From a virus (taxonomy: Duplodnaviria > Caudoviricetes), in IMG/VR virus record IMGVR_UViG_3300042519_001736, positions 1 to 54,586 of that record: 54,586 bases of DNA; one strand, 5' to 3'. Under the pieces are notes generated by a model that saw only the letters and a list, made by a program, of their open reading frames with translations, ran no database searches and was not told where the DNA came from. A program made the position numbers and the translations under genes. This document shows, piece after piece, positions 1 through 54,586 of the stretch. The first letter of the stretch is position 1, and each line of letters opens with the position of its first letter.

Positions 1-451
1 CAGGCACGCCTTGCTCGCTCACGATCATCACGTAGTAATTGGCCGTGTTCTCGATGTAGTTGCCGTTGTCCAGGTAGTCCTTGTTGTCGCCTGGCTCTTT
101 GTGAGTCTGGGACAGGATGTCGCTGGTTGCGGGATAAATGTGCACGGGTGCACCGCTGCCTTGGCCACGGGGCATCCACTCGATGTACTGACGCACATAG
201 GCGCAAGGTACGACAGCGATGCCGTGCTTGCCGTCAAACAACTCTCCTGTCACGCTGTTGAGCATCATGCCCGGCAGCGCGCCGTCCATCTCACCCACCT
301 CAGGGCTGGTGCTGGTCAACAGACGCAAAAAGGGCAGTGCATAGTCCTCTTGTGTCATGCCGTCAAAGCCAGCGCCTGCATCTTGCTCCAGGTCGCTCAT
401 AATTGCCAATGCAGTGTTGGTCTCTTGTGCTGCGATTTCGTTTTTAGCCAT
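1..451 (-). CDS. Phage ssDNA-binding-like replication protein, C-terminus runs off the window
   Basis: Not in the ORF track. Read by hand from ATG at 451: MAKNEIAAQETNTALAIMSDLEQDAGAGFDGMTQEDYALPFLRLL..., open to base 1. Resembles conserved phage replication-module proteins. Confidence 0.55.
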   Translation of the reverse strand, partial: MAKNEIAAQETNTALAIMSDLEQDAGAGFDGMTQEDYALPFLRLLTSTSPEVGEMDGALPGMMLNSVTGELFDGKHGIAVVPCAYVRQYIEWMPRGQGSGAPVHIYPATSDILSQTHKEPGDNKDYLDNGNYIENTANYYVMIVSEQGVP

Positions 452-468
452 GATCCTTGATCCTTGTT

Positions 469-1023
469 TCAGTTTGATTTGATGATTGCTTTTTGGCCAA
501 TAAATACGCCAAAAAGTTCTGTGTCGACGGGCTGACCCTTCTCGACACGTTCCTTCACCCAGGCCTTGAGGGTCTGGGGTTCTATCTTCTGTGCTTGCTC
601 GGCAGGGTAGCCTTGCTCGCCCAGGAGATTCAGTAGACGAGCAGAGAGCTCGTCTTCACCGCGTCCAAAGCGGACGCTGATGGTGTTCTTGATGATGTCG
701 TCAGACTGGTGGTCGCGCAGCCACTGGTACGCCTCTGCCTGACGTGCTTTGGAGATGCTTGCACCGTAGTACGGCTTAACGTCAATGGACGAGCCGTCTT
801 CCATGACAAACTTTTTCATACCCGTCTCGGCCATGGCCTCGGGGATAGTTTGCTCGGTGAGCTTGCGATACTGCTCGGAGCGTTCCTTGAGAACTTCCTC
901 CATGTCGCTGATCTCTTTCTCCAGCATCTTGGCCCGCTTGGCGAGACCTGCAATGCCAGTGACCTGATCGTCAGATACCTTCAAGGCACCTGCATCATCT
1001 TCAAATAAAGTCGTAAGACTCAT
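469..1023 (-). CDS. Conserved phage replication-module protein with N-terminal coiled coil
   Basis: Likely start MSLTTLFEDD at 1023 after AAGGAG. C-terminal HPQTLKA-like motif (EPQTLKAWVKE). Confidence 0.6.
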   Translation of the reverse strand: MSLTTLFEDDAGALKVSDDQVTGIAGLAKRAKMLEKEISDMEEVLKERSEQYRKLTEQTIPEAMAETGMKKFVMEDGSSIDVKPYYGASISKARQAEAYQWLRDHQSDDIIKNTISVRFGRGEDELSARLLNLLGEQGYPAEQAQKIEPQTLKAWVKERVEKGQPVDTELFGVFIGQKAIIKSN

Positions 1024-1345
1024 CGCTTTCTCCTTTCTTAAACAAATCAACCTCCAGCGGAATGTAGCGTCTTTCACGCTTGTCCCACTTGAGGCACTTA
1101 AAGCGGCCATTATTTTTTGAGGCAGCTACTGCACAGGCGATACCTATGGCAGACGGGTCACCAATGAGGAGCAAGTAGTCCTCATCGGAAAATTTCTCCA
1201 GCTTGCGCTGGATGCGGCGGACTGTTGGCACAACGGAGAAAGCTATCTGCGCATTGGGCGGCAGAATAGTTTCGATCTGGCCATAGTCCAGAGCGCTTGC
1301 AATGTTGTGTTGCGTGGTCTCTGAGACGACGTAAACTTTTGGCAT
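1001..1345 (-). CDS. Conserved hypothetical phage protein
   Basis: 114 aa, DYLLLIGDP motif, preceded by a promoter and an AGAAAG leader. Confidence 0.65.
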   Translation of the reverse strand: MPKVYVVSETTQHNIASALDYGQIETILPPNAQIAFSVVPTVRRIQRKLEKFSDEDYLLLIGDPSAIGIACAVAASKNNGRFKCLKWDKRERRYIPLEVDLFKKGESDESYDFI

Positions 1346-1375
1346 TTAATTTCTTCTTTCTGAATCTGAGGGGCC

Positions 1376-1405
1376 AGTGTACACTACATTTTCAGGACTA
1401 TGCAA
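1376..1405 (-). promoter_or_regulatory. Sigma70-like promoter TTGCAT-18-TACACT
   Basis: Lies in the divergent intergenic gap. Same 18-bp spacing as the other promoters in the window. Confidence 0.5.
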
Positions 1406-1428
1406 GCCCTGCCAGAAAGTTAGACATC

Positions 1429-2880
1429 ATGAATCAATTTTTATCGACCTACCCCTTCAAAAACAAGCCGTTTGTCCATCAACAGGCTTATCTCGAGCGC
1501 TTCTGGGAATACCCTGTGGCAGCCCTCTTTGCCGACATGGGCACCGGCAAGAGCTTCATGCTGATCAACAACGTGGCCATGCTCTATGACAAGGGCAAGA
1601 TCAACGGGTTTTTGATTGTGGCCCCCAAGGGCGTTTACCGCAACTGGTTCAACACCGAAATTCCTAAGCACTTACCCGACCACGTTGTCTACCGTATGGC
1701 GATCTGGAATCCGTCGCCGCGCAAGGCCGAGCAGCAGGCCATGGACGAGCTGTTCACCGTCACCGAGGACCTCAAAATCCTGGTGATGAACGTCGAGGCC
1801 TTCAGCACCGCCAAGGGCACGGCCTACGCCAAGCGCTTTTTGCTGGTGCACAACGCCATGATGGCGATCGACGAGAGCACCACCATCAAAACGCACAGCT
1901 CCGCTCGCAGCAAGAACACTGAGAAGGTGGGCCGTGGCGCGCGATACAGGCGCATCCTCACGGGCTCCCCGGTCACCAAGAGCCCGATGGACCTGTACCA
2001 GCAGTGCGCATTCCTGTCTGACGGCTGCCTGAACGTGAGCAGTTTTTATGTGTTCCAGGCCCGCTACTGCGTGACGGTGGAGCGCCAGCTCAACACCCAC
2101 AGTTTCAAGCAAATCGTGGGCTACCGCCGCCTGGACGAGCTCAAAGAAAAACTCGATCGCTTTGCGTTTCGCGTCAAGAAGGAAGAGTGCCTGGACCTGC
2201 CCGACAAGCTTTACGTCAAGCGCGAAGTGGACCTGACGCCTGAGCAGATCAAGGCGTACAACGAGATGAAGGCCTATGCCATGGCCCAGATCGACGGCGG
2301 CCTGGTGAGCACGGTCAACGCCCTCACCCAGCTCATGCGGCTGCACCAGATCGTGTGCGGTCACGCCAAGCTGGACGACGGTACGGTGATTGAGCTGCCC
2401 AACAAGCGGATGGACGAGTTGCTGGCTGTTGTCGAGGAGACGGACGGCAAGATCATCATCTGGGCCAACTACCGCCACGACATCGAGGCCATCAAGCTGG
2501 CCCTGGCCAAAGAGTACGGCATGAACAGCGTGGCCACCTACTACGGGGACACGGTGTCTGAAGAGCGCCAGCGCATCGTTGATGACTTCCAGGATATGAA
2601 CAGCGAGCTGCGGTTCTTCGTTGGCAATCCGAGCACGGGCGGCTACGGTCTGACGCTTACGGCCGCGCACACGATGGTCTACTACAGCAACAGCTTTGAC
2701 CTGGAAAAGCGCCTGCAGTCCGAGGACCGTGCACACCGTATTGGCCAGACCAAGAACGTCACCTACATTGACCTGATCGCCGTGGGCACCGTGGACGAAA
2801 AGATCGTCAAAGCGCTGCGTGCAAAGATCGACATCGCAACCCAGGTGCTGGGAGAGGACTTCAAACAATGGCTCATCTAA
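1429..2880 (+). CDS. SNF2-family (SF2) DNA helicase
   Basis: Motifs ADMGTGKS, IDEST, LTGSP, QSEDRAHRIGQ. Likely start MNQFLST at 1429. Confidence 0.92.
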   Translation: MNQFLSTYPFKNKPFVHQQAYLERFWEYPVAALFADMGTGKSFMLINNVAMLYDKGKINGFLIVAPKGVYRNWFNTEIPKHLPDHVVYRMAIWNPSPRKAEQQAMDELFTVTEDLKILVMNVEAFSTAKGTAYAKRFLLVHNAMMAIDESTTIKTHSSARSKNTEKVGRGARYRRILTGSPVTKSPMDLYQQCAFLSDGCLNVSSFYVFQARYCVTVERQLNTHSFKQIVGYRRLDELKEKLDRFAFRVKKEECLDLPDKLYVKREVDLTPEQIKAYNEMKAYAMAQIDGGLVSTVNALTQLMRLHQIVCGHAKLDDGTVIELPNKRMDELLAVVEETDGKIIIWANYRHDIEAIKLALAKEYGMNSVATYYGDTVSEERQRIVDDFQDMNSELRFFVGNPSTGGYGLTLTAAHTMVYYSNSFDLEKRLQSEDRAHRIGQTKNVTYIDLIAVGTVDEKIVKALRAKIDIATQVLGEDFKQWLI

Positions 2881-3572
2881 TCCCCTGGTCCACGCGCTTT
2901 GACTACAAAAAACTTGAGCGGATTGACGCGCCCACGGGCCGCATGTATGTCTTGGCGGACGGCAGTCGTGTCCCGTCGGTGACAACCATCTTGGACCGCA
3001 CCAAAGACAAGGCTGCGCTCAAGGATTGGGCGGACAGGGTTGGCCAAGCCGAGGCCGATCGGCAGAAGGATCAGGCGTCTTACATCGGCACCTGGATGCA
3101 CACCACACTTGAGTGCATCATCAACGGTCACCTTATGCAGTTTGGCCCGGATTGGCTGGCCATGAAGGGGCACCTGATGGCGTTTACCCTGGCCAACCGG
3201 TACTTCGGTGCGATCTCTGAGATTCACGGCTCGGAGGTGTCACTGCACTACGGCCAGCAGTACGCCGGCTCGACCGATTTGGTGGCCACGTACCGTGGCA
3301 AGCTGGCCATCGTGGACTTCAAGCAGTCGGTCAAGCCCAAGCGCCACGAGCACATCACCGATTACTTCCACCAGCTTGCTGCGTACGCCACCGCACACGA
3401 CTGGATGCACGGCACCGACATTGACTTCGGTGCGGTGCTGATCGCAGTGCAGGATGGCACAACGCAGGAGTTCACCACCACGGGTCGAGAGTGGCGAAAC
3501 TTCAAGACCCAGTGGATGGCAAGGCTTACCTTGGCGCAGGAGGCTGTTGCTGCTGAGAGGCAAGGCCACTGA
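2868..3572 (+). CDS. PD-(D/E)XK exonuclease (phage exonuclease / MGME1-like)
   Basis: SVTTIL, GTWMH, YAGSTDL, IVDFKQS, QLAAY motifs. Confidence 0.88.
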   Translation: MAHLIPWSTRFDYKKLERIDAPTGRMYVLADGSRVPSVTTILDRTKDKAALKDWADRVGQAEADRQKDQASYIGTWMHTTLECIINGHLMQFGPDWLAMKGHLMAFTLANRYFGAISEIHGSEVSLHYGQQYAGSTDLVATYRGKLAIVDFKQSVKPKRHEHITDYFHQLAAYATAHDWMHGTDIDFGAVLIAVQDGTTQEFTTTGREWRNFKTQWMARLTLAQEAVAAERQGH

Positions 3573-6500
3573 CGCTGTCAAACGGGAACAGTGACTGCAT
3601 CATGGACCGCGCGTTGGGGCTGGCAGGGGCTGCGCCTGCAGCCCCACCTGTCGCACCGGCCGGGCTAGGGGGCTTAGGTGTGAGGTTGAGGCCCGTGCCC
3701 CGAGTGCTTGGGGCAGGGGCCATTTGACGCAACTGCTGCGCTGCCTGGCCTTGGCTGGCTGGCGCTGGGGCAGGGGAAGGCGCTGGCTCTTCGTAGGTAG
3801 CGTAGTTCAGGCCGGAGGCCAGCAGGTAGCCATGCAGCTGCCGCGCAATCTGAAGCTTGTCTGACTCTGTCCGCCCTTTTTTAAGCAGTAGAGACATGAA
3901 CTCAGGGTCCTGCGCCGCCCTCTCCAGGATAGACACGGTGCTCATGCTGGGCATCTTGTCAAAGATGGAGCGCACGGCCTTGGAGCCTGCGGAAGCCGCG
4001 ATCAGGGAGCCTGGGCCACTAGGAGCTGCGGCAGTACCGATGCGCGCACCAATGACACGCTGCACCAGCTCCTCGACCGCGTCGCTGCCTGGAACGATTT
4101 CGTCCAGCGTGCGACCGCTGGCCATGGACTTTTCAATCCGGATCATTGGATCAGTCAAGCGCTTGAGGCCCTTCATCTCGCTCAAAGTCATCACGCCGTT
4201 GGCACGCATGACGTTGGCAACCGAAGGCAGGTTTGGGCCCAGCGGCTTGAAGAACGCGTCTTCAAAGGCCTGCGGGCTGAGGTTGCCATTAGCGTTTGTG
4301 GCCTTGGTGTACGCGTAATCGTACAGGGACGACTTCAGTCCTCGGATGGCAGCCTCACTCTGGTCCGATTCCTTGACCATCTTAACCAGGTTCTGCATGT
4401 CCCGAACCGGTGTATTACCGTTGAGGATAGTGCCCAATGCAAGGCTGGGACGCTCCGAACCTGCTTTGATGACATTGGCAAAGGCATACTGATCAGCGGC
4501 CCGCTTCATGAGCGCGCTGTTTTCGTTCTGGACCATGCGAAAAGCGTTTTCGGCCTTGACCGTGTCTTTCAAGTCAGCCGTCATCCCCAGCTTGTCCAGC
4601 ATGGGCTTGTTTTCAGCAATGAATTTGTTCAGCCTTGAGGTGACGACACGCGTAACGTCACGTCCGGTCTCCGGATCAAACCGGGTCTCGAGGGCCGCCG
4701 ACGCGCCCATGCGGAGGACGCGCTGCTGTGCATCCGCCAGGGATGCCGCTCCTGCGCGTGAGACGTCAGCTGCGGGCTTGAGCGCGGCAGCTTGTGGGCT
4801 GTCTGCGCCAAAAGTGCGCACTGCGTCGTCGTAGCGCTTGGACATGAACTTCACCGCGCCTTCAACCTCGTTCATGCGCATGGCAGTCACGTCGGCATTG
4901 GCTCCGAAGGCACGGCTCACCAGGATTTCGGCAGGCAGGCGCTCGGCACCGCTTCCCGTCACACCGCCAACTGTGTTGGCAAAGGAACGGGTAAAGACGT
5001 CGTTCAATGATTTGGAGAACTGGCGCGCCTCATCAAACTGAGGGTTTTTAAGTGAGCTCAAGTCCTGCAACATGCCCTCGGCCATCGTGCCGTAGAAGTT
5101 GGCGTTGTTGACGTCGCCCTTCCCGGCAGCTTCGCGAGACATTTTGAGCAGCGTAGATCGGTAGTTCACCAGCTCGTCAACACTTATGGGCTTAGTCTGC
5201 GGCAAGAAGCGCTGTGGAATCTGGCCCGTCTCCATGTACTCCTGCGTCCGTCGACCGGCACTAAATCTCTTTACGGAGTCCTGGTCAACCCCCATAGCAT
5301 CCATGATGTCACGGACAGGCTTTGGGATAGCGGTGTCGTACAGGGCTTGGCCCACGCTGGATGCCCGCTCGGCAAAACTGTTGGCGGTGTTGGTGGGGGC
5401 TATCGAAGGCGCAACGTATTCCTGTCGGGGGATGTACCGAACGATCTCTTTCCCTGTTCGAGGGTCCTCCCCTATTACCACCCTTTCCTTGGTTGTTTTG
5501 AGACTGGGCTTAGTCAAGGAATCTAAGGCACCTTTCCAGAGGCCGCTCTCGTAGTCGCGGGCATCGCGCAGCGCAAGCTCGGTTTGCTCTTTGACGGTGG
5601 CTCCGATGGCCTTTCGTGCCTCAGGGGTGTCTTTGGTGAGCTTGGAAATCTTCAGCGCCGCAATGCGATCAGCGTCTTGCAAACGCCCGTCGAGCATGGA
5701 ATTGAACCGGGCCTCCTGCAGCTGTGCGGCCAAGAACAAGGAGTCCTGAGTACCGATGTCCTTCAATCTGTCCGTCAACATTTGGTAGGCCTGGGAAGCT
5801 TGCCGCCCCTGCTCCCGAGCCCTGCCCAAAAAGTCTTTATTGGTGTTGCCCAGAGCGGACTCCAGCGCGGTCAGCCCTAGGCTATCCGTCTTCTGTGCAG
5901 CAGTGGGCGTGATGCGTTTCCCGCCTGGCACGGACAGCTGGTCGATCGGCATGTCAGCCTCAAGGCGACGGATCAGAGTGGGGATGTCCTCGCCAAACTC
6001 TTCCAGGATCGTGTACAGGCGGTTCGCGGCCCGCGCTTCTCGTGAGCTTGCACTGAAGTTGGTAGCGATCTTTGACAGGCCGTCCATCACGGTCCCCGTC
6101 TGGTTGATCAGGAAGCGGCCGGGGAAAAGGACACCGCCAACGACCTCCCCTGCCATGCGTGTGCCGGGTGCTCCGGGGTCCTCGCTCTCCGCTATTCCGG
6201 CCCCGAGACTTGCACCAAGGGCACCCATGACCTCACTGGTCTTGAACGTCTTGGGATTGCGAACAGCGGCATCGCGAATATCCGTGACAAAACGCCCCAC
6301 GCGGCTGCCTGTCATCGTGGGCAAATAGGGAACGGCTGCCATGAATGGGAGGCTACTGCCACCGGTCTTGCCTGCCTCTCGGTATACCTTTGAAGTGGGG
6401 TCGGTTGGCTCTGGGAAAAAGTCCTTGTAGGCGTCTTCCGCACTCTTGCCTGCGAAGTAGCCGCCGACACCGCCCGCGATCATGCCGCCCACGGCCGCAG

Positions 6501-6738
6501 GACCGCCGAAGGGCAACCCCAATCTCAAGCCGCTGACAGCTCCAGCCACCGTAGGAGAGTCGCTGACAAGTCCTTGGCCCACGCCTTGAACGTACTGGCT
6601 CGCCCGATCCAAAAAACTAGGCTGAGCGGGCTCAAGGCCTTCCGGTACCTGGTCGGCTGCGGAAGTGGTATCAAGCATCCGCATAGCTGGACGCGTAACA
6701 GGCTCTAGCCCCTCAGGAATCTGATCTTTATCGGACAT
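3526..6738 (-). CDS. Large internal virion / DNA ejection protein
   Basis: 1070 aa, alpha-helical with Gly/Ala hydrophobic segments. Last gene of the podovirus morphogenesis block. Confidence 0.65.
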   Translation of the reverse strand: MSDKDQIPEGLEPVTRPAMRMLDTTSAADQVPEGLEPAQPSFLDRASQYVQGVGQGLVSDSPTVAGAVSGLRLGLPFGGPAAVGGMIAGGVGGYFAGKSAEDAYKDFFPEPTDPTSKVYREAGKTGGSSLPFMAAVPYLPTMTGSRVGRFVTDIRDAAVRNPKTFKTSEVMGALGASLGAGIAESEDPGAPGTRMAGEVVGGVLFPGRFLINQTGTVMDGLSKIATNFSASSREARAANRLYTILEEFGEDIPTLIRRLEADMPIDQLSVPGGKRITPTAAQKTDSLGLTALESALGNTNKDFLGRAREQGRQASQAYQMLTDRLKDIGTQDSLFLAAQLQEARFNSMLDGRLQDADRIAALKISKLTKDTPEARKAIGATVKEQTELALRDARDYESGLWKGALDSLTKPSLKTTKERVVIGEDPRTGKEIVRYIPRQEYVAPSIAPTNTANSFAERASSVGQALYDTAIPKPVRDIMDAMGVDQDSVKRFSAGRRTQEYMETGQIPQRFLPQTKPISVDELVNYRSTLLKMSREAAGKGDVNNANFYGTMAEGMLQDLSSLKNPQFDEARQFSKSLNDVFTRSFANTVGGVTGSGAERLPAEILVSRAFGANADVTAMRMNEVEGAVKFMSKRYDDAVRTFGADSPQAAALKPAADVSRAGAASLADAQQRVLRMGASAALETRFDPETGRDVTRVVTSRLNKFIAENKPMLDKLGMTADLKDTVKAENAFRMVQNENSALMKRAADQYAFANVIKAGSERPSLALGTILNGNTPVRDMQNLVKMVKESDQSEAAIRGLKSSLYDYAYTKATNANGNLSPQAFEDAFFKPLGPNLPSVANVMRANGVMTLSEMKGLKRLTDPMIRIEKSMASGRTLDEIVPGSDAVEELVQRVIGARIGTAAAPSGPGSLIAASAGSKAVRSIFDKMPSMSTVSILERAAQDPEFMSLLLKKGRTESDKLQIARQLHGYLLASGLNYATYEEPAPSPAPAPASQGQAAQQLRQMAPAPSTRGTGLNLTPKPPSPAGATGGAAGAAPASPNARSMMQSLFPFDSVSGLASQQQQPPAPR

Positions 6739-6747
6739 GAAATCCCC

Positions 6748-8754
6748 TTAATTGTTTCCTCGTGGTCGGTCAGCAACTCGATAGAGTTGCTTGCCCTGCC
6801 ACAGAACCTCTGTACCAGGAGGGTACAGTCGAATCTCTTCTTGGCTCATCACAACTGGAGGAAGGCCAAGGTTGTCGTATTGCTGGGCGAGAGCCGAGGC
6901 GCGCTGTCGTGCCTTGCCCTTATCAGCAGGTGTCAGGCCAGAGCTCGCAGACCCTTGCTTCTCGTTTTCTGAGATCATGCTACGAAGCGTTGAACCCAGT
7001 GCGATAAGCTTCGTGCCGTATGCGTCGGGGTCCAGCGTAGCGCTTGGAATAATCCCAATCACACCCTTCAACTGCTCCTGTTCCTTTTGGCTGCCTGCCG
7101 TGCTCTTAAGCAAGGACTCCACAACGCGCTCTGCCTGTTGCTTGGCTTGTTGACGTGCCAAGGAAATCTCAGCAAAGGGGTCACCAAGGCCGGGGATACC
7201 GGAGATGACGTCCTTTGCGGCGCTCACTGGCCCAGAAATCTTGTACCTGTCATTCCAAAGAGAAATCTGAGGGGCAGCCTCTGCTTCAGCAGTGCCTGCA
7301 GGAGAAGTGCCTGGCCCGCCCATTGGCAGCGGTGGCACGCTCGGGCCTGAAGAAGCGCTTGGCTGCGGGCCGCCCATCGGCAATGGTGCAACGCCTTGTC
7401 CCGAAGCGGCAGTTCCCCTTGTCAGGATTTGAGGAAGCTCTCTTCTTACTTCTCGATATCCACTGATCATGTTGGTCACGGGGTCCATGATGGGGACCAT
7501 CTTGGGCTCAAGCCACTTATCCTTCGCCAATGAGAAGATTTGTTCCTCCTGCGGTGTGGCAGTGCCGGCTTCAACCTTTGGCCCCAAGGTCACAAACGAA
7601 TTCATGATGCGTCCGTCCAAGCTGTTACCAAACGCATTGGTTGCTGCGCCACCAATCTTCTTGGCTTCAATCTTCGCTTGAGCGCGCAGCACTTCGTTGA
7701 GCAAACTGCCCTTGCGCTTTTCCAGCTCAGCATTTTGAGCTGCGACTTTGTCAACGTCTTTCTCACCTTGCTGCAATGCCAGAGTTTTGATCTGACGATC
7801 AATCTGGGTGATCTGTTCCAGTTGCCGACCCATGGCAGCGGGCAGTGTTCGGGTGGCCCCGGCCAGGCGAGAGATAAAGCTGCCGCGCAATGGTTTACCC
7901 GTCTCGTCGGTGTTTGCAGCAAAGCCAAAGGCCCGTTGTCCGAGGTCAAACAGCATCTGTGCCTGCGTTGTATTCTTGTCCACGGCCAGCATCTTGTTGA
8001 GCAGTGGTAGGCGGGACATCGTCGCTTCTTCAATGCTCGGGGCCCGAACCGGCTGCTGGTTAAGCGTGCCCATGGCCTGCCGCTGAGCAGCGGCCACCAT
8101 TTCGGGAGGAAACATCATAGCGCCGGAGTCAGAAGGGCTTTGTACAGCAGGGGTCACGCCTTCTTCATCCGACCCGTCGCTAAAATTTTGGACGTACCCG
8201 CCCTTGGCCATTGCGATCGGCGCAGAAGGGGGTGCACCCCCACCAAGGGCCGCCGTCAGTTCAGCTATGCCTCCTTGCTGTGGGGGCGGGGGCATGTCTG
8301 CGCCAGGAGGCAGTGGGGGCATGCCCGGAGGGGGCATGCCCATCTCAGCCGGCACCGGAGGCATGCCGGGGGGAGGCATGCCGGGAGCGCCGTCCATCAT
8401 TGGTGGCTGTGGCCCTTGGGCCATGGGCGCTGATTGGGGCAGCGCGCCGATACCGCCACCACCCTGCTTTGCCAGCACAGGCTGTAGCATGGCCAAGACG
8501 GTTTCTGGCGTTTCAGTGGCGGCCTGATAGCCCACCAAGTCAGCCAACTCATCCCGGCGCGCGTCAATAGAGCGCATGTCGCCGCGCAAGTTATTCATCA
8601 AGATTTCCGGCGTATCAGGACGACGCTCCAGCATTTTCTCGGAATCATCGTCCTCGTCATCGCCCTCGTCCTCTTCCGACATTGAGTCCATGAGACCCTG
8701 CATGATGCCGACGTTTTCGACATCGTCATCCATTGCCTTCATTTTTTTGTTCAT
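6748..8754 (-). CDS. Internal virion / ejection protein
   Basis: 668 aa with acidic and Pro/Met-rich tracts, MAKGG motif, coiled coil. Position among the ejection genes. Confidence 0.6.
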   Translation of the reverse strand: MNKKMKAMDDDVENVGIMQGLMDSMSEEDEGDDEDDDSEKMLERRPDTPEILMNNLRGDMRSIDARRDELADLVGYQAATETPETVLAMLQPVLAKQGGGGIGALPQSAPMAQGPQPPMMDGAPGMPPPGMPPVPAEMGMPPPGMPPLPPGADMPPPPQQGGIAELTAALGGGAPPSAPIAMAKGGYVQNFSDGSDEEGVTPAVQSPSDSGAMMFPPEMVAAAQRQAMGTLNQQPVRAPSIEEATMSRLPLLNKMLAVDKNTTQAQMLFDLGQRAFGFAANTDETGKPLRGSFISRLAGATRTLPAAMGRQLEQITQIDRQIKTLALQQGEKDVDKVAAQNAELEKRKGSLLNEVLRAQAKIEAKKIGGAATNAFGNSLDGRIMNSFVTLGPKVEAGTATPQEEQIFSLAKDKWLEPKMVPIMDPVTNMISGYREVRRELPQILTRGTAASGQGVAPLPMGGPQPSASSGPSVPPLPMGGPGTSPAGTAEAEAAPQISLWNDRYKISGPVSAAKDVISGIPGLGDPFAEISLARQQAKQQAERVVESLLKSTAGSQKEQEQLKGVIGIIPSATLDPDAYGTKLIALGSTLRSMISENEKQGSASSGLTPADKGKARQRASALAQQYDNLGLPPVVMSQEEIRLYPPGTEVLWQGKQLYRVADRPRGNN

Positions 8755-8763
8755 AGTGACCTC

Positions 8764-10431
8764 TTAAAAAAGACCCGCCTTTTTGGCACCGGCTACCGTG
8801 GAAAGGGCACCTAGGCCGATGCCTACGGCTTGCTGGAATGGACTGGCGCTGGGCGTGCTTGCAATAGTGGTCTGCATTTGCGAAGACGGTGCGCCCTTGT
8901 AGATGTCTGACAAGAACGCGGCCTGTTGATAGGGCGCGTAGACCTGCTGGAGCTGTGTGGCCCGCTGAGCATCAAGCCCTTGTTGGTTAAGCGCCTGCTG
9001 AGCCTGCCCGGTGTTGTACAAGAAGTTGATGTCGCCTTGTTGAAGGGTTTGAGCCGTCTGACCCAATGCGGCCTGCTGCACACCAAGCTGGCCCAATTGG
9101 CCCGCCATTGCGCCCAGCCCTTGCGCCTGCTGTTGGCCAATGCCAAACTGCTGCCCGGCTAGGCTGCCAATGCCCTGTCCTATTTGCTGGAACTGTTGCC
9201 CCTGTTGGCCATACAACGTGCCAGCCGTTTGGGCGGCTTGGTTGCGAGCCTGGGACTGTTGCATCAACAGGTTGGCAATGTTTTGGTTGATGGCCGCTTC
9301 TTGGCCCGCCAACGCGCCGCCCTGAGAGGCCAAGTTCCCATACTGCTGACTGGCCTGCAGAAACTGCCCGGCAGCGCCTTGACCCAGTTGAGCCTGCTGA
9401 ACACCTAGATTGCCCAGCTGACCCCCAGCCTGCACCCCCAGTTGAGCCTGCTGAGCGCCCAACTGGCCAATACCTTGGCCCGCCTGCATTTGACGCCCTT
9501 GTTGCTGCTCAAACGCATTCATGGCCTGCGCCTGCGCCTGGGTATAGCCCTGTGACAAGAGGTTGGCGATTGTGGACGACTTCTGGTCCATCAAGTTGCG
9601 CTGCATTTCGGCGCGTTGAACGCCTTCGCGCTCGCCGCCAAACGCACCAGATCGGACTGCCTGCGCTGCCAGACCCTGCCCAGCAATTGCGCCTTGGCGA
9701 TCCATTTGACGCATGGTCTCGTCAATGACCTGCTGACGGTACGGGTCCATGAAGGCCTGTGCAAAACGCGGGTCGTAGCCCTGCGCTGCACCGCTAAGTG
9801 CACCAATCCCCATGCCCAGTGTCTGTTGGCCCTGCTGCAGGCCCATGCCGATGGTGGACGTGGCGGGATTGAGGTTGGCCTGGCTGGCACCTGCAGACAT
9901 GTTCTGGGCCGTGGACAACGCGCCAAGGCCCGATTGCAGGTCCTGACGAGCGCCGCCGAACTGCCCCGTAGTGTCAGACATTGCAGTGCGCCGTGCAGCA
10001 CTGTCAAGGTAGTCCAACCCTTGGTTGATTTGACCAATGCCTGCAGTGGTGTTGGCAGCAGCTTGCCCCGCCTGCCGCATGGCCGCCTGTGCATCAAAAA
10101 ACTGGTTACGAGTGTCCGCCCCGCGCAGCACGTCAGCAGCTTCGCCCGTGGTCGTATATGCAGCCTCCACCGCCCTATTGGCATTGGTCATGTACGGGTT
10201 AAACGCTCCAATACCCTGTTGCGTAGCCGCCGCTAAAGCGGCTTGCTGAGCAGGGGAAAAGCCTGCCACTTGGTAAGCGGGAAGCTGAGAGCCGAGAGTG
10301 GGGGCAACAATGCCCGCTTTGTTTGGAAGACCAAAAGAAAGTCTCTCTGCTTCCTCCATTAAGCGCAGTTTTGCCTCCTCAATCCGAGGAGACTCCTGCA
10401 CTATCTGCGCGGTGGTGGTTACGTCTGCCAT
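8764..10431 (-). CDS. DNA transfer / pilot ejection protein (Gln/Gly-rich)
   Basis: 555 aa. FMDPYRQQVID and GAFGGER motifs, Q-rich helices, hydrophobic C-terminal GIGLGAL. Confidence 0.7.
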   Translation of the reverse strand: MADVTTTAQIVQESPRIEEAKLRLMEEAERLSFGLPNKAGIVAPTLGSQLPAYQVAGFSPAQQAALAAATQQGIGAFNPYMTNANRAVEAAYTTTGEAADVLRGADTRNQFFDAQAAMRQAGQAAANTTAGIGQINQGLDYLDSAARRTAMSDTTGQFGGARQDLQSGLGALSTAQNMSAGASQANLNPATSTIGMGLQQGQQTLGMGIGALSGAAQGYDPRFAQAFMDPYRQQVIDETMRQMDRQGAIAGQGLAAQAVRSGAFGGEREGVQRAEMQRNLMDQKSSTIANLLSQGYTQAQAQAMNAFEQQQGRQMQAGQGIGQLGAQQAQLGVQAGGQLGNLGVQQAQLGQGAAGQFLQASQQYGNLASQGGALAGQEAAINQNIANLLMQQSQARNQAAQTAGTLYGQQGQQFQQIGQGIGSLAGQQFGIGQQQAQGLGAMAGQLGQLGVQQAALGQTAQTLQQGDINFLYNTGQAQQALNQQGLDAQRATQLQQVYAPYQQAAFLSDIYKGAPSSQMQTTIASTPSASPFQQAVGIGLGALSTVAGAKKAGLF

Positions 10432-12426
10432 TTATTTCCCCTTCACAGGACCGCCTTCAAGCATCTTCATGAGCTTGTACATGCGCGCCGCACCCTTGCG
10501 ACGACTTCCGCTGCCCGCGTTGCGGACAGCCTTGGCAGTAAACACGAATTCGCCATCCGACAGCATAGCTGGGATGTCGTCTGAAGTCCCACTTCCAGGC
10601 CCGTTGATAGGACCTGTTTTACGAGGAAACTGTGTGGGCTCGGGTATGCCGCCCTTAGCCATGCGCTGAGGCATGTCTTGCCCATAAACCAACGGCACGC
10701 CGTACATCCCTGCAAGGTTATACGGCTGAGGAATGGCTCTTGGGGAATTTGTAATGCCGGTAGGCGTGACAACTGGAGCGCCAGGCTGCATGGGAAGGGC
10801 TGCGGAGTAGTCAGTGCTCACGATTGGATTGTATGGAGCAAGCTTGGCGGTTTCCAAGCCATACCCGCCCTCTCGGACAAACTTATCGCGCTCCTTGGCC
10901 AACCGCGCATTTTCAAGGTATCGTGCTTTTTCGGCGGCCGATACTTCGTCGATGTCTTCCTTGTTTTTAAAACCGCCTGACAATGCGGCAGCTCCAAGCC
11001 CAAGTCCTACCTTAGTCAGCATGCTCATGCCCGGAGCCGCAGCAGCCGCAGCCGCAGGGGCCGCAGCAGCCGCCGCAGTTGCGGCGGCTGGAGCCGCAGC
11101 TCCAAGCGACGCTGCCGCCGTGCCAGGGGCCGATGAGGAACCGAACAGGCTCTCAAAGAAGCCTGGAGAAGATGCCGCAGGGGCCGCAGCAGGAGCCGCC
11201 ACAGGGGCCGCACCTGCAGGAACAGTCGAAGGGTCATACGACATTGTCTGATTAGGCTGCAGTGAAAGCAGGCTTCGGGCTGTGCCGTCATATTGAGGCC
11301 CGTAATCGGAGCCGCCCACTTCTATGCCGGGCTGAGAGGAGACATTCGCTTGCGGGTTGTTTCCAAACGCGTTCATCGCAGCTGCCGAAGCTCCTGAGGT
11401 GAGGCCCATTTTTAAGGCATCTGCCGTGCTGAGTCCGCCTATTTTGCCAATGCCAAACCCCGTAAGGCCGGTGGCCAGGCCCGTGTTAAGTGCGCTGCCT
11501 GCCGCTCCTGGTAGGAAAGAGCCCAGTGCCTGCGTGGGGCTAAAGCCGCCAATGGTGCCGCCACCACCAAAATAACCCATGGCACCTGACATTAAGGCCT
11601 CTTTAAGGCTGCCGCCTCCCGCCAAAGTTACGCCGCCGGATACCAGCGCGGCGGTCCCTGCCTTACCCAACGTCATGCCGATCGACGTTGGTCCGAGGAG
11701 CATGGCCAAGCCCACAGTAGCCAAGACTTTTCCAATGGGGTTTGAAAGGACCTTCTTGACTGCGCCAGTAACGCTTTTCCAAAGCTTTTTGAGGAAGAAT
11801 TCAGGCAGGCCTGTGACGGGATTAATTGTTCCAGAGCCGCCACGGGCCTTAAGCAGCTGCGCCTCTCCAGGCGTGATGTGCGCCAGCATGGTGTCGCCAT
11901 TGCGTCCCTGAGACGCCATGTAAGAAGCCACATCTGCCAAACCGCCTTGGGCCATGGTCAGAGGTTGTCCCCCATTGATGCCCTGCATGGCATCTGCGCC
12001 CTGTATGGGCGGCATGTCCATCATGGGGGCCTGCGCTCCCTCAAACTGCATCAACTGCAGCTCATGCAAGGCAGAGATCATCGCGCCCAGGAATCCGGGG
12101 TCATACTCTTCCGGGAGGTCTTCCGCGTCAACAGCATCGCTGTCTATGAGGTTTTGACGCAGCTGGGCGTACTCGCCCGGGCGCTGGGACATGTAGACCA
12201 GCGTTTCAAGCATTGAGGATATTTCAGCCGCCGAAAGCTCCACTTCCGCCATACTCTGGCGAATCTCGGCCTTAAGCGCGGCGTATTCTTCGGGGCTGCG
12301 CTGTTGCAGCACCGTTTGCGCAGCATCGTATGAGTCTGCGCTTGAGACAATCGGTTGCTCGTTTACAGGCGCTTCGCCTTGCATGGGCATGCCTTGGGGC
12401 AGCGCCATGATTCCTTCATTCGCCAT
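10432..12426 (-). CDS. Internal virion / ejection protein
   Basis: Start MANEGIM at 12426. GRNGDTMLAHITPGEA, GGSGTINPVTGLPEF and GPGSGTSDDIPAMLSDGEFV motifs typical of injected proteins. Confidence 0.7.
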   Translation of the reverse strand: MANEGIMALPQGMPMQGEAPVNEQPIVSSADSYDAAQTVLQQRSPEEYAALKAEIRQSMAEVELSAAEISSMLETLVYMSQRPGEYAQLRQNLIDSDAVDAEDLPEEYDPGFLGAMISALHELQLMQFEGAQAPMMDMPPIQGADAMQGINGGQPLTMAQGGLADVASYMASQGRNGDTMLAHITPGEAQLLKARGGSGTINPVTGLPEFFLKKLWKSVTGAVKKVLSNPIGKVLATVGLAMLLGPTSIGMTLGKAGTAALVSGGVTLAGGGSLKEALMSGAMGYFGGGGTIGGFSPTQALGSFLPGAAGSALNTGLATGLTGFGIGKIGGLSTADALKMGLTSGASAAAMNAFGNNPQANVSSQPGIEVGGSDYGPQYDGTARSLLSLQPNQTMSYDPSTVPAGAAPVAAPAAAPAASSPGFFESLFGSSSAPGTAAASLGAAAPAAATAAAAAAPAAAAAAAPGMSMLTKVGLGLGAAALSGGFKNKEDIDEVSAAEKARYLENARLAKERDKFVREGGYGLETAKLAPYNPIVSTDYSAALPMQPGAPVVTPTGITNSPRAIPQPYNLAGMYGVPLVYGQDMPQRMAKGGIPEPTQFPRKTGPINGPGSGTSDDIPAMLSDGEFVFTAKAVRNAGSGSRRKGAARMYKLMKMLEGGPVKGK

Positions 12427-12430
12427 GGTG

Positions 12431-12498
12431 GTCCTTTCCAGTTTTTGCCAGTAGCCTCGCTTAGGGCTGCGCGCCGGGAAAGGACGCGTTAATGGCAA
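12431..12498 (-). ncRNA. Candidate structured 5' leader that sequesters the RBS of the first ejection gene
   Basis: 9-bp stem 12431-12439/12477-12485 covers GAAAGGA. Crossing 6-bp stem 12445-12450/12493-12498. Inner hairpin 12453-12468. Confidence 0.5.
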
Positions 12499-12499
12499 G

Positions 12500-12529
12500 A
12501 TTATCCCTTAAATCCCCACGCCCTGTCCA
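12500..12529 (-). promoter_or_regulatory. Sigma70-like promoter TGGACA-18-GATAAT
   Basis: Directly upstream of the structured leader. The -35 lies in a 13-bp direct repeat (12517-12529 and 12535-12547). Confidence 0.5.
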
Positions 12530-12533
12530 CTTA

Positions 12534-12866
12534 TCACGCCCTGTCCATCTCTAGATAGGACAGGTAAAAGTCAACTGTCGCCTGTGAGCTGGTGACCTTG
12601 ATTACATCGGCCGTTTCTAAGACGCAGGGCACCCCGCTTAAGACGTCCAATGTCTGGTTCGTGGGCAGTGCATAGCCCTTCAGCAAACAAAATGCAGTAG
12701 CCCCGCCAGCCGGATAGACGTTGACCGTCAAAGCGGTGGTAGAAGCGTTCCTGTTCGTCACCCGCAAAGAGGACAAAACACCCGTATTTGCAGCTGGCGC
12801 GGTGTAGATTGTTGTTTCAGTCGCAGCTGCCGGAGTGAGGTATTTGCGCAGGTATTTGTTTGCCAT
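12534..12866 (-). CDS. Small virion structural protein
   Basis: 110 aa, beta-rich, in the tail block. Confidence 0.6.
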   Translation of the reverse strand: MANKYLRKYLTPAAATETTIYTAPAANTGVLSSLRVTNRNASTTALTVNVYPAGGATAFCLLKGYALPTNQTLDVLSGVPCVLETADVIKVTSSQATVDFYLSYLEMDRA

Positions 12867-12868
12867 GA

Positions 12869-13579
12869 TCAGTTCGCCGATACAAAGTTGATGGTAAGAA
12901 TCACTGACGGAATGGCAGGGCGCGTGGGACTTGTGCCAGCAGCATAGTTCTGAATAAAGACGTTCAAATTATCCGACCACCAGGCAACTTGCAAGTAGTC
13001 GTTGGTGGGATCATCTACAGTGAAAATACCAGTAATCGCTGGAACTATGTGGGACCAAATACTGGCGCTTTTACGAGCAGGCACATCAAAGCGTGTGTTG
13101 CTCAACGGGTAGTTGACACCAGTGTCCTTGGCCCATACCTCAAATTCAGCGACTGTATTGCTGCGGTTTGTTACCTGCAAGGTAAATGTCACCAGGTACT
13201 GGCCAGCACAAGGAACTTTGATCCGTGAGCCGCTTTCCACGGTGATACCGTTGGAGAACGCAGGAGCAAACGTAAGCAGGTTCTCACCCGTGATGCTGGC
13301 GTTTGTTTGGTCCTGGTCCGAGATCATCATTGCCTGGGGCAAGATGATGCCGTTGCTGTTCTGAAACCCACGGATACCACCAGCAAACCCGCCTCCCGCT
13401 CCGCTGCCCATGCCCATCCACGTAGCAGCCGCCGCAGTGTCCTGACTGGTAACCGGCGTGTACGTGTTGTTAAGCTGCAGAATAATCTGCTCAAGCGAGC
13501 GCACCAGCTGGTTGAACTGCGCCGGGTCGTAGTCCGTCTGATTCGCGTTGGGCAGGCGGACGTTGGTGATCTTGCTCAT
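12869..13579 (-). CDS. Tail needle/fibre-associated protein
   Basis: 236 aa. N-terminal LPxA...YD...FNQLVRSLE helix followed by a beta-sandwich-like C-terminus. Confidence 0.55.
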   Translation of the reverse strand: MSKITNVRLPNANQTDYDPAQFNQLVRSLEQIILQLNNTYTPVTSQDTAAAATWMGMGSGAGGGFAGGIRGFQNSNGIILPQAMMISDQDQTNASITGENLLTFAPAFSNGITVESGSRIKVPCAGQYLVTFTLQVTNRSNTVAEFEVWAKDTGVNYPLSNTRFDVPARKSASIWSHIVPAITGIFTVDDPTNDYLQVAWWSDNLNVFIQNYAAGTSPTRPAIPSVILTINFVSAN

Positions 13580-15429
13580 CGAATGCCGTCCGGTTGAATA
13601 TCAACGCGCATCGTGCCAAAGCGCCAGTTGCCATTCAAGTCGCTGCTTTCAATCCGCAACTGAATCTGGCGGCCGCGTGCGCGAGTGTCCACTTTATCCG
13701 TGGTGGGCGTGATGGTGTAGGGGTCCAAAGAGCTTGGCGTGGCGCTGGTCTGTGGGTACAAGCGCAAGAGCAGCCGCACCGCCAGATTGCCGACTTGATT
13801 TTTGAAGTCTGGGATAAAGCGCTTCATGAACAGCACCTGGTCCCCGTCGCCAATGTCAAAGTAACCTGAGTAGATGTGGGCCTCAATCGGCAGGCCATCA
13901 TCATTTACCCCGGTCTCCTGGTTGTACAAGATGGACCTTCCGGCGGTTAGGCCAACAATGGGGGTAAGGCTCGACTGCACTGACTCCGGATCGTACTTTG
14001 TGGCCAAAGGTAACGGGAATGACCCAGTGTCCCGCCACGCAGTGCGAGCCAGGGTGCCGATGGACCAGACATTTTCCAAGTAGTTGTACGTTACCGACCG
14101 ATTGACATACGAGCTGTCGGCGGTGGGGTAGAACCACGTGACCTCGTTGAACTGGGTATTGATGGCCACGTTGACAGAAAATCCTTGGGCGGTGTTGATG
14201 TTGTCGTACACGTAGTCCTGCACGGAGGACGGAATTTTTTTCACCGTACCGTCAAAAACAAAGAACGCGTCCTTGCTCATCCAATACGCCACACCGTTGA
14301 CGTCAGCACAAGCATGCGGACCAATAATTCCGCAGTTGGCCCCCAGCTGCTGGAAACCGAAGGTGTACGGAGGCCCAATAAATTGCTGGCCATGCAGCGC
14401 GGTATCCGTCCAGATCAAAATCTGTCCTCGCGACCGCAGTGCGGAGATGATCTCGTTACCGTCCGTGAGCCGTTGTCCGCCGGCCGTGTTGGTGGCGGTG
14501 GCAACAAAGTCACCAATGTTCTCTTGGCTTGAAAAGCGCACAAACATCGGGTCTTGACTGGTCGGGTCACCAAGCACGGATTCCGTGCCAAAGCACACCA
14601 GGTGTCGGTCGGGCGTGGAGATCAACGCAAACGTGCTTCTTGTTGGCGCTCCAGCAAGAACAGTGGCCCGTGTTGAAAGGCCCGAGGCTGGGGACCACTG
14701 GAATACCTGCCCGTTCACCAGCTGCATGATCAGGTCTTGGCCGTAGTTGTCAAACTGCCAGACACGGGAGCTTAGGGCAAGGCCGAGAACAGTGGGAGGG
14801 CGAGGTGTGTTCCAGGAAAAAGAGTTCCATGCACCCGTGTTCCAGCCATAGTCAAAGAAGCTGACGTCACTTCCCACGCTGATTTGATACACCCCGTTGG
14901 CCGTGCCAGCGGTAGAGGCGGTGGACGTGGCAGCGGTGGGAGACAGGATTGTGTACTGGCTTCCGCTCAAGACCTGTTGGATTTCAAACTCGTTTGTTAG
15001 GGTGGCATTAAGGATGCCCCCAGGGTTCCCGGTAACCGTGTTGAAAGTGACAAAGTCCCCGACCACTGCACCATGACTGGCATCGTTAACCGTGACTATG
15101 GCGGAGCCGTTAGTAGTGTTAAAGGTAACTGCGTCAGTTGCCCGGATGGGGGTGATGTCAGCCCAATCACCGCCATAAAAAACATAGACTTTTCGGTTGG
15201 TGCCAAGAACCATGTATGGTGTTCCGTCCAACGCATTCCAGGTAAAAACCTCGGAAACGGCCCCTACAAAGTAGATTTGCGGGGTGTTAAACGATTCCCA
15301 GCCGCCTATCTTTTCTGGCAGGCCATAGCGGAATCGGACAAAGTCGCAGTCTACCCATCCGCCTTCCGCACCGTATTCGGTGTTCTGTTTGTCAATGCCA
15401 GGCTTGAGGAACAGTCGCAGGAGGGCCAT
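13576..15429 (-). CDS. Tail nozzle / P22 gp10-like DNA stabilisation protein
   Basis: 617 aa, beta-propeller-like. KPGIDKQ...VRFRYGLPEKIGGW N-terminus and DIQPDGxR C-terminus. Confidence 0.8.
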   Translation of the reverse strand: MALLRLFLKPGIDKQNTEYGAEGGWVDCDFVRFRYGLPEKIGGWESFNTPQIYFVGAVSEVFTWNALDGTPYMVLGTNRKVYVFYGGDWADITPIRATDAVTFNTTNGSAIVTVNDASHGAVVGDFVTFNTVTGNPGGILNATLTNEFEIQQVLSGSQYTILSPTAATSTASTAGTANGVYQISVGSDVSFFDYGWNTGAWNSFSWNTPRPPTVLGLALSSRVWQFDNYGQDLIMQLVNGQVFQWSPASGLSTRATVLAGAPTRSTFALISTPDRHLVCFGTESVLGDPTSQDPMFVRFSSQENIGDFVATATNTAGGQRLTDGNEIISALRSRGQILIWTDTALHGQQFIGPPYTFGFQQLGANCGIIGPHACADVNGVAYWMSKDAFFVFDGTVKKIPSSVQDYVYDNINTAQGFSVNVAINTQFNEVTWFYPTADSSYVNRSVTYNYLENVWSIGTLARTAWRDTGSFPLPLATKYDPESVQSSLTPIVGLTAGRSILYNQETGVNDDGLPIEAHIYSGYFDIGDGDQVLFMKRFIPDFKNQVGNLAVRLLLRLYPQTSATPSSLDPYTITPTTDKVDTRARGRQIQLRIESSDLNGNWRFGTMRVDIQPDGIR

Positions 15430-15431
15430 TT

Positions 15432-15590
15432 TTACCCCTTTGCGGCACGCATGTTATCAACCAAGTTTGGGTATGGACGACCTGCTTTTTTGGCGGCGGC
15501 CTTTGCAGAGGCCTTCTTTGCGGGGGTCAAAGCCTTGGGCTTTCCAATGCTTTTAGGGCGCTTTTTGTCCCAGATCGGCGTGGCTTTCAT
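15432..15590 (-). CDS. Small basic conserved phage protein (52 aa)
   Basis: Read by hand: MKATPIWDKKRPK...AKKAGRPYPNLVDNMRAAKG. GGAG RBS, fills the gap between endolysin and nozzle. Confidence 0.7.
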   Translation of the reverse strand: MKATPIWDKKRPKSIGKPKALTPAKKASAKAAAKKAGRPYPNLVDNMRAAKG

Positions 15591-15605
15591 GTGTGACTCC
15601 AATTA

Positions 15606-16196
15606 CTAAGCTGTTAAGACGTTGAGGGCGGTGTTAATGTGCGCAACCCTGTCTGCAAGCCCGATTGTCCCACCGTTAATCTTCTTTGTCATCCCGGTGA
15701 AGTCCTTAGCATCGGCCTCCTTGTTTAAGCCGCGCTTGTTCCAGTACCACGCAGCCGTCAGGGCTGCGTTTTCTTTGGTCAGAACCAAATCAGGATTGGC
15801 CACAAAGTCCACTCCCAAGGCATCAGAGGCGAGGCGGTAGTTGTCCTTGCCGGTCAACTGGATCAGCCCCCGGCCACGGTACTTCCAGCCATCTCCCTCG
15901 TCCGTGTTGCCCATCCGGCCAGAGTAAACCTTGTTGGCAATCTTCTCGGGGTTGCGGTGGAACGGCTGCGCAGCCTCCTCAGACGGGAAGCGGCTTGGCC
16001 AAGTGGCGTGCAAACCCTTTGCGCTGTAGTTCAGGTTCTCTTGCAGGGTCTTGAAATTGCCAGACTCATGGGCGCACTGGCCGATAAATGCCGCTTGGCG
16101 CTCGGGGGTGCCGATGTCAAACCGATGGAATGCCGCCGTCAATGGCTCCAGCCAAGACGGGTCGATGTGCATTTCCTTGAGTTGGTCTTCGGTCAT
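15606..16196 (-). CDS. Endolysin, glycoside hydrolase family 19
   Basis: AAFIGQCAHESG, ENLNYS, YRGRGLIQLTGKDNY, KKINGG motifs. Confidence 0.93.
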   Translation of the reverse strand: MTEDQLKEMHIDPSWLEPLTAAFHRFDIGTPERQAAFIGQCAHESGNFKTLQENLNYSAKGLHATWPSRFPSEEAAQPFHRNPEKIANKVYSGRMGNTDEGDGWKYRGRGLIQLTGKDNYRLASDALGVDFVANPDLVLTKENAALTAAWYWNKRGLNKEADAKDFTGMTKKINGGTIGLADRVAHINTALNVLTA

Positions 16197-16603
16197 TTTT
16201 TGCCCCGCATGTCTGCAAGTTTCTCAACTGTGCGGCCACCGAAGTAGGCCAAGAAAATGATCTGCCCCCACTGGCCCAGCAGTTGCACGTAGGATTCCTG
16301 TGCGTTGTACCCGTAGGCAGACATCATGGTGAACACGAAATAGGCCACGAAGATGGCAATCAGCGCCATAGGCCGGATGTTCTTGGACAGCCACGAGTCG
16401 CTACCCATGTCGGACCGCCAGCGCTCGGTGATGGATGTCTGCTCGATCTCAAACAGCTTGGTGTCGTTGGCCATTTTGGCCAGCTCACCGTCTTGCGCCA
16501 TCTTGGCCAGATCAAGTTGCGCCTTGGCTTTGGCCTCTGGGTCTGGGATAAGCTTGTCAATGAGCTTGCCACCCACCTCAAGAAGTGCTGTCAATGGAAA
16601 CAT
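16193..16603 (-). CDS. Holin (3-TM, GTA-holin-like)
   Basis: LIDKLIPDP, SDSWLSKNIRP, two hydrophobic helices, YFGGRTVEK. Adjacent to the endolysin. Confidence 0.85.
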   Translation of the reverse strand: MFPLTALLEVGGKLIDKLIPDPEAKAKAQLDLAKMAQDGELAKMANDTKLFEIEQTSITERWRSDMGSDSWLSKNIRPMALIAIFVAYFVFTMMSAYGYNAQESYVQLLGQWGQIIFLAYFGGRTVEKLADMRGKK

Positions 16604-16606
16604 CGC

Positions 16607-17062
16607 TTACCCTTTCAATTCAAAACTGAGGTTGGTGTGGCGGGGATACTGCACCACGCGCTCTCCCTCGGGACACTTGTATTTGATGGTTGCCAGCAGA
16701 GTTGCCTTGCCACTGGCGATTTTCTCTTTTCTCACCATGGTGAGCTGATAGGTGAAGGTGTCGATTTCTGGCCCCGCAGGTCCGCTAAATTTACTGGCAG
16801 TGGTTGTGGCCTCATGCACCATACCCGCCGCATCCCGGATGCTTGGGGTAAAGCTCTCAACAGAGCAGTCGTCGCGCTTTTTGATCCGCGCAACCGTCAC
16901 GTTGATGGGCTGTCCAGCCTCCGCTACGATTTTGAAATTCTCGGGTGACCACTCGATGATCGCCCGGTCAAACACACCAAACTTGTCGGCCAGCGTGTAA
17001 CTGCCACCTAGCGCAGCAACGCTTGCGGCAACGGCTCCAATGGCTTTGGTGAGGTCAACCAT
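16607..17062 (-). CDS. Membrane-anchored protein in the lysis cassette
   Basis: Start MVDLTKAIG at 17062. N-terminal hydrophobic helix and a soluble domain with two Cys. Confidence 0.55.
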   Translation of the reverse strand: MVDLTKAIGAVAASVAALGGSYTLADKFGVFDRAIIEWSPENFKIVAEAGQPINVTVARIKKRDDCSVESFTPSIRDAAGMVHEATTTASKFSGPAGPEIDTFTYQLTMVRKEKIASGKATLLATIKYKCPEGERVVQYPRHTNLSFELKG

Positions 17063-17146
17063 AAAAACTCCAAATAAAAACGCGGGCGCACCACAGGGAC
17101 AGCCCAACAAGAAAGGCCGCTGCACAGAATGCTACGGCCCAGTCTT

Positions 17147-17743
17147 TCATGGCACCGCAGGGGTGGTTGTTGTTGTTGTGGTGTTGGTGCTGGTCACCAC
17201 AGTTGGAGTAGCCGTATTGTCAGTAATGCCGCCACCAGCAAGGCGACCACTGTTGCCAGAGTTTGACCCACTGTTTGCTCCAATCGAGTAAGTGCCTGCG
17301 CCGATCACACCATTGCCGCCAATCGTTGTCACGTTAGCTGCTGGCGCTTGAATCTGCGAGGCGATGCCCACAAACGCTGCGTTGGTGCTGACACCCAGAG
17401 CTGTTGCATTGTCAGACTGGCGCATGCCCAGCGTGGTCTGCTTGTTCACGGTATACACCTGCCCGATGGTTGGCAGCAACAAGCCTGTCCATTGCATGGC
17501 GTAGTCGGCCCATGACTTGGGGGCGTTGATCTGCGCGTTCTGCTGACCACCACCCATTTGCAGGGACATGACCGCAGCGACCTTGGCCGTGGTGTCGCCC
17601 TGCCGGGCAATGTCGGCAAGAGCTTGGAACCGTGCCGTCTGGGCCGCTGCTTGCGCTTTGTGGGCGTCAGCATAGGCCTGGTACTCGGCAGTGGCGCAGC
17701 CTGTCAAGGACAGGGCGCAGACGGCCATAGCAAGTAGTCTCAT
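17147..17743 (-). CDS. Lipoprotein, possible spanin component
   Basis: Signal peptide with lipobox LTGC, Ala/Gln coiled coil, Thr-rich tail. Next to the lysis genes. Confidence 0.65.
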   Translation of the reverse strand: MRLLAMAVCALSLTGCATAEYQAYADAHKAQAAAQTARFQALADIARQGDTTAKVAAVMSLQMGGGQQNAQINAPKSWADYAMQWTGLLLPTIGQVYTVNKQTTLGMRQSDNATALGVSTNAAFVGIASQIQAPAANVTTIGGNGVIGAGTYSIGANSGSNSGNSGRLAGGGITDNTATPTVVTSTNTTTTTTTPAVP

Positions 17744-17762
17744 GGTTGCTCCTTTACGTAAG

Positions 17763-19124
17763 TCATAGCGTCTGGTCGGCTATTGTTAAAGTATTAGCTG
17801 CGCTCGCCGCAGTTGGAGTCACTACTCCCTCGGTATGCTGGATATTAGACGGACTGTAACTAGAGACAAGAAGTCCCCCTGAAGAGGCGGTTACGGTCGA
17901 TGCCGAGTATGTATATGTCCTGCTGTCGATGACAACGGAGTTCCCAGCGCCTGCCCCACTTCCAGGGACTTTTAAGATCAGTACTCTGTCCGACAATCCG
18001 GACGACACTTGAGACAGGGTTACGTACACGTTATCAAGGGAGTCCACTGCAATTGACTTCGCAGTAATAGTTGCTGCTGGGCAAGCTAGTTTTCGCTGCC
18101 ACACAAGGGTTCCGCTGGTGTCAGCGCTGTACTTGGCAATGAGCAGTTCTTCCCTTAGGCCGTCGGAACTTACCAATCTAGCGCAGGTATAAACATACGT
18201 GTTACCTGGGCTCATAGCCGCAGCGACAGCGTAAATGCTGGTAGTAGAGCTAAGTTGCCGCTGATATGGAAAGCCGGTAGCGTTGGTGTGCCTTAGCAGT
18301 ACTTGACTTGATCTGCTTCCGGCGCTTAACGTGGCATATGTATTGACCAGGAAATAGCTCACCGTATCTGCTTCTCCACGAAGCACATATGCTCCCTCTT
18401 GGCGGCCCGATCCCCCCGCATCTCGCTGGGTTGTTGCTCCTATTGTTGCCCCTGTTGATCGATCAAGGATAAGGAAAGCCGAGTCGACATTGCCGGGTGC
18501 GTCGGATGTTGCAGCTACATTAAAGTAGTCGACATTGTTTATTGAGACACTGCTCGCGGATTCAAACGGTGTGCCAGTGTCCCCAATGGTGCGTCGAAGC
18601 TGAACAGTGCCGGAGGAGTTGAACTTGACCACATATATGTCAGTGCGGCTTGTGGCAAAAAACCTTGCGGCACCCGCGCAATAAATATTGTCGCTGGAGT
18701 CTATAGTAAGCCCAAAAAAGTCCGAGTTATTGTTTATCCGAGTCTGCCATTGAACAACGCCGCTGTTGTTGAATTTCACAACGTATCCAGTGTTAAAACT
18801 GCTGGAAGTAATAAGCTTAGACCCGGCTATTACAGGGTTGCCGGCAGAGTCAATCGCAATTCCAGAAGCACCTTGAAAGTCTGTCCCATCCGTAAGCGCA
18901 GTTTGCCAGGTAATGCTGTCCAGTGTAAGTGGGATACCCAGTGCCGTAAGCTGCTGGAATCCCGACGCAGAGGTTTGCACAGACGCGTTTAACTGGTCGT
19001 TTCTTATGGCCATGTTTGGGGCTGAAACGGCATTGCCGTTGGGATTGCTGATGACCGCTAATAGCCCCACCGGGGAAGCGGCGCTTCCAAAACTGGCAAG
19101 AACAAGATTAAAAATCCCGCTCAT
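17763..19124 (-). CDS. Beta-propeller tail-associated / receptor-binding protein
   Basis: 453 aa. Repeats of IAIDSAGN / IDSSDNIY / VDSLDNVY and VVKFNSSG...W. Confidence 0.65.
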   Translation of the reverse strand: MSGIFNLVLASFGSAASPVGLLAVISNPNGNAVSAPNMAIRNDQLNASVQTSASGFQQLTALGIPLTLDSITWQTALTDGTDFQGASGIAIDSAGNPVIAGSKLITSSSFNTGYVVKFNNSGVVQWQTRINNNSDFFGLTIDSSDNIYCAGAARFFATSRTDIYVVKFNSSGTVQLRRTIGDTGTPFESASSVSINNVDYFNVAATSDAPGNVDSAFLILDRSTGATIGATTQRDAGGSGRQEGAYVLRGEADTVSYFLVNTYATLSAGSRSSQVLLRHTNATGFPYQRQLSSTTSIYAVAAAMSPGNTYVYTCARLVSSDGLREELLIAKYSADTSGTLVWQRKLACPAATITAKSIAVDSLDNVYVTLSQVSSGLSDRVLILKVPGSGAGAGNSVVIDSRTYTYSASTVTASSGGLLVSSYSPSNIQHTEGVVTPTAASAANTLTIADQTL

Positions 19125-20596
19125 GACAGGTTTCCCGACACTATTGCACGTGAGGCGGAAATAAAGAAGACAGTGGCCAACCCCCGCGTCAAAATGCCAA
19201 AAGAACCAATGTCATCGTTCGTCCCTGCTTTGTAAACGTCCGTAACAGCAGAACAGGTGCAGGTGATGGTTGCACTCGTGTTGTTGACAATGCTGATGAC
19301 ATCTCCCGCTGCAAATACGGTACCTGGAACCACGACAGTGCCCCCTGTCTGCAGTTCAATAAATTTGCCCACATCCGATAGCACCAACGTGTAGCTAGAT
19401 GTTTTGTTGCTCCCAGATTGAGGGATATTTCGATAGCCTACGCTGGCCGTTCCGTCTACAGTGCAGTTGGTCAATGTCCCACTGGCAGGTGTGCCCAAAG
19501 CCGGTGTCACAAGAGTGGGACTGGTTGCAAAAACAGCCGCGCCACTGCCCGTCTCGTCTGTCAGCGCCCCGGCCAAATTAGCGGAGGTAAACGACCCCAA
19601 AGAAGTGGCATTCCCCGTTGACGTGACCGCCCCCGTGAGGTTGGCGTTGGTCGTCACGCTGCCTGCTGTCAGGCCTGCCGCCGTGCCGGTGATGTTAGTG
19701 CCCACAAGCGCCGAAGGCGTTCCAAGGGCGGGCGTAACGAGGGTAGGGCTGTTTGCAAAAACAGCCGCGCCACTGCCCGTCTCGTCCGTCAAAGCTCCGG
19801 CCAGGTTGGCAGAAGTGAACGATCCCAAAGAGGTGGTCGTTCCTACCGAAGTCACTGCGCCCGTAAGGTTGCCCACCCCAACGGCGCTAACAGTTTGATT
19901 TGGCCAAGTGCCTGTGATTGTGACGTTGGTCCCCTGCACCAAGGAAGGGGTGGCAGTGCCTGTCCCGCCGTTGGCAACTGGCAACAATCCCGTCACGCCC
20001 GTTGACAAGGGCAGGCCCGTGGCATTGGTCAGCGTTCCGCTGGAAGGGGTGCCTAAAGCCGGTGTAACCAGCGTCGGGCTGTTAGACAGCACGTTACTGC
20101 CCGTGCCTGTCGAAGTCGTAGCCCCTGTTCCGCCACTCGTAACAGGCAGTGCCGCACCAAGGGTCAAGGCACTGAAATGCGTGACAGCATCAATTACGTT
20201 CACCCCGTTCACATACAGGTGCATCTTTGCGCCATTGGGAATGGTGATGCCCGTCCCTGCGGACGTTTTTACGGTAATGCTTTGGCCGCCAGACGTGTTG
20301 TTGTGGACCAGATACTGCTTTTCGATCGTCGGGACGACCAGTTCGCGGGTCGCGGTCAAATTGCCCACAGATGTTGCATTGAGGACCAAGGCTCGCGCTG
20401 TCTGCAAAGCGGGCCCCAGCAGGTCCGTCAAATCAATAGTCAGGTTGGTGTCCGTCAAAAACACAGGGTTGCCCAGGCCAGTGATAGCCTGTTCAATGGC
20501 CGTGCCAATGTTGGTGTTGGTCGTGTCGCCCCAAGTGTTCGACTGCTCGCCGCTGCCGATCAGCTCAAACTTAAGGTCTGAAAAGGTACTTGCCAT
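19121..20596 (-). CDS. Tail fibre protein (long paralogue)
   Basis: MASTFSDLKFELIG N-terminus, LPVANGGTG and SPTLVTPALGTP fibre repeats. Confidence 0.8.
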   Translation of the reverse strand: MASTFSDLKFELIGSGEQSNTWGDTTNTNIGTAIEQAITGLGNPVFLTDTNLTIDLTDLLGPALQTARALVLNATSVGNLTATRELVVPTIEKQYLVHNNTSGGQSITVKTSAGTGITIPNGAKMHLYVNGVNVIDAVTHFSALTLGAALPVTSGGTGATTSTGTGSNVLSNSPTLVTPALGTPSSGTLTNATGLPLSTGVTGLLPVANGGTGTATPSLVQGTNVTITGTWPNQTVSAVGVGNLTGAVTSVGTTTSLGSFTSANLAGALTDETGSGAAVFANSPTLVTPALGTPSALVGTNITGTAAGLTAGSVTTNANLTGAVTSTGNATSLGSFTSANLAGALTDETGSGAAVFATSPTLVTPALGTPASGTLTNCTVDGTASVGYRNIPQSGSNKTSSYTLVLSDVGKFIELQTGGTVVVPGTVFAAGDVISIVNNTSATITCTCSAVTDVYKAGTNDDIGSFGILTRGLATVFFISASRAIVSGNLS

Positions 20597-20598
20597 GA

Positions 20599-20973
20599 TT
20601 AAACCCCTATTTGAGTGGTTATTTCGATCCAGGTGGTTGAATCCTCATCCCACCGGTACGACCTGTCGTCCCCAGGCAATGGTACAGGTGCAACCCACAA
20701 GCAGGTTTGCTCATCTAGTACCCAGCTCTGGTAAGGTTTTGGGGGAATAAAGGCATCACGAGATGCATCGTAGGTATAACCAATACCTGCAAAATTTTTA
20801 CGAAACTGGCGGCTATAACTGGCTTGAACCCAGGTGCCTCCCAGCAGGTTACGACAAAATTCTTGACCTATGGACTCCTGTTCAACTCCGTTTTCGTCCA
20901 ACAACTCGATGTTGTTCACAACAATAACTTGTTGCACGGTGTTGTCTAGCCCTATTTCTGCAAAATGTGCCAT
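20599..20973 (-). CDS. Tail fibre-associated protein
   Basis: MAHFAE...W.Q.SY...FRKNFAGIGYTYD...DAFIPPKPY.SW family, which typically follows Gly-rich genes. Confidence 0.75.
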   Translation of the reverse strand: MAHFAEIGLDNTVQQVIVVNNIELLDENGVEQESIGQEFCRNLLGGTWVQASYSRQFRKNFAGIGYTYDASRDAFIPPKPYQSWVLDEQTCLWVAPVPLPGDDRSYRWDEDSTTWIEITTQIGV

Positions 20974-20981
20974 GGCCTTCC

Positions 20982-21941
20982 TTAAAATGTTATTGAACCG
21001 GAGCCGGTAAATTTATAAATCCTGAATCCACCGACCACTGTAATTGTTGGACTGCCCGTTGTAGCGGTCGCGGCTCTAAATGCCGAAGAGTAGCTAATAA
21101 TCACAATACCCGAACCACCGGTGCCACCGCCCAATTGATTTACGCCGTTGGGGCCGGTGGTACCTGCACCTCCGCCGCCACCTCCTGTATTTACGGTGCC
21201 ACTAGCGCCAGCAGTAGGTGTCCCGCTCCTTGTCCCACCATCGCCACCGCCACCAGCTCCTCCTGGACCCCCTACAGCGTTCCAAGTCCCACCTCCTCCG
21301 CCCCCCGCATATGTCACGGCGGACCCGGAGATACTTGATGTAGTACCCGTCCCGCCGGCTCCCGCCAAAGCTTGGGAGGCGTTCCCTCCAACAGATGAGG
21401 CCCCTCCTCCTCCTCCGGCATTGTAATTGGGTCCACTAGAATCAGTGCCCCCGTTGTTCCCTTGGCCCACTATGCCTGAACCTGGCCCATAGCCTGGGAA
21501 TGCACCTCCCCCTCCGGAACCGCCATTTTGGCCGGCGAGTCCGGTATTGGTAAGGTTTCCTCCACGACCTCCCCCCGTAGAGGTTATACTACTAAAAACA
21601 GAATTACTCCCGTTTGCATAAGCATTATTAGTGCCGGCCGGCTGACCAATGCCTCCCCCGCCTACTGTTACTGTAATAGCCGTGCCGGCGGAGACCGCAA
21701 ACCCTGATGCAGTAAGTAATCCCCCAGCACCACCGCCACCACCCTCCCAGCCACCGCCACCGCCGCCCCCTGCCACAACAAGATATTCAACTGTTGAGGG
21801 CGCAGGGAGTACAACTAGCGGCCAATTATTCGCCTGTTCTAATTGAATTTGCTTGCTAATACCCCAGACCGCACTAGTGGCAGATGAAGTCGAGGCGGGT
21901 GGAGTGGCAGAAATCGAACCGCCTTTGTATCTTTTAACCAT
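20982..21941 (-). CDS. Glycine-rich tail adhesin-like protein, copy 2
   Basis: VEYLVVAGGGGGG, NTGGGGGG, GGSGIVII, FTGSGSITF. Confidence 0.8.
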   Translation of the reverse strand: MVKRYKGGSISATPPASTSSATSAVWGISKQIQLEQANNWPLVVLPAPSTVEYLVVAGGGGGGGWEGGGGGAGGLLTASGFAVSAGTAITVTVGGGGIGQPAGTNNAYANGSNSVFSSITSTGGGRGGNLTNTGLAGQNGGSGGGGAFPGYGPGSGIVGQGNNGGTDSSGPNYNAGGGGGASSVGGNASQALAGAGGTGTTSSISGSAVTYAGGGGGGTWNAVGGPGGAGGGGDGGTRSGTPTAGASGTVNTGGGGGGAGTTGPNGVNQLGGGTGGSGIVIISYSSAFRAATATTGSPTITVVGGFRIYKFTGSGSITF

Positions 21942-22014
21942 TAACTTATGACCTCATGAGTACAGAAGCAACAAACAAGGGGAAAGACGTGCTTGCCATG
22001 ATTAAACTCTTATT
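21942..22014 (-). pseudogene. Deletion scar made of three gene-junction remnants
   Basis: AAATAAGAGTTTAATCATGGCAAGCAC resembles the 20599/20596 junction. CATGAGGTCATAAGTTAATG resembles the TACGAGGACATAAGCTAATG junction at 22980. Confidence 0.65.
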
Positions 22015-22980
22015 TTAAAATGTTATTGAACCGGAGCCGGTAAATTTATAAACCCTGAATCCACCGACCACTGTAATTGTTGGACTGCCCGTTGTAGCGG
22101 TCGCGGCTCTAAATGCCGAAGAGTAGCTAATAATCACAATACCCGAACCACCTGCGCCACCGCCTTTGTGGTTAACTCCGGTATTGCCGGAGGTGCCCGC
22201 ACCCCCGCCACCACCTCCTGTATTCACAGTGCCACTAGTGCCCATACTATTTGTCCCGCCGGCCCCACCGCCGCCGGCCCCTCCTGCCCCTCCAACCGGG
22301 CTGCTGATGTTACCTGCACTACCCCCGCCGCCTCCAGCATACGTTACGGAACTCCCAGAAATACTTGATGCAGTGCCGGCTCCGCCGACCCCACAAACAG
22401 TGCCGGTTCCAATACCTCCAACGGCGGAGGCTCCACCGCCCCCTCCAGCGCCATAGTTAGGTGCAGTAGTGCCAATGCCCCCGTTGTTACCTTGGCCGAC
22501 TGTCCCTGTTCCACCGCCGGCGGAGGCTCCGGAGTTGTATGAACCCCCTCCTCCCGAACCTCCATTTTGACCCTTTAATCCGGCATTGGTAAAGTTTCCT
22601 CCACGACCTCCACCCGTAGAGGTTATACTACTAAAAACGGAATTACTTCCGTTTGTGTAAGCATTATCAGTGCCGGCCGGCTGACCAATGCCTCCGCCGC
22701 CCACAGTTACTGTAATAGCGGTGCCGGAGGAAACTGCAAACCCTGATGCAGTTCTAAATCCCCCAGCGCCACCACCCCCGCCCTGCCAACCACCACCACC
22801 ACCACCCCCTGCCACAACAAGATATTCAACTGTTGAGGGTGCAGGGAGTACAACCAGCGGCCAATTATTCGCCTGTTGTAATTGAATTTGATCGCTAGTA
22901 CCCCAAACCGCACTAGTGGCAGTTGAAGTCGAGGCGGGTGGAGTGGCAGAAATTAAACTGCCATCGTATCTCTTGACCAT
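22015..22980 (-). CDS. Glycine-rich tail adhesin-like protein, copy 1
   Basis: Start MVKRYDG at 22980. Close paralogue of 20982-21941. Confidence 0.8.
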   Translation of the reverse strand: MVKRYDGSLISATPPASTSTATSAVWGTSDQIQLQQANNWPLVVLPAPSTVEYLVVAGGGGGGGWQGGGGGAGGFRTASGFAVSSGTAITVTVGGGGIGQPAGTDNAYTNGSNSVFSSITSTGGGRGGNFTNAGLKGQNGGSGGGGSYNSGASAGGGTGTVGQGNNGGIGTTAPNYGAGGGGGASAVGGIGTGTVCGVGGAGTASSISGSSVTYAGGGGGSAGNISSPVGGAGGAGGGGAGGTNSMGTSGTVNTGGGGGGAGTSGNTGVNHKGGGAGGSGIVIISYSSAFRAATATTGSPTITVVGGFRVYKFTGSGSITF

Positions 22981-23351
22981 TAGCTTATGTCCTCGTAGCT
23001 GCAAGTCACGACTAAGGTTGTTGATGTTGATGCAGTTGCACCTAGACTTTGATTTTCTTCTAAGTAATACTGGCTTGTTTTATCAATAATGTTTAAAGTA
23101 GTGTTGGCAGGCACTGATATAGTACTTGCAATTGCAAAACTTGTTCCTGCTAAACTAGCGGCATTATTCCAGACCAGTGTTACGGAAACTGTATTAAGGG
23201 AAGTGTTGGCTACGTTAACAGTATTAATTTTCAAGCATTTTCCACTGCTGGCTGCATTGCTCAACACGGAAGTTGCAGAGGTTGTTGTTAGACTCACCGC
23301 TGTTGTCTTTCCGTAGATTGCCGTTGCTGCGATTAAATTTGGTGCTGCCAT
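22980..23351 (-). CDS. Tail fibre-associated structural protein
   Basis: MAAPNL...IYGKT...YLEE...CSYEDIS family. Confidence 0.7.
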   Translation of the reverse strand: MAAPNLIAATAIYGKTTAVSLTTTSATSVLSNAASSGKCLKINTVNVANTSLNTVSVTLVWNNAASLAGTSFAIASTISVPANTTLNIIDKTSQYYLEENQSLGATASTSTTLVVTCSYEDIS

Positions 23352-23352
23352 A

Positions 23353-23964
23353 TCAAACTCCGAAAATTGTTATTAATCCGTATACCGTCGCTGCCGATAC
23401 GCCGCCACCGCCACCGCCTGTTGAAGCAATAGTCTGATTTGGCCATGTGCCGGTAACCGTGACATTGGTGCCAGCGACAAGACTTGGTGTAGTGGTGCCC
23501 GTCCCGCCACTTGTAATAGGAAGCGCCGCAGCAAGGGTAAGGGCGCTGAAGCGCGAAACGGCGTCTACTACGTTCACCCCGTCCACGTACAGGTGCATCT
23601 TGCTTCCGTTAAGGACCGTGATGCCCGTCCCTGCGGTTGTTTTCACAACAATGCTTTGTCCGCCCGACGTGTTGTTTTGGACGATGTACTGTTTTTCAAT
23701 CGTTGGAACCACCAGGCTGCGGGTCGCGGAAAGACTTCCCGTAGACGTGGCGTTTAGGACCAAGGCCCTTGCCGTCTGCAGGGCAACCGTGTCCGTAAGG
23801 GAGATCGTCAGGTCTGCATCTGTTGTAAAAACAGGATTTCCAAGACCTGTGATTGCCTGTTCAATGGCCGTGCCGATATTGTCATTGGTAGTCTGGCCCC
23901 AGTTGCCTGCCTGATCCCCAGTGCCAATAAGCTCAAACTTAAGGTCTGAAAAGGTACTTGCCAT
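23353..23964 (-). CDS. Tail fibre protein (short paralogue)
   Basis: First ~155 aa closely match 19121-20596. Confidence 0.78.
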   Translation of the reverse strand: MASTFSDLKFELIGTGDQAGNWGQTTNDNIGTAIEQAITGLGNPVFTTDADLTISLTDTVALQTARALVLNATSTGSLSATRSLVVPTIEKQYIVQNNTSGGQSIVVKTTAGTGITVLNGSKMHLYVDGVNVVDAVSRFSALTLAAALPITSGGTGTTTPSLVAGTNVTVTGTWPNQTIASTGGGGGGVSAATVYGLITIFGV

Positions 23965-23973
23965 AATTATTCC

Positions 23974-25134
23974 TCATGTAGAAACTGCAGTCCATGTAAC
24001 GGTATTCTCGTCGCTAACGGGCTGCCATGCAATAGTGTTGCTGTCGTTAACAACTCCCCAAACAAGGACGTTTGAAATTCTCCCTATCGCCTGCACCCCG
24101 GTTACAAGCACCGTCACATCTACAAAAACAATGGCCCCTACGATGCCTGCTGCTTGCACCCCCGTAACAGAAACAGATGCCGTGCCCTGTGTTGTTACCT
24201 GGCCGACAGATGCCGTGCCCGCTACCCCTGCGACAGTTGCTACTGCTGCCGCATTTACCGCGACTTGGCCAACGGACGCCGTGCCCGTCACCCCTGTAAC
24301 AGAAACATCGACGACCTCTCCTACTGCTACTTGGCCGAGGAAAGTCACGCCTGTCACCCCTATGGGAGTTACAGATGCCGTGCCCTGCATTGTCACTTGG
24401 CCGGCGGAAGCAACCCCTTGCACTCCCGTAACAGCGACAGATACGGAGGTTGAAACGTCCACCACAACTTGGCCGACGGAAGCAACCCCCTGCACTCCCG
24501 TAACAGCAACGGATACGGAACTCGAGACATCCACTACAACTTGGCCGACGGAAGCAATCCCCTGCACTCCCGCAACAGCGACAGACGCAGTCCCCTCTAT
24601 CGTTACCTGGCCGACAGACGCGGCACTGCTTACCCCCGTGACAGGAACGGATACGGAACCCGAGACATCCACCACAACTTGGCCGACGGAAGCAATCCCC
24701 TGCACTCCCGTAACAGCGACAGACGCAGTCCCTTCTATCGTTACCGGGCTGACGAAAGCAGTCCCCTGCACTCCCGTAACAGCGACAGATACGGAGGTTG
24801 AAACGTCCACCACAACTTGGCCGACGGAAGCAATCCCTTGCACTCCCGTAACAGCAACGGATACCCCTTCCCCTACTGCTACCTGACCGACAAGCGCCGT
24901 GCCCGCTACCCCGGTAACAGATACGGATATGGAACTTGCGATGTCTACCGTTACTTGTCCAACGGAAGCGGTTCCCTCTACCCCGACGAGGTTGACAGTA
25001 ACGCCTTGCTCTGTCGTGGCTGTTCCTACCGCTCCAGTTGCGGCAATATCAAGCGCGCCCTCCCCCCAAGGCTGGTCTCCCCAGGCTACGCCAGACGCGT
25101 TCCATCCGTCAAAGGCAACAGCTGCATTGGACAT
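23974..25134 (-). CDS. Repetitive Val/Thr/Gly virion fibre or whisker protein
   Basis: Tandem 18-20 aa units VSVAVTGVQGIASVGQV, with WG motifs at both termini. Confidence 0.7.
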   Translation of the reverse strand: MSNAAVAFDGWNASGVAWGDQPWGEGALDIAATGAVGTATTEQGVTVNLVGVEGTASVGQVTVDIASSISVSVTGVAGTALVGQVAVGEGVSVAVTGVQGIASVGQVVVDVSTSVSVAVTGVQGTAFVSPVTIEGTASVAVTGVQGIASVGQVVVDVSGSVSVPVTGVSSAASVGQVTIEGTASVAVAGVQGIASVGQVVVDVSSSVSVAVTGVQGVASVGQVVVDVSTSVSVAVTGVQGVASAGQVTMQGTASVTPIGVTGVTFLGQVAVGEVVDVSVTGVTGTASVGQVAVNAAAVATVAGVAGTASVGQVTTQGTASVSVTGVQAAGIVGAIVFVDVTVLVTGVQAIGRISNVLVWGVVNDSNTIAWQPVSDENTVTWTAVST

Positions 25135-25143
25135 CTACAACTT

Positions 25144-25581
25144 TTATGCAATTCGGATAATTGCATTTGTAGCGTCAGCAGTTGGGAAGATGATGGTAAA
25201 AGTGCCGACGGTAGACGTCTTTGCACCACCAAAATCCAGCACGCAAACGGTTGGGTTGCCTGCCGCCGTGTCGTTGTAAATCAACGCGCCATAAGCGGTG
25301 ATAGTTGCGCTGGTAAATGACAGGTCAGCAAAGTCCGTAAATGCGGTGGTACCGCTGGACGTGGGCGTGACGTTGGTCAACGTGCCGCCGCCTGCTGCAT
25401 ACGTGCCAGAGTTCGGCACTTCGTTGGTGGCAGTGTAAGCAGTAGTCGCGGCCGTGAAAGACGCGCTGTTGTCGTACAGGGCCAGCTTAAACGTATTGCC
25501 GGTGCTGGCGGTGAAGTTGTGCACGGCTTGCATCAGCTCTGTTTTAAAGCTGGTGCACATGAAGTTGCCTGAAAATGCCAT
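25144..25581 (-). CDS. Virion structural protein
   Basis: MCTSFKTEL...FKLALY...GALIYN...VLDFG family. Confidence 0.75.
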   Translation of the reverse strand: MAFSGNFMCTSFKTELMQAVHNFTASTGNTFKLALYDNSASFTAATTAYTATNEVPNSGTYAAGGGTLTNVTPTSSGTTAFTDFADLSFTSATITAYGALIYNDTAAGNPTVCVLDFGGAKTSTVGTFTIIFPTADATNAIIRIA

Positions 25582-25583
25582 TT

Positions 25584-25871
25584 TTACTCTCCTAGTAAGT
25601 GAACCAAGTTGGGATGCCCGGCTTGGGTAAGCCTGGCTGCAATTGTCGCCCTGTCCTGCTCAATCGCCTCTTTCAAATAAAACGCCACCACTTGTTTGAC
25701 GTTTTCCTTAAATGCCCGAGCCTGCGCCTGCACTGCAGGATGCGACTGGTCTCCAATGTAGATAATTTTGTCAGCAGCACGGACGGCCAACTCTTCGGCT
25801 GTCCAGCCGCGTGCCTGCGTTGTCTCGACAAAAACGCTTCCCATAGAAGCTTGAACAAGGGGTGTGATCAT
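25584..25871 (-). CDS. Conserved hypothetical protein
   Basis: 95 aa, translationally coupled in the structural operon. Confidence 0.65.
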   Translation of the reverse strand: MITPLVQASMGSVFVETTQARGWTAEELAVRAADKIIYIGDQSHPAVQAQARAFKENVKQVVAFYLKEAIEQDRATIAARLTQAGHPNLVHLLGE

Positions 25872-26527
25872 GGTCCAGGTGACTCCGACTTAAGTGGAAT
25901 ACGAAGCATACCATCTCGATATTCATCACGACGGCGGCGACCCTGCTGCTCAGCGCCCAAGCCCTGTATGGCCTCTTTGTAGGCTGCACGGAAATACTGC
26001 ATCATGTCCGCAGGCCCCTTGGTGTAGCTGTAGGCCTGGATCAAACATGCGTACAACAATGCCTCTGGTGCATTGATGCTGACCCAAGTCGTCGGATTGG
26101 CGGACGACAGCTGCGCCGGGCGGTAGATGTAGCCCAGTTCCACGCTGTAGGCCTGATTTGGCGTAGGCGCAATGTAAAAAGTGTTCTGGTCCCACACTGA
26201 ATAGTACTTGGGCGTGCCCTGTGTAGTGCCATTCGCCCAGTACTCCTTCATGAAGGATGTGTCCCGAAAGTCCAAGAAAATCTGCTCGCCACTGGCCGGC
26301 GTCAGAATCATGTAACGATGCGTGAGCAGGTCCGAAGGGGCGCTTAGGAACCTGTTGCCCTGGGTCATGTTGCCGGTAACTTCCAGCTTGAACACGTCCA
26401 AGTCAATCTCGCGAAGAATCTGGTTCTCCGCCATGGTGATGAAGGTGTTGATCACCGGCTCAGTAAAGACGTTACTCCCTACCTCGGTGTAGTTACGGAT
26501 GTTGGTGACAAGTTCGTCGTAGGTCAT
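25868..26527 (-). CDS. Head-tail adaptor / tail tubular protein A-like
   Basis: MTYDELVTNIRNYTE, GTPKYY, APTPN, LLYACL. Confidence 0.75.
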   Translation of the reverse strand: MTYDELVTNIRNYTEVGSNVFTEPVINTFITMAENQILREIDLDVFKLEVTGNMTQGNRFLSAPSDLLTHRYMILTPASGEQIFLDFRDTSFMKEYWANGTTQGTPKYYSVWDQNTFYIAPTPNQAYSVELGYIYRPAQLSSANPTTWVSINAPEALLYACLIQAYSYTKGPADMMQYFRAAYKEAIQGLGAEQQGRRRRDEYRDGMLRIPLKSESPGP

Positions 26528-26874
26528 GAAATGCTCACAGTCACTGATCCAACAACACCTTGCGCGATGAGCGCTTGGTCCTGTACGTACGGCTGCATGT
26601 TAGTGCCACCGCGCACACTGCCATAGCTTTGAAAAGCGGTAAAGCCTGGTGCGCCAACAAAGACGGACACAGGCTCGATGCGGTCGGGACGCGGATCGCG
26701 CAACGCAATGGCATCGCCTTTGTAGCGTAAGGGCTCAAGCTGCGGCTCTTTTGGCTCGTAGTCATCTGGGCACACCATAAAGCCACGCCAATTCTTGCGC
26801 AGGGTGTTGTACCGGTAGCGCTGGCCACAGTAGTCGCACAGCCCATAGGAGTGCATGCCTGACGCAAAAGCCAT
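26524..26874 (-). CDS. Conserved Cys-motif protein
   Basis: Start MAFASG at 26874. CDYCG...VCPDDYEPKEPQL...LRDPRPD. Confidence 0.7.
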   Translation of the reverse strand: MAFASGMHSYGLCDYCGQRYRYNTLRKNWRGFMVCPDDYEPKEPQLEPLRYKGDAIALRDPRPDRIEPVSVFVGAPGFTAFQSYGSVRGGTNMQPYVQDQALIAQGVVGSVTVSIS

Positions 26875-26875
26875 G

Positions 26876-27541
26876 TCACACCCCCATGTCCGGTACGAAC
26901 TGCACGCTTGCAGTATCGCGATCCTCCAGAGCGGCGCGCTGGAAATCTTCCTCATAAATCGCCTTGAGCGCCGCAGCGCGATCAGCAGCAAACTTCAGAG
27001 AAAGATAGTACGCCAAGCCGGACGCCAAACAAGGTAAGAAGCGAAAATTCACGTCCGCCGTGTTGACATAGCTTCCTGCGTCTTGGATACGGCGAATGCG
27101 GTAATACACAAACGTGTACCCAGCAGCCGGGGCAGGGTAAAAGTACACCTTGGGGATGGTGGTGCGCTCGACATAAAACTGCGCAGGGCGAGCCTGCGTT
27201 GTTTTGTCAGGCACGTTGAGCCAGTCCTCACGACTGATGCGCTCAATGTACACATCCGTGTTGGTGCCTTGGTTGTTTTGACGAATGACCGCCTCAAGCA
27301 CATTGACAACCGACTCGTCCAAGGCAATCTCGTTGACGCCAGCGGTCAACGGGAAAGTGGCCTGCTCAATTGTCCACAGGTTCAGCCCGCGATTGGCCCA
27401 GTCAAGGAAAAGCAAGTTGAGCGATCGGCGGGCCGAGGTGAGTTGAAACCCACTGGTTGGCCGCATGCCACAGCGCTCAAATGCTTCCTCAACCAGGTCG
27501 TCAATCGACAGGTTGAATGTGGTGGTGCCTGATGTGGCCAT
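26876..27541 (-). CDS. Head-tail adaptor / tail tubular protein
   Basis: MATSGTTTFNL...EEAFERCG...WANRGLNLWT...RFLPCLASGLAYY. Confidence 0.75.
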   Translation of the reverse strand: MATSGTTTFNLSIDDLVEEAFERCGMRPTSGFQLTSARRSLNLLFLDWANRGLNLWTIEQATFPLTAGVNEIALDESVVNVLEAVIRQNNQGTNTDVYIERISREDWLNVPDKTTQARPAQFYVERTTIPKVYFYPAPAAGYTFVYYRIRRIQDAGSYVNTADVNFRFLPCLASGLAYYLSLKFAADRAAALKAIYEEDFQRAALEDRDTASVQFVPDMGV

Positions 27542-27787
27542 TTAGCAGGCTGCTCCGCCTTTTTTGTAGCCCTTGGCCATCATGCCCCCGCCCATTTTGC
27601 CAATGGGCTTGCCCATGGCCATGCGCTTGTGCTCATTCATGCCGCCTTTGTTGGCCATGCCGCCCTTTTTCATGCGAACAGGACCAGTGGTCTTGCTTGT
27701 TTCGGACATTACCTTGTTTGCAGGGCCGCTTTCAACAGCACCGCCGCCACGAGTGGCGCAACCCATTCCTTTACCAGCCATGATCAT
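27542..27787 (-). CDS. Small basic Met/Lys/Gly-rich protein
   Basis: MKKGG, NKGG and YKKGG motifs. Confidence 0.7.
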   Translation of the reverse strand: MIMAGKGMGCATRGGGAVESGPANKVMSETSKTTGPVRMKKGGMANKGGMNEHKRMAMGKPIGKMGGGMMAKGYKKGGAAC

Positions 27788-28002
27788 GCTCCTTTTTTCA
27801 TTGCACGGCCCTTGACGTCGGCCGTTTTACGTTTGACAGCACGACCCATCTTGTCGCCCATGTCAGAGTCTTTCATCATCTTGCCGTCAGGCATCTTGTG
27901 CATGCCTACCGCGCCGCCTTTTTTCATTTTGCCAACGCCATCGGCCGCAAAAGCAGGCACTGATTTGCCGCCTTTTTTGACCATTTTCATCGGTGCTTTC
28001 AT
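27784..28002 (-). CDS. Small basic Met/Lys-rich protein
   Basis: VPAFAADGVGKMKKGG, HKMPDG. ATGA coupling. Confidence 0.7.
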   Translation of the reverse strand: MKAPMKMVKKGGKSVPAFAADGVGKMKKGGAVGMHKMPDGKMMKDSDMGDKMGRAVKRKTADVKGRAMKKGA

Positions 28003-28250
28003 GTCATCCGTCCTTTTTGCATGTCATCGAGCTTTTGCTCGATTCGGTTAAACCGTTGATCCATGTGGACAACAAGTTTCTCAACTCGATCGTCCACTTC
28101 CCTGCGCGTGATGTGGTCCCTGGCAACCTCTTCGCGTGTGCGGTTAAGCAAAATTCCGAGCCTGGACAGCTCGTCGAACTTGCCTTTAAGCAAAAACCCC
28201 ATGAGGCCCACTACCGCTGTCAAAACGATGTTCCATACCATCATCTCCAT
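27999..28250 (-). CDS. Small membrane protein (TM helix plus coiled coil)
   Basis: N-terminal TM helix, LLNRTREE, RIEQKLD. Confidence 0.7.
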   Translation of the reverse strand: MEMMVWNIVLTAVVGLMGFLLKGKFDELSRLGILLNRTREEVARDHITRREVDDRVEKLVVHMDQRFNRIEQKLDDMQKGRMT

Positions 28251-28251
28251 G

Positions 28252-28506
28252 TCAGCACTTCCATCGCGCCAGGGCGGCGGCCTTACGAGTCGGTTTACCC
28301 TTCTCGTCTTTCATCGGTCCCGGCATGCCGCTCATGCGCGCGCAGAACGAGTCCTTGCGCTTACCGCCCTCAGGCTGCGGGGCTTTCAAATTGCTGCCCG
28401 TTGCCGCGTTGTACTTTGCACGGCCTTTGGCAGTCAAGCCCGCCCCCTTGGAGACGGGCAATTTCTCGCCGCGACCGACCGAAAGGGAGGGGGTCTTTTT
28501 AGCCAT
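28252..28506 (-). CDS. Small basic conserved phage protein
   Basis: GLTAKGR...NLKAP...SFCARM...ALARWKC. Confidence 0.75.
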   Translation of the reverse strand: MAKKTPSLSVGRGEKLPVSKGAGLTAKGRAKYNAATGSNLKAPQPEGGKRKDSFCARMSGMPGPMKDEKGKPTRKAAALARWKC

Positions 28507-28808
28507 TACTGCGCTGCCCCACCATAAAACAACAGTGTCACGCTGGTAACTTCAGCACTGGAAACATCAATAAACACCCCTGAGTCAAAGAGAATTCCCA
28601 TATCCGGGAGGATAAGGTCAGTAGCTCCAGCCGCAGCAGGTGTAACAATGGTCAGCAGGGCTGTGCCTGCGGTAGTGCTGCCGTTCTTCAGGGAAAAAGA
28701 CGCGGCTGTAGCGGTGTTTGTGAAGTAAATACCAGCTACTCTTGTGCGGCCCGCAACTGCATGGCCATCAGCAGTCTTTGTGACTGCCTGAATATTGCTG
28801 TTGCTCAT
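28506..28808 (-). CDS. Small virion structural protein
   Basis: 100 aa, beta-rich, GILFDSG motif. Confidence 0.65.
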   Translation of the reverse strand: MSNSNIQAVTKTADGHAVAGRTRVAGIYFTNTATAASFSLKNGSTTAGTALLTIVTPAAAGATDLILPDMGILFDSGVFIDVSSAEVTSVTLLFYGGAAQ

Positions 28809-28820
28809 GATGGCCCCTGG

Positions 28821-29339
28821 TTAAGCGGTACGCGTGAAGACGTATGCTGTGGCGCTGGAGAACATGATGGTGAATCGTGCCAAGCCGGTAACGCCAGAGG
28901 CCACAGTCAGGTCACCAAACGAACCGGCTGTGTCAGCAGCTGCGCTGGACAAGATACCGTTGACTGCAACAGCAATAGTCACGGTGTTTGCGCCGCCGGT
29001 GTTGTCCACGTACAGTTCCAGCACAGTGCCTTTAGTAGCGCCAAGAGCTGCGCCAAGCAAAGTGCCGGTAGGCAAAGTGATGGTCGTAGCGGCAGCCGAA
29101 GTGGATGTGATGTAGCCGGTTGCAACTTCAGCGGCGGTGGCGGTTGCGGTGGCGTTGATCGCGGCCTTTGTGGGGTGGTTCTGATCAGTGAAAACCAGGT
29201 TGGTAGTTGTCAAATCGGTCACGCTGGTAGCGGTGCCAAAAGTGGCATCTACAGTAACAGCACCGGAGGTGGGGCTGACGGTGACAGATTGAAAGCCGTT
29301 CTGCGAGCGAACTGGGCCGGTAAACGTGGTGTTTGCCAT
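28821..29339 (-). CDS. Capsid decoration / head fibre protein
   Basis: Start MANTTFTGPVRSQNGF at 29339. First gene after the major capsid gene. Confidence 0.65.
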   Translation of the reverse strand: MANTTFTGPVRSQNGFQSVTVSPTSGAVTVDATFGTATSVTDLTTTNLVFTDQNHPTKAAINATATATAAEVATGYITSTSAAATTITLPTGTLLGAALGATKGTVLELYVDNTGGANTVTIAVAVNGILSSAAADTAGSFGDLTVASGVTGLARFTIMFSSATAYVFTRTA

Positions 29340-29344
29340 GATTT

Positions 29345-29420
29345 TCCTTACATGCAAGTTGAGGCGCATCTATCTGCATGTCGTCAGCCGGGACTGTCAG
29401 ATGCGCCGAGAAACCCCGGA
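29345..29420 (-). ncRNA. Pseudoknotted RNA downstream of the capsid gene, probably the Mu-gpT-DE motif
   Basis: Stems 29363-29371/29399-29407, 29350-29356/29375-29381 and 29388-29392/29415-29419. Located downstream of a Mu-gpT-like capsid gene. Confidence 0.65.
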
Positions 29421-29444
29421 GTGCGTCCAATATAACCTATTTAC

Positions 29445-29476
29445 AAAAAAAGAAAAAGGGGCCGAAGCCCCTTTTT
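29445..29476 (-). terminator. Intrinsic terminator after the major capsid gene
   Basis: AAAAAGGGGC-TTCG-GCCCCTTTTT followed by a U-tract. Confidence 0.88.
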
Positions 29477-29506
29477 ATTGGCCGGGAACCCCCGACCCTT
29501 TTTCGC

Positions 29507-30415
29507 TTAGGCTGCGCCTGGCGAACCGAACATGCCGCGTGGGTCGCTGAAGCCGAAGCTGTAGCGTTCCCGGGCCTTGTAACGGACGTTGCCGGTGTCA
29601 AAGTCACCTTCGAAACCGGTCTTCATGGACACGCGCTCGAACATCTTCATGCCGTTAGGTGCGTCAGTCTTGAGGAAGAACGCATCTGGATCGGTCAGGA
29701 AGTTGTTGACCACGTAGCCCTGAGGCACCATGCCCATGTTCTTGATGGCGTTGACATCGTTATCAGCAGTACCGACGCGCAGCGTGGACTTCATGATACG
29801 GTCAGCAGTGAACATCAGCTCTTTGGGGATGATCAACTTCAAGCCTTGCACGGCGATCTTCAGGCCGCGTTCATCGGTGAACGCTGCGATGTCGATCAGG
29901 GCCTGTTCCAAGGAGGTCTCGGACAAGTCAGCGGCAGTAGCCAGAGTGTTGGACAGGTTTGGACCACCCAGAGTGGGGTGAGCAGTGGAGCACAAAGCAA
30001 CACCGTCGCCACCAATAGAGGTGGTGAAAGCGCCGTTCAGCACAGCTGCAGCCTTGATCTGCTTGGTTTGAGCCATGGAGCGAGCCAGAGCCTTGGTGTA
30101 GCGGGCCGACAGGCGGTCGTAGAGGTTGTCCTCAACGGCTTCTTCGGTCAGCGAGAACGCCAGGGCGATGGTCTCGTGGGTGTAGCGAGCAGTGTAGACC
30201 TCTTGTGCTTGGTCGTACGAAACGCCAGCGCCTTCAGTCTTCACAGGAGCTTCGCCGAAGCCCGATTCCATGACTTCCTCTTCAAACGCGCGGTCCGAAG
30301 ATTCGATAGCGTAGATTTGGGTGTGTTGGTTCTCGTAGTTTTTGTACTCGAGGCCGAAAAGGGCGTTGAGGCCTGGCTCAAGTTCCTTGACCAGTTGTGC
30401 GCGTGAAATTGCCAT
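29507..30415 (-). CDS. Major capsid protein (Mu gpT-like family)
   Basis: MAISRAQLVKELEPGLNALFG, ARYTHETIAL, DFDTGNVRYKARERYSFG. Confidence 0.92.
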   Translation of the reverse strand: MAISRAQLVKELEPGLNALFGLEYKNYENQHTQIYAIESSDRAFEEEVMESGFGEAPVKTEGAGVSYDQAQEVYTARYTHETIALAFSLTEEAVEDNLYDRLSARYTKALARSMAQTKQIKAAAVLNGAFTTSIGGDGVALCSTAHPTLGGPNLSNTLATAADLSETSLEQALIDIAAFTDERGLKIAVQGLKLIIPKELMFTADRIMKSTLRVGTADNDVNAIKNMGMVPQGYVVNNFLTDPDAFFLKTDAPNGMKMFERVSMKTGFEGDFDTGNVRYKARERYSFGFSDPRGMFGSPGAA

Positions 30416-30417
30416 GA

Positions 30418-30999
30418 TTAAGCTCCTTGACCAGCAACACCAGCACTGCCGTACAGATGTTCGTTAATTTTCACAACCACCACGGCATTGGTGCCCAGGG
30501 CGTTGCCGGGGACGTCATACATACCGACGATCTTCAGGTTCAAAGCGGCGGTATTGGCGATGGTGGACGAGTCCAATTCCATGGTGGAAACACCTGTGGT
30601 GGTGCTGCCGCCAGTGCCGACGACGTCAGCGTTCTTGCCGATGTCGGCCTGAACGATGTCTTCATCAGCTTGGATCAAGAACAGCTGTGATGGATCGTCG
30701 ATCACGTCGGCAACGATCTTGCCAGCGGTGATGTTGACCGAACCAGGGTAGTAGTTCTTCCAGGTGGGTTTGCCTGTGGTGGGGTCGATGTACTGGCAAC
30801 CATTGAAGACGCCAACGGCGGCTGTATGGGTGGCAGGTGCGAATTTGACCAAGTAGCCATCAAAGATGGTGACGAGGTCGCCTTGGAAAATTGCTCCGGA
30901 CTGGTTGTCTGCAATTTCGTAGCCGTACTGAGCTTGGGCACCAGTGGCGGAGAGATTGCCGAGAGGACGCAGACCAAAGGCTTTGTCGATGTTAGCCAT
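30418..30999 (-). CDS. Capsid cement / minor capsid protein
   Basis: MANIDKAFGLRP, IFQGD, GVFNGC, VKINEH. Precedes the major capsid gene. Confidence 0.7.
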   Translation of the reverse strand: MANIDKAFGLRPLGNLSATGAQAQYGYEIADNQSGAIFQGDLVTIFDGYLVKFAPATHTAAVGVFNGCQYIDPTTGKPTWKNYYPGSVNITAGKIVADVIDDPSQLFLIQADEDIVQADIGKNADVVGTGGSTTTGVSTMELDSSTIANTAALNLKIVGMYDVPGNALGTNAVVVVKINEHLYGSAGVAGQGA

Positions 31000-31028
31000 T
31001 TGTCATTCCTTTGAAAAAGATGGATTCG

Positions 31029-31508
31029 TCAGCCCTTGTTAGAGCCGCCGAAGGATACGCGAGACTGTCGGGTGGGTCGCTGAATGGTCATGCTATTGTG
31101 AGCATTCGCTTTCATCAGCTCATTGTCGGCAGCTTGCAATTGGTCGTTCGCTCGATTACGGTAATACGCATTGCGCTCTTCAACTGTTTCCACAGGGATG
31201 CGAGCAAGGAGTAGGCCTCCCACGCTGATCACGCCAGCATGTCGGCCATCTTCCACTGTTGGGACGTGATAGTCGGGGTACTCGTCCCCACGAACCAACT
31301 CATACCCCTCGCGGAGTTTTCCAGAGATGTTCGTGCGGTCGTCAATACCACCAGCTTCAGCCCGAATCCAACGGTGCTTGTATCCCGGAGGCGCAGGAGG
31401 CGCATCCAGTCGTGAAGGGGGAGCCCAGGGTTTACGTCGCGCATCTTTCTCACGGGATTCGACACCGCGAGAATTGCGATTGAGTACGGGTACTTTAACG
31501 TCTGACAT
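31029..31508 (-). CDS. Conserved head-module protein
   Basis: WAPPSRLDAP, HRWIR, REGYELV, GGLLLARIP. Confidence 0.7.
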   Translation of the reverse strand: MSDVKVPVLNRNSRGVESREKDARRKPWAPPSRLDAPPAPPGYKHRWIRAEAGGIDDRTNISGKLREGYELVRGDEYPDYHVPTVEDGRHAGVISVGGLLLARIPVETVEERNAYYRNRANDQLQAADNELMKANAHNSMTIQRPTRQSRVSFGGSNKG

Positions 31509-31512
31509 GGTC

Positions 31513-32451
31513 TTACTCCTTTACGTACTTGGCATATTCCTCGAGAGGAACGCCCAGCTTTTTGGCAATTGCAACTTGACTTGGTGTCAATTTGACAGTG
31601 CGGCGTGCGTTGTTAATACCCGAGGATCGGGATGCAGGTGCCACCGTTTGCACGTTCCTGGTGGCTCTGTTAGTTTGCGCTTGAGACTGGCCTCCTCCCA
31701 GTTTCTGGGGGAAATTCTGTTTCAAGCGTTTGTCAAGCTCATCATAGTACTCCTCGCTGCTTGGGTCAAATCCTTCGGATTGGATTAGCTGGCGATGAAT
31801 TCCCCACGCTGCGTGGGTCATGGCCGTGTCGCGGCCGTACCAAGGATTGCGCTCTGCCCATTCTTCAACACGAGGATCAACCTCTTGTTGCACTTGGACC
31901 TGTGGCTGCTGCGCGGCCTGCTGGGCAGCCACCTGCTGTTGGTAGTTCCACTCTTGCTGTTGCTGCTCGCGCTGCTGAGTGGCCGTATTGAGCTGATTTT
32001 GCTCCCAAGTCAGGGACGTGAGACGCTGCTGGGCCTCTGTCTCGGTGTCAATGTCGCCCTCTTCACGGGCCTTGCGGATGATCTGCTTGAGAGCGACTAC
32101 TTGCGTCTGCACACGGCCGTTGGCCTCGCCCAGGCGTTCGCTGTCCACGGCCATGTACTGCTGTTCAAGCTGCGTGGCGCGAGCCTGGACGCTCTTGGCA
32201 TATTCCAATGCCGCCTGCTCACGGCGCTGGGTCTCGCGCAGGCGTGCGGTCAGCTTGTCAATGCGCTTTTTGACGCCTTCGCTGTATTGGTCGAGCTCGC
32301 CCCCGGCAGCGTTGTCGCTGCCCTGTGGGGAGGGCGTTTCAACAAGGGGCGCTTGGGGCTTGTCCAGCACTTCAGCAGCGCCGTCCTCCCCGATGGATAC
32401 GGTGGCTGGACTTTCATCCTCACCGATCTTAAATTGCAGGTCATCATTCAT
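31513..32451 (-). CDS. Capsid scaffolding protein
   Basis: Acidic coiled coil, WAERNPWYG, C-terminal LTPSQVAIAKKLGVPLEEYAK. Confidence 0.78.
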   Translation of the reverse strand: MNDDLQFKIGEDESPATVSIGEDGAAEVLDKPQAPLVETPSPQGSDNAAGGELDQYSEGVKKRIDKLTARLRETQRREQAALEYAKSVQARATQLEQQYMAVDSERLGEANGRVQTQVVALKQIIRKAREEGDIDTETEAQQRLTSLTWEQNQLNTATQQREQQQQEWNYQQQVAAQQAAQQPQVQVQQEVDPRVEEWAERNPWYGRDTAMTHAAWGIHRQLIQSEGFDPSSEEYYDELDKRLKQNFPQKLGGGQSQAQTNRATRNVQTVAPASRSSGINNARRTVKLTPSQVAIAKKLGVPLEEYAKYVKE

Positions 32452-32463
32452 GTCGTTGCTCCT

Positions 32464-32937
32464 TTACATGTGCAGAATGTCTTCAGGACTGTTCACAACA
32501 GCCAAAACTTCGTCGTCGTTCAACAAACGAATCTCACCGCCGTCGATTGGGATGCGAGCACCCGCATATCGGCCGAAGATGATCCAGTCACCTGCCTTGC
32601 ACCACGGTCCGGCGGGAAATTTACTCTCGTCGGCATAGGCAAGATCGCCCACTTTCAAGACGTAGCCGCACGTGGTGCCAAGCTGCGTTCTGCGCTGCGT
32701 TTCCTCGGCCAAGACGATGCCGCCTTTGGTCTTCTCCGCGCCGCGATAGGGCAGGATGGCAATGCGCCACCCGGTAGGTTTTGGAATGGTGTCGATGACG
32801 GCTTGGGCGAGCTTCTCGGGGTCAAACCCGAGCTCGGTGTAGGCGTCTTCGAGGGCTGGCGGCTTGTTGGCTGCTTCCTCGGCCCACTTACGCTCCAAGG
32901 CGGTCATGTTGATTTCAGGTACTGCTGCGGTTTCCAT
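32464..32937 (-). CDS. groES: Co-chaperonin GroES (Cpn10) with N-terminal extension
   Basis: PTGWRIAI, KTKGGIVL, GDWIIFGRYAG, LLNDDEVLAVV. Confidence 0.88.
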   Translation of the reverse strand: METAAVPEINMTALERKWAEEAANKPPALEDAYTELGFDPEKLAQAVIDTIPKPTGWRIAILPYRGAEKTKGGIVLAEETQRRTQLGTTCGYVLKVGDLAYADESKFPAGPWCKAGDWIIFGRYAGARIPIDGGEIRLLNDDEVLAVVNSPEDILHM

Positions 32938-32947
32938 GGTCTTCCTT

Positions 32948-33151
32948 TCACTTGAGAAAATCGTCGACATCGTCTGTGACCTTTTTGAGCAAGTCTTTCA
33001 CGGAGTCTTCAACCATTCTCAAACCCTCAAGGCGACCCATCATGAAGCGGTAGCGCTCCATGTCTGTGATGGTTCCGTTCAGGACAATCTGCTTGGATTG
33101 ATCCTGGAGTTTCCTGATTTCTTTCAGAACTGCTTCTGCAAATTCAAGCAT
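32948..33151 (-). CDS. Conserved hypothetical protein
   Basis: MLEFAEAV...YRFMMGRLEGL. Usual neighbour of phage groES. Confidence 0.65.
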   Translation of the reverse strand: MLEFAEAVLKEIRKLQDQSKQIVLNGTITDMERYRFMMGRLEGLRMVEDSVKDLLKKVTDDVDDFLK

Positions 33152-33210
33152 GGTGATTTCCATGAAAAGCAGACGGTACAAGGCCCCGTCTGATAGCGCT
33201 TACTCACAAC

Positions 33211-33360
33211 TCAGTATATCTTAACTGGACGGTTGCCGTCACGCTTTTTGACAATCATGGACGGACCCTGCACGCCCGGGGGCGTCTTGGGCATCCCGTA
33301 CTTTACGCCCTTTGGTTCTTTGGTCTTCACGCGCTTGAGTGGAATTTCTTTAACCGCCAT
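33211..33360 (-). CDS. Small basic protein (49 aa)
   Basis: MAVKEIPLKR...KKRDGNRPVKIY with GGAGG RBS. Confidence 0.6.
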   Translation of the reverse strand: MAVKEIPLKRVKTKEPKGVKYGMPKTPPGVQGPSMIVKKRDGNRPVKIY

Positions 33361-35686
33361 ACTGGCCTCCTGGTTGGTTGAGCTTGGCTTCCTGCAGTTG
33401 CAACTTCTGACGGTTGAGCTGCAAAGTCTCTTGCTGCTTTTGCTGATCCATGGCCAAGCGCTGTTGGTCAATGTTGATGCGCGCTTGGTCGGCTTGGCCG
33501 CGCTGGGCAATCTCTTTTTCCTTGAGCACGACCAACGGGTCGGGTCCTTCGCCACCTGCGAAAGCCTCTTGCATGTCCCGCACCTCCTTGATTCCAGCTG
33601 CAATGCGCAGGGCAATCATGCCCTCCTTCTGGATGGCAGACACCATGCGATCGGGATCGGTGCCATAGGCCTTGAACAGGTCGGCTTCGACGTCCTCTTC
33701 CGCGCGCAGGCGCACGTGATCCAGGATGTGCTTTTGCAGTTCAATCGCGGCCAAGGGGTTGGCCTGCAAAAGAGGTGACAGGCCCATCATCAGGTGCGCT
33801 GCCATGTGGGCATCATGCTGCTGGCCGGCAAAGGCTTTGAGCTTCATGCCATTGAGCACGTCGCTGTTCTCAGACGCAGGGTCGCGAGGCGTATTGGTGT
33901 TCTGCGGCAACAGCACACCATCAATGTCACGGACGTTCAGCGCTGCATACATGCGGTAGAAGGCCTCGTACATGTTGTGCATGTTCGGGGCGCTCTGTGC
34001 AAGCTGCAGCTGCATCTGTGCAAGCTGGATACGCTGAGCGGAGCTGAAGATGTTGGGGTCAGCCACGGGCTGCACCGACACCATGGTGTCAAAGTCCTTC
34101 TTCTTGATCTTGCGACTGGCCCCAGGCACGTCGTAGGGGTACTCGTCAGGCATGTACTGGCCAAAGCCCTCAAACAGGAGTTTGAACTCCAGCGTCTGCG
34201 CATAGTGCAGGCGCTTGTGGATGCTGGACATGACCATAGAGCCGCGCTCCAGTAGCGCCAAGGTCGTTCCAACCTGCGCGTACTGGTTGCCGTCGCCAAC
34301 TTGCATGTCGGCAGTGCTGGACAGGCGCTTGCCCGAGTCAATCAAGAACCCCATGAGCGTGAACAGCACTTGGCTTGGCTCTTTGTACGGCAATGGCATG
34401 AGCGAAGCAGAAAGTTCCGCGCCACCAGCATCAATGTCACGCCATTCACCCGGTTGGATCGGGTTAGAGTCGTCCGCGATCCGCGCGCCCTTGGCTTTGA
34501 AGCCTGCGGGCAGGTTAGACAGAGTTCCGGCGTCGGTCAACTGGCGCAAAGCGCTCGTAGCGGCCTTGCTGAGACCGCCAATGAGGTGCACAAAGCCCAG
34601 ACCATAGGCTCCTGGGCCTTCGACAAGCACGTAATGCACAAAATAGTTGCGGCGACGGCATTTTTTGTCGTCTTCTTTCCAGTTTCGACGAATTCCGACC
34701 ACTTTAAGCGTGTCCTCGGCCAGTGTGACGACGTATGGGCGCTTGATCCCGGTCACCTCGCCGTCTTCGTCCTTGTCTTCAAAGCCTGGGATGTCCAAAT
34801 CAACCAGTTGCTCGAGCAAAAACACCTCTCCAATGTCGTCGGTAGGCTGGATGCCGGTGATTTTGTCAACCGCCTCTTGAATTTGACTCGCATCAGCAGG
34901 TGTAGAGTAAGTGTCCAAGAAAATATCGAGGTACTCACCGGCCAAGGCGCGCTTTTTGTACTCGTTGGAGTCCATCGCAATGCGGTGCGTGAGCCGTGGG
35001 CATTGGGACACGACACTTGAGCCGTTGTAGGGGATGTAAACGTCGTCTGCCAGGCACAGTTTGGACACCATGCGCTCCAGTTGGTAGTCGTAGTAGACCT
35101 TTTTGAAGGTCGAACCACCGTAACCAGTGTAGAAAAGCTGCTGGTCAAACTCCGGCGTGTACTCCTCCATCACCGTGGTGAGCTGATAGTTCATAAAGTC
35201 CTGCACGCGGCCGGCCTGCTGGAACTTTTCCACCGTCTCCTTGCCCATGATTTGGCTGCGGACAGGTCCGCCGGCAGGCATGAGCTCTTTGAAGGCCTGT
35301 GCCTGGAACTGAATGATGGCCTCGGTCAGCATTGGATGGGTCGCGCCTGACGCGCCACGGAAAGGCTTGGTGCGCTCTTCCATGCGAAAGCCCAGCAGAT
35401 CAAGGCCCTTGGCGTACATCTGCTCCCAGTCGGACCGCGAACCCTTGTCCGCTTGGAACAAAGAGGACACTTCGATGCCGATCGTGGCCAACTCGTCTGA
35501 ATCAATGACCTCGGCCAGGTTGGCGTAGAAGTCCACCTCCTCGGCATCCTTCTCGCCCATCTCAATAGTTGCGCCGCCGTCCTCTTCGATGATGATCTCG
35601 ATGTCCGACTGGGGCGCTGGAATGCCCCCGCCGCCGATGACTACCTCGAGCATGGGCATGCGGTTCAGTGCTTTTTCGATTGCCAT
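33350..35686 (-). CDS. Portal protein
   Basis: 778 aa. FYANLAE, PFRGASGATHPML, GSTFKKVYYD, DAGTLSNLPAGFK, C-terminal coiled coil. Confidence 0.9.
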   Translation of the reverse strand: MAIEKALNRMPMLEVVIGGGGIPAPQSDIEIIIEEDGGATIEMGEKDAEEVDFYANLAEVIDSDELATIGIEVSSLFQADKGSRSDWEQMYAKGLDLLGFRMEERTKPFRGASGATHPMLTEAIIQFQAQAFKELMPAGGPVRSQIMGKETVEKFQQAGRVQDFMNYQLTTVMEEYTPEFDQQLFYTGYGGSTFKKVYYDYQLERMVSKLCLADDVYIPYNGSSVVSQCPRLTHRIAMDSNEYKKRALAGEYLDIFLDTYSTPADASQIQEAVDKITGIQPTDDIGEVFLLEQLVDLDIPGFEDKDEDGEVTGIKRPYVVTLAEDTLKVVGIRRNWKEDDKKCRRRNYFVHYVLVEGPGAYGLGFVHLIGGLSKAATSALRQLTDAGTLSNLPAGFKAKGARIADDSNPIQPGEWRDIDAGGAELSASLMPLPYKEPSQVLFTLMGFLIDSGKRLSSTADMQVGDGNQYAQVGTTLALLERGSMVMSSIHKRLHYAQTLEFKLLFEGFGQYMPDEYPYDVPGASRKIKKKDFDTMVSVQPVADPNIFSSAQRIQLAQMQLQLAQSAPNMHNMYEAFYRMYAALNVRDIDGVLLPQNTNTPRDPASENSDVLNGMKLKAFAGQQHDAHMAAHLMMGLSPLLQANPLAAIELQKHILDHVRLRAEEDVEADLFKAYGTDPDRMVSAIQKEGMIALRIAAGIKEVRDMQEAFAGGEGPDPLVVLKEKEIAQRGQADQARINIDQQRLAMDQQKQQETLQLNRQKLQLQEAKLNQPGGQYGG

Positions 35687-35695
35687 GTGTGTTCC

Positions 35696-38600
35696 TTATC
35701 GAGTGCGTGGGGACGCTCCGAGCTCTGTTTTGTAATTCTGCAGCAAGGGGGTCAGGTAGCTGTCCGACTCTTCAATTGCTGCTGGCTTGAGGTGAGTTTG
35801 CAAGAATCTTAAGACGGCGGCATCATATTTCTCAGGTGCGGTGTTGCCCGAAGCACGACCGTTGCCCTTGATTTGTGTCACGACAGGCGTGGTCTCGTCC
35901 AGCATCTTCACCTCGATTGTGTTGACAGGTCTATTACGGTTGTCACGTAGAGTATATACCTGCCATTTGCCGGTGCCAAAGCCGTCCATTTTATCTTTAG
36001 AGTAACCTACGCCACCCAGCTCATAGCCGCCCACGGAGTGGCCGACATACGCGCCTTCCGGCACTGTTGCTTCGCGCTTTTCAATGCGTTTCCAGGCAAA
36101 GCCGTCCAGGCCCGAGCCCTCGCCAAACTGCAGCAGGGGCTTGCTCACGCCATCAGAAAACACGTTTTCCGCCACGGGCTTGCCAGCTTTAATCCTGCTG
36201 ACCATGGTCTCAAGCTTGAACTTGTTTTCGCCCAGCTTCAGGCCGCCGCGTACCGCGTCTTCAAAACGGATGTTGGCAAGCTCTCGCGCGGGCAGGCTGG
36301 CGAGATACTCATTGATGTTTTCTGGCTTAAACAACACGCCAAGTGTCTTGCCCATGTAGCCAATGTCGTAAACAGGCTCGCCCTTTTCAATGGCGGTAAG
36401 CACGTTTTGGGGCAGCAGATTTGGGCCCACTTCGGACTGGTCCAAGCCTTGCAGGCCTGAGCGGCCCTTGCCAAACTGGTCATTGGCCCACGCAAGCTGT
36501 TGCTCGGGTGTCATCTTCTTGTAGGCAGATGCCTCTTCAAACGCCTGATACAAATCCTTTGCCGAACGCGCGCTGTTCTCGCTCACAATGCGGTCCGGGT
36601 CCTTAACTCCACGGGTCGTAATCCCTATTTCGGTGTTAATCAGCTCTGGTCGCATGCCCTGGGCCATCATCTTGTCCGCTTCTATCTCTGCCGCTGCACG
36701 GCCCATGGCCCGGCCTTCCGAGCTGATGGAGCTGTAGGCGGTCTCAGCAGCGGCAGGGTTGGTGGTGATCAGGTTGCCCCGGAGGCCCGTAGCCTCGTCA
36801 TAGCGCCGCGAGACGTCTTCGTATGATTCCGGATATTCTGGAAAGAAGCGCGATTCAGCGGGCCCTGGGCCAACAAAATCCGCAGCTGGGCGTGCCCCTT
36901 CTTTGGTCCTTGTCTTGCCTACGGCCAAGGAATCTATAAGGCTCCTCGGAAAGCCTGTTCTCAGGTCTGACAACGCCGTTCCCTTGAGCTTCTTTGTTTT
37001 GATGCCTTCCAAAATCGGGTCGTCTGGCGTGCCGTACTGCCGTTCAAAGTAGTTGCGCGCCTTTTTGTTCCAAAAATCTTCGATGAGGCCGCGTTTCTCA
37101 TCGTTTCTTTCTGTGACGTATTTGGCCTCAGTTATGCCGCCTTGCAACAATTGATCTACTTCGCTGACGTTTTTGTTCAAGCCCACAGTGCCCGTGAGCA
37201 TGGTGCTGCCGGTGGGGCGCACCGCATACGACGCGCCAGGGACAGAAATCTGGCGGTTGTACTCCAAGAAATCCTTGCCCACGTCAGCAGCCTTGTCGCC
37301 CACGGCCTTGGCTGCCTTCATGCCTGCGCGCACAGGCGCTGCAGGGTTCACGGCGCTTGAGCCGATCTCAGCGATGTTGAACAAGGCCCGCGCGGCTGTG
37401 CCTTCCTTGGGCGGCTCTTGGCGGATGCCGGCCTTGGTGGCACGGCGCTTCAAATCCTCCGAGCCCAGCATGGGCGCTTCCACGTTGTAGCCAAACGGAC
37501 GCATGGCCATGGTGGCCAAGTCCACCGGTGCACCCAAGAGGTTGTACGGTGTTTCAGAGATGCCCTGCAATGCAGCAGCTTCCAGGTCCCCTGCCTTGGT
37601 CGAGCTCTTGCGACCTTTGCCAGACTTGGGCGTGACAAAAGCAGGCCTGCTTGCGGCGTCAAGCTCTGCTTGCGAGACCTCTCCCTCTTCAGGGCTGCCC
37701 TCGGCGCGGTACTCGGGACGCTGGGCCGGGCCCTTTTCGGCCTTGGCCTTGCGCGCGTCCAGCTGCTCACGGCTCATGATGTAGGGTTTGTCCTTGGTTT
37801 GCTTGGTCTGAGCCTGCAGCGCCATGGCCTGCACCAGCTTTTCCAACTCAGCCTGGCTCGTGGACCGCGCTGCAAGTTCCGCACCGATGCGGTTGTTGTG
37901 AACATCGTAGGGCAGGTCGTCACGCGGCTTGCCAATGCCCAGTGCCGAAAAGAAGGTTTGCGGGTTGCTGGTGTACTCGTGGGCCTTGCCCAGCAACTCT
38001 GCCGCCTTGGGACCATACTTGCGCGCCACACTGCCAGCGGCCAACATATGCCGGGCCGCGTCCCGCTGATCGTCTTGGCCAAGCTGGTCAGGGAACATGC
38101 GGGCCGACGCCTTGGTGGCATAGTCACTCACGCCGAAGATGCTGGGCTCAGCCACTTCGGCCTCAGGCTTTTTTACTTCACCACCTTTAGCAAAAGTCTT
38201 CTTACCCAGAGTGTTCCTGGTCAGGGTTGGTGCCTCCAATGTGGGCGCTCCAAGGGTATTGGCCCGTAGGCCAAGGGCCTTGTTCTTGGCAATTTTGATC
38301 TTGCGCTGATACTGCTCGACAAACGCCTCCATCTGCGCCCGGGCTGAGTCCGTGTTTTTAGACTCACCAGGCGAGGATGTCGTGTCAAGCTTCAGCTGTT
38401 TGATTTCCGCCAAAGGAGCCAGCTTGAGGTTCATCTCCTTGGAAGACTCCGAACCGCCCGCGCCCCGCGAAGGGCGCTTTATGTTCTGGCGCACAGGGGA
38501 CAGCTTCTTGGTCACGCTAGTCACATCGGTCAAATACTTTTGAGCCGTGCCCAACGGGTCGATGTCAATTGAATCAGCCTTTTCCTTCTCTTGCTCTTGC

Positions 38601-41176
38601 TGCAGGTAGTCGCTGATATAAGTGCCGTTGCTCACGGCCTCTCCACCTTCTTTAAAGAACGCCGGCATTGTTGGGGCCGCAATGACATTGCCAAAACGGT
38701 CCGTTGTAGTGCCCAAGGTGCCTGACAGAGGCGCTCCTCCCCCTGAAGCTTGAGCGGACAGTTGGCCCTGTCTCACCGCGTCTGCTGCGGGGACCACTGC
38801 GGAAGCAACTGCGTTACCCATGCGATCCCGCGTGGTGCCGAATGTGTCTGACAGCTTCTTGTAGCTACCCAAAGTGTGGGGGTCCAGACTGTTATTGCCC
38901 ATTGAGCGCGCGGGTAAAGCGGGTGCAGACGGTGTGCCAGACTGGGCCGGCACCATTGGGCGCTCATAACTGTTCGCAGGAGCAGCCAGAGGGCCGACTG
39001 CGGTGCGCTTGAGCACCTCGTCTTCAAACGCGTTCAGGCCAGGGGCCCTCAAGCCGGCACCAGGGAGAGTGGGAACGCCGTAGTCAGGTGTGCCAGGGCC
39101 CCCAGGTGTGCCACCTGTTCCGGGCCTTGGCCGCATGGTTATCGGGTCAAATTCCCTTGGACCTGTAGCAGAACTCACTGCAATTCCGGTAGGGGGGATT
39201 GCCGGAGGTGTCACAGGTGGGGGTGCCACAGGTGGGGGTGCCACAGGTGGGGGTGCCACTGGCGGAGGTGCCACAGGTGGAGGTGCCACAGGTGGGGCTA
39301 CCACTGGCGGAGCTACCACTGGCGGAGCTACCACTGGCGGAGCTACCACTGGCGGAGCTACGGGAGGATTGGCAGCGGCGGCGGCACGTTTTCGGGCTTC
39401 TTCAGCCGCTGTTGTGTATTCTGGAACGCCACCAAACTCGGGGAATGCCGCAGCCAATTGCTCCGGGCTGTACTTGAGAAGCGCTTTATCCAGCTCTTCC
39501 TGCGTTTGCGGTCCCGATTTAATCAACGCACGAAGAGCCGCCGCCTGTTCCGCCGCAGTGGGAGGTGCCACTGGAGGCGCTTCGGGTGGGTCAATATTGG
39601 CGTTGACCTGTCCGGGTGCGGTAGCCATAGGCGGACCATTGACCTGTCCAGGTGCGGTAGCCATAGGCGGACCATTGACCTGTCCAGGCGCGGTTCCCAT
39701 GGAAGGACCATTGACTTGGCCGGGGGCAGTCCCCGCTTGATCAAATCCGTTTAAATCATCTCGAGCAGATGCCCCAATGCCGGGTGAGGAAAAACCCGGG
39801 TCGCCTAGTTGAGGGAAACCAGGAAGCGCTTCCAAGTCGTCTCTAGCTGAGCCTGAACCGCCCGGTGAAGAAAAACCCGGGTTTCCCGATGATGTGGGAC
39901 CAGGGGACCCCGCAGGGTCAGGCCTGTTCATCCAGTCGTCAACAAAGTTAGAGGGGGAACCAGCACCAGCACCAGCACCAGGGCTGCCGGGTATCGCTTC
40001 CAAGTCGTTTCTGGCCGAGCCTGAACCGCCGCCAAATCCCGCAATGGTGTCTTGAATGTGTTTGTTAAGGTCTTCAATGTATTTGTTGACGTTAGGCGGG
40101 GTTGTGTACAAGTGTGTAGCGGGCATTCCGCCACCCATGCCTACGTCGTTGGTCAAGGTGGGAATATTGCCGCCAGAGCCGTAGCCGCCAGAGCCACTAC
40201 CGGCGAGGCTACCACCACCACCACCACCGGCGGGGCTACCACCACCATCACCGGTGGGAGTTCCGCCGCCAGGGGCTTCACTGCCAGCACCACCACCGGC
40301 GGGAGTTCCGCCGGCCGGAACCCCACCAAAACTGCCAGAGTCCGCGCTGCCCGCACCGGGGCTACTAGGAATGCCGGAACCCACATCGCCAGCCCCTGGG
40401 CCGCTGGCGCTGCCAGAGCCTGCGCCGCCAAAACTGCCAGAGTCCGCGCTTCCCGGGCCCGCGCTACTGGCGCTGTTAGAGTTCACGTTGGAAAGGTTGT
40501 TCGTGACCCTTGACACGTTAACTGTTGGACGGGCAGGTGCTGGCAAATTTGCCAGCATCTGATTAAACCTGGACAAGGGTGCCGGCTGGTTTGATGCAGG
40601 GCGGAACACAGGTGCCGCAGGCGTTGCGCGTGCCGCCGGACTGTACAAAGGAGGCGGAGCTTTGTACGTATTTCTGTTCGTCGCAGGCGTAAATTGAGGC
40701 CCCGCACGGGTTGGCAGCGGGACCGTCGACCGACTCGCCGTCGGACCGTATAAAGGGCGCGGAGCTTTGTACGTATTTTTGTTCGTCGCAGGACTAAACT
40801 TAATGGCAGGCGGAAGGGGGTCCCGAAACCCAATAGCAGGAGCAGATGCCCTCGGACCACCAAAAGGCGAAGACCCAGTCGTTGTCCCACGCATTGTAGG
40901 AGCAGATGCCCTCGGACCACCAAAAGGTGAAGACCCAGTCGTTGTCCCACGCATTGTAGGAGTAGCTCGCGCTGCCTTAGCGGCAGCTTCCGCTCTTGCC
41001 CTCGCAGCCTTGGCGTCAGCCTCGGCCCTTACTCGCGCTGCCGTGGCCGCCGACTGCGCGGCTCGCTCGGCCTGAATACGGGCCACTCCAGCATTGTTTT
41101 TTGCCATGTTGTCCCGGGTTGCTTGAGAAATCCCCGGGGCGTTCATTTCGGCTGCTGTCCAGATTTTTTGGGCCAT
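35696..41176 (-). CDS. 1826-aa multidomain (polyvalent-like) protein
   Basis: Disordered repeat-rich N-terminal half, a DAARH...HE...DVHNNRIG helical domain, and a C-terminal PcfJ-like domain (EG..VGHSVGGY, YTLRD, TIEV, QIKG). Confidence 0.7.
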   Translation of the reverse strand: MAQKIWTAAEMNAPGISQATRDNMAKNNAGVARIQAERAAQSAATAARVRAEADAKAARARAEAAAKAARATPTMRGTTTGSSPFGGPRASAPTMRGTTTGSSPFGGPRASAPAIGFRDPLPPAIKFSPATNKNTYKAPRPLYGPTASRSTVPLPTRAGPQFTPATNRNTYKAPPPLYSPAARATPAAPVFRPASNQPAPLSRFNQMLANLPAPARPTVNVSRVTNNLSNVNSNSASSAGPGSADSGSFGGAGSGSASGPGAGDVGSGIPSSPGAGSADSGSFGGVPAGGTPAGGGAGSEAPGGGTPTGDGGGSPAGGGGGGSLAGSGSGGYGSGGNIPTLTNDVGMGGGMPATHLYTTPPNVNKYIEDLNKHIQDTIAGFGGGSGSARNDLEAIPGSPGAGAGAGSPSNFVDDWMNRPDPAGSPGPTSSGNPGFSSPGGSGSARDDLEALPGFPQLGDPGFSSPGIGASARDDLNGFDQAGTAPGQVNGPSMGTAPGQVNGPPMATAPGQVNGPPMATAPGQVNANIDPPEAPPVAPPTAAEQAAALRALIKSGPQTQEELDKALLKYSPEQLAAAFPEFGGVPEYTTAAEEARKRAAAAANPPVAPPVVAPPVVAPPVVAPPVVAPPVAPPPVAPPPVAPPPVAPPPVAPPPVTPPAIPPTGIAVSSATGPREFDPITMRPRPGTGGTPGGPGTPDYGVPTLPGAGLRAPGLNAFEDEVLKRTAVGPLAAPANSYERPMVPAQSGTPSAPALPARSMGNNSLDPHTLGSYKKLSDTFGTTRDRMGNAVASAVVPAADAVRQGQLSAQASGGGAPLSGTLGTTTDRFGNVIAAPTMPAFFKEGGEAVSNGTYISDYLQQEQEKEKADSIDIDPLGTAQKYLTDVTSVTKKLSPVRQNIKRPSRGAGGSESSKEMNLKLAPLAEIKQLKLDTTSSPGESKNTDSARAQMEAFVEQYQRKIKIAKNKALGLRANTLGAPTLEAPTLTRNTLGKKTFAKGGEVKKPEAEVAEPSIFGVSDYATKASARMFPDQLGQDDQRDAARHMLAAGSVARKYGPKAAELLGKAHEYTSNPQTFFSALGIGKPRDDLPYDVHNNRIGAELAARSTSQAELEKLVQAMALQAQTKQTKDKPYIMSREQLDARKAKAEKGPAQRPEYRAEGSPEEGEVSQAELDAASRPAFVTPKSGKGRKSSTKAGDLEAAALQGISETPYNLLGAPVDLATMAMRPFGYNVEAPMLGSEDLKRRATKAGIRQEPPKEGTAARALFNIAEIGSSAVNPAAPVRAGMKAAKAVGDKAADVGKDFLEYNRQISVPGASYAVRPTGSTMLTGTVGLNKNVSEVDQLLQGGITEAKYVTERNDEKRGLIEDFWNKKARNYFERQYGTPDDPILEGIKTKKLKGTALSDLRTGFPRSLIDSLAVGKTRTKEGARPAADFVGPGPAESRFFPEYPESYEDVSRRYDEATGLRGNLITTNPAAAETAYSSISSEGRAMGRAAAEIEADKMMAQGMRPELINTEIGITTRGVKDPDRIVSENSARSAKDLYQAFEEASAYKKMTPEQQLAWANDQFGKGRSGLQGLDQSEVGPNLLPQNVLTAIEKGEPVYDIGYMGKTLGVLFKPENINEYLASLPARELANIRFEDAVRGGLKLGENKFKLETMVSRIKAGKPVAENVFSDGVSKPLLQFGEGSGLDGFAWKRIEKREATVPEGAYVGHSVGGYELGGVGYSKDKMDGFGTGKWQVYTLRDNRNRPVNTIEVKMLDETTPVVTQIKGNGRASGNTAPEKYDAAVLRFLQTHLKPAAIEESDSYLTPLLQNYKTELGASPRTR
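39205..39365. repeat. 15-bp tandem repeats encoding VAPPP / VAPPV
   Basis: GGTGCCACAGGTGGG and GCTACCACTGGCGGA arrays. Confidence 0.9.
39602..39735. repeat. 36-bp tandem repeat, about 4 copies (TAPGQVNGPPM)
   Basis: Visible direct repeats of CCATTGACCTGTCCAGG. Confidence 0.88.
40837..40962. repeat. 60-bp tandem duplication (APTMRGTTTGSSPFGGPRAS)
   Basis: Two near-identical copies. Confidence 0.9.
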
Positions 41177-41213
41177 ACCGGTTCCTGCCTGTAAGTTGCC
41201 TACATTTTACCTG

Positions 41214-42671
41214 TCAATAGTACTCCGGCACAAGCTCGCCCGCCTCGCCCTCCTCATTGTCGTCAGTGGCCAAGCTGATGAAGTTTCCACGCCGAAACCT
41301 GTCCATGGCCATGGTCGTGCTGTCCACCATGTCGTCGTTGTCGCCGTTCGGAAACGCCGCGCACTCTTCAACAAGGAGCTCCGCCCAATCCGTGTCCGGA
41401 GCCCACACCATCCCAGCCTCGAACACCGGTGCAATGGCATTGGCCCGCGCTACCTTGTCCGTGCCCGACCTGCGCCCGCCCGGCGAATACATCGTCACAG
41501 GGATGTTCATCTTGCGCAGCTCCTGCTGCAGCGGCGTTCCCGTGGCCTTCGCCTCAATCAACACGTTGTCCGGCTGCCAGTGGTCATACTGCTCCTTCGC
41601 AATCCGCTTGAGCTCTGGGAAGTCCCACCTCCCGCGCTTGACATCCAACAAGATAATGGACGCCCCCGAGTCCTCATTTTGGTAGAACACGCCCCACGTC
41701 GTGATGACAGAAAAGTCAGCCGTCTCCTTCTTGGAATACGCCGTGTCCATGGACTGAATGATGTAGTTCACCACAGGCGGATCGTCGTGCGGCCACACGC
41801 GCCACCACTCCCGTTTCAAGATCGCACCCTCGTCGTTCGTGGGCTGCTGCTGGTACATCGCGTTCCACTTTTGCACCGACAAAGTGGCCTTCACGCCCTC
41901 CAGTTCCTCGATCTTCCAAAAGCCTGGCCAAAGTGGCTTGCCACTGGGCATGATGGCCGGGAACTCGATCACCTCCCACTGGTCCGCGTTCCGCGATTTT
42001 TGCGCCTTTAGTAAGCGCGCTGTCAGGTCCTTGGTTCCCCAGCGGGTCATCACGATCACGATCGCACCGCCTGGCTGGAGTCGCGTGCGTGGGCCAGAGA
42101 TGTACCACTCCCAGGCATTGTCCAAAGCAAGCTCACTCATCGCGTCCTGCTCCGAATGCGGGTCGTCAATGATCAAGACGTCCGCACCACGGCCCGTCAT
42201 CGCGCCACCCACACCCACAGCAAAATATTCCCCACCCTTGTTTGTGTCCCACCGGCCAGCAGCTTTGCTGTCCTGCTTCAACGTCACCTCAGGAAACACC
42301 TCCTTGTACGTGTCCATGTCCATCAGGTCACGCACCTTCCTGCCAAAGCGCACGGCGAGCTCGCTGTTGTGCGTCGCTTCAATGGCCTTGGTTCGCGGAT
42401 CACGGCCCATGAGGTACGCCGGAAGGAGATAGGAGGCGAATTCAGACTTCGTGTGCCGAGGCGGCATGTTGATGATCAGGCGCTTGAGCGTGCCGTTGGC
42501 AATGCGGTCAAAGGCCTTGGACATGACCGCGTGGTGCTCACCAAGGATCGCGTTTGGCCACACGTAGCGCACGAAATCGAGGAAGCTGGTCTTGGCTTTT
42601 TCTTGCGAATCAAGCTGCGCGAGCCGGTACTCAAGGCGCAGTCGGTCCGCTTCAATTTCTTCAGGGATCAT
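41214..42671 (-). CDS. terL: Terminase large subunit
   Basis: IINMPPRHTKS Walker A, VLIIDDP Walker B, MTRW, IEAKATG, DDMVDS nuclease motif. Likely start MIPEE at 42671. Confidence 0.95.
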   Translation of the reverse strand: MIPEEIEADRLRLEYRLAQLDSQEKAKTSFLDFVRYVWPNAILGEHHAVMSKAFDRIANGTLKRLIINMPPRHTKSEFASYLLPAYLMGRDPRTKAIEATHNSELAVRFGRKVRDLMDMDTYKEVFPEVTLKQDSKAAGRWDTNKGGEYFAVGVGGAMTGRGADVLIIDDPHSEQDAMSELALDNAWEWYISGPRTRLQPGGAIVIVMTRWGTKDLTARLLKAQKSRNADQWEVIEFPAIMPSGKPLWPGFWKIEELEGVKATLSVQKWNAMYQQQPTNDEGAILKREWWRVWPHDDPPVVNYIIQSMDTAYSKKETADFSVITTWGVFYQNEDSGASIILLDVKRGRWDFPELKRIAKEQYDHWQPDNVLIEAKATGTPLQQELRKMNIPVTMYSPGGRRSGTDKVARANAIAPVFEAGMVWAPDTDWAELLVEECAAFPNGDNDDMVDSTTMAMDRFRRGNFISLATDDNEEGEAGELVPEYY

Positions 42672-42759
42672 GGGGTCCGTTTCGTTTTGGAATTGCAAAA
42701 ATTTTGACACACATTTCGGTTTCTGACAAAGGGGGCCCTTTTTGCCTGGGGCCCAAAAC

Positions 42760-42775
42760 TGTTTCACGTGAAACC
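42760..42775. promoter_or_regulatory. parS-like palindrome TGTTTCACGTGAAACC
   Basis: 15/16 match to the canonical bacterial parS TGTTTCACGTGAAACA. Perfect 14-bp palindromic core in intergenic DNA. Confidence 0.75.
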
Positions 42776-42794
42776 TACCGTGTAAAACAGGGCT

Positions 42795-43385
42795 AAAGCC
42801 CGCGCAGCCCGCGACCCGGCCCGTTTTTCGGGCCCCGGGGTGGGTGGGCACTCACTTACGCTGCAGGGCGCGCGGACCGTGGGCCAGGGCACCAGGTCGG
42901 CGGCCACCGGCCACCAGGCGCCAGGCTCGCGGATCACGCACCAGGGCTCGCGGATCACGCACCAGGGACCGGCCACCAGGGCACCAGGCGCGCGGCCACC
43001 TGGGCACCGGCCGGGCGGCCACCTGGGCGGCCACCTGGGCACCGGCCACCAGGGCGCGCATTATGGTGCTGCAGCTGGTGCACGTCGACATAATGCCTGG
43101 ACCAGGTAACGCGCCGGATTATCTGATAATCGCTAATTGATCCCGCGATAATAAAGTCATCATTATCCGATTATCTTTAATCGATTATCCGATTATCTCG
43201 CCAGGCACGCTAAGCGCGCACCAGGTAGCACGGTCCAGGGCGCGCGGACCAGGGCGCCGGCATGCAATACCCGGCGCACGGCACACGGTCCAGGCGGCCG
43301 GCTTCGCGGACCCGGCACGGCCACCAGGGCGGCCGGGCGGGTTATGCATTTTTTGCATAGTTATGGGCGGCCGGTCAGATACCGG
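42795..43385. repeat. GC-rich non-coding repeat region, candidate packaging/terminus region
   Basis: Tandem GGCTCGCGGATCACGCACCAG x2, GGCCACCTGGGC x3, and an AT-rich core with ATTATCCGATTATCT x2. Confidence 0.6.
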
Positions 43386-43389
43386 GCGC

Positions 43390-43414
43390 AAAAAAACCCG
43401 GCACGCGGCCGGGT
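43390..43414 (-). terminator. Intrinsic terminator
   Basis: ACCCGGC-CGCGT-GCCGGGT followed by a T-run. Identical copy at 46123-46146. Confidence 0.8.
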
Positions 43415-43437
43415 CCAGGGCGAGCAAAACCGGCGCG

Positions 43438-43656
43438 CTAAGCGGCCAGGCCCGCACGGTCGGCCAGGTCGGCCAGGATCGCGTCAGCGGTGCCCAGGGC
43501 ATCAGCGCGATCATCGGTAAAATACTCGGCCACCAGGCGGCCATCAGGGCCCAGGGCGCGCACCTGGTACTCAGACCAGGTAGCGGACCAAGCCACGCGC
43601 ACCAGGCCAGCATCGGCCAGGCGCACCAGCTGCACCAGGCGCAGGCGCGCGCTCAT
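43438..43656 (-). CDS. Small early protein
   Basis: EYQV...YFTDDRADALGTA motif. ATGA-type coupling. Confidence 0.65.
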   Translation of the reverse strand: MSARLRLVQLVRLADAGLVRVAWSATWSEYQVRALGPDGRLVAEYFTDDRADALGTADAILADLADRAGLAA

Positions 43657-43883
43657 GCTGCACCCCTAGCGGCCAGGTCGGCCGGGGTGACGGTGGCAAG
43701 CCAGGCGGGCCCGCAAATGTTGCGCACCTGTCGCAGTAGGTGCCCGTCAGGCTCTCGGGCATCCTGGCCGGTCAACCATGCGTCAGCCAGAGCATACCGC
43801 CAGTCACGGCCGTGACGGCCAGCAAAGGCGGCCACGGCGGCCAGCTGTTCAGCGCTCGGAGCGGGTTTAATTTTCGTTTTCAT
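43653..43883 (-). CDS. Small early protein
   Basis: Start MKTKIK at 43883. HGRDWR..L..AW..G...LRQVRN..GP.WL. Confidence 0.65.
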   Translation of the reverse strand: MKTKIKPAPSAEQLAAVAAFAGRHGRDWRYALADAWLTGQDAREPDGHLLRQVRNICGPAWLATVTPADLAARGAA

Positions 43884-43931
43884 ACTTTCTCGCTTTCTTG
43901 GGTTGATCCCGGCCACCCGGCCGGGGCTTTT

Positions 43932-43961
43932 ATTTTAGTCTAAAAAATCCACTGTGTGCAA
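43932..43961 (-). promoter_or_regulatory. Early promoter TTGCAC-18-TAAAAT
   Basis: Followed by a hairpin and the AGAAAGCGAGAAA leader. Confidence 0.75.
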
Positions 43962-43962
43962 C

Positions 43963-43991
43963 AAATAAAAAAGCCCGCCAGGTGGCGGGCT
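43963..43991 (-). terminator. Intrinsic terminator
   Basis: AGCCCGCC-ACCT-GGCGGGCT followed by a T-run. Confidence 0.8.
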
Positions 43992-44011
43992 CGGTGACCA
44001 GGGCGGCCAGG

Positions 44012-44221
44012 TCAGCGCATGCGGAATTCATTGGCCAGGTCCTGGCCACCATGGCGGCCGATCCACCCGCGACCGTTCAGGCCCAAGGGCGTGCGCTCTA
44101 CCGTTATTTGATTTTCTCCCCAAGTCAGCTGCACCCAGGTTTCACCGGCGGCCAGGGCTTTGCGGATCGCAGCGCGCAGCGTGGGCCCGCTCGGTTTTTT
44201 GGTGTATTCAATCGATCGCAT
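44012..44221 (-). CDS. Small early protein
   Basis: 69 aa, directly follows the DUF932 gene. Confidence 0.6.
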   Translation of the reverse strand: MRSIEYTKKPSGPTLRAAIRKALAAGETWVQLTWGENQITVERTPLGLNGRGWIGRHGGQDLANEFRMR

Positions 44222-44223
44222 GA

Positions 44224-45237
44224 TTAAACCCCCACGGCCAGCAAGTCGACGGCCCGGGCTTTGAGCGCTGCACCGGTGCCAAACCAGGCCGACTCCATGC
44301 GGGTATTATTCGAGCGGCCGCGCTCATGGTCGACCAGCTCGGTCACCGCGTTAAGCATTGCCCAGCGGGTCCCGGCCACCCCGGGCAGCTCGGACCCGAT
44401 CGCGCCACCGTTAAATAATTGCATGATCCGGTTATAGGCTTTGGACTCGGTCACCGGGCGCGCGCTCGTGTGATAAGGGCGCAGCAGCTCGGCCACAAAA
44501 TCATCAGCCTGGACTTGATCCATGCCGGTCCCGGCCAGCTGTCGCGACTGCACTAAAAACCCCTCAAACGAATTAGCAACGATTCCCAGCTGTAACCGGA
44601 CAGCCTGGGCGTCAAAGCGCTCAGAATGCAAAACCCGAACGGCCGATTTTAAATAACCGGTGGTTGTCTCGCGCTCGCCCTGGATCACGCGGCCGCCACT
44701 ATAGCCGCCCACGGCGGCCGTTATGGTGTTATTGCAAACCACCCGGATAGCGGTAAATTTCGCCACGGTCGCCATGGTCCCATCGTAGCTGGTGCCCAGC
44801 AGTAAATAAGGCTTGACCAGGTCACCGGCCACCACGGGGGCAGCGTCGCCAACACTGGCCAGGGCCCAAACCCGGCGGCCATCGCTCAGCGCGCCAGCTG
44901 TTTCAAGCTCAAACCCGCCCAGGTCGACCAGCTCGCGGAAAAAGTCCATAACCTGGCCAGGCTGCACCACGTTATATGCGCTCGACACCACGGCCAGGGG
45001 CGCGCCGGTGTCAGAACGGTGCAGCACCTTGCGAGCGGGCCAGGTTTGCAGGTCAGTGGCGGCCGGGGTCGAATACTGGACCGGGCTTTCGATCACGTCA
45101 TAAGCTAACCCGGCTTCACGGGTCCAGGTGTCAATACTGGCCCCAGGTGTCAGGGCCTGGCCCAGGCCATGCCAGGGGGTTTGGCCGGTGTATGCAATAG
45201 CAGCGCGGCCGGTGGTGGTGTCGATCATGTGAGCCAT
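44224..45237 (-). CDS. DUF932 (TIGR03299-type) phage/plasmid protein
   Basis: Start MAHMID. PWHGLG, ETAGAL..GRRVWALA, TSYDG, IRVVCNNT, W...NAVTE..DH, WFG.GA.LK. Confidence 0.88.
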   Translation of the reverse strand: MAHMIDTTTGRAAIAYTGQTPWHGLGQALTPGASIDTWTREAGLAYDVIESPVQYSTPAATDLQTWPARKVLHRSDTGAPLAVVSSAYNVVQPGQVMDFFRELVDLGGFELETAGALSDGRRVWALASVGDAAPVVAGDLVKPYLLLGTSYDGTMATVAKFTAIRVVCNNTITAAVGGYSGGRVIQGERETTTGYLKSAVRVLHSERFDAQAVRLQLGIVANSFEGFLVQSRQLAGTGMDQVQADDFVAELLRPYHTSARPVTESKAYNRIMQLFNGGAIGSELPGVAGTRWAMLNAVTELVDHERGRSNNTRMESAWFGTGAALKARAVDLLAVGV

Positions 45238-45290
45238 GGTGATTTCTCGCTTTCTTGGGTTATGACCGGGCAAAACCGCCCGGTCATTGA

Positions 45291-45320
45291 ATTTTAGTCT
45301 AATGTTTTTGGACTTGTCAA
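45291..45320 (-). promoter_or_regulatory. Early promoter TTGACA-18-TAAAAT
   Basis: Near-consensus sigma70 promoter, followed by a hairpin and the leader motif. Confidence 0.85.
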
Positions 45321-45338
45321 CAAGTCAACAAAATAAAT

Positions 45339-46028
45339 TTATTTGACCAGGCCCAGGTCGCCCACAATGTGATGGCGCAGCAAGGACCCGGGCGGCAACG
45401 AGCGCGCAAACCCGACCAGCTCGGCCGCGTCATCCTGGTGGCCGCCGGTCTTGGTTTTCTCCCAGGCCAGGCGGACCGGGCCCGCGTTACCGTAACAGCC
45501 CCCAGGGGTGTCAGCACCGACAAGGGCCTGGCCGCTACCGTGCGCGACAAAAACAATTACATAATCCCGGTCACCCCGGGCGCATAACGGGCGGCCGTTC
45601 CCGCACTGGGCACAGCTGAAATTCTCGGCCAGCTCGGCCGGGCATTGTGCAAAGCGCACGCCCTCGACCGTATACGGCCAGACCGTACCGGCCGGAGCGG
45701 CCACCACGGCCGGGCGGCCGATGGCCACGGCGGCCAGGGCCTGGCCGATGGTGTCGCAGCTGGCATTAATCACGGTCTCGCCAGGTGCTGGCACGGGCAG
45801 CAGCTCGGCCGCAAAATGAGAATAAGCCCAGGCTTGACCACTACGGGGCACGGCTTGACGCACGGCCGCCAGATAATCCGCGTCGACCAGGTCGGCCGCG
45901 TGCTGGCCCTGAGGGTTGAGCGCGCATGTTTTCGGACACGTGCCAAATACGTTATGGCCGCCGGCCCGATAAGTCACCGCGATGGGGCCGGTTTTTTTGT
46001 TGCCGGAATTTTTAACGGTCTTAAGCAT
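45339..46028 (-). CDS. Cys-rich GP88-like phage protein
   Basis: SGNKKTGPIAV, TCPKTC, YSH, NASCD, CPA..C..C...C, FVAHG, GCY, LRHHIVGD. Confidence 0.65.
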   Translation of the reverse strand: MLKTVKNSGNKKTGPIAVTYRAGGHNVFGTCPKTCALNPQGQHAADLVDADYLAAVRQAVPRSGQAWAYSHFAAELLPVPAPGETVINASCDTIGQALAAVAIGRPAVVAAPAGTVWPYTVEGVRFAQCPAELAENFSCAQCGNGRPLCARGDRDYVIVFVAHGSGQALVGADTPGGCYGNAGPVRLAWEKTKTGGHQDDAAELVGFARSLPPGSLLRHHIVGDLGLVK

Positions 46029-46080
46029 TTTCTTTCTCGCTTTCTGGGTTGCGGCCGGGCGGGTTGCTGGCCTAATTGAA

Positions 46081-46110
46081 ATTTTAATCTAACATTTATC
46101 CACTTGTCAA
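46081..46110 (-). promoter_or_regulatory. Early promoter TTGACA-18-TAAAAT
   Basis: Same architecture as 45291-45320. Confidence 0.85.
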
Positions 46111-46122
46111 CTATCCACCAAC

Positions 46123-46146
46123 AAAAAACCCGGCACGCGGCCGGGT
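46123..46146 (-). terminator. Intrinsic terminator
   Basis: Identical to the 43390-43414 hairpin. Confidence 0.8.
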
Positions 46147-46165
46147 CGGGTCGGGTCCTGGTCGA

Positions 46166-46399
46166 TCAGGGCAGAACTTGCAGCTCTTCGGTGTTTATTT
46201 GCCGATACTTTTCGAACAGGGCCGAAAATGCTCCCAAAATGCGGGCCTTATTGTCACCGTCCGCGTGGAAATAAGCCACGGCCAGGGCTGCAGCAAAATT
46301 GCCGCCTATCTTTTCCATGGTTTGCGCTGCGCGGTGGTTTGCATCGGCCAGGGCCTGGATATGGTTTCGCATGTAAAACTGTTGAAGCTCAAAATCCAT
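46166..46399 (-). CDS. Small early protein
   Basis: Start MDFELQ. GGNFAAALA...AD.DN..RI..AF...F..Y motif. Confidence 0.65.
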   Translation of the reverse strand: MDFELQQFYMRNHIQALADANHRAAQTMEKIGGNFAAALAVAYFHADGDNKARILGAFSALFEKYRQINTEELQVLP

Positions 46400-46437
46400 T
46401 GTTTTCTCCAAGTTAAAAAAAAAAACGGTCGGTCGGG

Positions 46438-46662
46438 TCACTGGTCGCGCCAATGGTCGAGCTGGTCGGCTATCGCGGCGGCCGTGGCATGCCAGGCCAC
46501 CGGGCTAATGATCGCCCGGGGATTATCGGCGGGCACGCCCGCGTCGACCACCTCGGCCGCATAACGGCGCACGGCTTCAATGATAAAAGCCTGGGACAAA
46601 GGCCCGCCGGGATTCATGATCATCAGATGGTTTACTTTCTGAATGTTCGTCTGTGTCTTCAT
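46438..46662 (-). CDS. Small early protein
   Basis: MKTQTN...GPLSQAFIIEAVRRYA. Confidence 0.6.
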   Translation of the reverse strand: MKTQTNIQKVNHLMIMNPGGPLSQAFIIEAVRRYAAEVVDAGVPADNPRAIISPVAWHATAAAIADQLDHWRDQ

Positions 46663-46672
46663 GGTGGCCCCC

Positions 46673-47008
46673 TTATGGCTTGATCGTGAATGACTGATCG
46701 GCAAACCAGTCGTTTATCGCGCTATCCAGGTCAATGGCTTCGGCCAGCTTGTCGGCGTCGAATTCCCCGGCCAGGTCGGACAGGTCAATATCCCCCGCAA
46801 TAATGGTCAGCTGGCTGTCGCGCAGCTCTCCGGCCAAGTTGGCCAGGTTGATGTGTTCAACCAGTTCTGACAGGTTGATGTTTTGGGCTATGCCTTCCAT
46901 GGCGTTTTCGCCGTCAGCATTTGCCAGCTCTTGGCGCACCATGTCGGCCACCATCGGGCGCAGCTGCTCGGCCAGGTCTTTCACAAGGGCTTCAATAATG
47001 TGTTGCAT
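46673..47008 (-). CDS. Acidic early protein with internal I[ND]L..L repeats
   Basis: 111 aa, 23 D/E against 6 K/R by hand count. First gene behind a promoter. Confidence 0.65.
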   Translation of the reverse strand: MQHIIEALVKDLAEQLRPMVADMVRQELANADGENAMEGIAQNINLSELVEHINLANLAGELRDSQLTIIAGDIDLSDLAGEFDADKLAEAIDLDSAINDWFADQSFTIKP

Positions 47009-47060
47009 GTTCTTTCTCGCTTTCTAGGTTTTGGCCCGGCGAAATGCCTGGCACGGGTGC

Positions 47061-47090
47061 ATTGTAAAACTACTTTTATCAACTTGTCAA
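47061..47090 (-). promoter_or_regulatory. Early promoter TTGACA-18-TACAAT
   Basis: Same architecture and leader motif. Confidence 0.8.
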
Positions 47091-47230
47091 CTGTCCCCAC
47101 CAAATATTTTGTGGAACAGCCAAAAGCCCAGCAGCTTGAAGACCAGGCCTTTGTTCTGCTTGTCGTCGGGGGGTTTCGGTGGAGGTCGTCTCAGCGCGCG
47201 GTAAAGCGCGCGGCGTTCTGACCGGCGCAT
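47087..47230 (-). CDS. 47-aa basic peptide with a hydrophobic C-terminus
   Basis: Read by hand: MRRSERRALYRALRRPPPKPPDDKQNKGLVFKLLGFWLFHKIFGGDS. Confidence 0.5.
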   Translation of the reverse strand: MRRSERRALYRALRRPPPKPPDDKQNKGLVFKLLGFWLFHKIFGGDS

Positions 47231-47233
47231 GCG

Positions 47234-47563
47234 TCACTCTTTTACCAGGTCGTCAGGGATTTCCACGGTGTCGCCCAGCTTGCTGGCAACGTAGCACCGC
47301 ATGGCTGCGACCAAAGGGGTCGGGCCGTTCTGCATAGCCAAGCCACCGGGCGCGGGGCACTCTGCCTCCCACAGTGAATCATTGACGCAGTGCAGGTCAA
47401 TCCACTCTCGCTCAATGATCGGCCCACCTTTCGCCCAGTTGGTGGAATAAAGGTGCGGGCAATTCTTGGCCCTCCATCTTGTGGCTCTGTCGCTGACCGC
47501 CAAGCCTTCACACTTTGCCACCGCCCAATCAAGGGCAGCGCCTGTCAATTCTGATGTTTTCAT
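47234..47563 (-). CDS. DUF2591 / NinX-like protein
   Basis: LTGAALDWAVA, YSTNW..GGPIIERE, GPTPLVAAMRCYVASKLG. Confidence 0.82.
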   Translation of the reverse strand: MKTSELTGAALDWAVAKCEGLAVSDRATRWRAKNCPHLYSTNWAKGGPIIEREWIDLHCVNDSLWEAECPAPGGLAMQNGPTPLVAAMRCYVASKLGDTVEIPDDLVKE

Positions 47564-47659
47564 GTCTTTCTCTCTTTCTGTGGTTAAGGGTAGGCTACTC
47601 ACCGCGTCAAGTCGTGGATGGACCCACATAATCGCCGTCAGCAGCTTTCGCCCGTGGCC

Positions 47660-47689
47660 ATCCTAGCACAACTTCTGCCTACAAGTCAA
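47660..47689 (-). promoter_or_regulatory. Promoter TTGACT-18-TAGGAT
   Basis: Upstream of the AGAAAGAGAGAAA leader of the NinX-like gene. Confidence 0.6.
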
Positions 47690-48105
47690 CTGTCCACGAG
47701 ATGGTTCCGCAGCTCTGCCCATGAAATGCCTGTCCAAGGCCAACGGGCCAGTGCAGGGGTATCGATGCCTAGGTTAACCAGGTCAATGGCCTGTTCCCCG
47801 CAATACAGCAGCAGTTCGGACTTGCTGGCATGCGCAGTGCCGGCCGGGTGATACTGGACAAGGATGTAGGTCGGGCAGCGTAGGTCGGCATGCTTGATGT
47901 GGAAAGCTACCTGGTGAGGCGACAAGTTGACCTTGCGGCCCCGTTTGACCACCTTGAGCTCCACCATCACAAACACCCCATGCGGGAATGCCATCAGAAC
48001 ATCAGGGATGCCCAGATTGACCCGGGACTCAATCCGGGTGAAATGGCAGTTTGGGATATTTTCCCGGACCCTCTTGTACAGGTTCGCTTCCGGTTTCAGG
48101 GCCAT
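47686..48105 (-). CDS. VRR-NUC / Holliday-junction resolvase-like nuclease
   Basis: E..LY, RIE, GIPD, VELK, LSPHQVAFH. Confidence 0.82.
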   Translation of the reverse strand: MALKPEANLYKRVRENIPNCHFTRIESRVNLGIPDVLMAFPHGVFVMVELKVVKRGRKVNLSPHQVAFHIKHADLRCPTYILVQYHPAGTAHASKSELLLYCGEQAIDLVNLGIDTPALARWPWTGISWAELRNHLVDS

Positions 48106-48703
48106 CTGGTTCTTCCTCTTCTGGTTCTTCTTCGATTTGCTTGGGGGTCACATCCACGATGAGAGCGGCCGCGCCACCGTACAAGCGCTTGATCTCTTCC
48201 AGCTTACGCTGCACCTCGTCCTTGCTCATGCTGTCGATGGTGCCGTGGCGAATTTCCTTGCGCTCGATGTAAATCGTGCCCAGGGCCTGGCCACGGCGAT
48301 ATTCAGCCTGGACGGCCGCGCCATATGCGCCAGCCTGCAGCGCCTGGTCGCGAATGACCTGCAGGTCTCGCATGTGGCGCTCAAAGGTCGTGCCGTACTT
48401 CTCGCCCAGCTCCCGGCGGCGCTCTTGGATTGCCACGACAATGTGCGGGCAAATCTCCGGATCGGTCAGCTCACGTGCACGGTTCTTCGCCCAGGCCTCG
48501 CTGTACCCGGCGCGCAGGGCGGCCTCTTTCAAGGTGACGTGGCCATCGCCCGCGCAAAACTCTTCCACGAACTTCCATTCCTGGGGTGTCAGGACTCGGG
48601 GCTTGTGGGTCTTGACCGGTGCGGTCACCCGGGCCTCGACAACAGCAGGCCTTCCTCCTAGGCTTTTACCGGTCAAGAACTTGTCGTCCTTGTACGTGCC
48701 CAT
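48029..48703 (-). CDS. terS: Terminase small subunit
   Basis: LTPQEWKFVEEF...AALRAGYS HTH, oligomerisation helices, G.IYIERKEI. Likely start MGTYK at 48703. Confidence 0.8.
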   Translation of the reverse strand: MGTYKDDKFLTGKSLGGRPAVVEARVTAPVKTHKPRVLTPQEWKFVEEFCAGDGHVTLKEAALRAGYSEAWAKNRARELTDPEICPHIVVAIQERRRELGEKYGTTFERHMRDLQVIRDQALQAGAYGAAVQAEYRRGQALGTIYIERKEIRHGTIDSMSKDEVQRKLEEIKRLYGGAAALIVDVTPKQIEEEPEEEEPDGPETGSEPVQEGPGKYPKLPFHPD

Positions 48704-48921
48704 TAGGCAACCCTCCACAGCCGCCAGCCTTCGCCGTACCGGCGGCACGTGAACCGCGTGCCAGGGTTCCTGCGCGAGTGCATGTAGGCCGCGCTGCGCA
48801 GGTTCTTGATCCAGGTGGCATCCAGGATCAGAAAACTGTCTCCAAGGGCCATATCAGCGAATGGATAGCGCTGGCGGGGGTCGCCACCGCCAGGCAAGGG
48901 GATGTTTTTGTCGATGTTCAT
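48703..48921 (-). CDS. Small putative DNA-binding protein
   Basis: IDKNIPLP...YPFADM..GDSF...G.R.WRVA family. Confidence 0.7.
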   Translation of the reverse strand: MNIDKNIPLPGGGDPRQRYPFADMALGDSFLILDATWIKNLRSAAYMHSRRNPGTRFTCRRYGEGWRLWRVA

Positions 48922-48984
48922 GCCCACATTGTGCAACAAATCCACAGCCAACGCAACCAAAGCCCCTAAAGAGCCTCTTCAAGG

Positions 48985-49320
48985 TCAAATTCAGGGTTTT
49001 ATATAGACTTTTTTAGGGTCATGTATGAAAAGTTTTTTTCAAAAAGTTAGTCCGCGCGCATTTTATGTGAATTACACCTCATACACCTGTATATCCATAC
49101 TGTATTGCTCTAACCTATTGATCTAATTCACTTATTACATCATTACGTCTATTACACTGTTTTCAACTCAAAATATTTATGAGGTAACATATATTCTACA
49201 AATACTATATATTTCCCCAAATATCCCCGGTCCGTGGTCCTCGAACCCCTCTCCCCTACGTATTAACCCTTACCCCCACCTCATTTATCCTTGTACATAT
49301 CCATTTATCTTTATACAATT
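48985..49320. other. AT-rich non-coding region, candidate replication origin or control region
   Basis: Sharp GC drop, repeated ATTAC(A/G) motifs, no credible ORF. Confidence 0.45.
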
Positions 49321-49351
49321 GCCTCTCCCCTTGCAACCTGGAGCTTTTGCC

Positions 49352-49657
49352 ATGTCCCATCCTTCGATTGAGCGCTTGAACGAGCTTTTTGACTACAGCC
49401 CTGCGGGCAATGGTGCGTTGTTGTGGAAAGTGGGGCGCAAGGGCCGTGCTGCGGGCTCCTTTGCCGGCTATGAGACACCTCGCAATGAGCTGCGGGTGCA
49501 CATTGACGGGGTGTCGTGCCCTGCGGGCAAGGTGGTGTGGGCCTTGTGCATGGGGTATTGGCCCGAGAACCGTCTGAAGTTCTTGAACGGCGACCGCACG
49601 GACATCAGAATGGACAACCTGGTGGAGACAGACCGCCTGGACGGTCCAGGGCGCTGA
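49352..49657 (+). CDS. Degenerate HNH-endonuclease-like protein
   Basis: ERLNELFDY.P..G.L.W, IDG, W....G.WP, NGDR.D.R.DNL scaffold with the catalytic His/Asn residues replaced. Confidence 0.7.
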   Translation: MSHPSIERLNELFDYSPAGNGALLWKVGRKGRAAGSFAGYETPRNELRVHIDGVSCPAGKVVWALCMGYWPENRLKFLNGDRTDIRMDNLVETDRLDGPGR

Positions 49658-49659
49658 TT

Positions 49660-49899
49660 TCACTGCAAACTGATCCCCAGCGCTTCCTTGTGTTCGCCGG
49701 CCAGCATTTTTGCTGCGACTTCGAGGGGGATGAGGTCGCCGAACTCAATCTCTGTCACTTCGCCGAACTCCGTGGCCCGTGGGTCTTGGATCACGGGCCC
49801 GATGAGGGCGTACTTGACCCCACCGGCGGTGAGGATGACGACTTGGACCATGGGCCGTGGCCCGAGGACTTCGAGAATATCTTGGAGGGAGGGGGTCAT
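49660..49899 (-). CDS. Hypothetical protein
   Basis: ATGA-coupled ORF MTPSLQDIL. Confidence 0.55.
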   Translation of the reverse strand: MTPSLQDILEVLGPRPMVQVVILTAGGVKYALIGPVIQDPRATEFGEVTEIEFGDLIPLEVAAKMLAGEHKEALGISLQ

Positions 49900-50144
49900 C
49901 TGGGTGCCTCGACCCATCCAACGCCTGGACCTCCGTCCATGACGCCCAGGTCGAGGGCGAGTTTCTCGACCTCCCCTTCCAGCCTTCTGTTTTTCGCCAG
50001 GAGTTGCAGGACCTGGTTGGAGAGATGCTCCCCCAGGTCGTTCTGCACCTCGATCCTTCTGCGCAGGCTTTGGATGTACTCCAGGGTTTCTACGCAGGTG
50101 ATTGGCTGTGGGGGGTTGTCCGTTGAGAAGATAGCGGGTCTCAT
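49896..50144 (-). CDS. Hypothetical coiled-coil protein
   Basis: 82 aa with AAGGA RBS. Confidence 0.6.
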   Translation of the reverse strand: MRPAIFSTDNPPQPITCVETLEYIQSLRRRIEVQNDLGEHLSNQVLQLLAKNRRLEGEVEKLALDLGVMDGGPGVGWVEAPR

Positions 50145-50157
50145 GGTTTTCCTTTTG

Positions 50158-50379
50158 TTAAAGCTCGTGCTTGTTCAATTGTGGCTTGGTTTTCGGGTGG
50201 GCGCGGCTGTGGACGCTGAACTGTTTGTAGGCCACCAGGTTTTCTTCCTTGCTCAGGTGGGCGTAGGTCTGAGGGGTTTTCGTCCGGAATACGGGGTCGT
50301 TGGCGAAGATGCTGGCCCGTGGTCGGTGGGCCCAGTGGAATGGGCTATCGGGGCGGCAGTTGCAGGTTTGTTTTTTCAT
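50158..50379 (-). CDS. Hypothetical protein
   Basis: MKKQTCNCRPDSPFHW, ATGA-coupled. Confidence 0.55.
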   Translation of the reverse strand: MKKQTCNCRPDSPFHWAHRPRASIFANDPVFRTKTPQTYAHLSKEENLVAYKQFSVHSRAHPKTKPQLNKHEL

Positions 50380-50531
50380 GGTTTGTCTTTCAGGAGGATG
50401 CGTTCGAGCACTTCCATGGATCGGGTGAGGTCTTCGTGGACATAGTCTGGCAGTCGCGCTGATTGGCTCATGGCCCACGACTCTATCGCGGACAGCAGCT
50501 TGATTGCTGCGAGGGCTTCTTCTTTGGTCAT
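50376..50531 (-). CDS. Hypothetical protein (51 aa)
   Basis: Read by hand: MTKEEALAAIKLLSAIESW..., coupled at both ends. Confidence 0.55.
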   Translation of the reverse strand: MTKEEALAAIKLLSAIESWAMSQSARLPDYVHEDLTRSMEVLERILLKDKP

Positions 50532-50755
50532 GTGTTCTCCCTTGCTCGGATGGCGTCAGCGCAGTCCAAAGTAGCAACCTCCCACAAAGATTCGTTGTCT
50601 AGTGACATGCGCTCAGGAGTGGGTAAGTCATCACACACCTTTGCACACGCCTCACGCTCATCAGCACGGACAAGGGCTTCAAAGGCTTTGAGTTTTTCGT
50701 CATCCAACCACCAGCCGTGGCTGATTGTTTCTGCCATGTCTATCGTGGTTTTCAT
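50528..50755 (-). CDS. Hypothetical phage protein
   Basis: ADEREACAKVCD...CADAIRAR motif. Confidence 0.65.
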   Translation of the reverse strand: MKTTIDMAETISHGWWLDDEKLKAFEALVRADEREACAKVCDDLPTPERMSLDNESLWEVATLDCADAIRARENT

Positions 50756-50862
50756 AAACAACTCCTCAGTGTCAAAAGCCCCAGCATCAGCACGATGAAG
50801 GCCCACAGTATCCAGATCAACTGCCCGTCAGCCGGGGTTGGCTTGTCTTCGTCTTCGGTCAT
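50752..50862 (-). CDS. Small membrane peptide (36 aa)
   Basis: MTEDEDKPTPADGQLIWILWAFIVLMLGLLTLRSCL, coupled at both ends. Confidence 0.5.
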   Translation of the reverse strand: MTEDEDKPTPADGQLIWILWAFIVLMLGLLTLRSCL

Positions 50863-51086
50863 GCTTCCCTCGCTTTCATCATTTCATCCGAAACTTGATA
50901 GGCAATCCATGCAGTGTTGTACCACTCGCGGGAGTCATGGACATCTTTCGCTTGAAGGATTGACTGCATCGCCTTGGCCGCAAAGTAGTCGCGCAGGGTC
51001 ATGCCGGGTTCCGTATGCCATCCATCAACGCCCTCAAATCGTTCACCAGCCGGAAACGCTGGCCCACCTGTGTTTGTGTTGCTCAT
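50859..51086 (-). CDS. Conserved phage protein
   Basis: GGPAFP...GMTLRDYFAAKAMQ...AY..SD.M..AR. Confidence 0.75.
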   Translation of the reverse strand: MSNTNTGGPAFPAGERFEGVDGWHTEPGMTLRDYFAAKAMQSILQAKDVHDSREWYNTAWIAYQVSDEMMKAREA

Positions 51087-51175
51087 TTGATGATCCTCAT
51101 GAACGCGCCGCAACGGGCGCATTTGTAAATGGGTTGGCCCGTGACGGGCTCCCAGCGGTGTTGGCAGTCCGTCAT
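51083..51175 (-). CDS. 30-aa zinc-ribbon-like peptide
   Basis: MTDCQHRW...YKCARCG, fills the gap with overlapping start/stop codons. Confidence 0.45.
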   Translation of the reverse strand: MTDCQHRWEPVTGQPIYKCARCGAFMRIIK

Positions 51176-51495
51176 CAAAACTTCTCCCGGTAAAACTTGC
51201 CGATGACTTCGGCCAGCTCGTGGATGTGAAAGTCTCCGCCTTCGCCACCTGCATCGCTGATCCAGATCATGCCTGGCTGCAGGCTCGGTTGGAGACGCCA
51301 GCCGGCAATCTGGACTTCGTAGTGCGCCTTGCCATCCTTGACGCCCTGGTCATAGGCCACCTGGGCCTTGCACGCGTCCTCGATGGTCATGAGGGTGTAC
51401 TTTTGGCATTCTTCCCAGACGAACTTGGCGTTTTGTTCGCCAATCACCTTGCGCTCGGCTTTGGTCAATTGTTCCCACCATTGTGTAAAGGTCAT
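51175..51495 (-). CDS. Hypothetical protein
   Basis: 106-aa coupled ORF. Confidence 0.6.
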   Translation of the reverse strand: MTFTQWWEQLTKAERKVIGEQNAKFVWEECQKYTLMTIEDACKAQVAYDQGVKDGKAHYEVQIAGWRLQPSLQPGMIWISDAGGEGGDFHIHELAEVIGKFYREKF

Positions 51496-51743
51496 GGCTT
51501 CCCTCCAAACAGCCCCGTGATCCGTGACCAGGCCAGCTTGCGCAGGGACACGTTGGCCAGCTTGGTTTGCAGGGTAATGACCGTGGCGCGCAGCTCGAGG
51601 TTGCTGTTCACCAGGGTGTCCAGCTCCTCTGCTGCGTTCTTAGTTGCGCGGTCCACGCCTTCGGCAAAACCCCGCTCGTAGGCGTCCTTGGCCACTTCTT
51701 TAAAGGTGCGGCGAGGGCGTGTGGTTTTAGTGGTCGTGTTCAT
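51492..51743 (-). CDS. Hypothetical coiled-coil protein
   Basis: Start MNTTTK after GGAG. Confidence 0.55.
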   Translation of the reverse strand: MNTTTKTTRPRRTFKEVAKDAYERGFAEGVDRATKNAAEELDTLVNSNLELRATVITLQTKLANVSLRKLAWSRITGLFGGKP

Positions 51744-51987
51744 ACTGCTTCTCCATGTGGTTAAAAATTTCACGGTCGAGTCGATCGTGATCGTTCGGGG
51801 TCATCTTGCGCTCAAGCCACGGGGCTGGCCGGCCTCTGAGATCGCAGATTTCCCATTCCCCTTCACCGCCCTCTTCAGGGTAGCAACGCTCTGGCGGACC
51901 GGAGCGCTGCGCGGGGATGTAGACCTCCCAGTACTTCACGCGAATGAGGCAGGGGATGCCGCAGACGCGGGATTCAAACTCAGTCAT
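51727..51987 (-). CDS. Conserved hypothetical phage protein
   Basis: GIPCLI...D.RGRPAPWLERK. Confidence 0.65.
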   Translation of the reverse strand: MTEFESRVCGIPCLIRVKYWEVYIPAQRSGPPERCYPEEGGEGEWEICDLRGRPAPWLERKMTPNDHDRLDREIFNHMEKQYEHDH

Positions 51988-52172
51988 GGCAGCAGCCTCC
52001 CGTCAATGCGCGCGAGCAGCTTCTCGTAAGAGGACTTGTCCCGCTCCAACTCTTCAATTTCCTCCGCCCAAATCTCGACATCTGAACAGGTGGCAATTTC
52101 ATGGTGCGTGTGCTCAACAGCCAAGGCCAGTGCCCGGCGCACGTGAATAAGGTTGATTCCTGTAAAGGTCAT
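51984..52172 (-). CDS. Hypothetical protein
   Basis: MTFTGINL, ATGA-coupled. Confidence 0.5.
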   Translation of the reverse strand: MTFTGINLIHVRRALALAVEHTHHEIATCSDVEIWAEEIEELERDKSSYEKLLARIDGRLLP

Positions 52173-52489
52173 AACGGCATGTCCCCGTGCCATGGCTCGT
52201 CGTCCATGCGCTTTAGGTTGAAGATGAAGCGGTACTGCGGATGCACCTTGACGAACAGGCGCGCGTAGAACGCAATGTGGTTGTTGCAAATCTTGAAGTC
52301 CTGGCCGGTGGTCTTCATTGCCACTTCCCAGCGGATGCGGTTGATGATGAGCCAGTGGCTGATCTTCCTGTGGCCGTGGTTGATGGCCTCCAGCGTGAAG
52401 CGCTCAAAGTATTCCCACACGGCCGGGTTGGCCGCGTTGAACTTGTTGAACTCCCGCTGCCGCAGGTGGAATGGGGTGTTCATGCTCAT
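52169..52489 (-). CDS. Conserved hypothetical phage protein
   Basis: NP.VW..FERF...INRIRWE...FKICNN..AFYARLF. Confidence 0.7.
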   Translation of the reverse strand: MSMNTPFHLRQREFNKFNAANPAVWEYFERFTLEAINHGHRKISHWLIINRIRWEVAMKTTGQDFKICNNHIAFYARLFVKVHPQYRFIFNLKRMDDEPWHGDMPL

Positions 52490-52680
52490 GCTTGTTCCCC
52501 ATATCCTGTCAGATCGCGGTGCTCCCCAACCCAACCACAATCAAGGCAGCGTGACGGCGAGTCATCATCTTGCGTTTTCATGCTGTGGCAGAAGTGTTCC
52601 ATGGTATTCGCCATCCATGTGGTCCATTCCTGCAGTGTCACTCGGTCGCTCGTGCATTCGGGGCATGTCAGTTTGCTCAT
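52486..52680 (-). CDS. Zinc-ribbon protein
   Basis: CPEC...CLDCGW. Confidence 0.6.
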   Translation of the reverse strand: MSKLTCPECTSDRVTLQEWTTWMANTMEHFCHSMKTQDDDSPSRCLDCGWVGEHRDLTGYGEQA

Positions 52681-52778
52681 AACGGTGCCTCCTCTGCGTC
52701 AGATGGATAGACCGGCCCGCTCGGGGCCCGTGGTCCGTGATACGGGGGCAGTGGAAAGGGAGGGAACGGCCAGGTCAT
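52677..52778 (-). CDS. 33-aa Pro-rich peptide
   Basis: MTWPFPPFP...EEAPL, ATGA-coupled at both ends. Confidence 0.5.
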   Translation of the reverse strand: MTWPFPPFPLPPYHGPRAPSGPVYPSDAEEAPL

Positions 52779-52978
52779 GATGCCTCCTTCGCGACCTGCG
52801 TGACAGTGATCTTCAGGCTATACACGCGCTCCGCATACGCCAGCAGCGACAGCAAGACAGCTGGCTCCATCGCAATCTGTTTGTTAGTGTGGTGGTTCAC
52901 GGCCAGCCAAATCTGGTAGCCGTCAAAGCTGGCGTAAACGCCATCGCCCAGGTAGGTGTCTTGTGCGTCCTCGCTCAT
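52775..52978 (-). CDS. Conserved hypothetical phage protein
   Basis: YLGDGVYASFDGYQIWL. Confidence 0.7.
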   Translation of the reverse strand: MSEDAQDTYLGDGVYASFDGYQIWLAVNHHTNKQIAMEPAVLLSLLAYAERVYSLKITVTQVAKEAS

Positions 52979-53295
52979 GTTGCCCCCGGCGTATAGGTGA
53001 TGGCCAAGAGGTTTTGGATCATGCCTTCCAGGTGGTTGACACGCTCTTGAGCCTCGGACCGCACCTTGGTTTGCTGCACCTTCAAGGTCTCGATCTTGCT
53101 GGCAATCAGCTGCTCAGTCGTGAGAACAAAGTCCACCGTGATGGTGGCCTCGCCTACGTAGGTCCAGCCGCTGCCGCGCATGTCATGCCGGGTAAACACC
53201 AGCGACTCAAGGGCAGCAGGAGTGCCAACTTGCTCGGGGCTCAAATTGCAATGATCAGGCAACCATGCCTTCAATGTTCCAGTGATTTCGTTCAT
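52975..53295 (-). CDS. Hypothetical protein
   Basis: 106 aa, behind a promoter and an AGAAAGATAGAAA leader. Confidence 0.6.
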   Translation of the reverse strand: MNEITGTLKAWLPDHCNLSPEQVGTPAALESLVFTRHDMRGSGWTYVGEATITVDFVLTTEQLIASKIETLKVQQTKVRSEAQERVNHLEGMIQNLLAITYTPGAT

Positions 53296-53330
53296 TTCTA
53301 TCTTTCTATGTTGTCAGGATTGACAAGTTG

Positions 53331-53361
53331 ATTTTAACAGGAACCTTGAGGAACCTGTCAA
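53331..53361 (-). promoter_or_regulatory. Promoter TTGACA-19-TAAAAT
   Basis: Followed by a TTGTCA/TGACAA inverted repeat and the leader motif. Confidence 0.6.
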
Positions 53362-53373
53362 GCATTTTTAAAA

Positions 53374-53721
53374 TTATTTAAAGCCCACCATGATGGACTC
53401 AGGCCGTAGGACGTTGACACCCTTGGGACGCCACAAGTGGAGACAGTAGGGGTGGTTGTTGACGTGATCTTTTGAAGGAACGTGGAACTGCATGGCCACA
53501 TCCTCGTCATCCCAGAACATGTCTTTGACCTGGCACATCTCTTCCCAGGTCGGGCAGCGGTCCTTGCGGCTGACACTCACGTGCTCCCATCCTGCGCCGT
53601 CACTTGCGATGACGAACGCAGTCTGGGAATGCTTGAGCTTGACCACAAAGGCCCCGTTGGTGGCGTCACCCTCTGGATAACCAGAGAGCTTGACGCGGCA
53701 TTTCTCAGGCACGTGGAACAT
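53374..53721 (-). CDS. Conserved phage protein
   Basis: IASDG.GWEHVSVS..RCPTWEEMC.VK..FW...HPYCLHLW. Confidence 0.75.
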   Translation of the reverse strand: MFHVPEKCRVKLSGYPEGDATNGAFVVKLKHSQTAFVIASDGAGWEHVSVSRKDRCPTWEEMCQVKDMFWDDEDVAMQFHVPSKDHVNNHPYCLHLWRPKGVNVLRPESIMVGFK

Positions 53722-53888
53722 CAGAACACCCCGAACCAAATGCCTGTGCCGTGCACGCAGCCGACAGGAAAGAAGATCGCCCCTGCGAGCAAGAAGCCCC
53801 AAGAGGCTGTCTTAAGGCAGGTGACGACGTGCGTGAACCAGGCCAGGATGACCCAGCCAAAGCCAATAATTGCGAAAGCGTCGCTCAT
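53721..53888 (-). CDS. Small membrane protein (55 aa)
   Basis: Read by hand: AWFTHVVTC...GFLLAGAIFFPVG.VHGTGIWFG. Confidence 0.65.
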   Translation of the reverse strand: MSDAFAIIGFGWVILAWFTHVVTCLKTASWGFLLAGAIFFPVGCVHGTGIWFGVF

Positions 53889-54295
53889 AAATCGACTCCT
53901 TGGTAAATCATTTCAAGACGGCTAGTCTGGGTCGACAGCATGCTGTTGAACGCGGCGAGTTGGTTGGCCAAGGGGCAGCCTCCTCCGTCGGATGTACGCA
54001 AGCCTGACGCTGTCTCTGGAATAGGCAGGCAGGCAGACGCCAAGCGGATGTCCAGCGAGTCGATCACGCTTGCCAGCGCGTGGAGGTTTTTCTCCAGCTG
54101 CTGTATCTCGCGGGTCACATTCCCTTGCTGGCGCTGCTTGGCTTCAGCGCCAAGAATAGCCCCGGCGTAAATCCGCTCCTGGCCTTGTGCCATTTGCTTG
54201 ACATGATGGTCGGGATGAAAGCGCATCTGCTGCTCGGCAGGGTTGCTGTACGTGTTCTTTGGGCAATAGTCTGCCGATGTTGTCTCGTAGTTCAT
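53885..54295 (-). CDS. Hypothetical coiled-coil protein
   Basis: Start MNYETT, ATGA-coupled. Confidence 0.55.
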   Translation of the reverse strand: MNYETTSADYCPKNTYSNPAEQQMRFHPDHHVKQMAQGQERIYAGAILGAEAKQRQQGNVTREIQQLEKNLHALASVIDSLDIRLASACLPIPETASGLRTSDGGGCPLANQLAAFNSMLSTQTSRLEMIYQGVDL

Positions 54296-54586
54296 CGTGC
54301 ATTCCCCTGCAAGCGGTCCGCGACCAGTGTGGCGTAGCCCGCGATGTCGACCCAGCTGTCCACCTTGTCGGGGTTGCCGTTCACGATGCGGGCCATCTTG
54401 TGGACGATCATCTCCAGGGCTTCCCACTGGTCATCGGCAAACGTCTTGTCGTGCACGCGGGCGTGGTCCGCGAGCAGTCGTTTGATGCCCTGCATCAGCG
54501 CAGCGCCGTCCCGGAACGTGCCGTAGTCCTGGGCCCGCTCGTCGAGGGTCTCGTCCACTGGCGTACCTTTAAACGAGAAATTGCGG
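54292..54586 (-). CDS. DUF6378-like protein, N-terminus probably outside the window
   Basis: TL.ER...YG.F, EALEMI..KMARI.NG, D.W.DIAGYA. Frame is open to the window edge. Confidence 0.75.
   Translation of the reverse strand, partial: RNFSFKGTPVDETLDERAQDYGTFRDGAALMQGIKRLLADHARVHDKTFADDQWEALEMIVHKMARIVNGNPDKVDSWVDIAGYATLVADRLQGNAR

Follow-up and report, generated by a model that had tools for sequence, protein, structure and literature searches.

Phi-[A/K/R]-x-G-G (Phi = F, Y, M or L) is a short linear motif that selection at the protein level conserves. It stands at the junctions between protein modules and is tied to a module of tape-measure proteins. In the window, the whole 54,586-nt stretch of phage DNA analyzed here, its carriers were the 688-aa, 668-aa and 1826-aa proteins and two small Met/Lys/Gly-rich proteins (Table 1). 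We interpreted the motif, tentatively, as most likely a 'cut or hinge here' signal at the joints between the modules of carried or ejected proteins. The phage group is known from metagenome contigs alone, and at the DNA level a single marginal match turned up in the phage collection.

Table 1. Positions of the motif copies and their carriers in the window
Feature	Position (nt)	Strand	Description
MAKGG	8197..8211	-	aa 182-186 of 668-aa ejection-type protein (ORF 6748-8754)
C-terminal module of 688-aa protein	10435..10662	-	MAKGG, FPRK..GPGSGTSDDIPAMLSDGEFVFTAKAV beta hairpin, two helices, MLEGG
MAQGG and following module	11794..11955	-	688-aa tape-measure-like protein (ORF 10432-12498)
81-aa Met/Lys/Gly-rich basic protein	27542..27787	-	MKKGG 27659-27673, YKKGG 27554-27568, degenerate copies
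72-aa Met/Lys/Gly-rich basic protein	27784..28002	-	VKKGG 27967-27981, MKKGG 27913-27927
YRAEGS	37694..37711	-	aa 1156-1161 of 1826-aa protein; variant copy before PcfJ-like C-terminal domain
FAKGG	38180..38194	-	aa 995-999 of 1826-aa protein; upstream flank of DUF6973 cassette
FKEGG	38642..38656	-	aa 841-845 of 1826-aa PcfJ-like multi-module protein (ORF 35696-41176)

A sequence-only reading of this DNA had listed recurrent copies of [MFY][AK]xGG, and all of its peptides were found on the minus strand where it had placed them. This strict pattern occurred 11 times across the 69 ORFs (17,279 aa). Within-protein shuffles gave 2.6 +/- 1.6 copies, and 11 or more were reached in 0 of 2000 shuffles, a significance that is overstated because the pattern was defined after the data were seen. 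In an unbiased test of the residues preceding GG, enrichment was weakly significant for M at -3 (9 versus 4.3 expected, p = 0.03) and for K at -2 (14 versus 6.4, p = 0.005). All 11 strict matches fell within the 37 virion-module ORFs (12,249 aa) and none in the other 32 (5,030 aa), as had been proposed for a motif limited to virion or ejected proteins.

Some strict matches were additional to those listed before, in seemingly unrelated proteins. YAGGG was present twice, in the Gly-rich paralogues at 20982-21941 and 22015-23004, and YAAGG once, in the ORF at 25144-25581.

The decisive evidence that the motif is real is the conservation of its columns among relatives. With 25-50 relatives per protein, both glycines were invariant and position 1 was F, Y, M or L. 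The flanking linkers differed in length between relatives, while the motif columns stayed conserved. Together with the excess over the shuffles, this established the recurrence as genuine. The Gly codons of the motif showed synonymous changes between relatives with Gly itself fixed, which speaks against conservation at the DNA level.

The motif copies fell in unstructured segments of low confidence in AF2 models. They preceded conserved modules, as the sequence-only reading had it. Its description of the motif as the end of a Pro/Met-rich linker held at the sites of the 668-aa and 688-aa proteins (Pro 10-33% of the 40 residues upstream), but not at the three sites of the 1826-aa protein (Pro 5-7%). 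The MAKGG of the 668-aa protein, for example, ends a Pro/Met/Gly linker of variable length in which Pro made up 33% of the 40 upstream residues. Among 30 sequences of this site, position 1 was M in 29 and F in one, and GG was present in all 30.

The 688-aa protein carried three conserved copies. MAQGG (aa 182-186, nt 11941-11955) was conserved in 26/26 sequences and is followed by a module that reads LADVASY..GRNGDTMLAHITPGEAQLLKARGGSGTINPVTGLPEF. This module, with the pattern GD..LA..P.E...GGSGTINP.TGLPEF, was also found after MA[DE]GG in unrelated large proteins. MAKGG (aa 613-617, nt 10648-10662) opens the C-terminal module, with a bulky residue at position 1 in 25 of 26 sequences. MLEGG (aa 679-683, nt 10450-10464), which had been missed before, lies where the last predicted helix of this module ends. 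The AF2 model of the whole protein had a mean pLDDT of 43.8 and is informative for order and disorder only.

This C-terminal module, of about 50 residues, is flanked by the motif on one or both sides. AF2 modeled it as a beta hairpin plus two helices, with a core pLDDT of 74-84. Its hallmark, a ..[LV][ST].GE[FH]V..A.. hairpin core and then a helix with [ML]Y.LM, was present in the 688-aa protein. The module matched 19,116 protein clusters (50% identity) at E <= 1e-3. Most of these matches lay C-terminally in tape-measure and ejection proteins, among them lambda gpH. PHROG tape-measure families matched aa 604-664 of the 688-aa protein (E 4.4e-8 to 3.8e-5), tblastn gave matches to tape-measure genes, and the PDB sequence search matched the tape-measure proteins of Douge (E 4.3e-10) and JBD30 (E 3.1e-7). 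Thus, the proteins that had been called unrelated share the motif as the flank of a common, widespread module of tape-measure type. No structure of the module was found: Foldseek of the model against the PDB gave nothing at E <= 0.001, and of the two solved tape-measure entries with the module in their sequence, the one inspected (Douge) is without it in its model. Pfam and NCBIfam had no model for the window's copy (E up to 0.01 and 0.1).

Flanking was frequent in diverse proteins. Among the best 150 proteins, xxxGG stood no more than 45 aa before 165 of 189 module cores. Position 1 of these upstream copies was F in 40, Y in 39, A in 23, L in 22 and M in 19, and position 2 was A in 133. Phi-x-x-GG followed 101 of the same 189 cores. 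Two of the 165 copies, including that of P0111, had their start among residues 1-15 of the protein. Giant tape-measure-like proteins held at least four flanked module copies, with a lysozyme-like or HExxH domain in between. Motif and module occurred together in the tape-measure proteins of siphophages (lambda gpH, Douge, JBD30, Arthrobacter and Vibrio phages), and they span phages of Actinobacteria and Proteobacteria with both tail types.

The window itself encodes SU10-type adaptor proteins, and profile scans recognized no tail tube or sheath gene in it. We therefore took the 688-aa protein to be an ejection protein with a tape-measure module, not a ruler. The distant relative DSL-LC04 has the same podovirus-like gene order.

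In the family of the 1826-aa protein, the motif tracked module boundaries. Between FAKGG and YRAEGS, the relative L159 has other sequence in place of the DUF6973 cassette (aa 1016-1118) and L162 lacks the cassette; the motif was retained. At the FKEGG junction, L162 and L091 held extra segments bounded by FFKEGG / YFNEGG / HFAAGG ... FMKEGG. The protein terminated at the YRAEGS position in L093, L086 and L091, and in L186 the gene was split 8 residues past FAEGG. Module swap, deletion, insertion and split-off coincided exactly with motif sites. The previous listing of YRAEGS as a variant copy was accepted because L093 has EYAKGG at the same position; RAEGSPEEGE was conserved throughout the family.

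The upstream parts of 37 distinct family proteins (29,327 aa) contained 98 strict motifs, against 4.8 +/- 2.2 after shuffling (maximum 16 in 500 shuffles), a count that reflects retention and not independent events because these proteins are related. The globular C-terminal domain of the family (21,798 aa) contained only four; for this domain of the 1826-aa protein, protein atlas and PDB sequence searches gave no matches. Most members carried an N-terminal FAFGG at aa 12-42, and some copies sat 3-10 residues from a C-terminus. DSL-LC04 retained the orthologous motif sites, and its PcfJ-like protein had FAMGG-16, MADGG-39, FAEGG-55 and RAEGS. From two features, the position of the gene between terminase and portal and an SLT-like cassette in a family member (L229), we infer that the 1826-aa protein may be packaged and delivered to the host.

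The two small basic proteins kept the motif in about 47-51 sequences with varying numbers of repeats. The 81-aa protein was conserved in 26/26 sampled relatives, and tandem M.KGYAAGG units occurred in variable number among relatives. In some relatives of the 72-aa protein, a Pro/Met linker separates two MKKGG copies. The tandem units are 9 residues each. These two proteins and the 668-aa protein matched no family in Pfam, NCBIfam or PHROGs.

In the favored interpretation, cut or hinge, the motif would provide a Gly-Gly joint that is flexible and exposed and has a hydrophobic anchor. There, during particle maturation or once ejection has taken place, a long precursor would be divided by processing into its modules, or the modules would at least be uncoupled mechanically. 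The model for such a process would be lambda gpH and T5 pb2, which are both proteolytically processed. A processing or hinge role is plausible, and we infer both the cut at the motif and the agent that would make it. On the other hand, some arrangements are ill-suited to cut sites. The DSL-LC04 protein has three copies crowded into its first 60 residues, and the tandem 9-residue units of the small proteins and the terminal copies make little sense as cuts between functional modules.

A broader version of the cutting hypothesis is that Phi-A-x-G-G is a general 'cut here' code for DNA-conduit proteins. It would be the long-sought signal for the maturation cleavage of tape-measure proteins, exemplified by the conversion of gpH to gpH* at FATGG/YATGG. 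A host activity or autocatalysis, and not a prohead protease, would act on it, and podoviruses would have reused it to divide their polyvalent ejection proteins and their small basic core peptides into modules. We considered this version unlikely. As had been noted before for a prohead protease, no protease was recognizable: a Pfam scan of 41 of the 69 ORFs and a PHROGs scan of 30 showed no such domain, of clan CE, of other cysteine proteases or of any other kind, and divergent proteases could escape such scans.

Several other identities of the motif were tried and rejected. The GTSD.IPA.LS.GEFV stretch of the module resembles the LexA/S24 serine motif. A LexA/S24-like self-cleaving module was dropped, as the module is too short, and self-cleavage by its T-S-D is unlikely because T-S-D is not kept in lambda. 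The Met of the motif is not a relic or internal start codon, as relatives have F, Y and L (TTC, TAT, CTG). A nucleic-acid-binding box of the RGG type did not fit a position 3 that is often T, S, Q, E or D. Cleavage by signal peptidase at A-x-G was rejected, there being no hydrophobic segment before the motif.

A serious rival to the cut-or-hinge reading is that the motif is a docking or tether peptide that is not cleaved, although we judged this somewhat improbable. The small sticky peptide would bind a common partner in the DNA conduit and so keep cargo proteins in place, and multiple copies would give avidity. Docking would suit the arrays with nothing functional between the copies (the three at the start of the DSL-LC04 protein, and the N-terminal FAFGG), the variable number of tandem units in the small proteins, and the copies at extreme N- or C-termini. 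A parallel exists in lambda, where gpH residues 818-849 are resolved and contact gpI (PMC12617516); this segment includes MRDGG-842. Cassettes flanked on both sides are less naturally explained by docking. Candidate partners would be the portal, the lumen or hub of the tail, a further ejected protein and the hairpin module itself. A prediction of the complex between the module and the 72-aa motif protein returned 'no answer' with a score of 0.00, which counts neither for nor against docking. Any partner must be generic, because the motif spans phages of two bacterial phyla and both tail types.

It is more doubtful that the motif is only a structural joint (a turn, helix cap or hinge required for the folding of each module), or a by-product of module shuffling through recombination at short conserved stretches, with no partner or enzyme that recognizes all copies. 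The position of MLEGG at a helix end agrees with such a joint, as do a free position 3, a small, turn-like position 2 and the fact that the motif always moves together with module boundaries. However, a strict pentapeptide in disordered linkers far from folds would be unusual for a passive linker, and other linker-rich virion proteins of the window, e.g. the 1070-aa and 555-aa proteins, were without the motif. The synonymous variation of the Gly codons again argues against conservation of the DNA itself.

The sequence-only reading had proposed a head-targeting code like that of T4, by which cargo is loaded into the prohead and the signal then removed by the head protease. The capsid-targeting signal of T4 is an N-terminal peptide that is cut at L/I-x-E by the prohead protease gp21 and acts in heads. 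The likeness lies in a short, maturation-linked peptide that internal virion proteins share despite their other differences. The restriction to virion-module proteins (11 versus 0) and the N-terminal copies of many PcfJ-like relatives, encoded between terminase and portal, agree with this proposal. It nevertheless fared badly and is very unlikely. The motif here has another sequence, and the window copies in the large proteins begin at aa 182, 613, 679, 841, 995 and 1156, i.e. they are internal or C-terminal and none is N-terminal. A head-targeting code is also unlikely because motif and module are typical of siphophage tape-measure proteins, which sit in tails as components of the lumen. A prohead protease was not recognized in the ORFs scanned.

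Chance or a compositional artifact of Gly-, Met- and Lys-rich low-complexity sequence, to which the pattern's definition after the fact, the weak enrichment at single positions ahead of GG within this one genome and the 3 of 11 strict matches in Gly-rich or otherwise unrelated proteins might point, is hardly credible and already contradicted by the column-wise conservation despite linkers of varying length, the upstream motif at 165 of 189 modules in diverse proteins (best 150) and the 98 copies in the PcfJ-like family, where about 5 were expected.

The motif may therefore mark where ejection and tape-measure proteins are cut or docked. The processing of these proteins is an old open question, for which FATGG-733, YATGG-778 and MRDGG-842 of lambda are now concrete, testable candidates. 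The module is very common, yet the copy in the window is without a Pfam or NCBIfam model. A cut or docking signal, if true, would aid the annotation of ejected cargo proteins in uncultured phages, allow giant polyvalent proteins to be divided into functional units and help the design of fusions carried into host cells by phage particles. No published description of the motif in tape-measure cleavage was found in open-access text, and literature matches to the pentapeptide strings were noise.

Processing at Gly-Gly is known from the adenovirus protease, which cuts at (M/I/L)XGG-X, from pS273R of African swine fever virus (GG-X) and from the C-terminal GG of ubiquitin-like proteins. These systems also have a hydrophobic residue shortly upstream of GG. 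Their sites are likewise on small basic core proteins and large polyproteins, and short tails follow the C-terminal GG. The spacing differs: in adenovirus Phi precedes the second Gly by four residues, here by five.

Polyvalent proteins of phages and conjugative elements were reportedly described by Iyer and co-workers. The 1826-aa protein is likewise very large, encoded next to the portal and composed of shuffled cassettes (DUF6973, the PcfJ-like C-terminal domain and, in L229, the SLT-like one). Its family consists of large multi-cassette proteins whose cassettes are shuffled among relatives. In contrast to polyvalent proteins, the protein of the window has no recognizable peptidase cassette. 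To our knowledge, no junction pentapeptide has been described for polyvalent proteins.

The closest processing parallels are lambda gpH, converted to gpH* plus gpHC, and T5 pb2, converted to pb2* plus pb2C. Both are cut in or near a Gly-rich stretch, and the cited papers name no protease for it (PMC12617516, PMC10038345). In contrast to these two, the phage of the window is known from its sequence alone, and cleavage here is presumptive. T5 pb2 is cleaved near its C-terminus (PMC10038345), at a site disputed between R1127 and V1148 (PMC11937520). At the site proposed by Linares et al., pb2 reads FVPR/AEGG, which resembles the RAEGG and RAEGS copies seen here. This is a visual likeness only, because profile comparison of pb2 with the module detected no similarity.

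Lambda gpH loses a fragment of ~14 kDa from a Gly-rich region near its C-terminus, with site and catalyst reported as unknown (PMC12617516). A cut at FATGG would yield 12.2-12.5 kDa by our computation; the estimated cleavage (~14 kDa, ~residue 690-720) falls upstream of FATGG-733. The order in gpH is FATGG-733 ... GEFVFT ... YATGG-778 ... MRDGG-842, and hhalign aligned the module to gpH 701-853 (probability 74%, E 2.8e-5). The gpHC fragment (~730-853) has the same GEFVFT core and LYRLM / MYKLM helix between the FATGG and YATGG flanks, and its YATGG aligns with the MLEGG of the window. The G.GTGTSD.IPA part of the module is absent from gpH. Unlike gpH, the carrier here belongs to a short-tailed phage, in which it is an internal or ejection protein and not a tail ruler. 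Here the motif has also spread, apart from the hairpin module, to further ejected proteins and to small proteins that consist almost entirely of motif copies. In both, the carrier is a long protein that leaves the particle before the DNA, with the module at its C-terminal end.

Every peptide cited by the sequence-only reading was present on the minus strand of the window, at the coordinates given for it. The strict form, [MFY][AK]xGG, of the motif Phi-[A/K/R]-x-G-G (Phi = F, Y, M or L) occurred 11 times in the 69 ORFs (17,279 aa), compared with 2.6 ± 1.6 in within-protein shuffles, none of 2000 of which reached 11. All 11 lay within the 37 virion-module ORFs, and none in the remaining 32. Since the strict pattern was defined after the data had been seen, a pattern-free test of the residues before GG was added. 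It was weakly significant (M at -3, 9 versus 4.3 expected; K at -2, 14 versus 6.4 expected). Three strict matches are probably unrelated to the motif: YAGGG (twice) and YAAGG, found in Gly-rich or other proteins. Two neighbouring paralogues (20982-21941 and 22015-23004, minus strand) carry the Gly_rich_2 domain (PF21722) and 49 GG dipeptides each; the two strict matches in them probably arose by chance. A part of DSL-LC04 (50 CDS), a metagenome-assembled phage and the closest named record, contained five strict motifs versus 1.6 expected, a number reached by 43 of 2000 shuffles. From one genome alone, the case for the motif would be modest.

The IMG/VR virus contig that makes up the window (54,586 bases, estimated completeness 87%) carries almost all of its genes on the minus strand and shares its gene order with DSL-LC04. 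The DSL-LC04 counterparts of the four ejection-type proteins are named 'tail tape measure protein', 'DNA transfer protein' and, for two, hypothetical protein. No cultured member of this phage group was found. The GroES/Cpn10-like gene lies within the head module directly after the portal gene, and DSL-LC04 has a gene annotated co-chaperonin GroES at the same place. A 386-aa protein (23974-25134, minus strand) repeats a nearly identical unit of about 18 residues, VTGVQGIASVGQVVVDVS..., over almost its whole length, and matched no family in Pfam and PHROGs scans.

Features assigned in the window
Feature	Position	Strand	Basis
Early and other genes: DUF932, P22 NinX-like, Pam3 gp33-like (DUF7307)	44224-45273, 47234-47629, 469-1110	-	family matches
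Large terminase	41214-42851		family scan
1826-aa protein, DUF6973 domain	35696-41176	-	family scan
Portal	33350-35686		family scan
GroES-like protein	32464-32970	-	family scan
HK97-type capsid protein	29507-30415		family scan
Two SU10-type adaptor proteins	26876-27541, 25868-26527		family scan
Endolysin and holin	15606-16603		family scan
Virion protein	13576-15429		family scan
Four large ejection-type proteins	10432-12498, 8764-10431, 6748-8754, 3526-6738		family scan

Related loci were fetched with the 688-aa protein (73 loci) and with the adaptor protein (80 loci). In the 668-aa protein, position 1 of the motif was M in 29 of 30 sequences and F in one, and both Gly were invariant; the Pro/Met/Gly linker before it differed in length and sequence. 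In the 688-aa protein, site 182 was kept in 26 of 26, and at site 613 the first residue was bulky in 25 of 26. Where relatives had an insertion of about 60 residues, a second motif copy stood immediately before the module. The Gly codons varied freely among GGC, GGT, GGG and GGA, so selection acts at the protein level. A conserved Phi-x-x-GG column was present in seven of the 34 orthologue groups examined, three of which (the 145-aa and 100-aa proteins and the portal) carry little weight because the whole protein was 71-89% identical. Two small motif-rich ORFs were conserved in about 50 relatives, in which the number of M.KGG or M.KGYAAGG units changed in frame, and in some a Pro/Met linker was inserted between two MKKGG copies. 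Both ORFs are real genes. Conservation across relatives settles that the motif is real. Next to the two small genes is an 84-aa basic protein (28252-28506, minus strand) whose matches to several far larger PHROG families were confined to their last 70-90 residues (for example, positions 438-525 of 525 and 859-928 of 928). It appears to be a further C-terminal module of large phage proteins that stands alone.

The 1826-aa PcfJ-like protein was the most informative on motif placement. A DUF6973 cassette lies between FAKGG-995 and YRAEGS-1156; among the related loci, L159 had a different cassette there and L162 none. At the FKEGG-841 site, L162 and L091 had long insertions that started after one motif copy, ended with FMKEGG and held further copies (YFNEGG, HFAAGG). 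The YRAEGS position was the protein end in L093, L086 and L091, and in L093 the end, ...EYAKGGAAKKSK-stop, was followed by a portal-sized ORF. In L186 the gene was divided into two ORFs 8 residues past FAEGG.

The family was gathered through its C-terminal domain; 48 of the 80 returned loci, those with about 1.8 kb or more of sequence before the match, were analysed and gave 37 distinct proteins. At least one strict copy lay upstream of the domain in 34 of the 37. The upstream parts held 98 strict copies in 29,327 aa, compared with 4.8 ± 2.2 in shuffles, a count that shows retention and not independent origin because the proteins are related; the domain itself held only four in 21,798 aa. The usual copies (FAFGG at aa 12-42, MA[EKD]GG at about 200, FAKGG at about 700 and F[AK][ED]GG at about 850) each stood before a recognisable segment. 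One such segment, GD..LA..P.E...GGSGTINP.TGLPEF, is present after MAQGG in the 688-aa protein as well. The 825-aa 'PcfJ-like protein' of DSL-LC04 carried RAEGS before the domain and three copies within residues 1-60.

Residues 1-700 of the 1826-aa protein consist of low-complexity repeats (TMRGTTTGSSPFGGPRASAP twice, GS.ARDDLE..PG and APGQVNGPPM three times each, and a long VAPP/PVAPP run) without counterpart in most relatives, which begin with FAFGG and a Gln-rich segment. In the related IMG/VR locus L229, a putative lytic-transglycosylase segment (ELESS...GLFQL), seen by eye, precedes MASGG in the PcfJ-like N-terminus; this would fit ejection of the large PcfJ-like proteins into the cell envelope.

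Residues 604-664 of the 688-aa protein matched PHROG tape-measure families, and by tblastn the stretch recurs in tape-measure genes of phages that include those of Arthrobacter, Gordonia and Vibrio. There the core, GPG.GTSD.IPAMLS.GE.V, has ..AGGG before it and FATGG or FNTGG after it. The window's hairpin module (10435-10662, minus strand), also found in the best 150 database proteins (P0001-P0150), reads GPGTGTSD.IPAMLSDGEFVFTAKAV. A search of 1.84 billion representative proteins with a profile of the 688-aa protein's final 82 residues matched 19,116 protein clusters (50% identity) at E <= 1e-3, of which 3,199 reached E <= 1e-10. The best 150 of the 19,116 proteins contained 189 cores, 128 of them within 45 residues of the C-terminus. 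An xxxGG pentapeptide lay within 45 residues upstream of 165 cores (position 1: F 40, Y 39, A 23, L 22, M 19; position 2: A in 133), and Phi-x-x-GG within 70 residues downstream of 101.

The proteins that bear the module span 85-5,284 aa. The small forms that stand alone have the sequence ...YAQGG-x8-FPRK..., and one of them starts with MFAQGG; giant tape-measure-like proteins had at least four flanked copies with a lysozyme-like or HExxH segment between. The PDB chains carrying the module were the Douge and JBD30 tape-measure proteins; in Douge, the entry checked, only residues 1,658-1,699 are modelled (PMC13033339), and the module is not among them. AF2 predicted a beta hairpin and two helices (37 sequences, core pLDDT 74-84); in the 688-aa protein it placed the motif copies in segments without structure. 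Foldseek with the module model found no similar structure in the PDB, and the window's copy had no match among Pfam models (E up to 0.01) or NCBIfam models (E up to 0.1). The module merits a family definition of its own.

The trait common to the motif carriers would be a place in the DNA conduit, or passage through it, followed by ejection. We tentatively interpreted the motif as a cut or hinge signal, because cassettes have copies on either side, the loss or splitting-off of modules occurs exactly at the copies, and copies bracket the enzymatic segments of giant tape-measure proteins. No protease domain was recognisable in the ORFs scanned (Pfam on 41 of 69, PHROGs on 30), which agrees with the sequence-only reading, where no prohead protease was seen, and would fit a host or autocatalytic activity. 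A docking or tether peptide is possible, if somewhat doubtful. Copy arrays with nothing between (as in the DSL-LC04 PcfJ-like protein), the tandem 9-residue units of the small proteins, copies at extreme protein ends and MRDGG-842 of lambda gpH would suit docking better than a cut or hinge; MRDGG-842, the sole structurally resolved copy, lies inside residues 818-849, which contact gpI (PMC12617516). A purely structural joint seems unlikely. T4-like head targeting, as the sequence-only reading had proposed, is improbable; a head-specific signal is contradicted because tape-measure proteins reside in the tail lumen. Chance would be a most improbable source, given the conservation.

The T4 capsid-targeting sequence is one analogy; others are the Gly-Gly sites of adenovirus and African swine fever virus, and the 'polyvalent proteins' that Iyer and co-workers described. 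No description of the junction motif was found in the open-access literature text searched. A conserved tape-measure C-terminal element is already known; what appears to be new is its use as a general junction grammar that several ejected proteins share in a podovirus lineage.

Lambda gpH has the order FATGG-733, ..PAGIVHRGEFVFTKEA...LYRLMRG, YATGG-778, ...MRDGG-842. The module profile matched it (probability 74%, E 2.8e-5), and YATGG aligned to MLEGG of the window; an earlier comparison with the full-length alignment gave 20.5% and E 0.0011. Among published parallels to the cut or hinge reading, gpH sheds about 14 kDa from a Gly-rich region near its C-terminus, by a catalyst and at a site described as unknown (PMC12617516), and the computed product of a cut at FATGG is 12.2-12.5 kDa. 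The tape-measure protein of Arthrobacter phage ArV2 migrates at 100 instead of 128 kDa (PMC4205034).

Cleavage of T5 pb2 was placed after R1127 (PMC10038345), a site that reads FVPR/AEGG and resembles the RAEGG and RAEGS copies; this site is disputed and V1148 favoured (PMC11937520). Both positions fall inside one 25-residue stretch of pb2 (1124-1150; phage T5, L164), FVPRAEGGMMYPGVSYQMGEHGTEVVTP, which by eye is like the motif plus hairpin, a likeness that no profile comparison supports: pb2 and the module showed no similarity. In its sequence features, the window's hairpin module conforms to the C-terminal region of lambda-type tape-measure proteins. Its host protein is no tail ruler.
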